Source of the DNA: a virus
Lineage: Duplodnaviria > Heunggongvirae > Uroviricota > Caudoviricetes
Length of the DNA: 64,000 nucleotides
Reading direction: 5' to 3' (one strand)
IMG/VR virus record: IMGVR_UViG_3300032007_000013
Notes under the pieces: generated by a model
Told to the model about the DNA's origin: nothing
Databases searched by the model: none
What the model saw: only the letters and a program-made list of their open reading frames with translations
Program-made: the position numbers and the translations under genes
Shown here: piece by piece, positions 1-64,000 of the stretch
Layout: each line of letters starts with the position of its first letter
Position numbering within the stretch: position 1 is the stretch's first letter

Positions 1-17366: not shown

Positions 17367-17541
17367 TCAATAAAAATCTATCCTAAATCTATTCCCAAGT
17401 TCCACCAAATAAAGTTGCAGGACTAACGCTATTAACTGAAATATAAATACTTCCAACTGGATATATTAAATCTATTAACTCCTATTTAGTTACATAAGAA
17501 TCAATTTCAGCCCCTGTATGAGTTGAATTATAATTTTCCAT
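17320..17541 (-). CDS. tail-collar-domain protein, proximal part (frame A)
   Basis: ...[38 protein letters not shown]... resembles the phage tail-collar motif as I remember it. RBS GAGGTAA. Confidence 0.45.
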
Positions 17542-17547
17542 TAACAT

Positions 17548-17775
17548 TTACCTCTTTCTAACTAAAAGAATTTTTCCATCACTGGTTATAAATTGCTTTC
17601 CATCACTGGTTATAAATTCTACCATTTCTGTTTCAGTTGGCTCAGATGACTTCCATTCATTATTAACATATACATAAGGATTTGCTGGAAGCCAGCTACC
17701 ATTAGAATAAATATAACATAATCCACAATTATAATCATTAGTATTATAAATACTTAATCCACCTTGATGTATCAT
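17548..17775 (-). CDS. small hypothetical tail-associated protein (75 aa)
   Basis: ORF. Contains a 21-nt in-frame tandem duplication (FITSDGK x2). Confidence 0.45.
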   Translation of the reverse strand: MIHQGGLSIYNTNDYNCGLCYIYSNGSWLPANPYVYVNNEWKSSEPTETEMVEFITSDGKQFITSDGKILLVRKR

Positions 17776-17779
17776 ATAA

Positions 17780-20700
17780 TCACCTAATCCTTATCCAAAC
17801 ACGACCATCGACTTTTACTTTTCCAGTTCCCCACTCTTCATAATCTGGAATTTCTGAAATAGTTCCAATAGCACGCATTGGATATTTCTCTTCTTCCTCA
17901 TCAGTCATAATACTTACTGTTCCATTTGGTCCAGAGCAAACCGCATAACCAATATGAGAAGCAAATTCCTCAATAGACTCATAAGGGTAAGCAAGAACAC
18001 GACCATTTGAAGCAATTGGAGTATTATAACCATTTTCTTCATCTTGTCCAATAGCAAAGCCAAATGTATCAGAAATGATTTCACAGCCACGCTCAAGGCG
18101 TTTAGTGGTAAGAGATAATGTGCCATCTCCATTTTCTTTGATACATCTACCTGGCTTTTGTATATCTTTTTCTTTTTCATTATCTTTACGATATTCAGCA
18201 TAGTCATTCCAGACAGCTCCATAGGTACGAACTGAATAAAAATACCCAGTAGCTGAAATATATGTTAAACATCTATTTGCTATCGTATTACAATTTGTAG
18301 CAAAAAAGATTGAACCATCACTACATATTACCATATTTTCACTAGTTTGGCTTAGTTCAAAAGCATTAGCTCCAACTCCAGTATTAGCATTAGCTGTTTT
18401 ACCTTTTATAGCATTATTATAAATACCACTAGGGCTTTCTCCTGCCCCAATAATCATATTTCCAGCACTTTGAATAACCATATTTGTTCCATTAGCGGCA
18501 GTGTCTAAATCATCGTACACCTTGATATATCCTGTTGTAGTAATATTATTATTTGTCTATTTTACACTAAAGTTTAAAGTAGCTGGATAATTTTGAGCAA
18601 TTGATGTTGTTTTAAGAATAGTAAGATCTCCAGTCATTGTATCTCCAGCTTTATTAACAGCCCCTAAAGCACTTCGCCATGATGCTGGAGAACTTACAGA
18701 TACTTCATGTGTTCCATCTGGGCTTTCATATAATGTTAAAACATTCGTATGCGAAGTTCCAGAAGAATCATAATTTCTAGTCCCATATATCGTAAAATTA
18801 TAATTTGGTCTTAAGGGGTCAGAACTTGATTCCCTGCCCCACTGGATATAACTCATTAAACTACCATCTCGCGCTTGTCCACGGATTAAAGCTTGGCTAT
18901 AAGTTGTAGCACTAACATTTGTAGCAGCTGTTTCTAAATTTTGAGCATTTAAATTTAAAGCCCCTGTCATTGTATCTCCAGCTTTTAAAACATAATTAGT
19001 TAAAATTGGTGTACTGCTCCAAGCCACATCCCTATTATCATCACTATTTTTAACTAATACCTAACCAGTGGTTCCTCCAATGGGCAACTCATATTGAGGA
19101 TCGGTTAACTAAAAGAAAATCTATCCTTCTTCTCCAGTCTCAGGAAGAGTATCGCCATAGGATACATTATTTGTACCTTTTAATGTTTTTGCCAATAAAT
19201 TACTAGTAATAAATCCGTTAGAAGGATTTAATGTTGGTCTATCTGTTGTAACATTTGGAATAGCTCCATAATAAGATTCATTACTTAATGAAGTCATATT
19301 TGTAAATGTAGCAACAGCAGAATCAGAACTATTCAAACCTACTATAGGTAATTCAATATCTGTGGTGCTTCCCCAAACTTTTTGTAAAGTATTAGTATTA
19401 TAATGTATATTATCAATAACCCAATTTGTCCCATCATAATGGAATAAATATGTTTGATTGGCTAATAGATATCCTGCTTCAGGGATATTATCTATAGTAT
19501 CATTATACATATATTTAATAGATTTATCACCAGTATTATTAACATTTAATTTTAAGTTGGTGACAGCAGCGCTATTAGTTTCACTAAATACTACAGCTAT
19601 AGCAGCACCTGTAACTAAATTTGTAGAGGTAAAGTCAGGACAAGTAACTGATTTTACAGCAGTTTCAGCAATAGTAGCGCAAGTTCCTTTAAAAATAAAA
19701 TGTTCTTCTTTAGCAGTAATATCGCCAGTTGAATTAGTAACAACTGATTTATTTGCGGCAATTGTATTGCTAATTTTTAATTTACCATCATTACTTATAT
19801 TACCATGAATATGATTTTGTAAAGCGAAACTACTAGCTAATCCTAGTAAATGCCATTTTCCATTTGACCATACAAATTCTTGTGAATTAGTTTTATATAA
19901 TACAACATCACCATCTGCTGGTGTTAAATTAGAACCACCAATTATACTAACTGGAGAAGTAGTAGCTTCATCTGTTAAAACAGTTTCTGTTACTCCTCTA
20001 AAAGTCATGGCCTTTGTTAATCCTAAATCAGTGATTCCAATTTCTACAGGTTTATTTCCAAAATAACTCTTATCGCCAATTTTTAATTCTTTCATCAAGA
20101 TTTCGCAAGTTTTTTCATTATTATTTATTTTTAGTTTTAAAGTATTTTTAGATGAATTTGTAGTAGAATCATAAGATAAAGTTTCAAATATATTATTTGC
20201 TTGTTCAAAAGAATCTCCATCCCAATAAACTGGAATTTTTGTTGAACCAATAGTATTAGAACCAATTAAAGATTTTTTTACATTATTATTAGAAATATAA
20301 TAAGTGCCGCCACCATCAGTAAAGGATTCAACTCCTAAGAAATAGTTTATAGAAGTTGCTTCTGGTAAGGCAGTAATATTTTTCCAAGTTAATGGACCAG
20401 CCATCTATCCTCCATTTAATGGCAGATAAGCTGTAGTATCTAAAGCCCATGTATTAGCAGCAGTTTTCTTTAATAACCCACTAGTTCCTGTCAATGCTTC
20501 AATAGCTTTTAAATCATCTGTTCCAGTAATTTCACTTAAAGAATAAGTTGGTTTAGTAGATGCTTTTGCCCAAGCGGATACATCGCTCGCTGGCATAGAA
20601 GTTGGGAAATCACTTATCTATGATTTAGTAATTGAAATATTCTAAAAAGTAGCAGAAATCTTACCATTTGTTTCAGATAATGCTGATAATGTTTTTCCAG

Positions 20701-22708
20701 CTCCAAAACCTGTAATATTAGATACATCTAAATTATTTATAGCATTTGTTACAGTAGATACTGTTGCTGCTTTATTCGTTGAAGCATTATATGTTCCATC
20801 AAAAGTATAAGTAGTATCAGTTACAGTTTCTGTCCCTGTGGTATAACCAGTTACGTGACCATAAGTATCAAATGTTAAACCAGTAATGTATTTTCTCCCA
20901 TTAGCAGTAAGATCTTCAACAGAAGAAGTATCCGCATGACTAATTGTTCTTATTCCAGAAGAAGTAATGGCGGTATTATCAGTATCTAATGTAATGCCAT
21001 CACCAGCTTTTAAAGTAATAGATGTTACAGTACCAGTTTTCCCATATCCAGAGGCGCCTGTAATAGCACTCCAAACTGCTTTTGATGTCGGAATAGTAGT
21101 ATCATTTGAGCCACTGGCTGGAGTAGATGTTGTAATAGTTTTTCCACTATCACTTAATCCTTTCCCCGTATTTCCAGTATAAATAGCAATACCATTGGTT
21201 GTAGAAGTCGCAGGTCCAATTACATAACCATCAATATTAGTTTGAACAACAGTCCAATGAGCATTATTAGCAGTAGTTCCATCGGTAATACAATAAATAG
21301 TATCTCCAATTTCACATTCCTATCCAGCATAAGTTCCAGCTGTTACTACTTTATATGTCCATCCTTGCTTATGAGTATTTGGTAAAGAAGTTACCGTAGC
21401 TCCATCATTAGAAGTTCCTAAAGTACCTTTAAAAACAAGAGCATCATTAGTAGTTAATATATTATCAACATATTGTTTAGTAGCAGCATGTAAATTATTT
21501 GTAGGATCAGCTGGTAATGTAAGCGCTCCAGTCATTGTGCCACCAGATTTATCAAGTTTTCCAGAAATATCTGTTATGACTGTTCCTAAATCTACAACAC
21601 CAGATGTGCCTTTTGATACTCCATTCATTTTTATACCAGTAATAGTACCAACATTATTAGTATATCCATTTGGATTTGAACTATCATAAGGAGTATACCC
21701 TAATGCTGTAGTAACACTAGTATTATCAATAGAAATTTTTCCATTACTATCAACATTAATATTACTTCCTATAATAACTCCACCTTTAGTTGAAGTTGTC
21801 GCAGTTGGCAATACATAATTGTTATAAGTAGGTAATGGACGAGTTTTAAAACTTATTTCTCCATTCGCATTCTATGAAACCGAATATACAAAACGAGTTG
21901 CTGTAGTAGATTCAGAAGTCCCAGTACTATCAGTATAAGCAGTCTGTTTTGTTTTATAATTTGACAAACTCTAATGCGCGGTTAATACTTCTTTTCCTCC
22001 ACTATATAATTTAGTAGCATATAAATAACCATTAAGATTTAACCTATCTGTTCTTATTGGATTAGTAGTAGAAGTATCAAAACTTAATTTAGATTGTTGG
22101 CTAGTGTATGGAGCATAAGTAATAGCTGTTTCAGAATTAGAACCATCTAAAATATTATCAACAGCAGAAGCCGTATTTGTATTTGGATTCGCAGGCATTG
22201 TAAAAATATAACTAGTGCCGCCAGCTGTTAATTTATATTTAGTACCAAAAGCTAATGTTAACTAATTAGTTCCATTATCAGTAGCAATAGTTGTAATATG
22301 CGTATGCCCACTTGTAGCTGCTCCAATATTAGCAGGAGTTAAATTTACCTATCCTGTTCTATAAGTAGCTTCAGCATTACCTTTAACACCAGTAACTGCT
22401 CCCAAAGTCCCTTCTACAGAATGACTTACCCCATCACCTGTAGTATAAGATAACTAATTATTAGAAATGGAAATTCCTTTTATATAAGTCTTATAGATTT
22501 CAGTGCTATTATGGCTATCATAAAAAGCCCTTTGGGCATTAATAGGTCGTCTATCTAAAACTAATTGGTTACTATTATTTTCAGAAGGATATTCAGCATC
22601 AATATAAAATAAACCATTATTAGTATTATAATAAGCATATCCATCATTCATTGGCATAGCATCTAATTTAGTTTTATCTTTACCTTTAAAAATTTTAAAA
22701 AGTGCCAA
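17780..22708 (-). CDS. tail fiber protein, ~1642 aa, reconstructed from nine standard-code ORF fragments joined by single in-frame TAG codons
   Basis: All junctions (22454, 22198/21971, 21811, 21320, 20596, 20404/20405, 19121/19027, 18557/18520) are single in-frame TAGs. Total 4929 nt, divisible by 3. Repeated SGGTMTGALTLPADPTNNLHAATKQYVD / KAGDTMTG.LNL tail-fiber motifs. TTG start with AAGGGGAG RBS. TGA stop. Confidence 0.65.
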
Positions 22709-22898
22709 TCTCTAGCTCCCCTTTCATATATAATAAAAAAAATGGAGATAGTAAGTCCTATCTCCAAAACAAAAAAGGGTACAGACATAGTAAGTCTATA
22801 CCCTTATAATTATTAAAATTAAACAGTTTTGAAAGGTATCTTACTCTTTCTCAATAAATTTAATAAATCTTAAAAATAAATTAAATACAATCGCCCAA

Positions 22899-22927
22899 TT
22901 GAAAATTTTAAAAAAATATTATATAAT
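22899..22927 (+). promoter_or_regulatory. sigma70-like promoter TTGAAA-N17-TATAAT (family copy)
   Basis: TTGAAA 22899-22904, TATAAT 22922-22927. Confidence 0.55.
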
Positions 22928-22959
22928 ATATATGTAAAATAAAGAAAGGAATTGATACT

Positions 22960-23493
22960 ATGGCTAAAATGTATCTTCTATGTGGTATGCCGGGAGCGGG
23001 CAAAAGCACTTTCGCAAAAGAATTTGCTGAAAAAAATGGTTATAAATATGTTTCTATTGATGAACGTTATAAGGCTCACAATGGAAGTGAAAGTAATAGA
23101 GAAAATAAGTTTAAAATTTGGCTCGAATTTTATGAATTACTTCATTATTATGAAGTTGTTAATTGTGATATTGTAGTAGACACTAATGCTCCTACCCTTT
23201 TTGACCGCTCTGAATTCCTTAATTGGTTTCCTATTTTTGAACATCATCTTATTTGGATTGATGCTCCTATTGACCTTTGTCTTAAAAATAATAGAAATAG
23301 AGAAAGAGTTATTCCAGAAGATACAATGAAAAAATTATTCCTTAATTTTGAGGAACCTACAATGTTTACTTATACAATGTCTTGCCGGGCTCGTAGTCAG
23401 TGGAAAAGTGTTTCTATGATTAAAAATAATAATAATCATTTTGAAAATAGAATTACTTTATTTGGAAGTTTTCCGAAGGGAGTTAAAATTTAA
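22960..23493 (+). CDS. P-loop kinase (AAA_33 / polynucleotide-kinase-like), 177 aa, no TAG
   Basis: Walker A LLCGMPGAGKST. Small nucleotide/polynucleotide kinase fold. Confidence 0.65.
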   Translation: MAKMYLLCGMPGAGKSTFAKEFAEKNGYKYVSIDERYKAHNGSESNRENKFKIWLEFYELLHYYEVVNCDIVVDTNAPTLFDRSEFLNWFPIFEHHLIWIDAPIDLCLKNNRNRERVIPEDTMKKLFLNFEEPTMFTYTMSCRARSQWKSVSMIKNNNNHFENRITLFGSFPKGVKI

Positions 23494-24062
23494 TGGCACT
23501 TGAAGGCTTATATAAATGCTTTTCTCATTGGGGTAAAGAGGGCGGCACGTGGATTATTTCAGATACCCATTTTGGTGAAGATGACTTAAAACGTGCCTAT
23601 CCTAATCGTCCTGATGATGAAACGCTTCTTAAAATAATTAACCAAAAAGTCGGTAAAACTGGCACGCTCATTCACATTGGTGATGTTGGCGATATTGAAT
23701 TTGCCAAAAGGCTTAAAGGTTATAAAATTCTTATTTGCGGCAATCATGATAAAGGGCCTGAAAACTATGAAGGCATTTTTGATGAGGTATATGCCGGTCC
23801 ACTTCTTATTTCTCCTAAACTTATGCTTTGCCATGAACCTATTAAATATCCTTATGCTTATGTAATTCATGGACACGACCATTCTGGTTCTCATTTTGAA
23901 TACGGGCATATGAATGTTTGTTGTGATGTAATTGGTTATTCTCCTATTAATTTTAATCAATTTCTTAAATCAGGCAAACTTAAAGAGTGTGAAAATATTG
24001 AACGTGAAACGATTGATAAAGCAACGGAACGGGCTCATAAGAAAGGAGGTAAACGTAAATAA
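23493..24062 (+). CDS. calcineurin-like metallophosphoesterase, 189 aa, no TAG
   Basis: Motifs SDTHFG, GDVGD, GNHD, HGHDH. Confidence 0.7.
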   Translation: MALEGLYKCFSHWGKEGGTWIISDTHFGEDDLKRAYPNRPDDETLLKIINQKVGKTGTLIHIGDVGDIEFAKRLKGYKILICGNHDKGPENYEGIFDEVYAGPLLISPKLMLCHEPIKYPYAYVIHGHDHSGSHFEYGHMNVCCDVIGYSPINFNQFLKSGKLKECENIERETIDKATERAHKKGGKRK

Positions 24063-24763
24063 TGTTGACTACAATTCTTTCTATTGGATTTGGAATTGGG
24101 GCATTTTTAATTACTTATTTAGCTAAACTTATTTATCCATATCTCAATATTAAAAATGATAGTAATATTCATATTTATTATAAAAATGCTTATAATAATT
24201 GGTATGGTGAAGGTAAAAATCTTCCTACTTTTACATTTAATAATTTTCTTCAATTTTATAATTTAAATCCAGAAGAATGGCAGATAATGGATACCGATGG
24301 AAAAGTAGTTTTGCCGGGCCGTAAAATAGGACAAAAAGCATATTATGGTTATGAATATGATTATCAACCTATCTTTTTTACAAATATGTTTGAATGTAAA
24401 AAATATCGAGATTGGGCTACTGAAAAAAGAAATGAAATAAAAAAAGAAAAAGATAGTGAAAAGAGAAATAAAGCTACTGAAACTATCCTTAACGCAGTTC
24501 AAGAGGATATTAATAAAGCCCGTAAAGAAAATATAGATATTATTAGTCAAACTGAGAATGATTTAGCAGCAAATTTTAAAAACTTAACTGTAACAGAAAA
24601 GCAGCAATTCATAACTGATGATGGACAAACTATCCAGCAAGAAATGTATTGCGGGATTGCCAGCAACGGACATCATGTTCGAGTAATTCGTTAGTAGCAA
24701 ATTAATCAAGATGGAAGTTTAACAGATTTAGGTATTACATTTTTTGAAAGTAGAAAAGAATAA
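24062..24763 (+). CDS. membrane-anchored hypothetical protein (233 aa), paralog family A (also 24982 and 49860); 2 TAG near the C-terminus
   Basis: N-terminal TM. Shared motif TFNNFLQFYNLNPEEW. Confidence 0.5.
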
Positions 24764-24764
24764 A

Positions 24765-24980
24765 ATGATAAATGAGAAAATAAAAGATATAATTATATGG
24801 CTTGTTAATTTTATATTATTGTTTATTTCTATCATTATTGGTATGGCAATTATTTGTTCTGCTGTTTATTTTCCATTAAAATGGTTAAATTGGAATGGGG
24901 CATACCCGATTACAATATGTATAGGTGTATTATATATAATAATTATGATAATTAAATTAATAGCGGAGGCAATGGAATAA
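24765..24980 (+). CDS. small membrane protein (71 aa)
   Basis: Two TM helices. ATG 24765. Confidence 0.45.
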   Translation: MINEKIKDIIIWLVNFILLFISIIIGMAIICSAVYFPLKWLNWNGAYPITICIGVLYIIIMIIKLIAEAME

Positions 24981-24981
24981 T

Positions 24982-25695
24982 ATGGTTTGGATTTTATTAG
25001 GTATTTTTATTGGTATTCCTACTTTAATTTTAGGTGGGGCTGCGATATCTGTAAAAATTGACGAAATAAAAGAAAAAGATGAAAGACAAAAAAAGCAAGA
25101 TAGAGAAAATGAAGATGTTTATAATCGCATCTTACAGACTACTTATACTGATAAAGTTGCTAATATTAAAGGTGCCGTAAAAGAACTTCCTCAAATGACT
25201 TTTGATCGTTGGTTAACTTTTTATAATACCAATCCTGATAATTGGGATATGGAAAAATTTACGACACATCTTAATTTAGGATACACAGATTATAATTATC
25301 TTATTCCTACTTATTATAAAACTACTAGCCATAAAGGAAAAGATAAAGTAATAGAAAATACCGTAGGTATTCCTATCTTTTGGACGGATTGGCACGAAGC
25401 AGTAAAATTTCATAACTGGTATATTAATGAATATAAAAGAGGTAATGCTGCTGGTTATGAGAAGAAACGTGATGCTTCTATGGAACAGCTTGCCAAATTT
25501 TTACAGGAAGATATCGAGGAGCGTCGTGCTCAGATCTTAAAAGATTATGAAAAAGTAGTTGATCAGACTCAACGAGTAAAGGTTGAGGGTAGTGAGATCA
25601 CTCTAGATTTGAACACTCCTGCTCGTGATAAATCTGGAGAGGAAGAAATTGCTGCCATAATGGATAAACTTTTAGCGACCGGTGGCGGGCATTAA
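24982..25695 (+). CDS. membrane-anchored hypothetical protein (237 aa), paralog family A
   Basis: N-terminal TM. Motif TFDRWLTFYNTNPDNW. Confidence 0.5.
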   Translation: MVWILLGIFIGIPTLILGGAAISVKIDEIKEKDERQKKQDRENEDVYNRILQTTYTDKVANIKGAVKELPQMTFDRWLTFYNTNPDNWDMEKFTTHLNLGYTDYNYLIPTYYKTTSHKGKDKVIENTVGIPIFWTDWHEAVKFHNWYINEYKRGNAAGYEKKRDASMEQLAKFLQEDIEERRAQILKDYEKVVDQTQRVKVEGSEITLDLNTPARDKSGEEEIAAIMDKLLATGGGH

Positions 25696-25774
25696 TATCT
25701 AATTGAAAACTGCTGATTACCATTTTTTTACTAGATAATTGTAAGAAAATTGGTAATCGGCAGTTTCTTTTAAT

Positions 25775-25802
25775 TGAAAATTTTAAAAAAATATTATATA
25801 AT
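25775..25802 (+). promoter_or_regulatory. sigma70-like promoter TTGAAA-N16-TATAAT (family copy)
   Basis: TTGAAA 25775-25780, TATAAT 25797-25802. Confidence 0.55.
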
Positions 25803-25857
25803 ATATATGTAAGTTAAAGAAAAAGATAAATAAATTTTTTATTAGGAGCTGATACTT

Positions 25858-26475
25858 ATGTTTAAATTGAAACCTTCTTTTTTTCCTAAGCTGCATATTG
25901 AAATTGAACGTTGGAAATATCTTGAATCTATGGATGTTTATATTTCTTCTTATGGCCGTTTTAAAGATAAGAATGGAGAATTTCTTTCTGTTGGAGCAAG
26001 AAATAATTATCTTGTTTTCCGTGGAGAATCTGTTCATCGGCTCGTTCTTTCAACTTTTAAACCTGTTCCTGGTTGGGCTGGTTTGACTGTTGATCATCTT
26101 AATCATAATACTCGTGATAATAGAGTTAGCAATCTTGAATGGGTTACTCTTGCTGAAAATACAAGACGTGCTCGTAAAGATGAAAATGACAATACAAAAA
26201 CAATGCTTCAAAAAACGGAAGAAAAGATTAAAGTAACAGAAGAAATTAAAGCGGCGGAAGCAAAAGCTACTACTGCTAATGATGGTGTTTATGTTGTTCT
26301 TAATGGAGTTAAACTTCCCATTGATGCGGCAGGTCAGCTTATGAAGAATGATAAAAGTTTAAGCGTTGATAAAATTAATACTATTATTAAAAATATTAAA
26401 GAAAATGCCAAACGTGATTATGCTTATGGTAATTGGAAAATTAGAGGTATGGAAGCTGGTATTCCCAATAATTAA
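25858..26475 (+). CDS. HNH endonuclease (HNH_3 family), 205 aa, no TAG
   Basis: VHRLVLSTFKP...LTVDHLNHNTRDNRVSNLEWVTLAEN. Confidence 0.7.
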   Translation: MFKLKPSFFPKLHIEIERWKYLESMDVYISSYGRFKDKNGEFLSVGARNNYLVFRGESVHRLVLSTFKPVPGWAGLTVDHLNHNTRDNRVSNLEWVTLAENTRRARKDENDNTKTMLQKTEEKIKVTEEIKAAEAKATTANDGVYVVLNGVKLPIDAAGQLMKNDKSLSVDKINTIIKNIKENAKRDYAYGNWKIRGMEAGIPNN

Positions 26476-26493
26476 TTAAGGAGAAAAAAATAA

Positions 26494-26724
26494 ATGATAA
26501 AGAAACGACTTAATTATGAAACAGTAATTAATCCTAATGAATTTTGTAATGCACCAACGAATGAAGAAATAAAACAATTAATTGAAATTGCCAAACAAAA
26601 TCCTGATTGTATTGTTAGAGTTCATTGGTATGTAAAATATAATGGTTGGTTTGATAGAGCTGTCAGTGCGGATGATACTGTTGAAACTTTTAAAGCAAGA
26701 ATACCAAAAAGCTATGGGTTATGA
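26494..26724 (+). CDS. hypothetical protein (76 aa)
   Basis: ORF with RBS AAGGAG. Confidence 0.45.
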   Translation: MIKKRLNYETVINPNEFCNAPTNEEIKQLIEIAKQNPDCIVRVHWYVKYNGWFDRAVSADDTVETFKARIPKSYGL

Positions 26725-26963
26725 TGAATAAATTATTAAAAGATTTGCGTGACTGTAGTGGTTGCGGTTTTGCCGCTTGCCGTACAGCAATAGAATATTG
26801 CCAAATTCATAAAAATTGCTCTCCATTAGCATATTTAATGATAATGTATAATGGAGTAAAGTATAGTGATATAGATAAAGTAATTGTAGAAGAAACAAAA
26901 AGACTGCTTGATAATCCTCCATATTGGGCTAAAAATACTCAAATTTATGAGGTAATTAAATAA
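26721..26963 (+). CDS. Cys-rich hypothetical protein (80 aa)
   Basis: ORF; CSGCGFAAC motif. Confidence 0.45.
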   Translation: MMNKLLKDLRDCSGCGFAACRTAIEYCQIHKNCSPLAYLMIMYNGVKYSDIDKVIVEETKRLLDNPPYWAKNTQIYEVIK

Positions 26964-27196
26964 TGAAACTTTATAGAGTGCATAATATACCAGAATATAA
27001 CTTTTTGCCTGCATTTGTTGAAGTATTATTTGCTGAAAATGAAGAGCAAGCAGAAATAATTTATAAAGAATATGCGAAAAGATTCTGTGATGATTATTCT
27101 GATGATGGTGATCGTATTCGCATTGATGAACTTAAAATTGCCCCAGGAGTTTTTAGAAATTATTCTATATACTATATTCCAGATATAGATGATTAA
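26963..27196 (+). CDS. hypothetical protein (77 aa)
   Basis: ORF. Confidence 0.4.
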   Translation: MKLYRVHNIPEYNFLPAFVEVLFAENEEQAEIIYKEYAKRFCDDYSDDGDRIRIDELKIAPGVFRNYSIYYIPDIDD

Positions 27197-27337
27197 ATAT
27201 GAAAAGGAGTGATAAAATATGCTAAATAAAGATGGAGTTCGCGAGCTAGCTTAAAATTATAGGACAGATTTCGTTAATAAAATTTATTTAACTTCTATAT
27301 ATAATAGAAAAAAATATAGAAGGAGATACTTATTAAT

Positions 27338-28324
27338 ATGGCAAAAGCGATAGATTTAACTAATTAGGATTTTGGATATTTACATGTAATAGAAAGAGAT
27401 TATGAAATTTAGAAACAACATCCAAATGAAAGATAGGCTTGGTGGAAATGTGAATGCAAAGCCTGTGGAAAAATAAAATCTTTTAGAAGTTCTGTTATTA
27501 AAAAATCTAAATCTTGTGGTTGTGTAAAAAATTATGGACCATTAACTGAAAAAGCAAAAAATCATCTTAAAGAAATGGCTCAAAATAATAGTTTAAATTT
27601 AGTTGGTCAACGTTTTTCTCATTTGCTTGTTTTATCCTATGCTCCAGAAGAAAAATAGATTTATTATAATGGCAAACATAGACGGACTTGGCTATGTTAG
27701 TGTGATTGTGGCAATCAATGTTATGTAACGACAGAAAATTTAAGACGAGGAGATACTCGCTCTTGTGGCTGTATTACTCGTGAAAATAGAAGAAAACAAT
27801 TAAAAGATTTATCTGGATAGAGATTTGGCCATTTATTAGTATTAAATTATATTGGAACAATTAATGGAAATACTAAATATAAAGTTAAATGTGATTGTGG
27901 AAAAGAATATGAAATTTTTGCGAGTAATTTAACTCAAGGCTGCACTACTAGTTGTGGTTGTGTAAAAGAATCTCATGGAGAAAATAAAATTCATGAAATT
28001 TTAACTCAAAATAATATATTATTTATTAATTAGAAAGTTTTTCCAAATTTTAAATTTAGTGATACAAAAGGAACGCCAAAATTTGATTTTTATTTGCCAA
28101 CATTAAATACTTGTATTGAATATGATGGAGAACAACATTTTTCAAAAGTATTTAATTTTGATACAGACGAAGATTTCTAGAAGAGAAAATTTCATGACTT
28201 TGAGAAAAATTAGTATTGTTTAAATAATAATATAATTTTAATTAGAATTCCATATACACAATATACTTTTTTAAATATAAAAGATTTATTACCAGAAACA
28301 TCAAATTTTATTATTAAGGAGTGA
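27338..28324 (+). CDS. zinc-ribbon-repeat / DUF559-like endonuclease family protein (328 aa), ~10 in-frame TAG
   Basis: Three LxGQRFGHLLVL...WLCQCDCGN...SCGC repeats, then ...KFDFYLPTLNTCIEYDGEQHF...LIRIPY. TGA stop 28322-28324. Confidence 0.65.
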
Positions 28325-28330
28325 TTTTTA

Positions 28331-29584
28331 ATGTTAGATTCAACTGGGACTCGGCAACTCGCATATGTTGTTCTTGTTGATGGAATTGAACCTATTCCTG
28401 GATATGACAGAGTAGAACATGCTCTTATTGGTGGTTGGCGAGTAATTGTACAGAAGGACCAGTTTAAAGTTGGTGATCCCGCAATTTATTTTGAGATTGA
28501 TAGCCGTGTTCCGAATGATAAAGAATGTTTTGCTTTTCTTGAAAAGCGTAATTATAAGGTTAAGACCTTAAAAATGTGTAAGACTATTTCTCAGGGGCTT
28601 CTTATGCACGCAAGTGATTTCGGCTGGAAAGCTTGTCGGGCTATGGGTCCGCCTTTTGATGAACCTGCCTGTATTATTGACGATAAAAATCATTGTTATT
28701 ACGTCGATGATGAATCTCGTTTCTTAACTTCTATTCTTGGTGTAACTTATGCTGATGATGAAGATAATGCTCGTAAAGCTAAGGATATTGACCCTAATGC
28801 TAAATATCTTTCTATGAAGGCACGTCATAAGAGATTTTTTAATAATAAGTTTGTAAAGAAAATGTGGAAGTATCCTTGGTTTAGAAAATTTTGCTTTTTC
28901 TTTATGGGAAAGAAGAAAGATAAGCCTCGTGGGTTTCCTACCAAATTTCCTTTCGTGCATAAAAGTGATGAAGAGAGAGTTGAAAATATGCCATTTATCC
29001 TTAAAGATAAAGAACCTTGGGTTAAAACTCAAAAAATTGATGGAACTAGTTCAACCTATATTCTTGAACGAACTGGGAAAAATAAATTTGAAGAGTATGT
29101 ATGTTCTCGTAATGTACGGCAATTAACTCCTTCACAAAAAAATTATCATACTGATATTGAAGGAAATGTATATTGGATGATGGCAGATAAATATAAGATT
29201 TTTGATTTTCTTAAATCTTATCTTATTGAGAATAATCTTGATTATGTTTGTCTTCAGGGTGAAACTGCTGGACCTTCTTTACAGGGTAATCCTCATAAAT
29301 TTAAAGAGATTCGTTTCTTTGGTTATAATTTTATTCGTTCTGATACTGGGCGAATGAATAGTATTGAAGCCGCAAAAATTTGTAATATGGCAGGTATTCC
29401 TTGGGTTCCTATTGTTGATGAAGCATATATTCTCCCTGATGATATGGAGACTCTTAAACTTGACGCTGATGGTCCTTGTATTGTTGGAGAAGGGCCTCGT
29501 GAAGGTTGGGTTTATCGTAGTCTTGATGGTCAGCGTTCTTTTAAAAATGTAAGTAGAGAATATTTACTTCATTTTCATCAATAA
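28331..29584 (+). CDS. ATP-dependent RNA ligase (Rnl-family nucleotidyltransferase), 417 aa, no TAG, GC-richer
   Basis: Motif I KIDGTSS (KxDG) with downstream ligase-like motifs. RBS AAGGAGTG. Confidence 0.65.
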   Translation: MLDSTGTRQLAYVVLVDGIEPIPGYDRVEHALIGGWRVIVQKDQFKVGDPAIYFEIDSRVPNDKECFAFLEKRNYKVKTLKMCKTISQGLLMHASDFGWKACRAMGPPFDEPACIIDDKNHCYYVDDESRFLTSILGVTYADDEDNARKAKDIDPNAKYLSMKARHKRFFNNKFVKKMWKYPWFRKFCFFFMGKKKDKPRGFPTKFPFVHKSDEERVENMPFILKDKEPWVKTQKIDGTSSTYILERTGKNKFEEYVCSRNVRQLTPSQKNYHTDIEGNVYWMMADKYKIFDFLKSYLIENNLDYVCLQGETAGPSLQGNPHKFKEIRFFGYNFIRSDTGRMNSIEAAKICNMAGIPWVPIVDEAYILPDDMETLKLDADGPCIVGEGPREGWVYRSLDGQRSFKNVSREYLLHFHQ

Positions 29585-29676
29585 TAAATATTCTTTGGAC
29601 ACAACCTTGAAATAATATTATCTTATTTTTTATATATAATAGAATTAAATAATATTATTTCAAGGAGTTTTTAAAT

Positions 29677-30669
29677 ATGCCAAAAAAAATTGATTTAACA
29701 AATTAGATATTTGGAGAATGGTTAGTATTACGAGAAGCTACAAAAAATGAAAAATAGAATAAGCCTGGAAGTTACTGGTTATGTAGATGTTCATGTGGCA
29801 CAGAGAAAATTGTTAATGGACAGTCATTAAGAGAACATTAGAGTAATTCTTGTGGCTGTCAAACTGCTAAATATCTTAGTATTTCTCATAAAAATAAAAA
29901 TTGTATAGATATTTCTGGGCAACGTTTTGGTAAATTAATAGTTTTAAATAGAGACTATTAGGCAGAATAGTAGCATAAAAATAGTCATAATACATACTGG
30001 CTATGTCAATGTGATTGCGGGAATAAAATTAGTGTTATGAAAAGTTCTTTAACTATGGGAAAAACAATTTCTTGTGGATGCTATAGAAAAGAAATTGCTA
30101 GTAAAAATTTATCATAGATAAGCTCTAATAATTATGTTGATGAAACAAATAACAAATATGGAAAATTAATGGTTTTATATAAATCAAATATAAAACATCC
30201 AACAAGAGAAGGAGCTATTTGGCATTGTAAATGTGACTGTGGTAATGAATGCGATGTATTTGGGGCAGATTTAAGACAAGGTATTGTTACATCTTGTGGA
30301 TGTTTAGGTAAATCAAAAGGTGAATATAATATTGAACAATTATTAAAAAATGATAATATTTGTTATTCAAAAGAATATTCAGTAAAAATAAATAATATTT
30401 ATTATAGATTTGATTTTGCTATTTTTTTAGATAATTAGTTATTATATTTTATAGAATTTGATGGAAAATAGCATTATGAGCCATGCATTTTATTTGATAA
30501 TGAAATAGGACTTTTAAAAACACAAGAAAGAGATTAGCTAAAAAATCAATGGTGTAAAGATAATAATATTCCATTAATTCGTATTCCATATTGGCATTTA
30601 CAAGATTTATGTATAGAAGATTTATCATTAGAAACAAGTAAATTTATTGTAGGAGTAAAATATGAGTAA
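29677..30669 (+). CDS. zinc-ribbon-repeat / DUF559-like endonuclease family protein (330 aa), ~12 in-frame TAG
   Basis: MPKKIDLTNQIFGEWLVL...YWLCRCSCGTEK...SCGC x3, then YRFDFAIFLDNQLLYFIEFDGKQHY...LIRIPY. Confidence 0.65.
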
Positions 30670-30958
30670 ACTTGATATTGCTAAAGATATCATTAAAGGG
30701 TTCTATGTCTTAGCTGATTGCGGCATCTATAGTACTCGTAATATTATGGGAGATCCAATGACAACAATTTATAAAAATGATGGACTTACAATTGACATTT
30801 GTTACAATTATTCTTATTTTGAAGTTTTTGGACTTTCCAAAGCTGATTTTAGAGAATTGGAAAAATTTTATAATACATTAGATAAAGAGGAAATAGAAAA
30901 TTTTAGAGAATTGGAAAAATTTTATAATACATTAGATAAAGAGGAAATAGAAAAATGA
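30662..30958 (+). CDS. hypothetical protein (98 aa) with an exact 48-nt tandem repeat (FRELEKFYNTLDKEEIE x2)
   Basis: ORF. The direct repeat is at ~30851-30946. Confidence 0.45.
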   Translation: MSKLDIAKDIIKGFYVLADCGIYSTRNIMGDPMTTIYKNDGLTIDICYNYSYFEVFGLSKADFRELEKFYNTLDKEEIENFRELEKFYNTLDKEEIEK

Positions 30959-31131
30959 ACCAGTATGTTAAATTATTTGGCAGTTCTAGCAATGATACGT
31001 TAACCGATGAAATTAATACTTTTTTAAAAGAAAATAATTGTAAAATTATTTCTACACAATTAGCAATGAGTTCTAGCTTTCCAAATTATAAAACTATATT
31101 AATCGTTTGTGAGGAGATTGAAGAATGTTAA
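30955..31131 (+). CDS. small hypothetical protein (58 aa)
   Basis: ATG 30955 to TAA 31129-31131. Confidence 0.35.
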   Translation: MNQYVKLFGSSSNDTLTDEINTFLKENNCKIISTQLAMSSSFPNYKTILIVCEEIEEC

Positions 31132-31430
31132 ACCGCACTCAGTATAGAGCTTATTTACGAAAAAATAAAAAAAATAAAAATCTTTCTATTTGCCCCAAAT
31201 GCAATCATAAATCACTTTTTTACTCAACGGCAAGAAGCGAAAATGATACGGTTATTAAATGCGATATTTGTGGAGATATAGTTTTTGAAGGCCCTAACAT
31301 TACTCGTATGGTGCCGCCTGGGATATATCTCCCACTTCCTTTGGATATTTTTGAAATTGCTCTTAAAGCTCCCTCAGAAGAAGATAAAATTCAAGACGCA
31401 GAATATGTAGAAGTAAAAGAAAATAATTAA
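31125..31430 (+). CDS. small zinc-ribbon protein (101 aa)
   Basis: CPKC...CDIC motifs. Confidence 0.45.
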   Translation: MLNRTQYRAYLRKNKKNKNLSICPKCNHKSLFYSTARSENDTVIKCDICGDIVFEGPNITRMVPPGIYLPLPLDIFEIALKAPSEEDKIQDAEYVEVKENN

Positions 31431-31456
31431 TATATAATAAAGGAGAAAATTAAATA

Positions 31457-32347
31457 ATGAAAATTGGTCGTATGGTTGGCATTAGTGTAGTTGTACTGCT
31501 TTTGGTTTTTGTTCTGCTTAATTCATTTACAATTGTTCAATCTGGCTTTACAGGAGTCCCTGTAACTTTTGGTAAAGTAGCAGATTATACAGTTGGTGAA
31601 GGTCCGCATTTCCACTCTCCATTTACTGATATTATCAAAATGGATAACCATGTCTAGAAGCATACTATTACAATGAGTGCTTTCTCTAAGGACATCCAGG
31701 AAACCGCTGTTACTTATACTATTAACTATAAGATTAGCGAAAATGATGCTATGACAATTTATCGTACAATTGGTAAGAATTATTTTGAAACAGTCATTTC
31801 CCCTAATATTAGTGAAGCGGTAAAAACTGCCACAGCACATTATACAGCTGAAAGTTTGGTTAATAATCGTGATAAGTTGAGCCAGGAGATTGAAGTAATT
31901 TTAACTGATTTGCTTGAAAAGTACAAGATTATTATTGTCGGCACTTCCATTGAAGATCTAGACTTTACTGACGCTTTCACAAACGCAGTTGAAGCAAAAC
32001 AGGTCGCGGCACAGAATAAATTGAAAGCACAGACTGAGCAGGAACAGCAAACAATGGAAGAGGAAGCAAAGGCAAAACGTGCTATTATTCAGGCTAACGC
32101 AGAAGCAGAGCAGGCTAAAATTGCGGCAAATGCTGATTTGGAAGTAGTAAAAATTCAGGCCGAAGCAAGTCTTTATGCTGGCCAGCGTGAAGCTGAAATG
32201 AATCAGCGTATCGCAGAAGCTTTAACTCCACAGTTGATTAGTTATTATTGGATTAAACAGTGGGATGGTGAGTTACCTGATACTATGCTTGGAGAAGGAG
32301 CAGATGTAATGCTCGCACTGGATACAGAAACTAATACTTTAAAGTAA
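31457..32347 (+). CDS. SPFH/band-7 (prohibitin/HflC-like) domain membrane protein, 296 aa, 1 in-frame TAG
   Basis: N-terminal TM plus SPFH-type core and a Q/E/A-rich coiled coil. ORFs 31457-31657 and 31673-32347 are in the same frame and joined by TAG. Confidence 0.6.
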
Positions 32348-32352
32348 ATATA

Positions 32353-32390
32353 CATTTATAAGAGAGGGGTAACCCTCTCTTATTTGATTT
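32353..32390 (+). terminator. rho-independent terminator
   Basis: AGAGAGGGGTAACCCTCTCT followed by a T-run. Confidence 0.7.
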
Positions 32391-32441
32391 TTTAAAAAAA
32401 ATATTATATAATATTTGTAAGGGAAAGGAGACGAATATTAT

Positions 32442-32588
32442 ATGAATATTTTTAATACACCAGAAATTTGGCTATATATTTCCACATGGGCTTTTGGAGC
32501 TATATGTGGATTAATATTCGCTTGGGCCATGGAAATAGAGAATCAAAAGTATTTAAAAAATAAGGAAAAGAAAAAAGATGATAAATAA
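32442..32588 (+). CDS. small membrane peptide (48 aa)
   Basis: ATG after AAAGGAGACG. One TM. Confidence 0.35.
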   Translation: MNIFNTPEIWLYISTWAFGAICGLIFAWAMEIENQKYLKNKEKKKDDK

Positions 32589-33018
32589 TTTTGATAGAGA
32601 ATATGCTTTTTTAAGTAATTTTTATAATAGTCCTATGATAGGATTTGATGGAATTAATTATCCAACAGTTGAGCATGCTTTTCAAGCACAAAAAACTTTA
32701 AATTATAAGGAAAGATTAATGATAGCAAATGCTCTTACCCCTGGAAAAGCAAAACGATTAGGCCGTCAAGTTCAATTACGTGATGGTTGGAATAATATAA
32801 AGAATGAAGTCATGTATAATTATGTATTTCATAAATTTTCACAAAATCCAGATTTAAAACAAAAACTTATAGACACGAATTTTGAATACCTCGAAGAAGG
32901 AAATACTTGGCATGATAATTATTGGGGAAATTGTTATTGTGCGAAATGTCAATATATCAAAGGTGAAAATCATCTTGGAAAAATTCTTATGCAAGTAAGA
33001 GATGAATTATTAAAATGA
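32578..33018 (+). CDS. NADAR (DUF1768/YbiA-like) domain protein, 146 aa
   Basis: FLSNFY...VEHAFQAQK... signature of the NADAR family. Confidence 0.6.
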   Translation: MINNFDREYAFLSNFYNSPMIGFDGINYPTVEHAFQAQKTLNYKERLMIANALTPGKAKRLGRQVQLRDGWNNIKNEVMYNYVFHKFSQNPDLKQKLIDTNFEYLEEGNTWHDNYWGNCYCAKCQYIKGENHLGKILMQVRDELLK

Positions 33019-33287
33019 TTGATATAATTCGATATCCTGATAAACCAGTTTTAAAGTATACATGTTTATGCTCTTTATGCGGCACTCAATGGATGTGTGA
33101 TAAAGCCGACTTAAAGTGGAAAGATGATTTTTTTATTGGAACGTGTCCTATTTGTGGATTTCATAATTATTGTTATAATTATGAAAAAGAAAAAAGATGG
33201 ACTGATTTTGAATTAAAGAATTATAATAGCTGTTATGAAATTCCTATATTAAATAGAGAGAGGATTGAAAACAATGACTATTGCTGA
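33015..33287 (+). CDS. small zinc-ribbon protein (90 aa)
   Basis: CLCSLCG...CPICG motifs. Confidence 0.45.
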   Translation: MIDIIRYPDKPVLKYTCLCSLCGTQWMCDKADLKWKDDFFIGTCPICGFHNYCYNYEKEKRWTDFELKNYNSCYEIPILNRERIENNDYC

Positions 33288-33738
33288 ATGTCAAGTTGAG
33301 ACACAAAAGCATATTGAAAAAGTAAGAAAATATATCCGTTTTCTTACTGATAAATTAACTACTCGTGGAGTAAATCATGATGCGGCAAAATTAGAATCGC
33401 CAGAAGTAGAATTATTTGCTGAACATACTGAAAAATTAAAAAATCTTGAATATAATAGCGAAGAATATAAAGCAAGTTTAGCGGCATTAAAACCTGCTCT
33501 TGACCATCATTATGCTACATATCGTCATCATCCAGAACATTTTGCTGATGGAGTAAATGATATGAATTTAATTGATTTATGCGAAATGGTGGCAGACTGG
33601 AAAGCTGCTAGCGAAAGACAAAATAATGGAAATTTAATTAAATCTATTGAAATTAATGCTAAGCGATTTAATATTGATTCTCAATTAAAACAAATCTTAT
33701 TAAATACAGCAAAGTTATATGATGAAGAGGAAAAATAA
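33274..33738 (+). CDS. His-rich putative metal-dependent hydrolase (HD-like?), 154 aa
   Basis: NHDAAK...HHYATYRHHPEHF...DLCEMVADW; arrangement of His/Asp reminiscent of small HD phosphohydrolases. Confidence 0.4.
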   Translation: MTIAECQVETQKHIEKVRKYIRFLTDKLTTRGVNHDAAKLESPEVELFAEHTEKLKNLEYNSEEYKASLAALKPALDHHYATYRHHPEHFADGVNDMNLIDLCEMVADWKAASERQNNGNLIKSIEINAKRFNIDSQLKQILLNTAKLYDEEEK

Positions 33739-33862
33739 ATATTATTAGTATATTTTTATTGGTCTTATGATTCTATTAATTATTGGAGAAAGTATTAATA
33801 ATAGTGATTAAAAAATATTGTAGCTTATTAATCTAATAAATAAGTTACAATATTTTTTTAAT

Positions 33863-33890
33863 TGAAATTTATAAAAAAATATTATATAAT
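33863..33890 (+). promoter_or_regulatory. sigma70-like promoter TTGAAA-N16-TATAAT (family copy)
   Basis: TTGAAA 33863-33868, TATAAT 33885-33890. Confidence 0.5.
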
Positions 33891-33923
33891 ATTTATAGAA
33901 AATAAAAAAGGATTGGTTTAATT

Positions 33924-34133
33924 ATGTTTAATTTTATTAAAAAATTATATCTATTTATTGCTAAAGTATTCGTGGTAATGCTAGGTGGCTCAGGAGTAAT
34001 GCTTAGTCTTTACTGTCCTTTATCTTTATTTTTAGGGCATGATGCTTTTTTCCCATATTTAATGGGAGGCATTGGCGGAGTGGTTTATACACTTGGAATC
34101 ATAGACAAACTTTTAGATGGAGATTTTGAATAA
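33924..34133 (+). CDS. small membrane protein (69 aa)
   Basis: Two TM helices. Confidence 0.4.
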   Translation: MFNFIKKLYLFIAKVFVVMLGGSGVMLSLYCPLSLFLGHDAFFPYLMGGIGGVVYTLGIIDKLLDGDFE

Positions 34134-34309
34134 TGAATAGTAATATTTGTTTTATTATTTGTGATATTTGGCTTATTATTTTAAATACTTATTTTGTAAT
34201 TAATAAGACAGGCCATTGGCAATTTAATCTTGTTGCTGCTATTTGTTTAACTATTTCTGCTAGTCTTTTAGCAACTCAAGAAATAAAAAGAAGAAAGGAT
34301 AAAAAATAA
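34133..34309 (+). CDS. small membrane protein (58 aa)
   Basis: ATGA-coupled to the upstream gene. Hydrophobic. Confidence 0.35.
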   Translation: MNSNICFIICDIWLIILNTYFVINKTGHWQFNLVAAICLTISASLLATQEIKRRKDKK

Positions 34310-34434
34310 TGCCAGTTCATGATGAAGAATGCCAATTGTTGATGAAAATAAATAAAAATTTTGGTCAATAAATAATAATATTAGAATTCTAAATTTTATA
34401 TAATATAGAATAATATGAAAAAGGAGATTTTATT

Positions 34435-35265
34435 ATGGGTTATATATATAAAATTTGGAATGAAGATAATGAAAAAATTTATATAGGATAGACAAGTGTT
34501 GGAATCAAAGCAAGATGGTCTTAGCATTTAAAAAATTATTTAACTAATGACGCTGTGCTTTATATGGCTATGCGTAAACACGGGGCAGGTATTTTCCATA
34601 TCGAATTAATAGAAGAATGTGATAATAATTTATTAAATGAGCGAGAAAAATATTGGATTAGTCAATATGATAGTTATAAACATGGATATAATTCTACCCC
34701 TGGAGGAACAGCTTTATCATCTGGAAAATAGTTTTCACGAGTAAATGATAAATTAATAAAATTATTATGGGATGAAGGTCTTTCTATTTCTTAGATTTGT
34801 GAAAAAACACAAAATAGTAATACAACAATTAGAGAACATTTAATAGATTATAAGAATTATTCTATTAAAGAATCTAATAATAGAGGATATAAGCAGAGTG
34901 GCTTGAATAAAAGAATAGCTGTTACTTAGTGGGATTTAAAAGGTAATTTTATAAATACATACACTTCATTAAGCGAAGCAAGTGAAAAAACTAAAATCCC
35001 ATTAGCTAATATTGGAAAATGTATTCAAAAAGAAAGACAAACTGCTGGAGGTTATTATTGGACAAAAGATACAGAAATGCCAACTATAAAAATAAAACCT
35101 AAAATTTATTAGTATGACTTAAATGGAAATTTAATTCATATTTATGATACGAAGCAAGAAGCCGCTAATTTTTTAAAATTAGATAGTGGAAGTATTGCTA
35201 AAGTATGCAAAGGCAAAAGAAAAACTTGTGGTGGTTTTATCTGGAAAGAAATTTATGAAGAATAA
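34435..35265 (+). CDS. GIY-YIG homing endonuclease (276 aa) with 7 in-frame TAG
   Basis: GYIYKIWNEDNEKIYIGQT...ARWSQH...EREKYWISQY, plus C-terminal DNA-binding repeats. RBS AAAGGAGA. Confidence 0.75.
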
Positions 35266-35282
35266 AAAGGACATAATATAAA

Positions 35283-36071
35283 ATGATACATGATGAATTA
35301 GGAAAAAGAATGAAAAAGTACGAAGCAATCCCTCAAATCAGTTTAATGCGGCGAACTCCTGTCGCTATTCGTATTGATGGAAAAGCTTTCCATACTTTTA
35401 CCAAGCACCTACAGAAACCTTATGATAAACTTTTCCATGAGGCCATGGAAAATACTATGAAGTATCTTTGTGAAAATATCCAAAACTGTGTATTTGGATA
35501 CACACAATCTGATGAAATTACTCTTATCCTTACAGACTATGAAACTTTAAATACGGATGCTTGGTTTGGTTATGAAGTCCAAAAACTTTGTTCAATTAGT
35601 GCGAGTATGGCAACTATGAAATTTAATCAAGAATTTCAAAGACTTGTTGAAGATTATATTTGGGAATGGACTCATAGTATGGTGCCACAATCTGTTGGGC
35701 TATGGGAAAAAGAAAAAACATATCATGCTCATTTAAAAGATTGTATCGCACGAGGGGCAATGTTTGATGCTCGTTGTTTTAACATTCCAAAAGAAGAAGT
35801 AGTAAATCTTGTTCTTTGGCGGCAGTTCGACGCTGAACGCAATTCTATTAACTCTATGGGGCAAAGTTATTTTTCTCATAAGGAACTTCAAAATAAAAAT
35901 TGCGGCGAAATCATTAAAATGCTCGAAGATAAAGGTGTCTTTTGGAATAACCATTCTAATGCTTTTAAGCATGGAGTTGCTTGTGTAAATAATGGCGATG
36001 GTTGGGAATTAGATTATAATATGCCAATGCTTAAAGGAGAAGACAGGGATTATCTTGAAAGGTTGATTTAA
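35283..36071 (+). CDS. Thg1-like 3'-5' nucleotidyltransferase (tRNA-His guanylyltransferase family), 262 aa, no TAG
   Basis: RIDGKAFHTFTK...GYTQSDEITLIL..., which I recognise as Thg1/TLP-like. Confidence 0.65.
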   Translation: MIHDELGKRMKKYEAIPQISLMRRTPVAIRIDGKAFHTFTKHLQKPYDKLFHEAMENTMKYLCENIQNCVFGYTQSDEITLILTDYETLNTDAWFGYEVQKLCSISASMATMKFNQEFQRLVEDYIWEWTHSMVPQSVGLWEKEKTYHAHLKDCIARGAMFDARCFNIPKEEVVNLVLWRQFDAERNSINSMGQSYFSHKELQNKNCGEIIKMLEDKGVFWNNHSNAFKHGVACVNNGDGWELDYNMPMLKGEDRDYLERLI

Positions 36072-36530
36072 GTGAAAGTATTTTACAGTTATGAAGATGA
36101 TACATATTATTGCCGAGAGCAAATTGATAATCAAACTATTGAACTTGGAATGAATTGTAATTATTCTTCTAAGGGAGAAGATACTACTTGGTGGAATATA
36201 TATATTAGTGTTCATAATAAGCGTAAAGATATGTATGATAATATGGATAAGCATATCATTACTGGGAAAAATCCTTTTGCCACTTTTTCAAAAGCAAGAG
36301 AAATGCTTTATGAATTAGAAGCCTATGTTTTGCAGCAAGAGCTTCTATTCCGGCCTAAGTGCAATAAGGTAGTTTTCTTTTGCACTTGGGTCGATAATCG
36401 TCGTCGTGATGCTTATTATCGTGTTTTATCTAAAATGGGATATGATTGGGGATTAACTCCTATTTTAAAACATAAATGTATTATGAAAGTATACACCAGA
36501 GAAGATTTAAACCCCGAAATTAAGGTATGA
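36072..36530 (+). CDS. hypothetical protein (152 aa), GTG start
   Basis: ORF directly following the Thg1-like gene. No TAG. Confidence 0.4.
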   Translation: MKVFYSYEDDTYYCREQIDNQTIELGMNCNYSSKGEDTTWWNIYISVHNKRKDMYDNMDKHIITGKNPFATFSKAREMLYELEAYVLQQELLFRPKCNKVVFFCTWVDNRRRDAYYRVLSKMGYDWGLTPILKHKCIMKVYTREDLNPEIKV

Positions 36531-36534
36531 TATT

Positions 36535-37377
36535 ATGTTAGATGAATTTACTTATGAATATTGTAGATGCGAGACTGAAAAAGATTATAATATTCTTCAT
36601 CGAGTAGAGGAACATCTTATTGAAATTATTGAGCAACGAGAATTAGATATTCATCAAATTTTTTTTATTGCTTTAGAAGGAAGCCAAAACTATGGGCTTG
36701 ATTTGTTTGATAGTGATGTCGATACTAAAATGATTGTTCTTCCTAGCCTTAATGATATTGTTTGGAATAAAAAACCAATAGCAATGACACATATCAGAGC
36801 AAATGAAGAACATACTAGTATTACTGATATTCGTAATTATTTTTCTTCTTTGCGGAAACAGAATATTAATTTTATTGAAACTCTTTTTTCTCCTTGGATT
36901 ATTGTAAATGCAGAATATAGAAACGAATTTGAACAATTATTTAATAATAGAGAATTAATTGCTCGTTATGATGAATGTAAAGCTGTAAAGACTATTGGCG
37001 GAATCTCTATTGATAGATATAAAGCAATCCAAAATCTTAATTCTAAAAAAGCAGATGTAATTGAAAGATATGGATATGACGGAAAAGCAGTTAGTCATAT
37101 TATTAGAATTTATGCTTTTTTAAAACGATATATTCGCGATTTTCCCTACCAAACTTGTATTATCCCCGATGAAGAAGAAAAAGAAATTATTTTATTTTTT
37201 AAACAGAATTTTGCTGATAAAGAAGAAGGATTAAGCGTTGCTAAAAATATGTTCGATGCTATCCAAAGAGAAGTTGATGATTATGTGAATACTCATGAAG
37301 AAACTATTAATTCAAAAGCAGAATCTATTTTAGAGAATGTACAATATTATATGGTTAAAAAGGGATTAGGAATGTAA
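36535..37377 (+). CDS. Pol-beta-superfamily nucleotidyltransferase (280 aa), no TAG
   Basis: LEGSQNYGLDLFDSDVDTKMIVL matches the GS-x(9-13)-DxD NTase signature. Confidence 0.55.
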   Translation: MLDEFTYEYCRCETEKDYNILHRVEEHLIEIIEQRELDIHQIFFIALEGSQNYGLDLFDSDVDTKMIVLPSLNDIVWNKKPIAMTHIRANEEHTSITDIRNYFSSLRKQNINFIETLFSPWIIVNAEYRNEFEQLFNNRELIARYDECKAVKTIGGISIDRYKAIQNLNSKKADVIERYGYDGKAVSHIIRIYAFLKRYIRDFPYQTCIIPDEEEKEIILFFKQNFADKEEGLSVAKNMFDAIQREVDDYVNTHEETINSKAESILENVQYYMVKKGLGM

Positions 37378-37392
37378 TAACCTAGTCCTTTT

Positions 37393-37421
37393 TTGACATT
37401 TATAAAAAAATATGGTATTAT
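37393..37421 (+). promoter_or_regulatory. sigma70-like promoter TTGACA-N17-TATTAT
   Basis: TTGACA 37393-37398. Confidence 0.45.
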
Positions 37422-37468
37422 TATATATAAAATGAAAAAATATATATACATATTAGGAGAGAAAAATA

Positions 37469-37698
37469 ATGAAAATTAAACTTGCTCCATACCAAGTTGG
37501 AGTTTTGTTAAAAATTCTTAATGATACATAGGATGATATTTTTATTCTTTCTATAAAAACAAAAAGAAAATATAATTTAAAAGATCCTACAGAAAGAAAA
37601 GTAGGATTAGCAATGGTATATGCACAACAAGAAGAATATTTTGAAATTATTTGTAAAAATTACAATGATGAACAAAAAATTTTAAATATTTTGTATTA
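37469..37698 (+). CDS. small protein (76 aa) heading the rSAM/GT8 cluster; 1 in-frame TAG
   Basis: RBS AGGAGAG. Possible substrate or accessory of the downstream radical SAM enzyme. Confidence 0.4.
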
Positions 37699-37763
37699 AA
37701 TTTATTATAAAGAAGAGGTGAGCTATTATTATAAATTATAATACAGATTTTCAACATCCAATT

Positions 37764-39008
37764 ATGGCTACATTGATGCTAACAAATGCTTGTAATTTAA
37801 AATGTAAATATTGTTTTATAATTAAGTAGAAAGGTCAAATGTCATTAGAAACAGCAAAAAAAGCAATTGATTTAACTTATCAAAATTTATTATATCATTA
37901 GTTATCAAAAACTAGCCCATTAAGAAAAAATAAAAAAATTATAATAAATTTTTTGGGTGGAGAACCATTATTATTATATAATAAAATTATTAAACCTTGT
38001 ATAGAATATGGTAAATAGAAATATAAAAATAAAATTTGTTTTTCAATTACAACAAATGGAATATTACTGTCTCCTGAAATTAGTGATTTTTTAGTTAAAA
38101 ATGATACACATATTACTTTTTCAATTGATGGAAATGAAGATATCTAGAATTTTAATCGACCAGCCTATAATATACAGAATTATTATAATATACTTATTAA
38201 TAATTTAAAATATTTAATAAAAAAATATCCAAAAAAATTTTTAGTAAGAACTACTATTTATAGCAAAAATATTAGTTCATTATATGATTCTTATCTTTTT
38301 TTCGATAATTTAGGTGTAAAAAATTTTTCTTTTTTTCCAGATACTACATCATTAAAATGGACAGATAATGAAATAACTCAATTAGAAAAAGAAATAAATA
38401 AAATTTGTTTTTATAGATATAAACAAAGTATAAATAATCAAATATCTATGAATAATGATTTATTTAATTAGTTATTATCTGATGGATTTTTAACTTTAAA
38501 ATATAAAAATAATTTACAAGATATTAAATTATTAAAAAACAAAAATAGATAGAATATTTACCGTTGTGGGTTAGGAATTCTTACTTGGATTATAAATATG
38601 AATGGAGATATTTATTCATGTGTAACTCAAACTAATCCATAGGATAATAATAGTATATATTTACTAGGAAATATATACAATGAAAATAAAATAGATATTA
38701 AACAACATGTAAAATTATTAAATATTTATCAAGAATAGATATATAAAAATAATTTAAATATTTATGAAGAATGCCAAAAATGTATTTATTCGTATGTATG
38801 TTTGCATAGAACTTCTTCTTGTTTAACTATTGGATATAATACACATAATTTATTTAATATTAAGCCAGAAGAGCCTGGATGTAAATTTATTGAAACAATT
38901 TATAAGAATAGTTTAATTTTAATAAAATATTAGGAATCTCCTATTTTAACCTTTGAAGAATACAATAATATATTATAGAATTTTAACTTATTATCTTTTC
39001 TAAAATAA
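37764..39008 (+). CDS. radical SAM protein with C-terminal SPASM/twitch-like Cys cluster, 414 aa, ~16 in-frame TAG
   Basis: CNLKCKYC (CxxxCxxC), GGEPLL, C-terminal CQKCIYSYVCLHRTSSC. Frame tracked codon by codon, 1245 nt. Confidence 0.65.
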
Positions 39009-39026
39009 AAAAGGAGATAAAAAAAT

Positions 39027-40007
39027 ATGGAACAAAATAAATATACATATATGACTTTATTAACAAACAATACATATGTATAGGGAGTATTGTTGTTAGA
39101 TTATACTCTAAAACAAGTAAATAGTAAATATCCATTAATTACATTGGTGACAGATGAAGTTAATGAAAGTACTTTATAGATATTAGATTATTTTAAAATA
39201 AAATGGAAAAAAGTTGAAACAATTTTGTTTCCAGAGCATATCCAAAATTTTATTGATGAGTCTCATAAAATTTATCCTTTTAATCCATTGTGGCATAATA
39301 TTATTACAAAATTTTAGATTTTTAATCAAATAGAATATGATAAAATTATTTATTTAGATTGCGATATTATGATATTAAAAAATATAGATCATTTGTTCGC
39401 TAAACCACATATGTCAGCTTCAATTAATTTTAATTATTATATGAAGCTTAGAAAAAAAACTTTTAAAAATTGGGATAATAAAGAAATACAAATTACATCT
39501 AGTTATGCTTTATTTAAAGAAGAATTAGATACTAAAACAGAACATTTTAGTGGAGGCTTTTTAGTAATTAAGCCATCAAAAGAACTTTTTAATAATCTAA
39601 TAAATTTTATGATTAACTTAGATCTTTCTCAATTACCAGAATATGTGCTAACAATTCATGAAGAAGTCATTCTAAATTTATATTATTCAAATTGGCAACA
39701 ATAGGATGAATTACATTTAAATGAATATTATAATGTTCTTTATTTTGCAAATTTGAAAATGGGTATGATAACAAAAGATTTAGAAGATAATGCTTATTTT
39801 ATTCATTTTTATGGTTCAATAAAACCTTGGGATGTAAATAATAAATTATTCAAAAATAAAGTAAATATAAATAAAAGTTATTTTGTTTCTGCTCCTTTAT
39901 ATTATAAAGCCGCTGATATTATTCAAAAACAACTAATGTCTTTACCATCTAATTTATTACTAAATTTTACAAGAATTTATTTAAAAGAGGTTGAAACAAA
40001 TGAATAA
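39027..40007 (+). CDS. glycosyltransferase family 8 (LgtC/glycogenin-like), 326 aa, ~7 in-frame TAG
   Basis: N-terminal YTYMTLLTNNTYVQGVLLL, DxD motif IIYLDCDIMILKN, C-terminal FIHFYGSIKPWD. Confidence 0.65.
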
Positions 40008-40917
40008 TAATATTTATATAACTTTATTAGGAAATAATAGTTACTTACAAGGTGTATTATTATTAAATTATTCTTTAAAACAAGTAAAAAGTAAATACCC
40101 TTTATTAGTTTTAGTCACTTAGAATATCAATACAGCTACGAAAGATATTTTAAGTTTTTTAGATATTCCTTATAAAGAAATACCATCAATTGATTTTACT
40201 GAATTAATTAAAATTAATCAAGAACGAAAATAGCTTTATATAAAATAGGGGAAAAAAGTTAGAGATACTTGGTCTTTTGCAGGATTAAATAAATTTCAAA
40301 TTTTTAATTAGATACAATATGATAAAATTATTTATTTAGATTGTGATATTATGGTATTAAAAAATATAGACCATTTATTTAATGAATTAAATATCTCTGT
40401 AACTAATCAACGAGAAAATTGGAATTACCCATTAGAAAATTTTAATTCTGGTTTTATAATTTTTGAGCCATCACAACAAATATATTAGGATTTATTAAAA
40501 TTAATTAAAGATAGGAATATTTTAAATAATGAATATTTTAAACAATTTTCTTATTTTGGAGATTAGATTTTATTGAATTATTATTTTAGGAATTTATAGA
40601 ATAAAATAAAAATACACTTTTTAGATAAATATTATAATATTCAACTTACACATGGGCCGCATTTCTTCCCAACTATGGAAGAAATTGAAACCTATGGATA
40701 CTTTATTCATTTTTTAGGACCAATAAAACCTTGGGATATAGGAAATAGATTATTTTCTAGTAGTTATACATTATAGGAAAAAAAACGAATTATGTACTAT
40801 AATTATTATTGGAAAGAGGCTGCTAATATTATAGAACAAATTCTATTAACTTTACCAGCAAAACTAATATTAGATTTTTCATAGGTATATTTAAAAGAGA
40901 TTAAATCTTTTAATTGA
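40000..40917 (+). CDS. glycosyltransferase family 8 paralog, 305 aa, ~9 in-frame TAG
   Basis: IYITLLGNNSYLQGVLLL, IIYLDCDIMVLKN, FIHFLGPIKPWD. Confidence 0.65.
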
Positions 40918-40942
40918 AAAAATTAAAAAAATATTATATAAT
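40915..40942 (+). promoter_or_regulatory. sigma70-like promoter TTGAAA-N16-TATAAT (family copy)
   Basis: TTGAAA 40915-40920, TATAAT 40937-40942. Confidence 0.5.
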
Positions 40943-40976
40943 ATATATGTAAAGAATAAAAAAAGGAATAAAATAT

Positions 40977-41336
40977 ATGATACTTAATAAAAATCATCCA
41001 GATTTTGAATTTAATGATGAATATTTTCTTTATCTTATTGATAACCATTATGATTTTGATGAAGAAGATATTAAAATGTTTATTGAATGTTGTGAAATTA
41101 ATCGTATTCCACGAGAACTTCGTCGCTGGACAAGATGGATTGATAGTATTTGCGAAGCCAAAGATAGATATTTTATTGTAGGCTGGGACCAAGGACTTAC
41201 GGAGTATCAAGAAAATATATATAGTGATAGTTATATTACAGAAGTAACTCCTATTGAAACAACAAAACAAATTATTGCCACTCAATGGCGAGATAAAGAA
41301 AATAATATAGTTTGCGAGACAATAAATGATGAATAA
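40977..41336 (+). CDS. hypothetical protein (119 aa)
   Basis: ORF. Confidence 0.45.
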   Translation: MILNKNHPDFEFNDEYFLYLIDNHYDFDEEDIKMFIECCEINRIPRELRRWTRWIDSICEAKDRYFIVGWDQGLTEYQENIYSDSYITEVTPIETTKQIIATQWRDKENNIVCETINDE

Positions 41337-41550
41337 TTTAGATAATGTAATTGCGGCATATGAGTGTTGGAATGGCCCATATGAAAAAGATAAATGTGAC
41401 CATTGCCCTTATGGCTATTCATATCTTGATGATAGCGGAGATGGCCGTCCTTTTTATACTTGTAAAGAAGAGAAATTGACAGATGATATGTATTCTTGGT
41501 TAAAAATATATCAATATTTAATAAAAGAAGATAAGAAAGGAAATAATTAA
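41326..41550 (+). CDS. Cys-rich small protein (74 aa)
   Basis: CWNGPYEKDKCDHCPYG... Confidence 0.4.
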   Translation: MMNNLDNVIAAYECWNGPYEKDKCDHCPYGYSYLDDSGDGRPFYTCKEEKLTDDMYSWLKIYQYLIKEDKKGNN

Positions 41551-41552
41551 TT

Positions 41553-41954
41553 ATGTCTTGTTAGTATTGTAGAATGACAAATATAGAATCATATGTAAAT
41601 TATAAAAGAAAAATTCCTACAAACTATTGTCCAGTTTGCGGCGAAAAACGTAAACTTAATTTACACATTGGCGGAATTAATTATCCAGTAACTTATTGTA
41701 ATTAGAATGATATTAAAAGTAATATTTTAAGTGAAATTAATATAAATATTCCAGAAACTTTTCCAACAATTTGTAGTAAATTAAATATTCCAGAAGAATA
41801 CCAAAATAAAATTAAAGAATTATTAATAGAAGAATTATATAAAGTTATTGACCTGTTAGATACAAAAGATGAATTTACTATGTTAGTACCAGAAAGTGAT
41901 AAATGGAGTAAATATGCTGATAGTATTATAAGATATAGATAGGAACATAAATAA
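41553..41954 (+). CDS. zinc-ribbon hypothetical protein (133 aa), 3 in-frame TAG
   Basis: CQYC...CPVCG motifs. TAA stop 41952-41954. Confidence 0.4.
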
Positions 41955-41955
41955 A

Positions 41956-42348
41956 ATGAAATATATAATTGCTGGCGGACGCGATTTTAATAATCGTAAT
42001 ATCTTATATGCTGTAATGAATACTGTTAAAAAATATGGCCCATCAGTAAATAAACCTATTACAGAAATTATAACAGGTGATGCTAGAGGGGCTGACACAT
42101 TAGGAGCCGAATGGGCTAATGTAAATGGAATTAGACTTACTCACTTCCCAGCAAAATGGGAAGTGTATGGTAAATCTGCTGGTTTTATTCGTAATGCTGA
42201 TATGGGAGAATATGCTGATATTGCTATTATTTTTTGGGATGGAGAAAGTAAAGGCACTAAACATATGATTCAAACAATGAAAAAACTTGGAAAGCCATAT
42301 AGCGTATTTAATTATAATGGAGAATTAATTGAATCTAATGGGAATTGA
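41956..42348 (+). CDS. SLOG/DprA-like Rossmann-fold protein (DUF2493-like), 130 aa
   Basis: GGRDF...ITGDARGADTLGAEWA...IIFWDGESKGTKHMIQ. Confidence 0.5.
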   Translation: MKYIIAGGRDFNNRNILYAVMNTVKKYGPSVNKPITEIITGDARGADTLGAEWANVNGIRLTHFPAKWEVYGKSAGFIRNADMGEYADIAIIFWDGESKGTKHMIQTMKKLGKPYSVFNYNGELIESNGN

Positions 42349-42628
42349 AAATTTTATTATGCCTTGCGGCTTTGCTTTTTTTGCTGGATTTTGTTTTGGA
42401 AGTTGTTTTCGTAAAGATGAATATAGTTTTACTATGTTTTTTCCAGGAGCATTTGCTCTATTAGGAGTGATTATGGAGATAATGAAATGAATAAATACGT
42501 AGAAGAAATTTTAACATATGAAGCTGTAAATAAAGAGCCATTTGATTTAGCATTAATTCCAGAAGATGTTCGTGAATATGTTATTTGGATGTTAAGAAAA
42601 GAATATATAAAAAAAATATATAAAAGGG

Positions 42629-43501
42629 ATGATACTAATGATGATTCATAACCAGAATTTTAAAAATTGGTTGATACGTGGAGATTGTCATGGCCAGTTT
42701 AATTGGATGATTAATGGTAGCCTTAATGATTACACTCCTAATGAAACCGCGATTATTATTCTAGGCGATGCCGGATTTAATTTCTATCTTAATAAAACTG
42801 AAATTAGACATAATAAAGAAATTAACGACCGCGGCTATACTTTTTATGTAGTTCGCGGAAATCATGAAGCACGTCCACAAGATTTGCCAGACATGAGTAA
42901 AGTATATGACTGTAATGTCCATGGATTTATTTATTACAATCCTAATCTTCCTAATATTCGTTATTTTAAAGATTATGGAGATTATGTAATTGGACTTTAT
43001 TACTGCTATATAATTGGCGGGGCATACTCTGTTGATAAATGGTATCGTCTCGGTAGATTAAATATGACAGAAGAGACTAATATTCCTACTAAATCTGGTT
43101 GGTTCGCAGATGAACAATTGACTAAAGAAGAAATGGCAGAAGCAGAACATGAAATTGATATGATATTAATAAAAGGGCTCCCAAAGAAATTTGATTTTAT
43201 TCTTTCTCATACCTGTCCTTATTCTTTAAGACCTACAGATATGTTCTTGTCTGGAATAGACCAATCAACAGTGGATAATAGTATGGAACTTTGGATGGAT
43301 AAAATTTATCAAAAAAATCGTGGCAAAACAATTTGGATTGCCGGTCATTATCATATTGACCGCATTGAAGCGCCTTATTTTGAATTTTATTTTAATGATA
43401 TAGAAGAATTAAATAATATCAAACAAAGATGGGATAATTATACTATAACAAAAAAATTAGATTGGTGGCTTATTAAAAATGAAAAAAATTTTGGACATTA
43501 A
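42629..43501 (+). CDS. calcineurin-like metallophosphoesterase (290 aa)
   Basis: GDCHG, GDAG, RGNHE motifs. Confidence 0.6.
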   Translation: MILMMIHNQNFKNWLIRGDCHGQFNWMINGSLNDYTPNETAIIILGDAGFNFYLNKTEIRHNKEINDRGYTFYVVRGNHEARPQDLPDMSKVYDCNVHGFIYYNPNLPNIRYFKDYGDYVIGLYYCYIIGGAYSVDKWYRLGRLNMTEETNIPTKSGWFADEQLTKEEMAEAEHEIDMILIKGLPKKFDFILSHTCPYSLRPTDMFLSGIDQSTVDNSMELWMDKIYQKNRGKTIWIAGHYHIDRIEAPYFEFYFNDIEELNNIKQRWDNYTITKKLDWWLIKNEKNFGH

Positions 43502-43593
43502 TAAATATTTACTTTATCATATTATTTAAATAAAAATGGTGGTTGGGGAAAAAATAAAACCACCATTTTTATTTAAAAAGGAGTATAATTTAA

Positions 43594-44349
43594 ATGGGAA
43601 GTAAATCAGAAGTTGTTGTTGGGAAATAGTTTGGAAATTGGACTGTATTAGAAATTGAAGTAAAAAATCCTCAAAGTAAAGCTAAAAGAGTTAGAAAAGG
43701 TGCTTTATGTAGATGTAAATGTGGGACAGAACGATATATTGAATATAGAGCACTATATGATGGGAGAACACATGATTGTGGATGCGAGACTCATAAACGA
43801 ATAGCTCAAACAAAATATAATAATAGTATTATCCCAAAAGGAACATAGTTTGGTTATTTAACTGTAATAGATGATGCTGGATTAAAAGGAAATAAACATT
43901 GCTCAAAATGCCAATGTCAGTGTGGGAATATAATAATAGTAACTAATACTCATTTAAAAATGGGTCATACTAAATCTTGTGGCTGTATGAAAATTTCAAC
44001 CGGAGCACAAAAAATTAAAGATATTCTTATTAGTAATAATATTCACTTTATTACAGAATATACTTTTAGTGATTTAAAATCAAATAAAGGTGGCACTTAT
44101 CGTTTTGATTTTGCTATTTTTAAAGATGAAAAATTATTAGAATTAATTGAATTTGATGGGGCTCAACATTTTTCTTCTCAAAAAGGATATTATGAAGGAG
44201 AATTAGAAAATATACAATACAGAGATAATATAAAAAATGATTATTGTTAGAAACATAATATTAAGTTAATTAGAATTCCGTATTATGAAATAGAAGATAT
44301 AAATTTAAAAAAACTAGAATTAGAAAATTATTTTGATGAAAAAATATAA
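43594..44349 (+). CDS. zinc-ribbon-repeat / DUF559-like endonuclease family protein (251 aa), ~5 in-frame TAG
   Basis: GKQFGNWTVL...CRCKCG...DCGC; GTQFGYLTVI...CQCQCGN...SCGC; YRFDFAIFKDEKLLELIEFDGAQHF...LIRIPY. Confidence 0.65.
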
Positions 44350-44392
44350 AAGCGAGGTAATTATTTTACCTCGCTTTTATATTTTTTATTTG
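44350..44392 (+). terminator. rho-independent terminator
   Basis: AAAGCGAGGTAATTATTTTACCTCGCTTTT followed by a T-run. Confidence 0.7.
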
Positions 44393-44508
44393 AAAATTTT
44401 AAAAAAATATAATAAAATATATATAGAAAATAAAGAAAAAGAGTAAAAAAATAAATATTGGAGTTGATAACTTATAAAAAATATATATTTTGAGGAGCGT
44501 GCACAATT

Positions 44509-44691
44509 ATGTTTGGAATGATTTTATCAGTTTTTATTGCTTTCTTTTTAACTTACGTAACTTTTTTTATCTTTTTTAATGATGAACGCCTTAATGACTA
44601 TGCTCGTATAGGAATTTCTTTATGTTTTTTAGGTTTCACAATTTTTTATATTATAAAATGGATGTCAACTTTTTGGAGGTAAACAAATGAC
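44509..44691 (+). CDS. small membrane protein (60 aa)
   Basis: Two TM helices. Confidence 0.4.
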
Positions 44692-45061
44692 AATTTTAAA
44701 TACTTTCCCCACTGAAATTACAACTGGGACCGCATATTATTTCACTTGGTCAATTGCTTGTTGGATTGGAGTTGTAATAGTAGCGATTATTATGGCTTTA
44801 GCGGTTATAGTTATAAAAGAAGGTCTTGAATCTGGTGAAGGATTAGTAATTTTATTAAGTATTACTCTTATTGCTTTAGCAGCAGTTATTTTATTCGTAT
44901 TAATTCTACCTCATGAGGTTACAACTACTGTTAATACATATGAAGTTGTAATGGATGAAACAGTAAGTTTTAATGAAATTATAGATAAATATAATTTTAT
45001 TGAAAAGCGTGGAGATATTTATGTATTACAGGATAAACTTCCAGAAGGAGAAAATGATTAA
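44687..45061 (+). CDS. membrane protein, paralog family B member 1 (124 aa)
   Basis: Two N-terminal TM helices plus a C-terminal domain with motif ...T.NTYEVVMDETVSFNEIIDKYNFIEKRGDIYV... Confidence 0.5.
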   Translation: MTILNTFPTEITTGTAYYFTWSIACWIGVVIVAIIMALAVIVIKEGLESGEGLVILLSITLIALAAVILFVLILPHEVTTTVNTYEVVMDETVSFNEIIDKYNFIEKRGDIYVLQDKLPEGEND

Positions 45062-45466
45062 ATGGATGGTATAACAATTCTTAGTACAGGAACAAAAGTT
45101 ATGGATGTAGGTGAAAAATTTTATTTTTCTCCTAATTTCTCAAGTTTTTTAGGCTTAGCTGTTATTATTGCATTGGTAGTAGGATATTGTTTATTTATTA
45201 AATATGGAATAAAAGAAAAAGATGAAACTGTTCTTATTGGAGTAGGAGTTTGTCTTATATTTATCTTACTAGTTACGGATTTAACATTTAATCATCAAGT
45301 GACAAAAACAATTCCTGAATATAAAGTAACAATGGATAAAAATGTTAGTCTTATTGAATTTTATGATAAATATACAGTTTTAGAACAAGATGGCCTGATT
45401 TTCACTATTATAGATAAAGATTGGGAAAATAAAGATTATAATAAGGTTTTAAATAATAATGGATAA
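45062..45466 (+). CDS. membrane protein, paralog family B member 2 (134 aa)
   Basis: Same architecture: ...EYKVTMDKNVSLIEFYDKYTVLEQDGLIFTIIDKD... Confidence 0.5.
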   Translation: MDGITILSTGTKVMDVGEKFYFSPNFSSFLGLAVIIALVVGYCLFIKYGIKEKDETVLIGVGVCLIFILLVTDLTFNHQVTKTIPEYKVTMDKNVSLIEFYDKYTVLEQDGLIFTIIDKDWENKDYNKVLNNNG

Positions 45467-45854
45467 TGAACTTATTTTATTAAATACTATTGAGACGTCT
45501 GAACATGTAAAATTTGATTGGTATTTTGCTGGGAAACCTCTTTCCTGGATTGCCGTTATTGGGGCAGCTATTCTTGTTATAATTGGAATTTTATTATTAA
45601 TTAAAGCACAAGATGCTTCTTATTATGACAGAGATGGAATAATTGCTTTTGGCATTATTTGTATTCTTTTATCTGTTGGGATTATAATAATTACATTAAT
45701 CCATGAAGTAACTAAACCATATCCACAATATCAAGTAACGATTACAGAAAAAACTAATATGAAAGAATTTTATGATAAATATGATATTTTAAAACAAGAT
45801 GGCATGATTTTTACTATTAGAGATAAAGATTATAAGGAGCGAGATTATGGATAA
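45459..45854 (+). CDS. membrane protein, paralog family B member 3 (131 aa)
   Basis: ...QYQVTITEKTNMKEFYDKYDILKQDGMIFTIRDKD... Confidence 0.5.
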   Translation: MDNELILLNTIETSEHVKFDWYFAGKPLSWIAVIGAAILVIIGILLLIKAQDASYYDRDGIIAFGIICILLSVGIIIITLIHEVTKPYPQYQVTITEKTNMKEFYDKYDILKQDGMIFTIRDKDYKERDYG

Positions 45855-46215
45855 TATTCCAGGAATTAATATAATTAATCAAACCAGTGAAATGATTACT
45901 GTTTATGGAAATCCTTATCATTTCGGAAAGAGTATATTATATTTAGCAATTGTTTTAATTTTAGTTATAGGAGGTATTCTTCTCCTTGAAAAAATACCTA
46001 AATTATTTGTTCCATTAGTTTTACCAATAATAATATGCCTTGGTGGTTTTTTAACCGCCCAAGGTATTATGGCAGGTTTTCAAAAAGAAGAAAAAGAAAT
46101 AATTACTTATACTGTTACTATGGATAAAACTACTCCATATATTGATTTATTGGACTATGAATTAATCGAAATAAAAGATAATACATATATCTTTAAAACA
46201 AAAATAAATCCATAA
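45847..46215 (+). CDS. membrane protein, paralog family B member 4 (122 aa)
   Basis: ...TYTVTMDKTTPYIDLLDYELIEIKDNTYIF... Confidence 0.5.
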   Translation: MDNIPGINIINQTSEMITVYGNPYHFGKSILYLAIVLILVIGGILLLEKIPKLFVPLVLPIIICLGGFLTAQGIMAGFQKEEKEIITYTVTMDKTTPYIDLLDYELIEIKDNTYIFKTKINP

Positions 46216-46241
46216 GATATAAAATCTTGTGGATTTTTTAT

Positions 46242-46270
46242 TTGAAAATTTTAAAAAAATATTATATAAT
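46242..46270 (+). promoter_or_regulatory. sigma70-like promoter TTGAAA-N17-TATAAT (family copy)
   Basis: TTGAAA 46242-46247, TATAAT 46265-46270. Confidence 0.55.
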
Positions 46271-46323
46271 ATATATGTAAGATAAAGAAAGGAATGATTT
46301 CCTATGTGCAGGTGTTTTAATTG

Positions 46324-47160
46324 ATGGATTATACTACTAAAAAATATATTGATAATTATAGAGATTGGTTCACAAATGAAGATAGCTGGGGTTGGAAAGA
46401 TAACCTTATTATTGATGAATGGTTAAAATATAAGTCTGACTTAACTGGCGAAATTTTTTATGACAATAATGGTAATAAAATAAAAAAAGATAATAATAAA
46501 AATAATAAAAAGGAGAATAAAAATAATATGAATATGGATTTTGGTTTTGGAAAGATGTTTAATGGTATGTTTGCTCCTGTTGCTCATGGCTATGTCAAAA
46601 TGGGCATGAATGGCGAAGTGGCTATTCGAGTTGGTAATGATTATAAGACCTTTGATATTAAGAGAATGAAGCTTGTCAATTGTGATAACTTTGCTTTTGA
46701 TATGGATGGTATGTTTTGGGTTGTTCCTACCTTTAAGGTTGAATGCGGTGATATTATCATGGTAAATGGTAAGCCTCGTTGTGTAATTGAAGTTAAAGAT
46801 AAGTCTATTAGAACTTTTTCTTATGAAAATTCTACTATTGATGAAATTATTCCTGAGCATCATGTCTTTATGGGTAAGACTTATTGTTATGGTAAAATTT
46901 TCAGTCCTTTTATGAATATGGATAAGTCTGATAACATGATGTCTAATATGATGCAGATGGCTATGATGAGTCAGATGTTTGGTGGTAATACTTCTAATAA
47001 TAATGGATTTATGGGAATGAATCCTATGGCAATGATGTTTATGATGAATAATAATAACGGTGGTAATATGTTTAGTGATATGTTTGCCGGAGCTTTTAAT
47101 TTTGGAGAGGACGAAACCAAGACTGATAAACTTGGTACTGCTGTTAAGGAGGATAAGTAA
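46324..47160 (+). CDS. Met/Asn-rich hypothetical protein (278 aa)
   Basis: ORF; unusual low-complexity M/N/G-rich C-terminal half. Confidence 0.5.
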   Translation: MDYTTKKYIDNYRDWFTNEDSWGWKDNLIIDEWLKYKSDLTGEIFYDNNGNKIKKDNNKNNKKENKNNMNMDFGFGKMFNGMFAPVAHGYVKMGMNGEVAIRVGNDYKTFDIKRMKLVNCDNFAFDMDGMFWVVPTFKVECGDIIMVNGKPRCVIEVKDKSIRTFSYENSTIDEIIPEHHVFMGKTYCYGKIFSPFMNMDKSDNMMSNMMQMAMMSQMFGGNTSNNNGFMGMNPMAMMFMMNNNNGGNMFSDMFAGAFNFGEDETKTDKLGTAVKEDK

Positions 47161-47162
47161 AG

Positions 47163-48044
47163 ATGGGTGGAGGCAGTTGGACTAGTTCAGCATATGATAC
47201 TTATACTAAAAGTACACGAGGAATGAGTGCGGCAGAATATACAACTGCCCACCTTTCTACTCAGGAAGTTTTTAAAACTAATAAACTTTCAGATGTTTTA
47301 AATCCTTATAATGTTATTAGAGCTTGTCATGACAGTGAGGAACATCCTAATACTCTTCCTGTAATCCTAGCCCTTGACGTTACTGGTTCAATGGGTTCTG
47401 CGGCTCGTGCTGTTAACCAGAAGTTAAATGAAATTATGACTAAGATTTATGAGAATCCCAATATGCCCGATGTAGAATTCTGCGTAATGGGTATTGGTGA
47501 TTTGGCCTATGACGATGCTCCTATTCAAATGTCACAGTTTGAAAGTGATATTCGTATCGCAGAACAGAATGACCAGATTTATTTTGAAGCAGGTGGTGGC
47601 GGCAATCGTTATGAAAGTTATACCGCTGCTTGGTATATGGGTTCCCGCCATTGCGACCTTCATTGCTGGGGCCGCGGCAAAAAAGGAATTATCATTACTC
47701 TTGGTGATGAATTGCCTAATCCTTATCTTCCAAAGGATATGCTTAATAAAGTGACCGGAGACCATCTTCAGGCTAATATTGAGACTCCTGAACTTTATAA
47801 TGAAGTAATTGAAAAATTTAATGTATATCATATTGCCGTTAATGATAATCATAGTTCTTATAGATACTACAAAGAAGATGGCATTGATGAAAAATGGAGT
47901 AAATTACTTGGAGACCATTATAGTGTAGAAACTATTAATAGCCTTCCTTTGAGAATCACTCAAATTATTGAAGAAAATATTGAGGGCAATACAGAAGATA
48001 CCTCTAGTATTGTTCTTGATGAAAATAATGCTGTAAAGTGGTAA
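47163..48044 (+). CDS. vWA-domain protein (293 aa)
   Basis: MIDAS motif LALDVTGSMGS, then the rest of a vWA fold. Confidence 0.6.
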   Translation: MGGGSWTSSAYDTYTKSTRGMSAAEYTTAHLSTQEVFKTNKLSDVLNPYNVIRACHDSEEHPNTLPVILALDVTGSMGSAARAVNQKLNEIMTKIYENPNMPDVEFCVMGIGDLAYDDAPIQMSQFESDIRIAEQNDQIYFEAGGGGNRYESYTAAWYMGSRHCDLHCWGRGKKGIIITLGDELPNPYLPKDMLNKVTGDHLQANIETPELYNEVIEKFNVYHIAVNDNHSSYRYYKEDGIDEKWSKLLGDHYSVETINSLPLRITQIIEENIEGNTEDTSSIVLDENNAVKW

Positions 48045-48048
48045 AAAT

Positions 48049-48086
48049 AAAAAATAGCGGATTTCCAAAATTTGGAAATCCGCTAT
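48049..48086. terminator. bidirectional rho-independent terminator
   Basis: AAAAATAGCGGATTTCCAAAATTTGGAAATCCGCTATTTT. Confidence 0.7.
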
Positions 48087-48090
48087 TTTC

Positions 48091-48351
48091 TTAACCATAA
48101 ACATATGGTCCCCAATCACCTGGCACCCAATATGGGTCAACTGTTGGTGTTGGAGTTTGAACTGGTATAGGGGCTGGCTAAGCCTAAAACAATAAAGGCG
48201 GCTATGTCGGTATTGGAGTTTCAACGATTACAGGAGCAAAAGTTGTCACAGGAGGGTCAATAACTGGTTCTCTAATATATATATACCAATAAGCAGCAGC
48301 TCCTACTAAAATTATAAGGATAAGAATCGCAATAACTATATTTTTAAACAT
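48091..48351 (-). CDS. small Pro-rich secreted/membrane protein (86 aa), 1 in-frame TAG
   Basis: Minus-strand ATG 48351 after GAAAGGGTG. N-terminal TM. TAA stop. Confidence 0.4.
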
Positions 48352-48423
48352 TACATTCACACCCTTTCTAACTAAATTTAAAATCTATATAATTCTTTTA
48401 ATCTTATCTACCCAATCTTTTAT

Positions 48424-48452
48424 TTGAAAATATTAAAAAAATATTATATAAT
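48424..48452 (+). promoter_or_regulatory. sigma70-like promoter TTGAAA-N17-TATAAT (family copy)
   Basis: TTGAAA 48424-48429, TATAAT 48447-48452. Confidence 0.55.
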
Positions 48453-48485
48453 ATTTATAGAAAATAAGAAAAGAGATTTATATTT

Positions 48486-48668
48486 ATGGAATGGAATGAA
48501 AAAATTAAAAAAGGCATGGAATTGATTGCCGCAGGTTGCTCCGAAGAGGGTGGATTTGCCATTTGCCGAATGGGAAAATGTCCATTTGGAGATTATTGCT
48601 GGGCAATCCAAAAAGATAAAAAAGATGGAGCAGATATTTTAGAGCCCTGGTATTGGAATAAAATTTAA
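48486..48668 (+). CDS. small Cys-containing protein (60 aa)
   Basis: ORF. Confidence 0.4.
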   Translation: MEWNEKIKKGMELIAAGCSEEGGFAICRMGKCPFGDYCWAIQKDKKDGADILEPWYWNKI

Positions 48669-48684
48669 GGGAGTTGATACAATA

Positions 48685-49854
48685 ATGAAAAAAGTTAAAA
48701 TTGTTGTTGGTGCCAATTATGGAGATGAAAGCAAAGGTTTAGTTACTCATCAGTTTTGTAAAGATGCTATACATACTCATGATAATACTATTGTAATTTT
48801 CCATAATGGTTCTGCCCAGCGTGGACATACTGTAGATTATAATCCTGATTTCCGCCATGTCTATCATCATTTTGGATGCGGAACTGCTGAAGGTCTTCCT
48901 ACTTATTTCGCTGATACCTTTTGGGTTCATCCTATGGAATATTATCGAGAATATGGAGAACTTCTTCGTCAAAATATTCATCCACCTATTACTCAATGTA
49001 GTCCAAAAGCAAAAGTAGTTACTCCCTTTGATATGATTGTAGACCACGCGACAGAGGCTTATATTGGATGGCAGAATGGAGAACGCGAGCATGGCTCTTG
49101 CGGTTATGGCACTTGGTGTGCTACTGATAGAGAATTTTTTGGACATAAAATCTATACCATAGAAGATTATCTTAAAGCAGAAAATAACACTAAACTTGGA
49201 GTAATGCTTCGTCTTACTTTTTATGATTGTTTAACATTATTGCAGAATATTCGTAATGTTGATTTAGATAAAATTCCTGAATATGCTGTGTATTTTAAAG
49301 ATGAAACTCGTATTGATAATACAATTAATCATTTTATTAATGATTTAAAATTCTTTATGGCTCATAATGATTTCTTCTCTTTTGATAGCATTTATTATAT
49401 TTTTGATAATCTAATCTTTGAAGGAGCTCAGGGCCTTGGTCTTGATAAAGATTGCGGAAAAGAATGGCATACTACTTCTTCTACTGGATTGACTAATCCA
49501 TATAATATGTTAAAAGATAAAGAAAATTTTAATGCTGAAGTATGCTATGTTTCTCGTGCTTATAATACCCGTCATGGGATTGGAGATCTTGAAGAAGAAA
49601 CAACTAAATCTTCTATTAATAAAGACATGGAAGATAAAACTAATGTTCATAATGAATTCCAGGGCAGTCTTCGTTATGGATATATTGATGATGCTGAACG
49701 CGAAAAAAGAATTTCAAAAGATTATTCTATTGTTGAAAAAGATAATAGATTTTTTAGAACTAATGCTCTTACTCATTGTAATGAATTTCCAGAAGTAAAA
49801 GCAAACGAATATGATTACGCCAGTTTCAACCCTTATAGTGTATTGAAAGGATAA
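48685..49854 (+). CDS. adenylosuccinate synthetase (PurA)-family protein, 389 aa, no TAG; candidate PurZ-type enzyme
   Basis: N-terminal VVGANYGDESKGLVTHQF parallels the PurA P-loop (GxxWGDEGKG). Length and fold fit PurA/PurZ. Confidence 0.55.
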   Translation: MKKVKIVVGANYGDESKGLVTHQFCKDAIHTHDNTIVIFHNGSAQRGHTVDYNPDFRHVYHHFGCGTAEGLPTYFADTFWVHPMEYYREYGELLRQNIHPPITQCSPKAKVVTPFDMIVDHATEAYIGWQNGEREHGSCGYGTWCATDREFFGHKIYTIEDYLKAENNTKLGVMLRLTFYDCLTLLQNIRNVDLDKIPEYAVYFKDETRIDNTINHFINDLKFFMAHNDFFSFDSIYYIFDNLIFEGAQGLGLDKDCGKEWHTTSSTGLTNPYNMLKDKENFNAEVCYVSRAYNTRHGIGDLEEETTKSSINKDMEDKTNVHNEFQGSLRYGYIDDAEREKRISKDYSIVEKDNRFFRTNALTHCNEFPEVKANEYDYASFNPYSVLKG

Positions 49855-49859
49855 ATTAT

Positions 49860-50525
49860 ATGACTAATTTTATTATGACTCGTTTTGGTGACGTTTTTGT
49901 TGGTTTTATTATTATTTTTAGTCTTTATAAATTTGGAATGATAGCTTATCATTTGAGTCGATTTTATAGCCATACTCATGGAGAAGGATATTTTTATTAT
50001 GCTGGGGCTACATTAAAATATGAGGATTTGCCGAGACTTACTTTTAAACAATTTTTAAGTTTTTATAATATTAATCCTGATAAATGGGGTATTATGAGAA
50101 ACGACGGAGAGTGGTATTATCATCCTACTAGAATTTACCAAAGTAGTGGGCAGCCCATTTGTTTTAAAACTGTTTTTGATTATGTAAAATATGTTAAATG
50201 GATTAAAAAGCGAATCAAAAATAAAAAAGAAAAAGCCCGTGATGAAAAACTTCAATCTATTGTTGATGATGTAAAAAAAGATATTAATAAGATTAATAAA
50301 GATTATGAAAATGTTCTTACTGAAAGTACTAAAACTTATTTACAAGTTGCTACTCGACTTAATAAAAATGATATAAAATGCTATATAGATATTAATGGAA
50401 TTAAGAATATAGATACCTCAAAACTATATAAAGGAGAACCTATATGTATCATTAATAGTTTTACTGGTAAAAGAAAACATTATATTTGGGATGGAGAAAA
50501 TTTTATCCCTGTTAAAATTTTTTAA
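49860..50525 (+). CDS. membrane-anchored hypothetical protein (221 aa), paralog family A
   Basis: N-terminal TM. Motif LTFKQFLSFYNINPDKW. Confidence 0.5.
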   Translation: MTNFIMTRFGDVFVGFIIIFSLYKFGMIAYHLSRFYSHTHGEGYFYYAGATLKYEDLPRLTFKQFLSFYNINPDKWGIMRNDGEWYYHPTRIYQSSGQPICFKTVFDYVKYVKWIKKRIKNKKEKARDEKLQSIVDDVKKDINKINKDYENVLTESTKTYLQVATRLNKNDIKCYIDINGIKNIDTSKLYKGEPICIINSFTGKRKHYIWDGENFIPVKIF

Positions 50526-50646
50526 AAGGAATGGCTAATATCCATTCCTTTTTTCAATAAAGAAATTTTTTATTTGAAAAAATATAAAAAATATATTATA
50601 ATATTTATAGAAAATAAAAATTATATATATAAAGGAGTTTTTATTT

Positions 50647-50832
50647 ATGTGGTATGCTTATAAACTTAATGACCAGCAGGAATGGGTTAAAATGAAAACT
50701 TTTGATAAACTTGAAGATTATAAAGCTTATGTTGAAACACATCGAGTAGCTAATTCAATGTGTTCGAATAATGAAATTGATTTGCGTGGAAAGGCTTATA
50801 GTGAACGATGGGACAAAACAGCAATGAATTAA
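50647..50832 (+). CDS. small hypothetical protein (61 aa)
   Basis: ORF after a family promoter. RBS AAGGAG. Confidence 0.4.
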   Translation: MWYAYKLNDQQEWVKMKTFDKLEDYKAYVETHRVANSMCSNNEIDLRGKAYSERWDKTAMN

Positions 50833-51006
50833 TTCAAATAGAAACTAACCATGTTTTAAATAGCCAAAATGCGAATGAACAATTAAGAATTTTCTAGAAA
50901 GTTTTCCCGAAACGTGAAATAATTGGAGTGTCTATGGTGCCAGCTGATCCGGCAGGTTGGTTTATGACAATAACTTATAAAGTATCATACTAAGGAGTTG
51001 ATAAAG

Positions 51007-51762
51007 ATGGCAGTTTATGCTTGTGCTGATTTACATGGTTGCTACTGGGCGTGGGAACAAATTAAGAATATTTTGCAGCCAGGTGATACATTGTATTTTT
51101 TAGGTGACGCGGCAGATAGAGGTCCTGATGGTTGGACTATTATGAAGGAATTATTAAATAATAGTCAAGTAATTTACTTAATGGGTAATCATGAACGTAT
51201 GTTCCTTAATAATTGGGGAAACTATGATGGACATGATTTTGAAGAAGATTACCGCCATTTAGATGAATATATTTGGAATTGGTACGGTAATGGTGGAGAA
51301 ATTACCGATTCTCAATTTATTCAAGATTCAATCCCTGGTGAGGAAAAGGTTAGTTATATTAGACAATTAAATGATTTACCTTTTATTACTGTTTATCATA
51401 ATGAAAATAATGAAGACGTAATTCTTTGCCATGCTGGATGTGATTATAGTGATATTGATAATTTGACAGAGGAAGCCGCTATTTGGGATAGAAGTCATTA
51501 CTTAAATAGTATGTGGGATGGCCCTAGTAATGCTTATATAATTCATGGCCACACACCAATTCCTTTACTTGTCCAAGAGCAAGAAAAATTTAATAGATGG
51601 TATAGTCTTGGATATAATATTCCAAAGGCTGAAATGCTTGAAGGGGCTTATTGGTATGCTGGCGGGCATAAGTGTTGTATTGACTGTGGAGCAGTATTTA
51701 CAGATCAAGCAGTATTATTAAATCTCGATACATGGGAAGAAATTGTAATTAATAAGGAGTAA
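51007..51762 (+). CDS. Ser/Thr phosphatase-like / ApaH-like metallophosphoesterase (251 aa)
   Basis: DLHG, GDAADRGPDG, GNHE motifs. Confidence 0.65.
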   Translation: MAVYACADLHGCYWAWEQIKNILQPGDTLYFLGDAADRGPDGWTIMKELLNNSQVIYLMGNHERMFLNNWGNYDGHDFEEDYRHLDEYIWNWYGNGGEITDSQFIQDSIPGEEKVSYIRQLNDLPFITVYHNENNEDVILCHAGCDYSDIDNLTEEAAIWDRSHYLNSMWDGPSNAYIIHGHTPIPLLVQEQEKFNRWYSLGYNIPKAEMLEGAYWYAGGHKCCIDCGAVFTDQAVLLNLDTWEEIVINKE

Positions 51763-51768
51763 AAAATT

Positions 51769-51954
51769 ATGTGGGATCTTGTTGAAGAAATGTTAAAAAC
51801 TATTGCTATTATGCTTGGAATTGTACTTCTTTTTTGTTTTCCAGCTATGTGGCTTTGGAATTGGTTAATGCCATATATTTTTAATTTACCAACATTAACA
51901 TTTGGACAGATGGCTGGTCTTTTGCTTTTAGCTTACTTATTTTTCCATGAATAA
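51769..51954 (+). CDS. small membrane protein (61 aa)
   Basis: Two TM helices. Confidence 0.4.
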   Translation: MWDLVEEMLKTIAIMLGIVLLFCFPAMWLWNWLMPYIFNLPTLTFGQMAGLLLLAYLFFHE

Positions 51955-51968
51955 GGAGGAACTATATA

Positions 51969-52238
51969 ATGAAAACTAAAAGAATGGACAGACATAGTTT
52001 TTACTGTATGAATTGTGGAGAAAAAGTTTATGAGTTAATGAGACCAGTCAGCCATCAATATGGGAAACATCACCGCAAAGCATTATATTGTCCTTGGTGT
52101 AAGTTAACTGTTAATACGATAGAATGTCGTAATGATAATGAAGTTTATGAGTTTAAAGAAGCCTTTGCCGCAGGAGAATATAAAGAAGAGTTAAAAGAAT
52201 CCCTTGATTTTATTAAAAATAATTATATGGAGTTGTGA
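51969..52238 (+). CDS. zinc-ribbon small protein (89 aa)
   Basis: CMNCGE...CPWCK. Confidence 0.45.
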   Translation: MKTKRMDRHSFYCMNCGEKVYELMRPVSHQYGKHHRKALYCPWCKLTVNTIECRNDNEVYEFKEAFAAGEYKEELKESLDFIKNNYMEL

Positions 52239-52242
52239 TACT

Positions 52243-52728
52243 ATGACTACTTTATACATTATGGTAGGAGCCGCAGGTAGTGGAAAAAGTTATTTTGCTA
52301 AGAAATATCTCTTTGCTGGTAAATCTCATATTATATATATTTCTCGTGATGAAGTTAGATATTCAATGATTAATGAAAAGGATGCTTATTTTAGTAAAGA
52401 AGATGATGTTTTTGCTGAATTTGTAAGACGTATTAAATATCATATTTCTATTGGGGCTGACGCTGTCATTGCCGATGCTACTCATTTGAATTGGAATAGT
52501 CGTCGTAAATTACTTAATGCTTTGAACCTCATTAATGAAACAAATAATAATTTGGCTATTATCCCAGTTGTGCTAAAACCAAATATTAATATTGTTTTAG
52601 AAAGGAATAATACTAGAGAAGGACGAGCCAATGTCCCAGAAGATGTAGTAAGAAGAATGTGGAATAACCAGACTTCTCCTAAGACAGATCCTTTTAAATA
52701 TACCGCAATAATGGAAGTAAGCGAATGA
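52243..52728 (+). CDS. P-loop kinase (AAA_33 family) paralog, 161 aa
   Basis: Walker A MVGAAGSGKS. RBS GGAG. Confidence 0.6.
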   Translation: MTTLYIMVGAAGSGKSYFAKKYLFAGKSHIIYISRDEVRYSMINEKDAYFSKEDDVFAEFVRRIKYHISIGADAVIADATHLNWNSRRKLLNALNLINETNNNLAIIPVVLKPNINIVLERNNTREGRANVPEDVVRRMWNNQTSPKTDPFKYTAIMEVSE

Positions 52729-53120
52729 TAGCTACTATATTGCTTTATATTTTTGCTACTATTGGAGTATTAAATACAATTATGGCTATTATTTTTTTAA
52801 TTTATTTAGCAGTAGATATTAATAAATATAAGGAGTGGGAATATGTGGAAGGATATGGGTTTCGAAGAGAAGGAAGCTCTAACGGCTATCCAAATGCAGA
52901 AAGAAAAAGAAATGAAGGAGAAGTATTTGACAGTAATCAGGACAATAGTGGCCAATGCAAGACCTAAATCTTATACATTAGATCAACTACGATGTGCTAA
53001 TCAAATTTTAATGTTTTGTGCTAATACTACTCATCTTAAAGGTTCTGAAAATAGTTTTGGGATGGATGAAGGATGGAGAGTAGATTATTGTCCAGCAAGT
53101 TTTTTAGGTGATAGAGAAAA

Positions 53121-53693
53121 ATGAATAAAATTTGGCTTTCTAGTGATTATCATTTTCAACATGATAGAGAATTTATTTATAAACCAAGAGGGTTCAATAG
53201 TGTAGATGAAATGAATAACACTATTATTACAAATCATAATAATATTGTTGATAATTATGATGATGTTTACCTCCTTGGCGACTTAATGTTAGGGGGTCCT
53301 GATAAAATGGATACAGGACTTGAAATGATTAGAGCATTAAATGGTAGGCTCCATTTAGTGCGAGGTAATCATGACACAGATAAACGATGGGAGGCATACA
53401 GTAAGCTCCCAAATGTAGTGGAACAACAAAATGCTATTTATTTAAATTATCATAAATATCATTTTTATATGTCTCATTATCCTACAATTACTAGTAATCT
53501 TGAAAAAGAAAGTCTTCATCAATGTACTATTAATTTATATGGACATACTCATCAACATAATTCTAACTTCTATATGGATATTCCATATATTTATCATGTT
53601 GGACTTGATTCTCATAATAATTGTTTAATTAATTTAGATGATGCTATTTTAGATATGGGACAAAAAGTACAGGAGTGCTTTAATGAACTTTGA
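53121..53693 (+). CDS. calcineurin-like metallophosphoesterase (190 aa)
   Basis: SDYHFQH, GDLMLGG, GNHD, GHTH motifs. Confidence 0.65.
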   Translation: MNKIWLSSDYHFQHDREFIYKPRGFNSVDEMNNTIITNHNNIVDNYDDVYLLGDLMLGGPDKMDTGLEMIRALNGRLHLVRGNHDTDKRWEAYSKLPNVVEQQNAIYLNYHKYHFYMSHYPTITSNLEKESLHQCTINLYGHTHQHNSNFYMDIPYIYHVGLDSHNNCLINLDDAILDMGQKVQECFNEL

Positions 53694-54030
53694 AAAATTT
53701 TTTGATTTAATGTGGGAATCACGCTGTGGCCTTTGTGCTGAAAAAGATAAAGGCTGTAAAGGATTTGATATTGCAGGGCAATGTAAAGATTTTAAATTAA
53801 AACCTTTTTCAGATAGAATGAATATATACTATAAGGCTTGTTTTTGTTGTGAAAACTACTTTAATTGTAGTGAAAAAGATAATGATAGTTTTAAATGTCA
53901 TAATTATAAAAAATATATCCCACGATGTGATAAATGTGTTTTCACAAAAGGTATCTGTGGCTATCATGATTCTCATGGTGAGTGTATTTCTTATAAACGC
54001 GATCCTCCTGATGGAGGATATTATGGATAA
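53683..54030 (+). CDS. Cys-rich hypothetical protein (115 aa)
   Basis: Several CxxC pairs. Confidence 0.45.
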   Translation: MNFEKFFDLMWESRCGLCAEKDKGCKGFDIAGQCKDFKLKPFSDRMNIYYKACFCCENYFNCSEKDNDSFKCHNYKKYIPRCDKCVFTKGICGYHDSHGECISYKRDPPDGGYYG

Positions 54031-54190
54031 AAGAGGACGCTGGGGCGAAAGCCTCGGCGTCTTCGTGCTATATCAAACGCTCCGTACTGCCAAAAAAATC
54101 GCGTTAGGAAATTTTTTCCAGAAATGTCTATCTTCATTAATTTTATTATTTTAACTTTTATATTTCTATGAAAGAAAGGAGAGAGATGTA

Positions 54191-54397
54191 ATGATTTTAC
54201 ACTATATTATTTTATGGTTTATTATGATGATTGTTGGTATATTAATGTATGAACAACCATTAATCACTAAAGCAAAAGGAAAAGTACTTAAAGCTTTATA
54301 GCAAATAGGATGGATGATTATGTTTATCGCTATGCTCGGTTTTGTGCATGGTATATTAAGTCTTATTAAACTTATCCCTCCATTATAAAAGAAAAAA
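54191..54397 (+). CDS. small membrane protein (68 aa), 1 in-frame TAG
   Basis: Two TM helices. A terminator hairpin follows at 54397-54430. Confidence 0.35.
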
Positions 54398-54477
54398 GTC
54401 AATGGATTATTCCATTGACTTTTTTTCTTTTTTATTATATAATAATTATATATAAAATAAAAAAAGGAGTTCTAAAT

Positions 54478-54903
54478 ATGATTATTGAAGATTGGAATAA
54501 TGATTTAGGGATGGCTCAATGTATCATTGAAGATACTTCAACTAATGGAGTAACATTACGAGGGTATGGAAAAGCAACTTGTCATGATGATGATGAATAG
54601 TGGAAAAGTGAATTTACTGGGAAATATATCGCAATGACTCGTGCTCAAATTGATATTCTTCGTAAAAAACGTGATTACGAAATCAAACCAAGCATTATGG
54701 CATTAGAACATGTTTTATCTACAATGAAGCAAAGCAAGAAATATAATCCAAAATCTTATGAAGCAATACGCATTAAAAAAGAATTAAAACATTATCAAGA
54801 AGATTTACATATGATACAAACTATTATTATTGATGAACAAGAAAATTTAAGACTTTATTTGGCCGGAAAAGACCAATTACATCATTAGGACAAAAATAAA
54901 TAA
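54478..54903 (+). CDS. hypothetical protein (141 aa), 2 in-frame TAG
   Basis: RBS AAAGGAG. ORFs 54478-54600 and 54634-54888 are in the same frame. Confidence 0.5.
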
Positions 54904-55188
54904 AATAATTTAAAGAAATTGTATAAAATACATAAGAGAGGAAGTGGTTTTTATTCTCAAATATGTATTTTTAGGAATAAGCCTATATGTTCTAATCATT
55001 CCAATTTTAGAATCATTATCTGCCTTAATTTGCCAAGGTATCGAAGTCCTTAAAGGAAAACTTGTTTATTAGCAAGCAATACTCCAATAGCAAGTCGATG
55101 AAATTAGAGCTAGACCATCCTCAGGCTCTACTCATGCGATAGGTTTTACGATACCGGCAGAAAGTGAATATTATGAGGAGGAAGAAGA

Positions 55189-56415
55189 ATGAAATTTTAT
55201 GACACTAGTTCCTTACTATTAAAAGCTGGAACGCTTTTTGATGAAAACGAAGAAAAATTCGCTATTTCATCTATAACATTAAAAGAACTTGAAGAAATAA
55301 AAACTTCTTTTAATAAAGATGCTAATATCAAATATGTTGCTCGTTAGCTACTTCATCTTTTAGATGAACATGATGGAGAATATGAAATTAGTATTTATAA
55401 AGAATCAATGCTACAAAGAATTATTGAAAATGATTTACCAATTACTAATGATATGAAAATATTAGCATCAGCATTAGATTATGACATTTTTGTTACTAAT
55501 GATTTAGCTCTAAAAAAAATAGCTCAAATCTTTTTTGATTCTAATAAAATTGAAAGTATTGGAGAAGATTTTGATAATAATTATACAGGCTATCTTGAAG
55601 TCGTGATGGATGACTCATAGATGGAAGATTTTTATTCTAATTTAAATAAAAATACTTTAAAAGCATTAATTAATCAATATATTATTATTAAAGATATAAA
55701 TGGAATTATCGTAGATAAACGAGTATGGACTGGCGAAACATATCGAAATATTAGTTTTGAAAACTTTAATTCCAACGAATTAGGTTCTATTCGTCCTATG
55801 CCAGGAGATGCCTAGTAGTAGTTTGTGGCAGATAGTTTATGCCACAATAAAATAACGGTTGTGCGTGGGCCGGCAGGGTCTGGTAAATCATAGTTATCTC
55901 TTGGTTGTTTATTCTGGCTATTAGAAAGACGTAAAATTGAGAAAATTATTATCTTTTGTAATACAGTCGCCGCAAAAGGAGCTGCTAGACTAGGATTTTT
56001 GCCTGGTACAAGAGAAGAAAAGTTATTAGATAGCCAGATAGGAAATTTCTTAATAAGTAAATTAGGCGATCGAATAGAAGTAGAAAGATTAATTGATGAT
56101 AATAAATTATTATTATTACCAATGGCAGATATTCGTGGATATGATACAACGAGTATGAATGCAGGTATATATATAACAGAAGCCTAGAATTTAGATCGAG
56201 ATTTGATGAAATTAGCACTTCAACGCATAGGAGAAGATTGTATTTGTATCATTGATGGAGATGAAAAAACTCAAGTAGATGATGTAGCTTTTGCTGGAGC
56301 AAATAATGGTATGCGTAGAATGTCAAAAGTATTCCGTGGACACGATGTTTATGGAGAAATTGAATTAAAGAAAATCTATCGTTCTAAAATAGCTGAAATC
56401 GCTGAAAATATTTAA
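55189..56415 (+). CDS. phoH: PhoH-family ATPase with N-terminal PIN-like domain, 408 aa, 6 in-frame TAG
   Basis: VVRGPAGSGKSQ Walker A, ...EAQNLD..., C-terminal KH-like region. Four standard-code fragments are all in one frame. Confidence 0.7.
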
Positions 56416-56418
56416 GAG

Positions 56419-56447
56419 ACTGATTTTTATCAGTCTCTTTTTTTATA
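56419..56447 (+). terminator. rho-independent terminator
   Basis: GAGACTGATTTTTATCAGTCTC followed by a T-run. Confidence 0.7.
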
Positions 56448-56468
56448 GTCAAGAAAGGAGGAAAACAT

Positions 56469-58928
56469 ATGACAGTACAAGAACAATTATGGCAATACTT
56501 TATTAAAAAAGGTTTTACTCCACAATCTATTGCTGGCATTATGGGCAACATAGATGAAGAAAGTAAATTTTAGCCAAATGCTGTATAGAAAAATAATTTA
56601 TATACAAATGCTTCATATACCAATATGGTAGATACTGGTATATATAATAATTTTGTTCATGATGATTTAGGATATGGTTTAGTCCAATGGACTTATGATG
56701 TTTTTAAACAAGATTTGTATAATAGATGTAAAGCGGCAAATAAATCAATCGCTGATTTAAACTGCCAACTTAATTAGATGTATGCTCATTTATAGAGTGA
56801 AGGATTATTAAATCAAATGAAAAATTTTACTTCTATAAAAGAAGCAACTATTTTTTATATGTTAAAATTTGAAAAACCATAGGATTAGAGCGATGATGCT
56901 CAAAATAAAAGAGTTGAAGCAGCTCAAAAATGGTTTAATATATTTAATAAAAATAAATAGCAACAATAGGGAGGTAAAAAAATGAAATATTCTCAATCAA
57001 ATCCTCCAATAGTATGTATGATGACAGATTCTACTTGCTATCAATCAACAAACTAGATGCAAGTAAAAGGAGTCCTCTGGCATAGCACTGGGGCAAATAA
57101 TAAAACAATTAAAAGATATGTACAGCCAACCGAGGGAGATCCTAATTATGCCTATTTAATGAATTTAATTGGAAAAAATACTGGGGCAAATGATTGGAAC
57201 CATATATCAGTACAAGCTGGATTAAATGCCTGGATCGGCACTTTAGCAGATGGGACAGTTGCTTCTGTCTAGACTATGCCATGGGACTATAAACCTTGGG
57301 GATGCGGTTCTGGCAGTAAAGGTAGCTGTAATAATGGTTGGATTCAATTTGAAATTTGTGAAGATAATCTCACTGATGGGGTTTATTTTTAGAAAGTTTA
57401 TCAAGAAGCTTGTGAATTAACAGCTTATCTATGCAAATTATATAATATAAATCCTCTTGGTAATGTTCTTTTTAATGGTACAGTAGTTCCTACAATTTTA
57501 TGCCATCAAGATAGCTGTCAATTAGGATTAGGAACAAACCATAGTGATGTATATCATTGGTTCAATAAATATGGTAAAACTATGGATAGTGTTCGTAAAG
57601 ATGTAGCAAATTTATTAGGAATTAATATTAATGCTAATTCTCCAATTACTAATCAAAACAATGATGATGTTCCCGCTATGATGTTAAAACGAGGAATGAA
57701 AAATAATCCTCAAATCAATTTATTACAAGAAAAATTAATTGAACTTGGATACAATTTAGGACCATTAGGTGCTGATGGTAATTTTGGTCAAATGACAGAA
57801 ATGGCTGTTAAAACTTTCCAATAGAAAAATGGATTAACTCCTAATGGAATATTTGGTGTTGAAACATTTTTAGCTATGAAAAAAGCACTAGAAATGAAAA
57901 ATTCTATTGTAGCTCCATTAATTAATAAAGAAGAAATTTATAGAGTCCGTAAAGCATGGAATCAACCAGGGACACAAGTTGGAGCCTATAAAAATTTAAA
58001 TAATGCAAAAGAAACAGTTGATAAATTACCTGCTGGATATCATGTATATGATAGTAATGGTTCAGAAGTTTATCCAATAGTCTCTTCTGCTGTTACAAAT
58101 AATCAAACTTCTAATAGTAGTGTCGCCGTAAATCTTCCAGTAGCAAAAACTTACTCTGGTGTAAAACTAGCATCTTCTTCAAAAGACGAGAATGGTAGAT
58201 ATACTGGTGGATAGCGTGGTGACCAAACTGGAAAAGAAGTATATATTTTAGACTGGTATCGTAGTGCATGGAATTATGTATTAAGACCAAAAACTCAAAG
58301 ATTGGCTGAAAATATTGCTCGTGCGGCTGAGGCAGGGTGTGCTAATGACAATATTGGTTATAGCCAAGGAGCTAGAAATACATTATATATAGAAGCTCAA
58401 AAAGTAGGATTAGATTTATCAAAAATAACAACTCCTTGTGATTGTGATTGTAGTTCATTTGTCAGTATTTGCTGTATTTGTGCTGGTTTATCTCCAAGCA
58501 TTTTTTATGCTGATGGAAATATGAGAACTACCTATAATATGAAATAGGCATGCGAAGCAACCGGATAGTTTTTAGTATTATCCGGCAATCAATATACTGG
58601 TCAAAAAGATTATTTAAAACGTGGAGATATTTTACTTAATTCTAATTCTCATGTAACTATTGTTCTTTCTAATGGAGATTGTGTAGAAGATTTAACAAGT
58701 TAGTTTGAGACTTCAACAACTCAACCTATTGTTAGCGGAACTAGTTATACTGTTCAAATTACAGTACCATTTTTAAATATTCGATTAAATCCTAATCCTG
58801 ATGGAAAAATAGTTGGACAAGTTAAATATAATCAAGTATTTACTATTGTCCAAGAGGAAGGAGGATACGGTAAACTTAAATCTGGTGTTGGCTGGATAGA
58901 TTTAAGATATACCAGAAAAATGTCATGA
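56469..58928 (+). CDS. multi-domain peptidoglycan hydrolase (lysin), ~819 aa, ~17 in-frame TAG: N-terminal lysozyme-like, amidase-like, PG-binding, and C-terminal Cys-peptidase/SH3-like regions
   Basis: QSIAGIMGNIDEES (tail-lysozyme-like), VKGVLWHSTGANNK...WNHISVQAG (amidase-like), LGPLGADGNFGQMTEMAVKTFQ (PG_binding_1), C-terminal Cys-rich catalytic-like region. Ends by ATGA overlap with a putative holin. Confidence 0.6.
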
Positions 58929-59200
58929 AAGGAAAACATAGTAAAAAATTAGAATTTTCAAAAACATTATTAATCCAAGAGTCAATATTAATTTGGATTC
59001 ATACTCTTTCAATGCTAGTCTTAGCTTATATTTGCGTTTTTCGCGGTTATTTCGCAGAATTACCTTGGCTTACCGCTATGGTAACTTTGCCATGGGGAGC
59101 CTATGCAGTCAGTCAACGAGCATATTATAAGAAATCAGAAGCTGAAAATACCCAAGGTGGTATTAAATTTGAAACAGTAATGTCTGATTATAGAGAATAG
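58925..59200 (+). CDS. putative holin (91 aa, two TM helices)
   Basis: Translationally coupled to the lysin. Hydrophobic helices, then a charged C-terminus. Confidence 0.45.
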   Translation: MKGKHSKKLEFSKTLLIQESILIWIHTLSMLVLAYICVFRGYFAELPWLTAMVTLPWGAYAVSQRAYYKKSEAENTQGGIKFETVMSDYRE

Positions 59201-59238
59201 ACTGACCCTTATCTTTTTAACGACTCTGCTGTTGGATA

Positions 59239-59285
59239 ATTTTTATTGAAAAACCAAGATAATATAATTTTTTTATATTATCTTG
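59239..59285 (+). terminator. rho-independent terminator
   Basis: AAACCAAGATAATATAATTTTTTTATATTATCTTGGTTT followed by a T-run. Confidence 0.7.
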
Positions 59286-59311
59286 GTTTATTTTTATATT
59301 GACAATTATAT
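59284..59311 (+). promoter_or_regulatory. sigma70-like promoter TTGACA-N16-TATAAT
   Basis: TTGACA 59284-59289, TATAAT 59306-59311. Confidence 0.5.
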
Positions 59312-59415
59312 TTTTTTATTATATAATATTTATATATAAATAGATAGTTTTTTATTTTATCTCATATATATGATACAATAAAAAAAACGAAATGTCAAGT
59401 TAAGTAGGTGTAACG

Positions 59416-59862
59416 ATGAGAACATACTATACAGATGGTTCTGCCACAGGAAATGGTACTGAAAATTCTATTGGTGGTTTTGGAATCGTTGAAGTAGATG
59501 AAAATGATAATATTCTTTGGGAATACCAAGAAAATGGTTTAAAATATGAAACAAATAATTCTATGGAATTGACTGCTATTTTGTATGCCTTAAAACATAT
59601 AGAAGTTGAAGAAGCGTCTTTTATGAAACCAATTATTTATAGTGATAGTGCTTATTGTGTAAATCTTATAAATGATTGGATGTATAGTTGGGAACGAAAT
59701 GGATGGAAACGTCCTAAAAATCAAGAGGTTAAAAATTTAAATCTTATTAAACAAATTTTTGAATTAGCTGATTTAGCAGAAATAAGAAAAGTAAAAGGAC
59801 ATGCTAGCAATAAATGGAATGAATATGCAGATAAATTAGCGACAGGAGTATATAAAATATAA
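59416..59862 (+). CDS. rnhA: ribonuclease H (RNase HI), 148 aa
   Basis: YTDGS, TNNSMEL, YSDSAY, ...H..N..AD catalytic motifs. Confidence 0.75.
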   Translation: MRTYYTDGSATGNGTENSIGGFGIVEVDENDNILWEYQENGLKYETNNSMELTAILYALKHIEVEEASFMKPIIYSDSAYCVNLINDWMYSWERNGWKRPKNQEVKNLNLIKQIFELADLAEIRKVKGHASNKWNEYADKLATGVYKI

Positions 59863-60146
59863 TGAAAATTGACTTTTTACCAATAAATATTTATGTTCAT
59901 CGTAATGAAAAATTTTTTGCTAAAATACAATGGTTTTTATATAAACATTTTGATATGAAAAGAACTATTCCTTGCGGACAAACTAAAAAAAATAAATATT
60001 TATGGTGTGCTCAACCAACTGATGAAGAGCATTGCTATTATAGTAAAGAAGATAGAACAGAAGTCAGGTGTAAATGCTGTAATCAATTAAAAATAATGAG
60101 TAATCAACCTATTGACTTAAAAAAAATTTATGAAGAAGGCTTTTAA
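59862..60146 (+). CDS. Cys-rich small protein (94 aa)
   Basis: ORF. Confidence 0.4.
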   Translation: MKIDFLPINIYVHRNEKFFAKIQWFLYKHFDMKRTIPCGQTKKNKYLWCAQPTDEEHCYYSKEDRTEVRCKCCNQLKIMSNQPIDLKKIYEEGF

Positions 60147-60147
60147 C

Positions 60148-60176
60148 TTGACTTTAATTAAAAAATATGATATAAT
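60148..60176 (+). promoter_or_regulatory. sigma70-like promoter TTGACT-N17-TATAAT
   Basis: TTGACT 60148-60153, TATAAT 60171-60176. Confidence 0.5.
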
Positions 60177-60209
60177 ATAATATAAAAAAATTAAAATAGG
60201 AGAAATCTT

Positions 60210-60572
60210 ATGTTGAATGAATTATTAAGACGATGTTGGGCATGTCCAGTATGTGGGCGTATCCTATATCGTCCTTTAAAAGGTTATTGGTGTCCATTTT
60301 GTGGGCATAATTTATCTGCTGATGAATAGGAAGATAATTTAGATTTATCAACAAGAATTACTGCTCGTGATGAAAATGGAGTACCATATTATTGTGGAGA
60401 AAGAGGATTTAGACAAAGAACATATGCTCATGATATGGATGTAAATATTGTCGCAGAAATATTAGAAAAACTTTGTCAATATGAAGAAATTGAAGTTGAA
60501 AATGATAAAATTATTAATAAAATAATTGAATCAGGAAATAATGAAATAGAGGTAATAGAGGATGAAGGATAA
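60210..60572 (+). CDS. zinc-ribbon hypothetical protein (120 aa), 1 in-frame TAG
   Basis: CWACPVCG...CPFCG. TAA stop 60570-60572. Confidence 0.45.
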
Positions 60573-62487
60573 AACTTTATATACAGAAGAAAGTATCGAA
60601 TCTTTATCTCCATTGGCGTTTACTCGTTTAAGACCAGGAGTATACGCAGGTGATACGACATATGCTACACAATTGGCTGTCGAAATTTTTTCTAATGCTG
60701 TTGATGAATTTCGTCTTGGACATGGAGATAAGATTGATGTAGATATTAAAGGGCCAAGAGTAAGAATACGAGATTATGGGCAAGGTTTTATCCCTAATAG
60801 TTTTCGTGATGATGGAAAAACAATTCTTGAAGCAGCATTTAGTGTTTTAAATACTTCTGGTAAGTATCGTGAAGATGGTACCTATGAAGGTACTTCATTG
60901 GGTTCTTTTGGTATTGGTTCAAAGATTACAACTTATCTTTCACATTGGCTAGATGCTACTACTTTCCGAGATGGAGAATGGGAAACTGTCCATTTTGTAG
61001 AAGGTGAAACTTATAGCCATGATGGAGGAAAAATTAATCCTGCTGATATGGGAATTAGTACAGATACTACTGGCACAATAGTTGAATGGGAACCAAGTGA
61101 AGAATTTTTTACGCATCCAGGAGTAAATGTAAATGAATTAAAAACTTTATTTAAAACAATAGCTGCTTTATGTCCTGGATTAACTATTAATTTAGATGAT
61201 AATGGTAGTAAAACAACTTATTTTTCTAAAAACGGTATTAGTGATTTAGTTGATGAAGCAGTTGAAGGAAAAGAATTAATTAAAAATCGTTTTGTTATGA
61301 ATTATCAAAATGATAAAAATAAAATTGATATGGTTATGACATATACATCTAACTATTCAATGAATTTAATTCCTTATGTTAATACAGGTTTAACAGCAAA
61401 TGGCCCGCATATCTCACAGATTAAATCTCTTTTAACTCGTGAATTTAATAAATTTTTCCGTGATAAAAAATGGTTAAAGGAAAAAGAAGAAAATCTTTCT
61501 GGTGAAGATATACAAGAAGGACTTTATATTGTATTTAATATTACTGCTCCAAATGTAGCATATGACGCTCAGGTAAAGACAAGAGTCACTAAATTAGAAA
61601 TGACTCCTTTCACTTCAGCAATCGCAGAAGAACTTCGTATCTGGTTTATGGCAAATGAAAAAGATATTAAAATGATTGCTGACAAAGCATTAGGTGCTCG
61701 TAAAGCAAGACTGGCAGCTCAAAAAGCAAGAGATAATGCACGTGAAGGCCAGAAGAAGAAAGAGAAAGCTTTAAAATTTGATAGTAAATTAGCTGATTGT
61801 TATAGTAAAGATCGCAAGAAGTGCGAAATTTACATTACAGAGGGCGATAGTGCAAGTGGTAAATTAAAAGAAGCCAGAGACAATGAATTTCAAGCAATTA
61901 TGCCAGTCCGAGGTAAGATTTTAAATACTCAAAAAGCAACTATTGATAAAATACAGAAAAATGCGGAAATTATGTCAATGATTCAAGCTTTTGGTCTTGA
62001 AATTGATTTAAAAACAATGAAAGTGACATATCATCCAGATAAAATTCGATATGGGAAAATTATTATTATGAGTGATGCTGATGTTGATGGTGCTCATATT
62101 AAAAATTTGTTTTATACTTTTATTTGGAATTTCTGTCCTCAATTAATTCAAGATGGTTATATCTATGCTGGTGTCCCGCCACTTTATAAAGTTACAATGG
62201 CTAAAAAATATTATTATTTAAAGAATAATAATGCTTTAGAAGAATTTCGTAAGAAAAATGCTGGTAGGAATTACATTGTAAATCGTATGAAAGGTTTGGG
62301 TGAAATGGATGCTGAAGAAGTTGAAGAAACTTTAATTAGCCCAGAAGGTAGAATTATTCGTCAAGTTACTGTAAATGATATTCCAACTACTAATAAATTA
62401 TTTGATGATTTGATGGGCACAGCTGTAGTTCCACGTAAATTATATATTAAAGAACATAGTAAAGAGGCTACTTACAATGCAGAGTAA
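60562..62487 (+). CDS. type IIA DNA topoisomerase, ATPase/Toprim subunit (GyrB/ParE-like, T4 gp39-like), 641 aa
   Basis: GHKL ATPase N-terminus and Toprim motif EGDSASGKLKEARD. Confidence 0.75.
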   Translation: MKDKTLYTEESIESLSPLAFTRLRPGVYAGDTTYATQLAVEIFSNAVDEFRLGHGDKIDVDIKGPRVRIRDYGQGFIPNSFRDDGKTILEAAFSVLNTSGKYREDGTYEGTSLGSFGIGSKITTYLSHWLDATTFRDGEWETVHFVEGETYSHDGGKINPADMGISTDTTGTIVEWEPSEEFFTHPGVNVNELKTLFKTIAALCPGLTINLDDNGSKTTYFSKNGISDLVDEAVEGKELIKNRFVMNYQNDKNKIDMVMTYTSNYSMNLIPYVNTGLTANGPHISQIKSLLTREFNKFFRDKKWLKEKEENLSGEDIQEGLYIVFNITAPNVAYDAQVKTRVTKLEMTPFTSAIAEELRIWFMANEKDIKMIADKALGARKARLAAQKARDNAREGQKKKEKALKFDSKLADCYSKDRKKCEIYITEGDSASGKLKEARDNEFQAIMPVRGKILNTQKATIDKIQKNAEIMSMIQAFGLEIDLKTMKVTYHPDKIRYGKIIIMSDADVDGAHIKNLFYTFIWNFCPQLIQDGYIYAGVPPLYKVTMAKKYYYLKNNNALEEFRKKNAGRNYIVNRMKGLGEMDAEEVEETLISPEGRIIRQVTVNDIPTTNKLFDDLMGTAVVPRKLYIKEHSKEATYNAE

Positions 62488-62722
62488 TATTACAAAACTT
62501 CCAGATCATGATGGAAGTATGCGTTATCAAATTTTTTGTCCTAATTGTTCTTATTGGCTTTTTGGAGAAGATATTGGTAGTAAATATTGTCCTCATTGTG
62601 GAGTATCATTAATATGGGATTCTGAAAAAGAAAATTTATTTCATCAAACTAATTATGAACTTAGTTTAAAAGAATATATTTCATGTAAAGAACACCAGAA
62701 TAATAGAGGTATAAATAAATGA
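62477..62722 (+). CDS. zinc-ribbon small protein (81 aa)
   Basis: CPNCS...CPHCG. Confidence 0.45.
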   Translation: MQSNITKLPDHDGSMRYQIFCPNCSYWLFGEDIGSKYCPHCGVSLIWDSEKENLFHQTNYELSLKEYISCKEHQNNRGINK

Positions 62723-64000
62723 TAAGTGATATTCAATTTAATGATTTAACACAAGAATTAGGTGTAAATTTTATAGAGTATGCGGTAGCTGTAAATACGG
62801 ATCGTGCAATTCCTGATGCTAAAAGTGGTTTAAAACCAGTAGCAAGAAGAATTATTTATGATGCTTATGTAACTGGCTGTACTAATAATAAACCACACGT
62901 AAAATGTGCGGCAATTGTTGGAGATACGATGGGCCGTTTCCATCCTCATGGCGATAGTTCAATTTATGGAGCTTTAATTAGGATGTCTCAACCATGGTCT
63001 TTACGTTATCCATTAATAGATTTTCATGGTAATAATGGTAGCCGAGATGGCGATCCTCCAGCCCACTATCGTTATACAGAAGCAAGATTAGCAAAAATAA
63101 CAGAAGATGGCATGCTTGGCGGAATGAAAAAAAAGGTAGTTGATTTTATTCCTAACTATTCAGAATCAGAAGACGAACCAGCTACTTTACCATCCGTTTT
63201 TCCAAATTTACTTTGTAATCCAAATACTGGTATTGGAGTAGCTATTGCTTGTAACTGGGCTCCACATAATTTAAATGAAGTAGCACAAGCTATTAATGAT
63301 TATATAGACGGGAAAGAGCCAATGCTGCCTGGACCGGATTTCCCAACTGGTGGAATAATAATTAATAAAGATGATATTCCTAATATTATGAGAACTGGCC
63401 GTGGCAGTGTAAAAGTCCGTGGAAAATATCATATGGAAGATAATAATATTGTTTTTACAGAAGTGCCATATGGTGTTATTACAGAGCCTTTACTTGAATC
63501 TATTGGTGAATTATGTGATAGTGGAGAGATTCAAGGTATTACAAATATTCGTAATGAAAGTAATAGAAAAAAAGGTTATAGATTAGTTTTTGAATGTGCG
63601 AAAGATGCTAATATTTCTAAAATTATAATGTTACTTTTCCAAAAAACTGATTTACAATCTTCATTTTCTTATAACCAAGTTGCTTTAATAGACAAAACTC
63701 CTGTAGAATTAAATCTTAAAGATTGCTGCAAGATTTATGTTGAGCATAATACAGAATGCATTCGTAAAGAATTAACATTTGATCTCCAGAAAGCGAAAGA
63801 TAGATTAAATATTGTAAATGGTCTATTAAAAGCATTAGAAGATATTGATAATATTATTACTTTAATCAAAGCATCTGAAAGTAGTGCTAAAGCTCGTGAA
63901 AAATTAATTGAGAAATATAACTTTAATGAAGAGCAAGCTAAAGCAATTACTGATATGAGACTTGGTAAATTAGCTGGGTTAGAAAGAATAGAAATTGAAA
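62719..64000 (+). CDS. type IIA DNA topoisomerase, DNA-cleavage subunit (GyrA/ParC-like, T4 gp52-like), 3' end outside window
   Basis: AIPDAKSGLKPVARRIIY...HPHGDSSIYGALIRMSQPW...RYTEARL (active-site Tyr region). Confidence 0.75.
   Translation, partial: MISDIQFNDLTQELGVNFIEYAVAVNTDRAIPDAKSGLKPVARRIIYDAYVTGCTNNKPHVKCAAIVGDTMGRFHPHGDSSIYGALIRMSQPWSLRYPLIDFHGNNGSRDGDPPAHYRYTEARLAKITEDGMLGGMKKKVVDFIPNYSESEDEPATLPSVFPNLLCNPNTGIGVAIACNWAPHNLNEVAQAINDYIDGKEPMLPGPDFPTGGIIINKDDIPNIMRTGRGSVKVRGKYHMEDNNIVFTEVPYGVITEPLLESIGELCDSGEIQGITNIRNESNRKKGYRLVFECAKDANISKIIMLLFQKTDLQSSFSYNQVALIDKTPVELNLKDCCKIYVEHNTECIRKELTFDLQKAKDRLNIVNGLLKALEDIDNIITLIKASESSAKAREKLIEKYNFNEEQAKAITDMRLGKLAGLERIEIE

What the first reader, a model, noticed from the sequence alone, without database searches (positions are those of the whole stretch)
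22960..62487. Sharp partition into TAG-free and TAG-rich genes, which looks like a built-in expression timer
One set of genes contains no in-frame TAG at all: kinases and phosphoesterases 22960-24062, RNA ligase 28331-29584, Thg1-like 35283-36071, the NTase 36535-37377, the TROVE/vWA-like gene 6912-8411, PurA-like 48685-49854, topoisomerase II 60562 onward, and RNase H. The tail fiber, lysin, rSAM/GT8 cluster, homing-endonuclease-like genes, PhoH, permease and most small structural genes carry one TAG roughly every 20-60 codons. TAG-rich genes cannot be translated until the suppressor tRNA (2637-2711) is functional, so amber density could gate late and lysis functions. This has been proposed for code-15 phages and is unusually clear-cut here.
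Basis: partly seen in the sequence, partly recalled or inferred. Interest (0 to 1): 0.7.

Follow-up and report, generated by a model that had tools for sequence, protein, structure and literature searches.

The report
TAG-free versus TAG-using phage genes
This uncultivated large phage reads the stop codon TAG as glutamine but keeps about 60% of its genes free of TAG; the split is real and conserved, but it is a further example of a pattern already described for recoded gut phages.

Summary
With TAG read as sense, ORFs cover 89% of the window, against 65% under the standard code. A tRNA(CUA) lies at 2638-2707. Of 61 genes of at least 100 aa, 33 have no in-frame TAG, or 35 after curation. Only 9.6 are expected, and the maximum in 20,000 simulations was 20.

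GC content does not explain the split. It holds in every GC3 stratum, and the GC correlation disappears once homing endonuclease genes and one AT-rich island are removed.

The split is conserved. In 31 TAG-recoded IMG/VR loci, 207 of 218 orthologs of TAG-free genes are also TAG-free, and both full-length lysin orthologs are TAG-rich.

TAG-free genes form long blocks. Each block follows a near-identical TTGAAA-N17-TATAAT element, and one of these elements also precedes the suppressor tRNA.

TAG-using genes carry TAG at about the frequency that base composition predicts. What is shown is therefore purifying selection against TAG in one gene class. Selection for TAG as a gate is not shown, and timing cannot be tested from sequence.

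The functional split is imperfect. dUTPase, RuvC, PhoH and a permease carry TAG, and one HNH gene does not.

Borges et al. already proposed this model, including the endonuclease case. I rate it a new member of a known kind, of modest interest.

The parts
2638..2707 (+). Suppressor tRNA, anticodon CTA. It resembles the tRNA-Gln(CTG) of the window.
   Evidence: ARAGORN and Rfam tRNA at 34 bits both find it. It shares the acceptor stem and G73 with tRNA-Gln(CTG) at 1272-1345. It has a C1xU72 mismatch, and every CTA tRNA examined in related loci has a 1:72 mismatch, most with G73. It lies 45 nt downstream of TAG-free ORF 2240-2593, which follows promoter-like site 2168-2196.
615..1345 (+). tRNA-Gln(TTG) at 615-688 and tRNA-Gln(CTG) at 1272-1345.
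22960..37377 (+). TAG-free block 1. It holds 22 genes with no TAG and one gene (31457-32347) with a single TAG. Members include kinase, phosphoesterase, HNH, RNA ligase, NADAR, DUF5662, Thg1-like and RlaP nucleotidyltransferase. Three TAG-rich endonuclease genes interrupt it.
   Evidence: The single TAG in 31457-32347 aligns with Gln in a 96%-identical ortholog.
41956..54030 (+). TAG-free block 2. It holds 21 genes with no TAG and one gene (50808-50993) with a single TAG. Members include a SLOG protein, three metallophosphoesterases, four paralogous membrane proteins, PurA-like and a kinase. Endonuclease-like gene 43594-44349 (3 TAG) interrupts it.
59416..64000 (+). TAG-free replication block: RNase H, GyrB-like and GyrA-like. 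Small ORF 60210-60572 carries one TAG that is conserved in orthologs.
   Evidence: In code-15 loci the orthologs are TAG-free in 25/27 (RNase H), 26/27 (GyrB-like) and 24/27 (GyrA-like) cases.
6912..8411 (+). TAG-free DUF2828/DUF7788 vWA gene. It has GC 0.43, and all 17 of its Gln codons are CAG.
   Evidence: Its atypical composition makes recent acquisition possible for this one gene.
8519..22708 (.). TAG-using block on both strands: dUTPase (2 TAG), RuvC (8), unknown structural-region proteins, holin 14503-14934 (1), permease (3) and the tail-fibre-like protein 17780-22708 (13). Six small genes in it (69-139 aa) are TAG-free, which is compatible with chance at this density.
37469..41954 (+). 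TAG-using, very AT-rich island (GC 0.19-0.23): a small ORF, rSAM-SPASM (10 TAG), two GT8 glycosyltransferases (4 and 9) and ORF 41553 (3).
54415..59239 (+). TAG-using lysis-associated block: two small ORFs (2 and 2 TAG), PIN-PhoH (7), an 819-aa multidomain lysin (16) and a small transmembrane protein (1).
   Evidence: The order PhoH, lysin, TM protein, RNase H, topoisomerase is conserved in the three loci mapped in detail, and the lysin there carries 5-9 TAG.
27338..30669 (+). Two TAG-rich paralogous endonuclease-like genes (27338-28324 with 9 TAG, 29677-30669 with 10 TAG). They flank the TAG-free RNA ligase. Other endonuclease-like genes are 2800-3528 (HNH-like, 8), 6147-6875 (6), 34435-35265 (GIY-YIG/NUMOD, 6) and 43594-44349 (3).
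   Evidence: Homologs in code-15 loci are never TAG-free (0/6, 0/6, 0/3, 0/6).
22899..22927 (+). Example of the near-identical TTGAAA-N17-TATAAT promoter-like element. Exact-pattern copies are at 2168, 4374, 22899, 25774, 33862, 40914, 46242, 48424 and 50574. Degenerate copies lie near 32384 and 44390.
   Evidence: The general pattern gives 14 matches against 1.5 expected, all on the + strand, and the extended core agrees. The first ORF downstream is TAG-free at 11 of 11 TTGAAA-type sites. At TTGAC- or TTTGAT-type sites it is TAG-free at 1 of 6 (Fisher p = 0.001). Including related loci the counts are 23/27 against 7/30, but these are not independent.
24692..24697 (+). Tandem TAG TAG at the end of the conserved body of gene 24062.
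   Evidence: The 80%-identical ortholog in L004 has TAA TAA at exactly this position, and the downstream sequence is homologous.

Best explanation
The window comes from a large uncultivated phage. The closest contig found is 240 kb. The phage decodes TAG as glutamine with its own tRNA(CUA).

Its genes fall into two classes.

Class 1 holds about 60% of genes: RNA-repair and nucleotide enzymes, topoisomerase II, RNase H and many small ORFs. These genes sit in long co-oriented blocks behind a nearly invariant sigma-70-like TTGAAA-N17-TATAAT element. Purifying selection keeps them free of TAG, presumably because the unmodified host machinery must translate them while release factor 1 still terminates at TAG. 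The suppressor tRNA lies behind one of the same elements.

Class 2 holds the tail-fibre/holin block, the PhoH-lysin block, an AT-rich rSAM/GT8 island and free-standing homing endonuclease genes inserted into class-1 blocks. These genes tolerate TAG and carry it at about the compositional expectation. Full-length class-2 products can therefore appear only once enough suppressor tRNA has accumulated. That gives a translational delay, or safety catch, on late, lytic and nuclease genes.

Shown here: the recoding, the partition, its independence from GC, its conservation, and its association with blocks and a promoter subclass. Inferred: that class 1 is early, that class 2 is delayed, and that the delay is functionally used.
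For: - Coding coverage is 0.65 under code 11 and 0.89 with TAG as sense.
- A tRNA(CUA) is present and resembles tRNA-Gln(CTG).
- Window TAG positions align most often with Gln (71) or TAG (52) out of 377 aligned positions in code-15 loci, and with Gln (21 of 75) in standard-code loci.
- 33 of 61 genes are TAG-free against 9.6 expected.
- The excess is significant within each of four GC3 strata (p = 1e-3 to 1e-7).
- It persists, with rho about 0 against GC, after the endonuclease genes and the AT-rich island are removed (35 against 15.6 expected).
- Orthologs of TAG-free genes are TAG-free in 207 of 218 cases in 31 code-15 loci. Orthologs of TAG-using genes are TAG-free in 31 of 106.
- In the three loci mapped in detail the lysin is TAG-rich (5-9 TAG) and sits beside topoisomerase genes that are TAG-free in two of them.
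- TAG status clusters along the genome: 28 runs against 41 expected once the endonuclease genes are set aside, p = 0.0015.
- TTGAAA-type promoter-like sites precede TAG-free first ORFs at 11 of 11 sites, and one precedes the suppressor tRNA.
- The published model matches.
Against: - There is no expression or proteomic evidence for this phage or its relatives, and the literature search found no time course.
- Both promoter subclasses look like host sigma-70 promoters, so neither can be called early or late.
- The TAG share in class 2 (0.39) is no higher than the off-frame (0.43) or mononucleotide (0.47) expectation, and the lysin is at 0.29. Nothing indicates selection for TAG.
- PhoH switches class among related loci.
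- dUTPase and RuvC are usually not late genes, yet they carry TAG. An HNH gene and a tail-protein-like gene do not.
- The host, and therefore its genetic code, is unknown.
Confidence: 0.6

Rival explanations
1. The partition is a by-product and not a regulator. It only records which genes must be translatable before suppression is available (TAG forbidden) and which need not be (TAG permitted). In the permitted genes TAG accumulates neutrally through CAG-to-TAG mutation in an AT-rich genome. Timing is set by transcription, and the amber codons gate nothing that is not already gated.
For: The in-frame TAG share in TAG-using genes (0.39) matches the compositional background (0.43-0.47). The base after TAG has the same distribution as the base after CAA. 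TAG positions are spread evenly along genes. PhoH drifts between the two states among code-15 loci. The lysin is not preferentially recoded here.
Against: TAG-rich endonuclease genes sit inside otherwise TAG-free, co-oriented blocks. Several TAG-containing first ORFs follow consensus sigma-70-like sites. For these genes transcription alone would not obviously delay expression. This rival also shares its key premise with the main model: there is an early phase without suppression.
Confidence: 0.25
2. The partition reflects composition or gene age. TAG-free genes are GC-richer recent acquisitions from standard-code organisms that have not yet had time to gain TAG.
For: TAG-free genes are slightly GC-richer (median 0.317 against 0.279) and use more CAG (36% against 13% of CAA+CAG). 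The vWA gene 6912-8411 has GC 0.43 and uses only CAG. TAG density correlates with GC overall (rho = -0.41).
Against: The excess of TAG-free genes is significant in every GC3 stratum. The GC correlation vanishes (rho = -0.007) once 11 endonuclease and island genes are removed, yet the partition remains. Orthologs at about 35-95% protein identity in 31 code-15 loci stay TAG-free (207/218). That shows long residence under selection, not recent arrival.
Confidence: 0.05
3. The amber codons serve as a containment device for toxic or selfish genes, and temporal control is secondary. They keep nucleases (HNH, GIY-YIG, RuvC, PIN-PhoH) and lysis proteins from being made in any cell that lacks the phage tRNA. 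Examples are leaky or host-forced expression, or after transfer to another genome.
For: The highest TAG shares are in the endonuclease genes (0.50-0.60, except 43594-44349 at 0.27), RuvC (0.62) and PIN-PhoH (0.54). Endonuclease homologs in code-15 loci are never TAG-free. Borges et al. raise protection against host-forced premature lysis.
Against: Non-toxic genes (permease, glycosyltransferases, dUTPase, tail fibre) also carry TAG. One HNH endonuclease gene is TAG-free. The shares rest on 10-20 codons per gene and do not differ significantly from the background.
Confidence: 0.1

Closest known systems
Stop-codon-recoded gut phages with a mixed-code genome (Borges et al., bioRxiv 10.1101/2021.08.26.457843: Lak, crAss-like, Garnet and Amethyst for TAG; Jade, Sapphire, Agate and Topaz for TGA)
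   Same: The phage encodes its own suppressor tRNA. Only part of the gene set uses the recoded stop (26-71% of genes in their clades, about 37-39% of ORFs here). Replication genes remain standard-code compatible, and structural and lysis genes are recoded. Their example of an endonuclease gene inside an early gene carrying in-frame stops matches the endonuclease genes here. The proposed mechanism, translational delay of late and lytic genes, is the same.
   Different: Membership of any of their named clades was not tested. No release factor or aminoacyl-tRNA synthetase 'code-change module' is present in this window. The lysin is not preferentially biased towards TAG here. The TAG-free class is dominated by an unusually large RNA-repair gene set.
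Block-wise dual-coded crAss-like genomes as modelled by Mgcod (bioRxiv 10.1101/2022.06.29.495998)
   Same: The genome divides into blocks that are either compatible with the standard code or need a reassigned stop codon. Here there are three large TAG-free blocks and three TAG-using blocks.
   Different: Here single TAG-rich endonuclease genes are also embedded inside TAG-free blocks. The TAG-using block at 8.5-22.7 kb runs on both strands.
phAss-1 / proposed Phassvirus group (PMC10607447)
   Same: These are large gut phages with TAG read as Gln, tRNA(CTA) genes, and TAG present or absent in PhoH, holin, dUTPase and NADAR genes depending on the genome. The same variability is seen for PhoH among the related loci here.
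   Different: Homology to phAss-1 was not tested. Megablast of window 40000-64000 found no near-identical DNA in the phage collection, and tblastn with the GyrB-like protein found only hits of at most 37% protein identity.
Translational restriction of homing endonucleases in phage T4 (I-TevI made only late because early transcripts sequester its ribosome-binding site; from my own knowledge, not checked here)
   Same: A selfish endonuclease gene embedded in early-transcribed DNA is kept untranslated until late by a post-transcriptional device.
   Different: The device here would be in-frame amber codons plus a phage suppressor tRNA, not mRNA structure. This is an analogy only.

Membership tests
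Code-15 (TAG to Gln) recoded phage with a mixed-code genome | In-frame TAG interrupts conserved genes, and coding density rises when TAG is read as sense | tested here: met
   ORF coverage is 0.646 (code 11), 0.888 (TAG sense) and 0.682 (TGA sense). Pfam domains extend across TAG positions in the lysin, PhoH, RuvC, rSAM, GT8 and permease genes.
Code-15 (TAG to Gln) recoded phage with a mixed-code genome | Phage-encoded suppressor tRNA with anticodon CUA | tested here: met
   The tRNA lies at 2638-2707. CTA tRNAs also occur in many related tRNA arrays.
Code-15 (TAG to Gln) recoded phage with a mixed-code genome | TAG corresponds to glutamine | tested here: met
   Gln is the commonest residue aligned to window TAG codons: 71 of 377 positions in code-15 loci, plus 52 TAG, and 21 of 75 in standard-code loci. 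These counts are dominated by a few gene families. The suppressor shares its acceptor stem and G73 with tRNA-Gln(CTG). The base after TAG has the same distribution as after CAA. There is no proteomic proof.
Code-15 (TAG to Gln) recoded phage with a mixed-code genome | A subset of genes, including replication genes, stays compatible with the standard code | tested here: met
   35 of 61 genes of at least 100 aa are TAG-free, including topoisomerase II and RNase H. The same holds in related loci.
Code-15 (TAG to Gln) recoded phage with a mixed-code genome | Recoded codons are concentrated or preferentially used in structural and lysis genes | tested here: inconclusive
   The tail-fibre-like protein, holin, lysin and TM protein all contain TAG. 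So do dUTPase, RuvC, PhoH, the permease and rSAM/GT8. The lysin's TAG share (0.29) is below the class mean of 0.39.
Code-15 (TAG to Gln) recoded phage with a mixed-code genome | The host uses the standard code | not testable with these tools
   The host is unknown. No prophage or CRISPR link was sought.
Code-15 (TAG to Gln) recoded phage with a mixed-code genome | TAG-free genes are expressed before TAG-containing genes (temporal switch) | not testable with these tools
   No expression data exist. The only indirect evidence is the promoter-subclass association.
Free-standing homing endonuclease genes | A recognisable homing-endonuclease nuclease domain | tested here: met
   Two genes pass Pfam's curated cutoffs: 25858-26475 (HNH_3, E = 2e-10) and 34435-35265 (GIY-YIG with NUMOD1 and I-HmuI-like domains). 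The HNH_3 match of 2800-3528 is weak and below the cutoff (21.8 against 24.8 bits). The four-member paralog family (6147, 27338, 29677, 43594) has only DUF2726 matches near the cutoff, or none (27338), so its nuclease nature is inconclusive.
Free-standing homing endonuclease genes | Presence/absence polymorphism at the same site between related genomes | not tested
   This was not examined systematically.

The most novel reading that the evidence does not exclude
In this genome one codon may have a time-dependent double meaning that the phage exploits in two ways.

1. TAG would still act as a genuine stop for early-class genes. The tandem TAG TAG at 24692-24697 replaces the TAA TAA of the ortholog. 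Later read-through would add a 21-residue extension.
2. TAG would act as a translational insulator for selfish endonuclease and nuclease genes inserted in early, sigma-70-driven operons.

The large TAG-free RNA-repair set (RNA ligase, two kinase/phosphoesterase pairs, Thg1-like, RlaP) might take part in making phage tRNAs functional. This could include the tRNA-like gene at 3604-3725, which has a 49-nt insertion in its anticodon loop and could yield a CUA anticodon.
Probability: 0.15. Interest if true: 0.65.

Novelty: new member of a known kind. Interest (0 to 1): 0.3.

Why it matters
The window gives a clean, statistically solid and evolutionarily replicated example of a mixed-code phage from a lineage with no annotated close relative. 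It sharpens what sequence data can and cannot show. There is clear purifying selection against TAG in one class of genes. There is no sign of selection for TAG in the other class.

It also supplies concrete material for experiments on the code-switch hypothesis:
- a near-invariant promoter-like element that marks TAG-free operons and the suppressor tRNA;
- TAG-rich endonuclease genes embedded in TAG-free operons;
- a conserved PhoH, lysin, TM protein, RNase H, topoisomerase junction where TAG status flips within a few hundred bases.

It does not change current understanding.

Tried and rejected
1. Megablast of 24 kb against the annotated phage collection found no match. tblastn with the GyrB-like protein found only distant hits of at most 37% identity. 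No annotation could be borrowed.

2. I looked for HDV-like or theta ribozymes next to the tRNAs, which have been proposed as triggers of the code switch. Rfam gave no such hit in 1-6500 even at E up to 5. This is a weak negative, because minimal ribozymes are hard to detect.

3. I tested TATATAATAGAA as a candidate late promoter. It occurs exactly upstream of three endonuclease genes from two families, but it is absent upstream of TAG-rich genes in code-15 loci. It is not established as a promoter class.

4. I tested whether TAG is used as a stop codon in early-class genes. Among non-redundant cases where a longer ORF continues past an ortholog's C-terminus, TAG (8) is no commoner in TAG-free bodies than other one-step neighbours of stop codons (Fisher p = 1.0). 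The TAG TAG case remains anecdotal.

5. I looked for positional bias of TAG towards the 5' end of genes, which a gate might favour. The distribution is uniform (KS p = 0.14). There is a slight excess in the last 12 codons (14 against 8.6 expected).

6. I looked for a special nucleotide context after TAG. It does not differ from the context after CAA.

7. I searched for homologs of the intron-containing tRNA-like gene at 3604-3725. None turned up in the 84 fetched loci or by an exact scan of IMG/VR.

8. PHROGs added only a holin (14503-14934) and a tail-protein-like match (17031-17366). The 1642-aa protein matches no family, so I call it tail-fibre-like from its composition alone.

Full report
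**Gene map and recoding**

I called ORFs with only TAA and TGA as stops. This gave 110 ORFs of at least 40 aa covering 93% of the window. I curated them to 97 by dropping antisense, low-complexity or tRNA-overlapping ORFs and by fixing the PurA-like start.

Greedy ORF coverage is 0.646 under the standard code, 0.888 with TAG as sense and 0.682 with TGA as sense. ARAGORN and Rfam both find a tRNA with anticodon CTA at 2638-2707, close to tRNA-Gln(TTG) and tRNA-Gln(CTG).

The CTA tRNA shares its acceptor stem and G73 with tRNA-Gln(CTG). It has a 1:72 mismatch, as does every CTA tRNA examined in related contigs, most of them with G73.

In alignments to related loci, the residue most often opposite a window TAG is Gln. 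In recoded loci it is Gln at 71 of 377 positions, plus TAG at 52. In standard-code loci it is Gln at 21 of 75. The other frequent residues (K, Y, L, E) are one-step mutational neighbours of TAG. These counts are dominated by a few gene families, so they are supportive and not proof. The base following TAG has the same distribution as the base following CAA. TAG read as Gln (code 15) is therefore well supported.

**The partition is real**

The 97 ORFs hold 176 in-frame TAGs in 18,624 codons. Of 61 genes of at least 100 aa, 33 have none. A uniform rate predicts 9.6, and the maximum in 20,000 simulations was 20. If TAG were a random share of Gln-type codons, 13.1 would be expected (maximum 25). 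The overdispersion chi-square is 357 on 96 df.

Two further genes join the TAG-free class after curation:
- In 24062-24763 the only TAGs are a tandem TAG TAG exactly where the 80%-identical ortholog has TAA TAA.
- In 53638-54030 the TAG lies upstream of the conserved start.

The curated distribution for genes of at least 100 aa is: 35 with no TAG, 4 with one, 7 with two or three, and 15 with four or more.

PHROGs adds a holin at 14503-14934.

**Not a GC or gene-age effect**

TAG-free genes are only slightly GC-richer (median 0.317 against 0.279). The excess of TAG-free genes is significant within each of four GC3 strata (p from 1e-3 to 1e-7).

The overall negative correlation of TAG density with GC (rho = -0.41) is caused entirely by the endonuclease-like genes and one very AT-rich island (37469-41954, GC 0.19-0.23). 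Without those 11 genes rho is -0.007, and the partition persists: 35 TAG-free against 15.6 expected, maximum 26.

Only the vWA gene 6912-8411 (GC 0.43, all 17 Gln codons CAG) looks compositionally foreign.

**Conservation**

Two IMG/VR scans returned 41 related loci. By the gain in coding density, 31 of the 40 loci long enough to score use TAG as sense and 9 use the standard code.

In the recoded loci, orthologs of window TAG-free genes are TAG-free in 207 of 218 cases. Examples are Thg1-like 12/12, kinase 18/18, phosphoesterase 19/19, GyrB-like 26/27 and RNase H 25/27. Orthologs of TAG-using genes are TAG-free in 31 of 106 cases.

The order PhoH, lysin, small TM protein, RNase H, GyrB-like, GyrA-like is conserved in the three loci mapped in detail. 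The lysin there carries 5-9 TAG, and the adjacent topoisomerase genes are TAG-free in two of the three; in L025 GyrB-like carries 4 TAG and RNase H carries 7. PhoH is TAG-free in 16 of 28 recoded loci, so its status is not fixed.

At about 35-95% protein identity, this conservation implies long-term purifying selection against TAG in one gene class.

**Organisation**

Once the six endonuclease-like genes are set aside, TAG status is clustered: 28 runs against 41 expected, p = 0.0015.
- The large TAG-free blocks are 22960-37377, 41956-54030 and 59416 to the end of the window.
- The TAG-using blocks are 8519-22708, 37469-41954 and 54415-59239.
- The small TAG-free genes inside the first TAG-using block are compatible with chance.

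A sigma-70-like pattern, TTGAMW-N16-18-TATAAT, occurs 14 times against 1.5 expected, always on the + strand. A subset shares an almost invariant extended sequence, TTGAAA(A/T)TTTTAAAAAAATATTATATAATAT.

At 11 of 11 TTGAAA-type sites in the window, the first downstream ORF is TAG-free. At TTGAC- or TTTGAT-type sites this is so at 1 of 6 (Fisher p = 0.001). Including related loci the counts are 23/27 against 7/30, though orthologous sites are not independent.

One TTGAAA site (2168) precedes the TAG-free ORF 2240-2593, which is followed within 45 nt by the suppressor tRNA. Homologs of that ORF sit inside tRNA arrays in 43 IMG/VR contigs. Both subclasses look like host-type promoters, so the sequence does not say which is early.

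**What kind of selection is shown**

In TAG-using genes, TAG makes up 39% of TAG+CAA+CAG. In the same genes the off-frame share is 43%, and the mononucleotide expectation is 47%. In TAG-free genes the in-frame share is about 0, against an off-frame share of 46%.

TAG positions are uniform along genes. The lysin's share is 0.29, below the class mean. The highest shares (0.50-0.62) are in most of the endonuclease-like genes, RuvC and PIN-PhoH, but each rests on only 10-20 codons.

The data therefore show that TAG is forbidden in one class and merely permitted in the other. They do not show that TAG density has been raised to act as a gate.

**Function does not split cleanly**

TAG-using genes include dUTPase, RuvC, PIN-PhoH, a xanthine/uracil-type permease and an rSAM-SPASM plus two-GT8 island, as well as the tail-fibre-like protein, holin, lysin and endonuclease genes. 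TAG-free genes include one HNH endonuclease (25858-26475) and a tail-protein-like ORF. The better predictor of TAG status is the block or transcription unit, not the functional label.

**Literature**

Borges et al. (bioRxiv 10.1101/2021.08.26.457843) already describe the following:
- partial use of recoded stops (26-71% of genes, depending on clade);
- standard-code replication genes;
- recoded structural and lysis genes;
- an intron endonuclease in an early gene whose in-frame stops should delay its production;
- the model that early standard-code genes and a suppressor tRNA switch the cell to the alternative code.

Mgcod describes the block structure of such genomes. The phAss-1 paper reports gene-by-gene variability of TAG use, including PhoH, holin, dUTPase and NADAR. 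A search for time-course evidence found none, so the timer remains a hypothesis in the literature as well.

**Mechanism and rivals**

My best reading (confidence 0.6) has three parts. Class-1 genes must be translated while host release factor 1 still terminates at TAG. The suppressor tRNA is made from the same type of promoter. Class-2 proteins become full-length only once that tRNA has accumulated.

- The main rival (0.25) accepts the early no-suppression phase but treats the TAG content of class 2 as neutral drift with no regulatory role. The compositional result favours this rival. The TAG-rich endonuclease genes embedded in TAG-free operons argue against it.
- A composition or gene-age explanation is essentially excluded (0.05).
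- A containment role for toxic or selfish genes is possible (0.1) but rests on small numbers.

**Dead ends**

The following led nowhere: the ribozyme search, a candidate late-promoter motif, a test for TAG acting as a stop in early genes, and a search for homologs of an intron-bearing tRNA-like gene. Details are in the section on what was tried and rejected.

**Verdict**

The feature is a new member of a known kind, and I score its interest at 0.3.

Noticed in passing
window 4910-4944 and 5322-5372: A tRNA-Leu(UAA) gene is split by an insertion of about 377 nt between anticodon nucleotides 34 and 35. This is the classical site of the cyanobacterial and plastid tRNA-Leu group I intron. The two exons match intact tRNA-Leu(taa) genes of related loci. 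Rfam gives no group I intron hit at E up to 5.
   Followed up: partly
window 3604-3725: A tRNA-like gene (Rfam tRNA, 35 bits) carries a 49-nt insertion in its anticodon loop, too short for a group I intron. Its acceptor stem (U1xU72 mismatch, G73, CCA) resembles the Gln and suppressor tRNAs of related loci. The junction is ambiguous, so the spliced anticodon could be CAA, CUG or CUA. No homolog turned up in 84 loci or in an exact IMG/VR scan. The phage also encodes RNA ligase and kinase/phosphatase genes.
   Followed up: partly
window 4819-4890; L042 7755-7826: A tRNA with an 8-nt anticodon loop (ARAGORN reports anticodon 'tgtt') is conserved in the closest related contig. More distant related loci carry a similar 'taaa' tRNA in their arrays.
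   Followed up: no
window 24692-24697; L004 about 7031: A tandem TAG TAG sits exactly where the 80%-identical ortholog has TAA TAA, and the downstream sequence is homologous. Either TAG still terminates this early-class gene, or the product has gained a 21-aa extension. A general test for TAG acting as a stop was not significant.
   Followed up: yes
window 2638-2707 and the CTA tRNAs in L042, L043, L055, L062-L066, L069, L072, L083: Every suppressor tRNA(CTA) examined has a mismatched 1:72 pair (CxU, UxU, UxC or AxC), and most have G73. The ordinary tRNA-Gln genes of the window have A1-U72. This may compensate for the altered anticodon in Gln charging. That reading is my inference.
   Followed up: partly
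window 2240-2593; L042-L084: A 117-aa TAG-free ORF with no Pfam match is conserved inside the tRNA arrays of 43 IMG/VR contigs. In most of them a tRNA follows within about 100 nt, often Ser(TGA) and then a CTA tRNA.
   Followed up: partly
window 22960-24062, 28331-29584, 32578-33738, 35283-37377, 41956-43501, 50998-53693: The window holds an unusually large RNA-repair and nucleotide-signalling gene set, all TAG-free. It comprises two AAA_33 kinase plus metallophosphoesterase pairs, two further metallophosphoesterases, RNA ligase, a Thg1-like protein, RlaP nucleotidyltransferase, NADAR, DUF5662 and a SLOG (YAcAr) protein.
   Followed up: no
window 37469-40917: A very AT-rich island (GC 0.19-0.21) holds a 76-aa ORF, an rSAM-SPASM enzyme and two GT8 glycosyltransferases. 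It could be a peptide-modification cluster. No orthologs occur in the fetched loci.
   Followed up: no
window 2760, 27298, 29633 (and 34399, with two mismatches to the motif): The exact motif TATATAATAGAA lies 30-40 nt upstream of endonuclease-like genes from different families. It is not found upstream of genes in code-15 loci.
   Followed up: yes
window 44687-46215: Four tandem paralogous genes encode small membrane proteins of 122-134 aa. All are TAG-free, and two or three homologs were found in code-15 loci.
   Followed up: no
window 1345-2160 and about 520-557: A GC-richer stretch of about 800 nt after tRNA-Gln(CTG) has no convincing ORF. A sequence resembling the 3' half of a tRNA (GGTTCAAGTCCGATTATGTCAGCCA) lies upstream of tRNA-Gln(TTG). 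Neither was analysed.
   Followed up: no

What the first reader, a model, noticed from the sequence alone, without database searches (positions are those of the whole stretch)
22960..37377. Extensive RNA repair / tRNA maintenance toolkit
Within about 15 kb the phage encodes an ATP-dependent RNA ligase (28331-29584, KIDGTSS), a Thg1-like 3'-5' nucleotidyltransferase (35283-36071), a Pol-beta NTase (36535-37377), two P-loop polynucleotide-kinase-like kinases (22960-23493, 52243-52728), four calcineurin-like phosphoesterases (23493-24062, 42629-43501, 51007-51762, 53121-53693), RNase H and a NADAR protein. There are also 5 or more tRNAs of its own, two with introns. Kinase plus phosphatase plus ligase is the T4 Pnk/Rnl logic for reversing host anticodon-nuclease damage. 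A Thg1-like enzyme adds the capacity to rebuild tRNA 5' ends. All of these genes are TAG-free, i.e. expressible before suppression is established.
Basis: partly seen in the sequence, partly recalled or inferred. Interest (0 to 1): 0.75.

Follow-up and report, generated by a model that had tools for sequence, protein, structure and literature searches.

The report
Phage RNA end-repair gene set
An uncultivated giant phage that reads the stop codon TAG as an amino acid carries an unusually complete set of enzymes predicted to trim, refill and rejoin broken RNA (probably tRNA); this kind of toolkit is already known in large phages, but here it uses a different mix of parts plus an undescribed partner protein.

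Summary
The ligase is an Rnl5-type (Naegleria/Deinococcus-like) ATP-dependent RNA ligase, not a DNA ligase. The Thg1 hit is a bacterial-type Thg1-like protein (TLP).

The genes sit behind one shared near-consensus sigma-70-like promoter and are almost TAG-free (1 TAG in 3745 codons). TAG-rich homing endonucleases and a 20%-GC island are inserted between them and are absent from the closest relatives.

In an unbiased survey of 47 TLP lineages from viral contigs, the protein families most often found within 10 kb of TLP were three metallophosphoesterase families, RlaP, Rnl5-like ligase, a polynucleotide-kinase-like kinase and SPFH. In some phages a single fused kinase-phosphatase-ligase protein takes their place.

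Two additions:
- An unannotated GNAT-fold protein always lies directly downstream of TLP.
- A Ro60/TROVE-like protein lies next to the tRNA array.

RNA break repair with nucleotide restoration is the best explanation, but no substrate is shown. The concept was already published for bacteria and jumbo phages, so this is a variant of a known kind. Several listed genes (NADAR, YAcAr-MPE2, RNase H) may serve other roles.

The parts
615..5573 (+). tRNA array: Gln(UUG), Gln(CUG), suppressor(CUA, Gln-derived), Leu(CAA) with a 49-nt anticodon-loop insert, an odd tRNA-like gene with an 8-nt loop, Leu(UAA) with a 375-nt intron, and Lys(UUU). These are candidate substrates or spare parts.
   Evidence: ARAGORN; Rfam tRNA hits; intron precisely absent from L095/L096
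6912..8411 (+). Ro60/TROVE plus vWA-like RNA-binding protein (Pfam DUF2828 + DUF7788), TAG-free, next to the tRNA array
22899..22927 (+). Shared promoter TTGAAA-N17-TATAAT in front of the kinase1 operon
22960..23493 (+). Kinase1: P-loop kinase of the PNK/PSTK clade (predicted RNA 5'-OH kinase)
23493..24062 (+). MPE1: metallophosphoesterase (phrog_547; aq_1665/PdeM-like). Its start overlaps the kinase1 stop by 1 nt.
25774..25802 (+). Shared promoter in front of the HNH ... Rnl5 ... SPFH transcription unit
27338..28324 (+). Inserted freestanding homing-endonuclease-like gene (9 TAG), absent from L001/L002. An interruption, not a pathway part.
28331..29584 (+). Rnl5-type ATP-dependent RNA ligase: N-terminal OB domain, an insert of about 100 aa, then the nucleotidyltransferase domain (K235). 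Mosaic: the 5' 450 nt are 91-93% identical to relatives, the rest is diverged.
29677..30669 (+). Second inserted endonuclease gene of the same family (10 TAG), absent from relatives
31457..32347 (+). SPFH/Band-7 membrane protein (1 TAG), in the same predicted transcription unit as the ligase; followed by a terminator at 32358-32383
   Evidence: also next to TLP in Fusobacterium phage FNU3
32578..33018 (+). NADAR protein (peripheral; absent from L001)
33265..33738 (+). DUF5662 protein, conserved upstream of TLP in close relatives; function unknown
33862..33890 (+). Shared promoter in front of the s33924 - TLP - GNAT-like - RlaP unit
34435..35265 (+). Inserted GIY-YIG/NUMOD1 homing endonuclease (6 TAG) immediately upstream of TLP, absent from relatives
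35283..36071 (+). Bacterial-type Thg1-like protein (TLP), predicted templated 3'-5' RNA polymerase
36072..36530 (+). Uncharacterised GNAT-fold protein, invariably directly downstream of TLP. No Pfam hit above threshold (only a sub-threshold Imm59 match) and no PHROG hit.
36535..37377 (+). RlaP-family Pol-beta nucleotidyltransferase (predicted addition of 1-2 nt at RNA 3' ends)
   Evidence: biochemistry of the family in PMC12776372
41956..42348 (+). YAcAr (SLOG) nucleotide-binding protein, a conserved pair with MPE2
42629..43501 (+). MPE2: metallophosphoesterase (phrog_1649), among the most frequent TLP neighbours
50574..50602 (+). Shared promoter in front of the MPE3 - kinase2 - MPE4 unit
51007..51762 (+). 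MPE3: ApaH/PrpA/lambda-phosphatase-like metallophosphoesterase, the class found in bacterial Pnkp
52243..52728 (+). Kinase2: P-loop kinase matching the bacterial Pnkp kinase domain
53121..53693 (+). MPE4: metallophosphoesterase in the same PHROG family as MPE1 (phrog_547)

Best explanation
This is an early-expressed, multi-operon RNA (most likely tRNA) break-repair set with four predicted steps.
1. End healing: the two PNK-like kinases phosphorylate 5'-OH ends, and one or more metallophosphoesterases remove 2',3'-cyclic or 3'-phosphates.
2. Nucleotide restoration: RlaP adds one or two nucleotides to a 3'-OH, and the TLP refills a recessed 5' end in the 3'-5' direction, using the opposite strand as template.
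3. Sealing: the Rnl5-type ligase seals the resulting 3'-OH/5'-PO4 nick.
4. Accessory roles: SPFH, the Ro60-like protein and the GNAT-fold TLP partner act as scaffolding, quality-control or specificity factors.

The genes are readable in the standard code and sit behind host-type promoters, so they can act before the phage suppressor tRNA takes effect. That is the period when host nucleases aimed at tRNA would strike.

Shown: domain identities, intact motifs, gene linkage across lineages, the shared promoter motif and the TAG-free coding.
Inferred: all substrates, the order of steps, the timing, and the link to host anticodon nucleases.
For: - Domain and motif identity.
- Unbiased neighbourhood survey: 80 viral loci, 47 TLP lineages at 85% identity, +-10 kb. 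After TLP itself, the clusters present in most loci were MPE1 (14 lineages), MPE2 (15), RlaP (17 with profile search), a lambda-phosphatase-like MPE (13), Rnl5-like ligase (13), kinase (15) and SPFH (8). All are on the TLP strand. 30 of 47 lineages have at least one of these families, and 18 of 47 have at least three.
- Fusion evidence: in several lineages the neighbour is one ~740-aa protein joining kinase, phosphatase and an Rnl1-like ligase (TIGR04075 at 1.8e-20 and 2.5e-23; TIGR02308 at 5.6e-8). In locus L065 it is followed directly by RlaP.
- Ligase substitution: one distant locus pairs TLP with RtcB and a putative CCA-adding enzyme; both were identified from their sequences only, without a domain search.
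- Compact cassette: in relatives, TLP - GNAT-like - RlaP - YAcAr - MPE2 - Rnl5 lie within about 7 kb.
- Shared promoter: 15 hits against 0.46 expected, sitting in front of each toolkit unit.
- TAG content: 1 in 3745 codons.
- Literature: Thg1 linked to polynucleotide kinase and RNA ligase genes and proposed for RNA repair (PMC2904730); jumbo-phage repair sets with RlaP, Thg1, kinases and calcineurin-like phosphatases (PMC7824862); RlaP adds 1-2 NMP to damaged RNA 3' ends (PMC12776372).
Against: - No substrate or activity is shown for any protein here.
- Characterised Rnl5 enzymes seal duplex nicks. Their natural substrates are unknown, and they are not known to repair anticodon loops (my background knowledge).
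- The genes are spread over about 30 kb in at least five transcription units, not one operon.
- 17 of 47 TLP lineages have none of these families within 10 kb.
- Metallophosphoesterases and P-loop kinases are functionally promiscuous.
- MPE2 is always paired with a SLOG-domain protein, which points to nucleotide or ADP-ribose signalling.
- The survey loci have no matched control regions from the same genomes, so enrichment is shown by rank only.
- The host and its nucleases are unknown.
Confidence: 0.6

Rival explanations
1. The genes are a mixed bag of early genes rather than one pathway. The phosphoesterases, YAcAr/SLOG and NADAR degrade or sense host nucleotide and ADP-ribose defence signals. 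The kinases serve nucleotide metabolism, being close to a PurZ/PurA-like gene. The TLP only matures or maintains phage tRNAs, for example G-1 of tRNA-His. The ligase and RNase H handle RNA-DNA junctions in replication. The clustering would then reflect shared early regulation.
For: - YAcAr-MPE2 is an invariant pair.
- NADAR, YAcAr and calcineurin-like phosphodiesterases are discussed as anti-signal enzymes in jumbo phages (PMC7824862).
- The MPE3-kinase2-MPE4 unit lies next to an adenylosuccinate-synthetase-like gene.
- The same promoter also drives unrelated genes.
- 17 of 47 TLP lineages lack the other families nearby.
- Phage tRNA-His genes occur in four TLP loci.
Against: - Kinase-phosphatase-ligase fusions followed by RlaP sit next to TLP in other phages.
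- Kinase2 matches the Pnkp kinase domain.
- Three of the four phage tRNA-His genes in TLP loci have a G immediately upstream of position 1, i.e. G-1 is genome-encoded, so a TLP is not obviously needed for it.
- The families that rank highest near TLP are exactly the RNA-end enzymes, not replication genes.
Confidence: 0.27
2. The healing and sealing enzymes splice the phage's own intron-containing tRNAs, in a protein-dependent pathway like the eukaryotic Trl1 kinase / cyclic phosphodiesterase / ligase route, rather than countering host damage.
For: - Two tRNAs carry anticodon-loop insertions.
- The 49-nt insert seems too short for a self-splicing group I intron (my judgement).
- The 375-nt intron has no Rfam group I match even at E<=1.
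- Thg1, kinase and ligase links to tRNA splicing were proposed in PMC2904730.
Against: - No splicing endonuclease was found.
- Close relatives that lack the 375-nt intron, and the whole Leu(CAA) block, still carry the toolkit.
- TLP-linked toolkits occur in loci without intron-bearing tRNAs.
- A divergent group I intron can escape Rfam.
Confidence: 0.05
3. The TLP edits mismatched 5' acceptor-stem ends of phage-encoded tRNAs, as in amoebal mitochondrial tRNA 5' editing. These would include the TAG suppressor, which has C1 opposite U72 when aligned to its tRNA-Gln parent.
For: The suppressor tRNA(CUA) is a tRNA-Gln derivative whose position 1 is C where the parent has A (read directly). In ARAGORN's fold the Leu(CAA) gene has a T-T pair at 1:72.
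Against: Among 104 distinct tRNAs in TLP loci, acceptor positions 1-3 show 3, 3 and 0 mismatches, no more than positions 4-7. A weak or open 1:72 pair is normal for tRNA-Gln recognition (my background knowledge).
Confidence: 0.03

Closest known systems
   Same: Same logic and several of the same families: an ATP-dependent RNA ligase, polynucleotide kinase, phosphoesterases, RlaP, Thg1, a Ro/TROVE protein and phage tRNAs. SPFH as a scaffold is part of that syntax as I recall it.
   Different: - The ligase is Rnl5-type, whereas the passages I read name Rnl1, Rnl2 and RtcB.
- The phosphatases are metallophosphoesterases rather than the typical HAD enzymes.
- Thg1 is described there as sporadic, whereas here TLP is the hub of a conserved cassette with a GNAT-fold partner.
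- The host phage is TAG-recoded and the set is TAG-free.
Phage T4 Pnk + Rnl1 repair of PrrC-cleaved tRNA-Lys
   Same: Kinase plus 3'-end phosphatase plus ATP-dependent RNA ligase, encoded by a phage.
   Different: - T4 Pnk is a kinase-HAD fusion, and Rnl1 is specialised for anticodon loops.
- Here kinase and phosphoesterase are separate genes of other families.
- The ligase is a different class.
- Two nucleotide-adding enzymes, TLP and RlaP, are present.
Bacterial Pnkp (kinase / lambda-phosphatase-like / ligase, e.g. Clostridium thermocellum; usually with Hen1)
   Same: Kinase2 matches the Pnkp kinase domain, and MPE3 is of the ApaH/lambda-phosphatase class. Other TLP-carrying phages hold a fused kinase-phosphatase-ligase protein.
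   Different: In the window the domains are split into separate genes. No Hen1 methyltransferase was seen among the genes examined. The sealing ligase is a stand-alone Rnl5.
Naegleria gruberi / Deinococcus radiodurans RNA ligases (Rnl5 family; PDB 5cot)
   Same: N-terminal OB domain followed by the nucleotidyltransferase domain, a KxDG lysine, and no C-terminal domain. E = 1.2e-25 to 5cot; TIGR02306 at 1.4e-25.
   Different: An insert of about 100 aa lies between the two domains. The score is below the NCBIfam trusted cutoff (89.9 against 151 bits). The 3' two-thirds of the gene is a diverged allele flanked by endonuclease genes.
Bacillus thuringiensis Thg1-like protein (PDB 4kgk)
   Same: E = 6.8e-47. 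The RIDG and SDE metal-binding motifs are kept, and the eukaryotic HINNLYN motif is absent.
   Different: An insertion of about 30 residues lies between the two conserved halves. It is phage-encoded and coupled to a GNAT-fold gene.

Membership tests
Rnl5 ATP-dependent RNA ligase | N-terminal OB domain preceding the nucleotidyltransferase domain, with no C-terminal domain | tested here: met
   PF21189 at residues 11-92 (4e-21), PF09414 at 228-405 (5e-13). phmmer to 5cot aligns both domains. The protein ends at residue 417.
Rnl5 ATP-dependent RNA ligase | Motif I lysine (KxDG) and motifs IV and V | tested here: met
   KIDG at 235, EGWV at 391, FK at 404
Rnl5 ATP-dependent RNA ligase | Seals 3'-OH/5'-PO4 nicks in which the 3'-OH strand is RNA | not testable with these tools
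   Needs an enzyme assay
Thg1-like protein (bacterial TLP) | Thg1 palm domain with conserved metal-binding carboxylates | tested here: met
   PF04446 1.6e-32; RIDG (D32) and SDE (76-78)
Thg1-like protein (bacterial TLP) | Closer to TLPs than to eukaryotic Thg1, and lacking the HINNLYN motif | tested here: met
   4kgk (BtTLP) 6.8e-47 against human Thg1 3otb 5.6e-4; no HINN or NLYN string
Thg1-like protein (bacterial TLP) | Template-dependent 3'-5' addition to 5'-truncated tRNA | not testable with these tools
   Needs an enzyme assay
RlaP (PF10127) nucleotidyltransferase | Match to the family model above its cutoff, and the Pol-beta GS...DxD motif | tested here: met
   27.9 bits against cutoff 23, N-terminal half only. 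GSQNYGLDLFDSDVD at 49. hhalign probability 96% to a cluster that hits RlaP at 1.6e-20.
RlaP (PF10127) nucleotidyltransferase | Gene proximity to an RNA ligase | tested here: met
   The ligase lies 7 kb upstream in the window, within about 4 kb in L088/L089, and directly adjacent to a Pnkp-ligase fusion in L065.
T4-type Pnk (kinase-HAD phosphatase fusion) | HAD (DxDxT) 3'-phosphatase domain fused to the kinase | tested here: not met
   Both kinases are single-domain proteins of 161-177 aa. No HAD hit among the ORFs scanned.
Bacterial Pnkp | Kinase, lambda-phosphatase-like and ligase domains in one polypeptide | tested here: not met
   They are separate genes in the window. The fusion exists in other TLP loci.
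Bacterial Pnkp | Hen1 methyltransferase partner | not tested
   None was seen among the scanned ORFs, but the window was not searched exhaustively for it
Ro60/TROVE | TROVE helical-repeat domain plus vWA domain | tested here: met
Ro60/TROVE | Partner Y RNA encoded nearby | tested here: inconclusive
   No Y RNA or YrlA hit in Rfam at E<=1 in 1-6000. Conserved noncoding stretches and odd tRNA-like genes are present.
GNAT acetyltransferase (for 36072-36530) | GNAT fold | tested here: met
GNAT acetyltransferase (for 36072-36530) | Sequence match to an acetyltransferase family, or an acetyl-CoA binding motif | tested here: not met
   No Acetyltransf Pfam hit in any of 46 members, even at E<=1. Only a weak Imm59 match in 17 of 46. 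The conserved motif is WVDNRRRDAYY.

The most novel reading that the evidence does not exclude
TLP, its obligate GNAT-fold partner and RlaP form a gap-filling RNA repair machine not yet demonstrated in any system. After a host nuclease removes nucleotides from a tRNA (RloC-style excision or stem truncation), RlaP extends the 3' side. TLP, guided or gated by the GNAT-fold subunit, rebuilds the 5' side against the template strand. The Rnl5 ligase then seals the duplex nick. This would give Rnl5 ligases and bacterial-type TLPs their first physiological pathway.
Probability: 0.2. Interest if true: 0.7.

Novelty: new variant of a known kind. Interest (0 to 1): 0.45.

Why it matters
Natural roles for bacterial-type TLPs and Rnl5 ligases have not, to my knowledge, been demonstrated, and RlaP was characterised biochemically only recently. 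A phage lineage in which all three are linked to end-healing enzymes, co-regulated, and kept free of the recoded stop codon is a concrete, testable system for nucleotide-restoring RNA repair. It also bears on how recoded phages protect translation early in infection. The always-adjacent GNAT-fold protein is a new candidate TLP cofactor. Repeated invasion of these genes by homing endonucleases and an intein, together with allele swapping in the ligase and RlaP, is consistent with an arms-race locus, although no selection test was run. The general idea is already in the literature, so a specialist would not be greatly surprised.

Tried and rejected
- Megablast of the region against INPHARED phages gave no match.
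- The tRNA 5'-editing idea is unsupported: no excess of mismatches at acceptor positions 1-3 in 104 tRNAs from TLP loci.
- I looked for a tRNA-like or Y-like RNA near SPFH, the ligase and TLP. Rfam at E<=5 over 22-45 kb gave only noise, and over 1-6 kb only the tRNAs.
- Folding the 1346-2110 noncoding stretch and the Leu(CAA) gene gave no convincing signal.
- PDB sequence searches for RlaP, MPE2 and the Ro60-like protein gave nothing useful. Only the fold search resolved the Ro60-like protein.
- MPE1 and MPE4 share a PHROG family but show no significant pairwise similarity.
- The GNAT-fold family has no relative in GTDB genomes, so it gives no host clue.
- Burroughs & Aravind 2016 could not be opened. 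Statements about SPFH as a repair scaffold rest on my memory of its abstract.
- A literature search for DUF2828 was uninformative.
- A first promoter pattern with the wrong spacer found nothing. The corrected one did.

Full report
**Context.**
The window is a low-GC (about 30%) stretch of an uncultivated large phage. Reading TAG as a sense codon raises summed + strand ORF length (ORFs of at least 80 aa) from 9,844 to 14,975 aa and joins fragments into long genes, for example a 1,625-aa ORF with 13 TAGs. A suppressor tRNA(CUA) is present. The closest relatives are viral contigs, one of them 239.5 kb long, with TLP 95-96% identical. No cultured phage is close.

**Observation.**
- The ligase has an N-terminal PHA02142 OB domain and a C-terminal RNA_ligase domain. 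It aligns over both with the Naegleria RNA ligase (5cot, 1.2e-25) and matches the Deinococcus DRB0094 model (1.4e-25). It is therefore an Rnl5-class RNA ligase, with an extra insert of about 100 aa.
- The Thg1 domain protein is far closer to the Bacillus thuringiensis TLP (6.8e-47) than to eukaryotic Thg1 (about 5e-4).
- The Pol-beta enzyme passes the RlaP cutoff. Its cluster is 96% hhalign-probable to a cluster that hits RlaP at 1.6e-20.
- Both kinases fall in the PNK/PSTK/Pnkp clade.
- All four phosphoesterases carry DxH/GD/GNH[DE]. MPE3 is ApaH/lambda-phosphatase-like. MPE1 and MPE4 belong to one PHROG family.
- There are seven tRNAs, two with anticodon-loop insertions.

**Regulation.**
The toolkit genes hold 1 TAG in 3,745 codons. 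The interspersed endonuclease and island genes hold 65 in 2,714, using TAG for 47% of Gln positions.

A near-consensus promoter, TTGAAA-N17-TATAAT, with a conserved spacer gives 15 matches against 0.46 expected for its core. It sits in front of:
- kinase1 (22899);
- the HNH...Rnl5...SPFH unit (25774);
- the unit ending in TLP - GNAT-like - RlaP (33862);
- the unit with YAcAr-MPE2 (40914);
- the MPE3 - kinase2 - MPE4 unit (50574);
- RNase H (59299, one mismatch, TTGACA).

A strong terminator follows SPFH. Gene junctions overlap or abut. This supports co-regulated expression that does not depend on TAG suppression. That the expression is early is an inference.

**Comparison with relatives.**
Two close relatives (L001, L002) keep the same order at 85-97% protein identity. 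They lack three endonuclease genes of one unannotated family, the GIY-YIG gene directly upstream of TLP, and a 3.5-kb 20%-GC island (radical SAM/SPASM plus two GT8 genes). All of these are precise insertions in the window.

The ligase is mosaic. Its first 450 nt are 91-93% identical to relatives, and the rest is a diverged allele, giving 56% protein identity overall. In L001 the GNAT-like and RlaP genes are both only 58% identical to the window, whereas in L002 both are 96-97%. In a more distant phage the ligase carries an intein directly after motif I. In others an HNH gene abuts the ligase.

**Is it a functional set?**
I fetched 80 viral loci encoding TLPs of 47-60% identity, called ORFs under the best-fitting code, and clustered all 2,653 proteins.
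- The clusters present in most loci, after TLP itself, were MPE1, MPE2, RlaP and a lambda-phosphatase-like MPE. The kinase, SPFH and the ligase come a little further down, among replication and nucleotide-metabolism clusters.
- With profile searches over 47 TLP lineages: RlaP 17, kinase 15, MPE2 15, MPE1 14, lambda-phosphatase-like MPE 13, ligase 13, SPFH 8.
- All are on the TLP strand. 18 lineages have at least three of these families, and the window has the most, seven.
- In several lineages the neighbour is a ~740-aa kinase - phosphatase - Rnl1-like ligase fusion, followed in locus L065 by RlaP.
- One locus pairs TLP with RtcB and a putative CCA-adding enzyme, both read from sequence only.
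- Relatives found through the GNAT-like protein show a compact cassette of TLP - GNAT-like - RlaP - YAcAr - MPE2 - Rnl5.

The limitation is that there are no matched control windows, so the enrichment is by rank only.

**New components.**

**What is known.**
- Thg1 genes linked to polynucleotide kinase, Macro and RNA ligase genes, with a proposed RNA repair role including in a phage, were reported in 2010 (PMC2904730).
- Jumbo-phage repair sets with ligases, kinases, HAD or occasionally calcineurin-like phosphatases, RlaP, CCA-adding enzyme, sporadic Thg1 and Ro/TROVE were surveyed in 2021 (PMC7824862).
- RlaP adds 1-2 nucleotides to damaged RNA 3' ends (PMC12776372).

The finding therefore fits an established concept. 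The differences are the Rnl5 ligase, metallophosphoesterase-based healing, a TLP-centred cassette with a GNAT-fold partner, TAG-free coding in a recoded phage, and heavy invasion by selfish elements.

**Verdict.**
The best explanation is RNA break repair with nucleotide restoration (confidence 0.6). The main rival (0.27) is a mixed set of early counter-defence and nucleotide enzymes in which only some members repair RNA. Splicing of the phage's own tRNA introns (0.05) and tRNA 5' editing (0.03) are unlikely. No activity, substrate or host nuclease has been shown.

Noticed in passing
window 48625-49854 (with 46321-48044): An adenylosuccinate-synthetase-like gene (Pfam 4.6e-21). It could be a PurZ-type enzyme for a 2-aminoadenine genome rather than PurA. 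It and its two upstream neighbours recur together in 14 TLP loci.
   Followed up: partly
window 4911-5372 (intron 4946-5320): tRNA-Leu(UAA) carries a 375-nt anticodon-loop intron that is precisely absent from relatives L095/L096. It has no Rfam group I match and contains two 59-nt direct repeats 162 nt apart.
   Followed up: partly
window 2714-3995: This block holds an HNH-type endonuclease gene (2800-3528, 8 TAG) and a tRNA-Leu(CAA) with a 49-nt hairpin inserted in its anticodon loop (3604-3728). The whole block is missing from L095.
   Followed up: partly
window 2637-2709: The TAG suppressor tRNA(CUA) is clearly derived from the phage tRNA-Gln(CUG). Aligned to that parent it has C at position 1 opposite U72, with G73 and an encoded CCA.
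   Followed up: partly
window 1346-2110: A 765-nt noncoding, relatively GC-rich stretch after tRNA-Gln(CUG), 85.7% conserved in L095. It has no Rfam hit and a folding z-score of -1.85. It is a possible large structured RNA near the Ro60-like gene.
   Followed up: partly
window 37764-40917: A 20%-GC, TAG-rich island encoding a radical SAM/SPASM enzyme and two GT8 glycosyltransferases, inserted directly after RlaP. It is absent from L001/L002 but present in a different order in L096.
   Followed up: partly
window 27338-28324, 29677-30669, 43594-44349: Three paralogous TAG-rich genes with repeated Cys-rich (W.C.C.CG...SCGC) units and a C-terminal nuclease-like region. The first of them, the only one scanned, has no Pfam hit. 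Each is a precise insertion next to a toolkit gene, so they behave as freestanding homing endonucleases.
   Followed up: partly
window-wide; e.g. 2168, 4374, 22899, 25774, 33862, 40914, 46242, 48424, 50574: A highly conserved promoter-like element, TTGAAA-N17-TATAAT, with an almost invariant A/T spacer. All copies are on the + strand in front of TAG-free gene blocks, which suggests a host with sigma-70-type promoter recognition.
   Followed up: yes
L003 4054-6414: The Rnl5-like ligase of a distant TLP phage carries an intein of about 334 aa with a LAGLIDADG motif, inserted directly after the KMHG nucleotidylation motif.
   Followed up: no
L096 1-11500: In one 44.9-kb metagenomic contig the SPFH - DUF5662 - TLP - partner - RlaP - GT8 - rSAM block lies directly upstream of the tRNA/Ro60 block. 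This is either a real rearrangement that brings the RNA genes together or a chimeric assembly.
   Followed up: partly
window 24062-24763 and 24982-25695: Two adjacent paralogous predicted membrane proteins (about 26% identical, shared F..FY..NP[ED].W motif) with no family assignment, directly downstream of kinase1-MPE1.
   Followed up: no
window 17780-22657 (- strand): A 1,625-aa ORF that is readable only with 13 TAG codons as sense. It belongs to an opposite-strand block of TAG-containing ORFs (about 11.3-22.7 kb) that separates the tRNA/Ro60 region from the toolkit. None of these ORFs was annotated.
   Followed up: no

What the first reader, a model, noticed from the sequence alone, without database searches (positions are those of the whole stretch)
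37469..40917. Radical SAM/SPASM enzyme plus two GT8 glycosyltransferases plus a leading small ORF: candidate peptide/protein or nucleic-acid glycosyl-modification module
This is a compact same-strand cluster under its own promoter (37393). It contains a 76-aa ORF, a radical SAM protein with CxxxCxxC and a C-terminal SPASM-like Cys cluster (37764-39008), and two paralogous GT8 (LgtC/glycogenin-like, DxD = LDCDI) transferases (39027-40007, 40000-40917). All are extremely AT-rich and have the highest TAG density in the window, so they are strictly late or suppressor-dependent. rSAM/SPASM enzymes usually mature peptides or proteins, and GT8 enzymes transfer Glc or Gal to proteins, LPS or, in some phages, to modified DNA bases. 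Together they could form a phage-encoded glycosylated-peptide or virion/host-surface modification system, or a DNA hypermodification pathway. I know of no described phage module with this composition.
Basis: partly seen in the sequence, partly recalled or inferred. Interest (0 to 1): 0.7.

Follow-up and report, generated by a model that had tools for sequence, protein, structure and literature searches.

The report
Phage cassette: radical-SAM enzyme plus glycosyltransferases
A 3.5-kb optional gene cassette in a jumbo phage that reads TAG as glutamine joins a peptide-crosslinking-type radical SAM enzyme, two glycogenin-like sugar transferases and a tiny conserved protein, and it most likely decorates a phage protein, a combination I did not find described.

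Summary
With TAG read as Gln, 37469-40917 encodes four same-strand genes:
- a 76-aa protein
- a radical SAM/SPASM enzyme (CxxxCxxC plus all seven SPASM cysteines, no RRE domain)
- two paralogous GT8 transferases, 36% identical to each other

One sub-claim is wrong: other genes in the window have a higher TAG density.

New findings:
- The cluster is a discrete insertion. Near-identical phages have an empty site (RlaP, then one promoter element, then the next gene). A sister phage carries a diverged, reshuffled version (GT8-small-rSAM) at the same site.
- The rSAM belongs to a phage clade closest to the thioether maturase CteB. Nearly everywhere else this clade sits beside a fibre-like protein with a CxxxC-rich tail. 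No such protein is found in this window.
- The GT8s are glycogenin/Gat1-like, not LgtC-like. Their closest viral relatives lie inside tail-fibre arrays, and one is fused to TPR repeats.
- One unrelated contig has rSAM, Cys-rich protein, GT8 and UDP-sugar dehydrogenase in one operon.
- The small ORF is predicted to be folded (HPr-like topology). It is not a leader/core peptide or an RRE.

Best reading (about 0.45): a late, suppressor-dependent protein-modification cassette. DNA hypermodification is not supported. The substrate is unidentified.

The parts
37385..37442 (+). Left copy of the phage's repeated promoter element, diverged (TTGACA at 37393, TATTAT ending at 37421). It drives the cassette and marks the left junction of the insertion.
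   Evidence: Best promoter-like site in the region. The empty-site relative L261 aligns with the window up to 37442 and resumes at 40901, and its single promoter element matches both window copies. The motif compared with its other copies is shown.
37469..37699 (+). Small ORF, 76 aa, 1 in-frame TAG at codon 21. Predicted to be a folded beta-alpha-beta-beta-alpha-beta-alpha domain. Conserved with the cassette. Its role (partner or substrate of the rSAM) is inferred.
37764..39008 (+). Radical SAM/SPASM enzyme, 414 aa from the ATG, 10 in-frame TAG. The probable true start is an ATT/ATA codon at 37725-37731. It is CteB/PapB-like and has no N-terminal RRE.
   Evidence: Pfam, NCBIfam and PHROG hits. 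Family profile against the PDB: CteB 5WGG 3.2e-65 over chain residues 94-444, anSME 5.5e-33, BtrN 4e-6. Cysteine alignment with CteB. Invariant cysteines in the clade. Start-codon reasoning.
39027..40007 (+). GT8a, a glycogenin-type GT8 glycosyltransferase, 326 aa, 4 TAG. It keeps DxD and HxxGxxKPW but has HEE in place of GDQ. It carries an insertion of about 30-40 residues and a cassette-specific C-terminal extension.
   Evidence: Pfam GT8 7.7e-16. Alignment A2. Glycogenin-1 match 1.4e-16 in two segments. Orthologue P0122 in the sister cassette.
40000..40917 (+). GT8b, a glycogenin-type GT8 glycosyltransferase, 305 aa, 9 TAG. The full catalytic motif set is kept (LDCDI, GDQ, HFLGPIKPW). It overlaps the GT8a stop by 8 nt.
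   Evidence: Pfam GT8 3.1e-20. It aligns with human glycogenin-1 residues 3-223, E 2.9e-19; the residue aligned with the self-glucosylated Tyr195 is Phe. A 100% identical protein lies on a 241,262-bp contig.
40901..40958 (+). Right copy of the repeated promoter element (TTGAAAAAATTAAAAAAATATTATATAATA at 40914-40943). It marks the right junction of the insertion and is the promoter of the next gene (40977-41336).
   Evidence: Six copies of the 30-mer occur in the window, against 0 expected. It is 100% identical to the 3' end of sister contig L159. Junction with empty-site L261.
2638..2707 (+). Suppressor tRNA (anticodon CTA). It is needed to translate every gene of the cassette, because the first TAG falls at codon 19-41 in all four.
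   Evidence: ARAGORN. First-TAG positions.
17780..22708 (-). 1642-aa Ser/Thr-rich (23%) tail-fibre protein. It is a candidate acceptor by analogy only and is not shown to be modified.
   Evidence: Its C-terminus is 50-58% identical to fibre proteins that flank the rSAM module in L166 and the GT8-TPR gene in L090.

Best explanation
The region is a self-contained accessory cassette of about 3.46 kb, inserted between two copies of the phage's own promoter element in a roughly 241-kb phage that reads TAG as Gln. All four genes carry an early in-frame TAG, so they can be translated only once the phage suppressor tRNA is active. That groups them with the TAG-rich fibre, structural and lysis genes and not with their TAG-free neighbours.

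Proposed mechanism (inferred): the rSAM/SPASM enzyme uses SAM and three [4Fe-4S] clusters to abstract a hydrogen atom from a protein substrate and install a crosslink. By homology with CteB and PapB this would be a Cys-derived thioether. The two glycogenin-type retaining GT8 enzymes add alpha-linked hexoses from a UDP-sugar to the same protein, one possibly priming and the other extending.

The acceptor is a protein. It is either the co-conserved 76-aa folded protein encoded just upstream of the rSAM (conserved Cys61 ... Asp66-Glu67, and a conserved YNLKD hairpin) or a virion fibre-type protein encoded elsewhere.

Shown: gene content, catalytic motifs, the insertion/empty-site polymorphism, co-inheritance of small ORF + rSAM + GT8, and the family affinities. 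Inferred: the chemistry, the acceptor, the timing, and that the rSAM and GT8s act on one substrate.
For: (1) It is one unit. Close relatives L260/L261 (RlaP 97% aa identity, Thg1 96%) and L256 (a 239,565-bp contig; Thg1 95%, but its RlaP only 58%) go from RlaP through a short intergenic stretch (97 bp in L261, 151 bp in L256) with one promoter element straight to the p119 homologue. The window has the promoter element on both sides of the four genes.

(2) Sister cassette. L160 runs RlaP flank (95.7% nt identity), then GT8a' (40% aa), then the N-terminus of small'. L159 runs the C-terminus of small', then rSAM' (45% aa), then 42 bp that are 100% identical to window 40902-40943. The cassette DNA itself is only 68-70% identical.

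(3) L161 has rSAM, a protein with a Cys-rich tail, GT8 (39% to GT8b) and a UDP-Glc/GDP-Man dehydrogenase N-terminus (Pfam 3.8e-12) in a row. Its rSAM is 78% identical to that of L162, whose third gene is different, and only 37% identical to ours. GT8 therefore joined this rSAM clade at least twice.

(4) The rSAM clade is of the protein-maturase type: CteB 3.2e-65, PapB model 2.3e-44, all cluster cysteines invariant. In every close relative whose downstream gene I read, apart from the sister cassette, the neighbour is a 170-290-aa protein with CxxxC-rich tails. In L166/L167 the module lies among tail-fibre genes. Homologues of the partner's N-domain carry the fibre chaperone domain Peptidase_S74.

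(5) The GT8 profile matches glycogenin-1 at 1e-37 and the Skp1 alpha-galactosyltransferase Gat1 at 1e-32, against LgtC at 4e-8. The closest viral GT8s (34-37% identity) lie inside Ser/Thr-rich tail-fibre arrays of TAG-recoded phages. In L090 the GT8 is fused to TPR repeats and is followed by a fibre homologous to this window's 1642-aa fibre.

(6) The cassette has 24 TAG codons and its conserved flanking genes have none.
Against: No substrate has been identified. No CxxxC-rich ORF exists in any frame of the 64-kb window. None of the 25 homologues of the closest Cys-rich partner family lies on the 241-kb source contig.

The small protein has a single Cys and a generic fold. Its family has only two members, so residue conservation carries little weight.

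Outside three lineages, rSAM and GT8 are never neighbours: 80 + 80 + about 80 loci were examined. Adjacency could therefore reflect cargo accumulating at a recombination hot spot and not a shared pathway. L262 has an rSAM + Cys-rich pair at the same hot spot without a GT8.

Bacterial relatives of the GT8s (30% identity) sit in polysaccharide loci.

GT8a lacks the GDQ motif.

The rSAM scores far below the cut-offs of every curated maturase family.
Confidence: 0.45

Rival explanations
1. These are two unrelated morons that landed at the same recombination hot spot. The GT8 enzymes remodel host envelope glycans (LPS, capsule or teichoic acid) to block superinfection or change serotype. The rSAM works independently on a Cys-rich fibre protein encoded elsewhere in the 241-kb genome.
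For: GT8 homologues occur without an rSAM in 72 viral loci, and rSAM homologues occur without a GT8 in about 240 loci. Bacterial GT8 relatives sit in polysaccharide gene clusters (L086). The site upstream of p119 holds different cargo in different relatives: empty in L261, rSAM + Cys-rich in L262.
Against: Small ORF, rSAM and GT8 were retained together in two cassette versions that have diverged to 40-47% aa identity and have a reshuffled gene order. L161 independently links a GT8 and a sugar dehydrogenase to the rSAM/Cys-rich pair. The GT8s are far closer to the protein-directed glycogenin and Gat1 than to LgtC. The nearest viral relatives sit in fibre arrays, and one is fused to TPR repeats.
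Confidence: 0.25
2. The rSAM is a decaying remnant. The ancestral rSAM + Cys-rich module lost its substrate gene here, and only the GT8 genes still function.
For: Every other close relative whose neighbour I read keeps a Cys-rich gene directly downstream of the rSAM. This window and the sister cassette do not.
Against: The ORF is intact. All ten cluster-binding cysteines and the GGEP, TTNG and SxDG motifs are kept in both cassette versions despite only 45% identity. That indicates purifying selection.
Confidence: 0.1
3. The rSAM acts on a sugar or sugar nucleotide, as the twitch/SPASM dehydrogenase BtrN or DesII-type enzymes do. It makes an unusual donor or modifies the glycan laid down by the GT8s.
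For: Sugar-modifying rSAM enzymes exist in the SPASM/twitch group, and BtrN is detected by the family profile (4e-6). No peptide substrate is found in the window.
Against: BtrN matches about 60 orders of magnitude more weakly than CteB and over the core only. All 25 NCBIfam hits shown are peptide or protein maturases, apart from a partial viperin-core match. Clade members pair with Cys-rich proteins.
Confidence: 0.08
4. The small ORF is a RiPP precursor (leader plus core) that is matured into a secreted glycosylated peptide, a bacteriocin-like product.
For: It lies directly upstream of the rSAM, as RiPP precursors do, and this position is kept in the sister cassette. It has a conserved C-x4-D-E near the C-terminus, reminiscent of the Cys-Asp thioether motifs made by PapB (the PapB chemistry is from my own knowledge).
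Against: It is predicted to be a compact folded domain over its whole length (pLDDT 82.5). It has a single Cys, no Gly-Gly or other cleavage motif, and no protease, exporter or RRE in the cassette.
Confidence: 0.05
5. The module hypermodifies phage DNA, with the rSAM and glycosyl transfer acting on a modified base.
For: Phage thymidine hypermodification pathways can include rSAM enzymes (PMC8989533, listed). Some phages glucosylate DNA (my own knowledge).
Against: The rSAM is a SPASM peptide-maturase type. The GT8s are glycogenin-like. None of the cassette's neighbours that were scanned matches a base-modification enzyme family; they are Thg1, RlaP, a SLOG protein and a phosphoesterase. Near-identical phages lack the cassette altogether, which would be unusual for a genome-wide DNA modification.
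Confidence: 0.03

Closest known systems
CteB (SCIFF ranthipeptide maturase, PDB 5WGG/5WHY) and PapB
   Same: The radical SAM core and the full seven-Cys SPASM domain are shared. These are the best PDB match (3.2e-65 for the clade profile) and the best NCBIfam model (PapB, 2.3e-44). Clade relatives sit beside Cys-rich partner genes.
   Different: There is no N-terminal RRE; the match starts at CteB residue 94. Scores are far below the family cut-offs (152 against 340, 102 against 425). In relatives the partners are 170-290-aa fibre-like proteins and not 45-aa peptides. In this window there is no Cys-rich partner at all.
NCBIfam TIGR04115, radical SAM peptide maturase of the CXXX-repeat target family
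   Same: A SPASM rSAM is paired with proteins that carry tandem Cxxx repeats, which is the arrangement seen in the phage relatives.
   Different: The score is 89 bits against a cut-off of 350. The phage partners match no NCBIfam or Pfam family. The window cassette has no repeat protein.
Anaerobic sulfatase-maturing enzyme (anSME, PDB 4K36-4K39)
   Same: It is a SPASM rSAM that also lacks an RRE and acts on a folded or unfolded protein, not on a leader peptide. It is the second-best PDB family (5.5e-33).
   Different: The NCBIfam score is 83 against a cut-off of 349. No sulfatase gene was found in the cassette or among the neighbours I scanned.
Glycogenin-1/2 and Gat1 (the Skp1 alpha-galactosyltransferase), the protein-directed branch of GT8
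   Same: These are the best structural-database relatives of both GT8s (1e-37 and 1e-32). DxD, GDQ (GT8b only) and HxxGxxKPW are conserved.
   Different: The residue aligned with the self-glucosylated Tyr195 is Phe in GT8b. GT8a has HEE in place of GDQ and carries an insertion. Both have a C-terminal extension of about 55 aa that is shared only within the cassette family.
Virion glycosylation in mycobacteriophages (Freeman et al. 2023, PMC10527164, cited within PMC12801897)
   Same: Phage-encoded glycosyltransferases modify the phage's own structural proteins. This is the concept that best fits the fibre-embedded GT8 relatives.
   Different: The host group is different. To my knowledge no rSAM partner is described there. 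No modification has been demonstrated here.
Glycocins (for example sublancin with SunS)
   Same: They are ribosomal peptides or proteins that are both crosslinked through Cys and glycosylated.
   Different: Glycocins use GT2 S-glycosyltransferases and disulfides, and have leader peptides and exporters (my own knowledge). None of these features is present here.

Membership tests
Radical SAM superfamily | CxxxCxxC motif binding the SAM-cleaving [4Fe-4S] cluster, and a Pfam PF04055 match above the gathering score | tested here: met
   C10-x3-C14-x2-C17. PF04055 scores 45.2 bits against a cut-off of 29.5.
SPASM subfamily | C-terminal seven-Cys motif (Cx9-15Gx4C ... Cx2Cx5Cx3C ... C) for two auxiliary clusters | tested here: met
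   C268, G281, C286, C337, C340, C346, C353 and C373 align with CteB and are invariant in the clade. The last spacing is x6 and not x3. Pfam SPASM scores 19.7 bits, just under the cut-off of 21.5. The sister enzyme P0002 scores 21.9.
PapB / SCIFF (CteB) ranthipeptide maturases | Score above the NCBIfam equivalog cut-off | tested here: not met
   PapB 152 against 340. SCIFF maturase 101.8 against 425.
PapB / SCIFF (CteB) ranthipeptide maturases | N-terminal RiPP recognition element (RRE) | tested here: not met
   The protein starts 10-24 residues before CxxxCxxC, and the PDB alignment begins at CteB residue 94-101.
PapB / SCIFF (CteB) ranthipeptide maturases | Adjacent short Cys-rich precursor peptide | tested here: not met
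   No ORF with at least 6 Cys in 40 aa lies in or near the cassette in any frame. Relatives have Cys-rich 170-290-aa proteins instead.
PapB / SCIFF (CteB) ranthipeptide maturases | Formation of a thioether crosslink | not testable with these tools
   This needs enzymology and mass spectrometry.
Anaerobic sulfatase-maturing enzymes | Score above the NCBIfam cut-off, and a sulfatase substrate gene | tested here: not met
   83.2 against 349. No sulfatase gene was found in the cassette or among the neighbours I scanned.
   Only a PHROG QueE-like hit at E = 0.0011, against phrog_1802 at 5.6e-34. Neither family appears among the 25 best NCBIfam hits shown (of 50).
Glycosyltransferase family 8 | Pfam PF01501 above the gathering score, the DxD motif and the HxxGxxKPW motif | tested here: met
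   58.9 and 73.3 bits against a cut-off of 24.3. Both have LDCDI, with HFYGSIKPW in GT8a and HFLGPIKPW in GT8b.
Glycosyltransferase family 8 | GDQ motif (glycogenin D163/Q164 region) | tested here: inconclusive
   It is present in GT8b (the Q is encoded by TAG). In GT8a and its orthologue P0122 it is replaced by HEE.
Glycogenin (self-glucosylating primer) | An acceptor Tyr equivalent to Tyr195 | tested here: not met
   The aligned residue in GT8b is Phe. GT8a was not checked at this position.
LgtC / RfaI-type LPS GT8 | Score above the NCBIfam cut-off, or best structural relative | tested here: not met
   PRK15171 scores 28 bits against 461. LgtC 3.7e-8 against glycogenin 1.1e-37.
RiPP precursor (leader/core) for the small ORF | A short, largely unstructured peptide with a modifiable core, usually several Cys for thioether enzymes | tested here: not met
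   It is predicted to be folded throughout (pLDDT 82.5) and has one Cys.
Stand-alone RRE / PqqD for the small ORF | Winged-helix beta3-alpha3 fold or a PqqD profile match | tested here: not met
Phage moron / accessory cassette | Presence/absence polymorphism between otherwise near-identical genomes, own promoter, deviant composition | tested here: met
   Empty site in L261 and L256, promoter element on both sides, cassette GC 19-21% against about 30%.

The most novel reading that the evidence does not exclude
Phages of this group run a protein-tailoring system for virion or accessory proteins that I did not find described. A dedicated clade of RRE-less radical SAM/SPASM enzymes crosslinks fibre-like proteins. 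In this cassette the enzyme is re-targeted, together with glycogenin-type GT8s, to a tiny folded HPr-like protein or to a fibre. The product would be a protein that is both radical-crosslinked and O-glycosylated. Because the cassette is mobile and swappable, it would act as a plug-in that changes virion surface chemistry, affecting host range, stability or immune evasion.
Probability: 0.25. Interest if true: 0.8.

Novelty: new variant of a known kind. Interest (0 to 1): 0.6.

Why it matters
If the cassette does modify a phage protein, it would add radical-SAM crosslinking to the short list of known virion post-translational modifications. It would also join it to glycosylation in one mobile unit.

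Natural cassette-positive, cassette-variant and empty-site phages exist, so the effect on host range or particle stability could be tested directly.

The wider pattern found along the way is common in gut and rumen-type metagenomic phages and matches no family in the Pfam, NCBIfam or PHROG searches I ran: an rSAM/SPASM enzyme next to a fibre-like protein with CxxxC-rich tails, set among tail-fibre genes. It is a source of RRE-independent maturases that act on whole proteins. Such enzymes are of interest for enzyme engineering.

Tried and rejected
1. Standard-code ORF calling gives only fragments.
2. Megablast of 20 kb against GenBank phages found no match.
3. IMG/VR scans with single-protein patterns for the rSAM and for GT8b found no relatives. 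Alignment-based scans did work.
4. I looked for a GT8 near the rSAM in 80 IMG/VR and 80 metagenome loci, and for an rSAM near the GT8 in 72 loci. None was found.
5. I looked for a Cys-rich substrate gene by six-frame scan of the window, by tblastn with partner proteins and by a database search for partner homologues on the 241-kb contig. None was found.
6. The small ORF as an RRE, a leader peptide or any known family: no Pfam, NCBIfam or PADLOC hit, only a marginal PHROG match of unknown function (E = 0.057), and only generic fold matches.
7. Defence or anti-defence assignment by PADLOC gave only a generic viperin-core hit to the rSAM.
8. Partner proteins of relatives against PHROGs and NCBIfam gave only phrog_6085 of unknown function.
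9. The third gene of the relatives' modules (257-288 aa) shows only a sub-threshold resemblance to Peptidase_U32 (E = 0.01).
10. Seven literature searches for a phage rSAM/SPASM + GT module or for Cys-rich fibre crosslinking found nothing relevant.
11. The afdb50 fold library was unavailable.

Full report
**What is there.** Under the standard bacterial code the interval contains only short fragments.
- 37469-37699, 76 aa, 1 TAG
- 37764-39008, 414 aa, 10 TAG
- 39027-40007, 326 aa, 4 TAG
- 40000-40917, 305 aa, 9 TAG

The window encodes a tRNA with anticodon CTA at 2638-2707 and two tRNA-Gln. Many other genes need TAG read-through. Two TAG codons fall on conserved glutamines. One is the Q of the GT8 'GDQ' motif in GT8b. 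The other is the Q of 'TQ(D/N)xNRP' in the rSAM family, which is also Q in phages that use the standard code. TAG = Gln is therefore well supported. A 100% identical GT8b lies on a 241,262-bp metagenomic contig that carries the same gene order. The host genome is thus a jumbo phage.

- Radical_SAM (1.5e-11), CxxxCxxC and all seven SPASM cysteines are present.
- Both GT8 assignments are well above Pfam's threshold. Both proteins have LDCDI, and they are 36% identical to each other.
- The promoter-like site at 37393 is the best in the region.
- The cluster has the lowest GC in the window (18.5-21% inside it).
- The claim of the highest TAG density is wrong. Several structural and homing-endonuclease genes exceed it. 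The cassette does contrast sharply with its immediate conserved neighbours, which have no TAG at all.
- The rSAM probably starts at an ATT/ATA codon at 37725-37731, just after a GAGGTGAG ribosome-binding site. The frame is open from 37722 and homology to relatives continues upstream of the ATG.

**The cluster is a discrete, optional cassette.**
- A repeated 30-mer promoter element, TTGAAAA(T/A)(T/A)TTAAAAAAATATTATATAATA, occurs six times in the window against 0 expected. One copy lies immediately after GT8b, and a diverged copy is the 37393 promoter.
- Using that element and the neighbouring RlaP protein as probes, I found close relatives in IMG/VR. In L260/L261 (RlaP 97% aa identical, Thg1 96%) and in L256 (a 239,565-bp contig; Thg1 95%, RlaP 58%), RlaP is followed by a short intergenic stretch (97 bp in L261, 151 bp in L256) with a single promoter element. 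The homologue of window gene 40977-41336 comes next. The four genes are absent.
- L261 aligns with the window up to 37442 and resumes at 40901. Its one promoter element matches both window copies. The cassette therefore lies between two copies of the promoter element.
- A sister phage has a different version at the same site. L160 runs RlaP flank (95.7% nt identity up to 37425), then a GT8a orthologue (40% aa), then the N-terminus of a small-ORF homologue. L159 runs the C-terminus of that small ORF, then an rSAM (45% aa, 518 aa), then 42 bp that are 100% identical to 40902-40943. The cassette DNA itself is only 68-70% identical.
- L159 and L160 come from different sequencing runs, so joining them into one cassette is an inference.
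- Small ORF, rSAM and a GT8 thus travel together, in a reshuffled order, between conserved flanks.
- A more distant relative (L262) has an rSAM plus a Cys-rich protein directly upstream of the same downstream gene, so this site is a cargo hot spot.

**What the rSAM is.**
- The NCBIfam hits shown are almost all peptide or protein maturases. PapB is best (2.3e-44), followed by nif11, CcpM, SCIFF and the CXXX-repeat family, then anSME. All are far below the curated cut-offs.
- A profile of 39 family members matches CteB (5WGG) at 3.2e-65 from residue 94 onward, that is, without CteB's RRE. It matches anSME at 5.5e-33 and BtrN at only 4e-6.
- The family is large: 612 database hits and 414 IMG/VR loci.
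- In every close relative whose downstream gene I read, apart from the sister cassette, the rSAM is followed by a 170-290-aa protein with CxxxC-rich N- and/or C-terminal tails.
- These partner proteins match no annotated family. Homologues of their central domain end in the fibre chaperone domain Peptidase_S74.
- In L166/L167 the module sits between tail-fibre genes (Gp34_trimer). These phages share Thg1, RlaP, the SLOG protein and the phosphoesterase with this window at 38-62% aa identity.
- This window has no such Cys-rich ORF in any frame. None of the 25 closest partner homologues lies on the 241-kb contig.

**What the GT8s are.**
- Their profile matches glycogenin-1 (1.1e-37) and the Skp1 alpha-galactosyltransferase Gat1 (1.1e-32), well ahead of GlyE (2e-9) and LgtC (4e-8).
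- GT8b keeps DxD, GDQ and HxxGxxKPW. The residue aligned with glycogenin's Tyr195 is Phe.
- GT8a and its sister orthologue have HEE in place of GDQ, an insertion, and a C-terminal extension (LP..L...F..IYLKE) shared with GT8b.
- The nearest viral relatives (34-37% identity) lie inside arrays of Ser/Thr-rich fibre proteins in TAG-recoded phages. In L090 the GT8 is fused to TPR repeats. It is followed by a fibre whose C-terminus is 50-53% identical to that of this window's 1642-aa fibre.
- Bacterial relatives at about 30% identity sit in polysaccharide loci.

**Is the rSAM-GT8 pairing meaningful?**
- In general it is not. None of about 240 rSAM loci and none of 72 viral GT8 loci shows the other enzyme nearby.
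- Within the close clade it recurs. L161 has rSAM, a Cys-rich protein, a GT8 (39% to GT8b) and the N-terminus of a UDP-glucose/GDP-mannose dehydrogenase.
- The L161 rSAM is 78% identical to that of L162, whose third gene is an unrelated 262-aa protein. It is only 37% identical to the window's enzyme. A GT8 was therefore recruited next to this rSAM clade at least twice.
- In L161 the only plausible common substrate in the operon is the Cys-rich protein.

**The small ORF.**
- It is an orphan. Only two clusters were found among 1.84 billion representatives, the second belonging to the sister cassette (47% identity).
- The single-sequence AlphaFold2 model is fairly confident (pLDDT 82.5). Its topology is beta-alpha-beta-beta-alpha-beta-alpha.
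- It is therefore not a leader/core peptide. Both homologues keep the block S-x-K-T-x-R-x-YNLKD-x2-ERK-x-GL and C61-x4-D66-E67. With only two sequences this carries little weight.

**How it most likely works (inferred).** The cassette is transcribed from its own promoter copy. It can be translated only when the suppressor tRNA is active, because the first TAG falls at codon 19-41 in all four genes. That ties it to the TAG-rich fibre, structural and lysis genes. The RRE-less CteB-like enzyme installs a radical-mediated crosslink in a protein. The two retaining GT8s add alpha-linked hexoses. The acceptor is either the co-conserved small protein or a fibre-type virion protein. I put this at about 0.45.

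**Rivals.**

| Rival | Confidence |
|---|---|
| Independent morons, with the GT8s acting on host glycans | 0.25 |
| A decaying rSAM | 0.10 |
| A sugar-directed rSAM | 0.08 |
| A secreted RiPP | 0.05 |
| DNA hypermodification | 0.03 |

The DNA-modification rival is weakened by the enzyme affinities and by the neighbours (Thg1, RlaP, a SLOG protein and a phosphoesterase). It is also weakened because near-identical phages lack the cassette altogether.

**Novelty.** Seven full-text searches found no description of a phage rSAM/SPASM + GT8 module or of rSAM enzymes paired with Cys-rich fibre proteins. One cyanophage paper merely notes an rSAM 'maturase' next to sugar-amine genes. The components are known kinds. 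The combination, its mobility, and the replacement of the Cys-rich partner by a small folded protein are new variants.

Noticed in passing
L002-L010, L071-L081, L161-L168, L249, L252 (for example L166 8756-11418): There is a widespread phage module that matched no annotated family in the Pfam, NCBIfam or PHROG searches I ran. It consists of an RRE-less rSAM/SPASM enzyme followed by a 170-290-aa protein with CxxxC-rich tails, and often a 257-288-aa protein with sub-threshold Peptidase_U32 resemblance. In L166/L167 it lies between tail-fibre genes. Some homologues of the partner end in Peptidase_S74 instead of a Cys tail.
   Followed up: partly
window 2168, 22899, 25774, 40914, 46242, 48424 (diverged copy at 37393): A 30-36-bp promoter-like element, TTGAAAATTTTAAAAAAATATTATATAATATATATG, is repeated six times (0 expected). 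Exact copies occur in IMG/VR contigs of 169-240 kb, so it marks a phage group. It flanks the cassette on both sides and may mediate cassette exchange.
   Followed up: partly
window 615-688, 1272-1345, 2638-2707, 4819-4890, 5496-5573: A tRNA cluster: two tRNA-Gln, the CTA suppressor (called tRNA-Pyl by ARAGORN), tRNA-Lys, and one tRNA with an unassigned four-base anticodon call (tgtt).
   Followed up: no
window 35283-37377 and 41956-43501: The cassette interrupts a conserved, TAG-free block made of a Thg1-like tRNA-His guanylyltransferase, an RlaP-type nucleotidyltransferase, a YAcAr/SLOG protein and a calcineurin-like phosphoesterase. The set looks like RNA/tRNA repair or counter-defence. It is syntenic in relatives L166, L256 and L261.
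   Followed up: partly
window 34435-35265 (confirmed); 2800-3528, 6147-6875, 27338-28324, 29677-30669, 43594-44349 (not scanned): Low-GC, TAG-rich ORFs that may be homing endonucleases. 34435-35265 carries GIY-YIG and NUMOD1 domains. 27338-28324, 29677-30669 and 43594-44349 have zinc-finger-like Cys clusters. 2800-3528 and 6147-6875 share only the composition. Together with the cassette they are the main TAG users among otherwise TAG-free neighbours.
   Followed up: no
L085 4945-6848; L090 8001-9905: In related TAG-recoded phages a GT8 is fused to, or followed by, a second domain and TPR repeats. It sits inside arrays of Ser/Thr/Ala-rich fibre proteins, which suggests fibre glycosylation.
   Followed up: partly
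window 15207-16448: A 413-aa polytopic membrane protein that resembles a nucleobase/solute permease by eye is encoded next to the tail-fibre gene. A near-identical protein fragment occurs in L004.
   Followed up: no
window 44687-46215: Four tandem paralogous genes of about 122-134 aa each. Each protein has two hydrophobic segments and a conserved C-terminal motif.
   Followed up: no
window 48526-49854 and 31457-33018: An adenylosuccinate synthetase homologue, a Band_7 protein and a NADAR-domain protein are present, according to the precomputed Pfam hits for the source contig. They are possible auxiliary metabolic or ADP-ribose-related genes.
   Followed up: no
L001 8001-12205: A 229-kb TAG-recoded phage contig has two rSAM genes and a degenerate SPASM-like protein around a 228-aa Tyr-rich protein. 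This is a different variant of the rSAM module.
   Followed up: no
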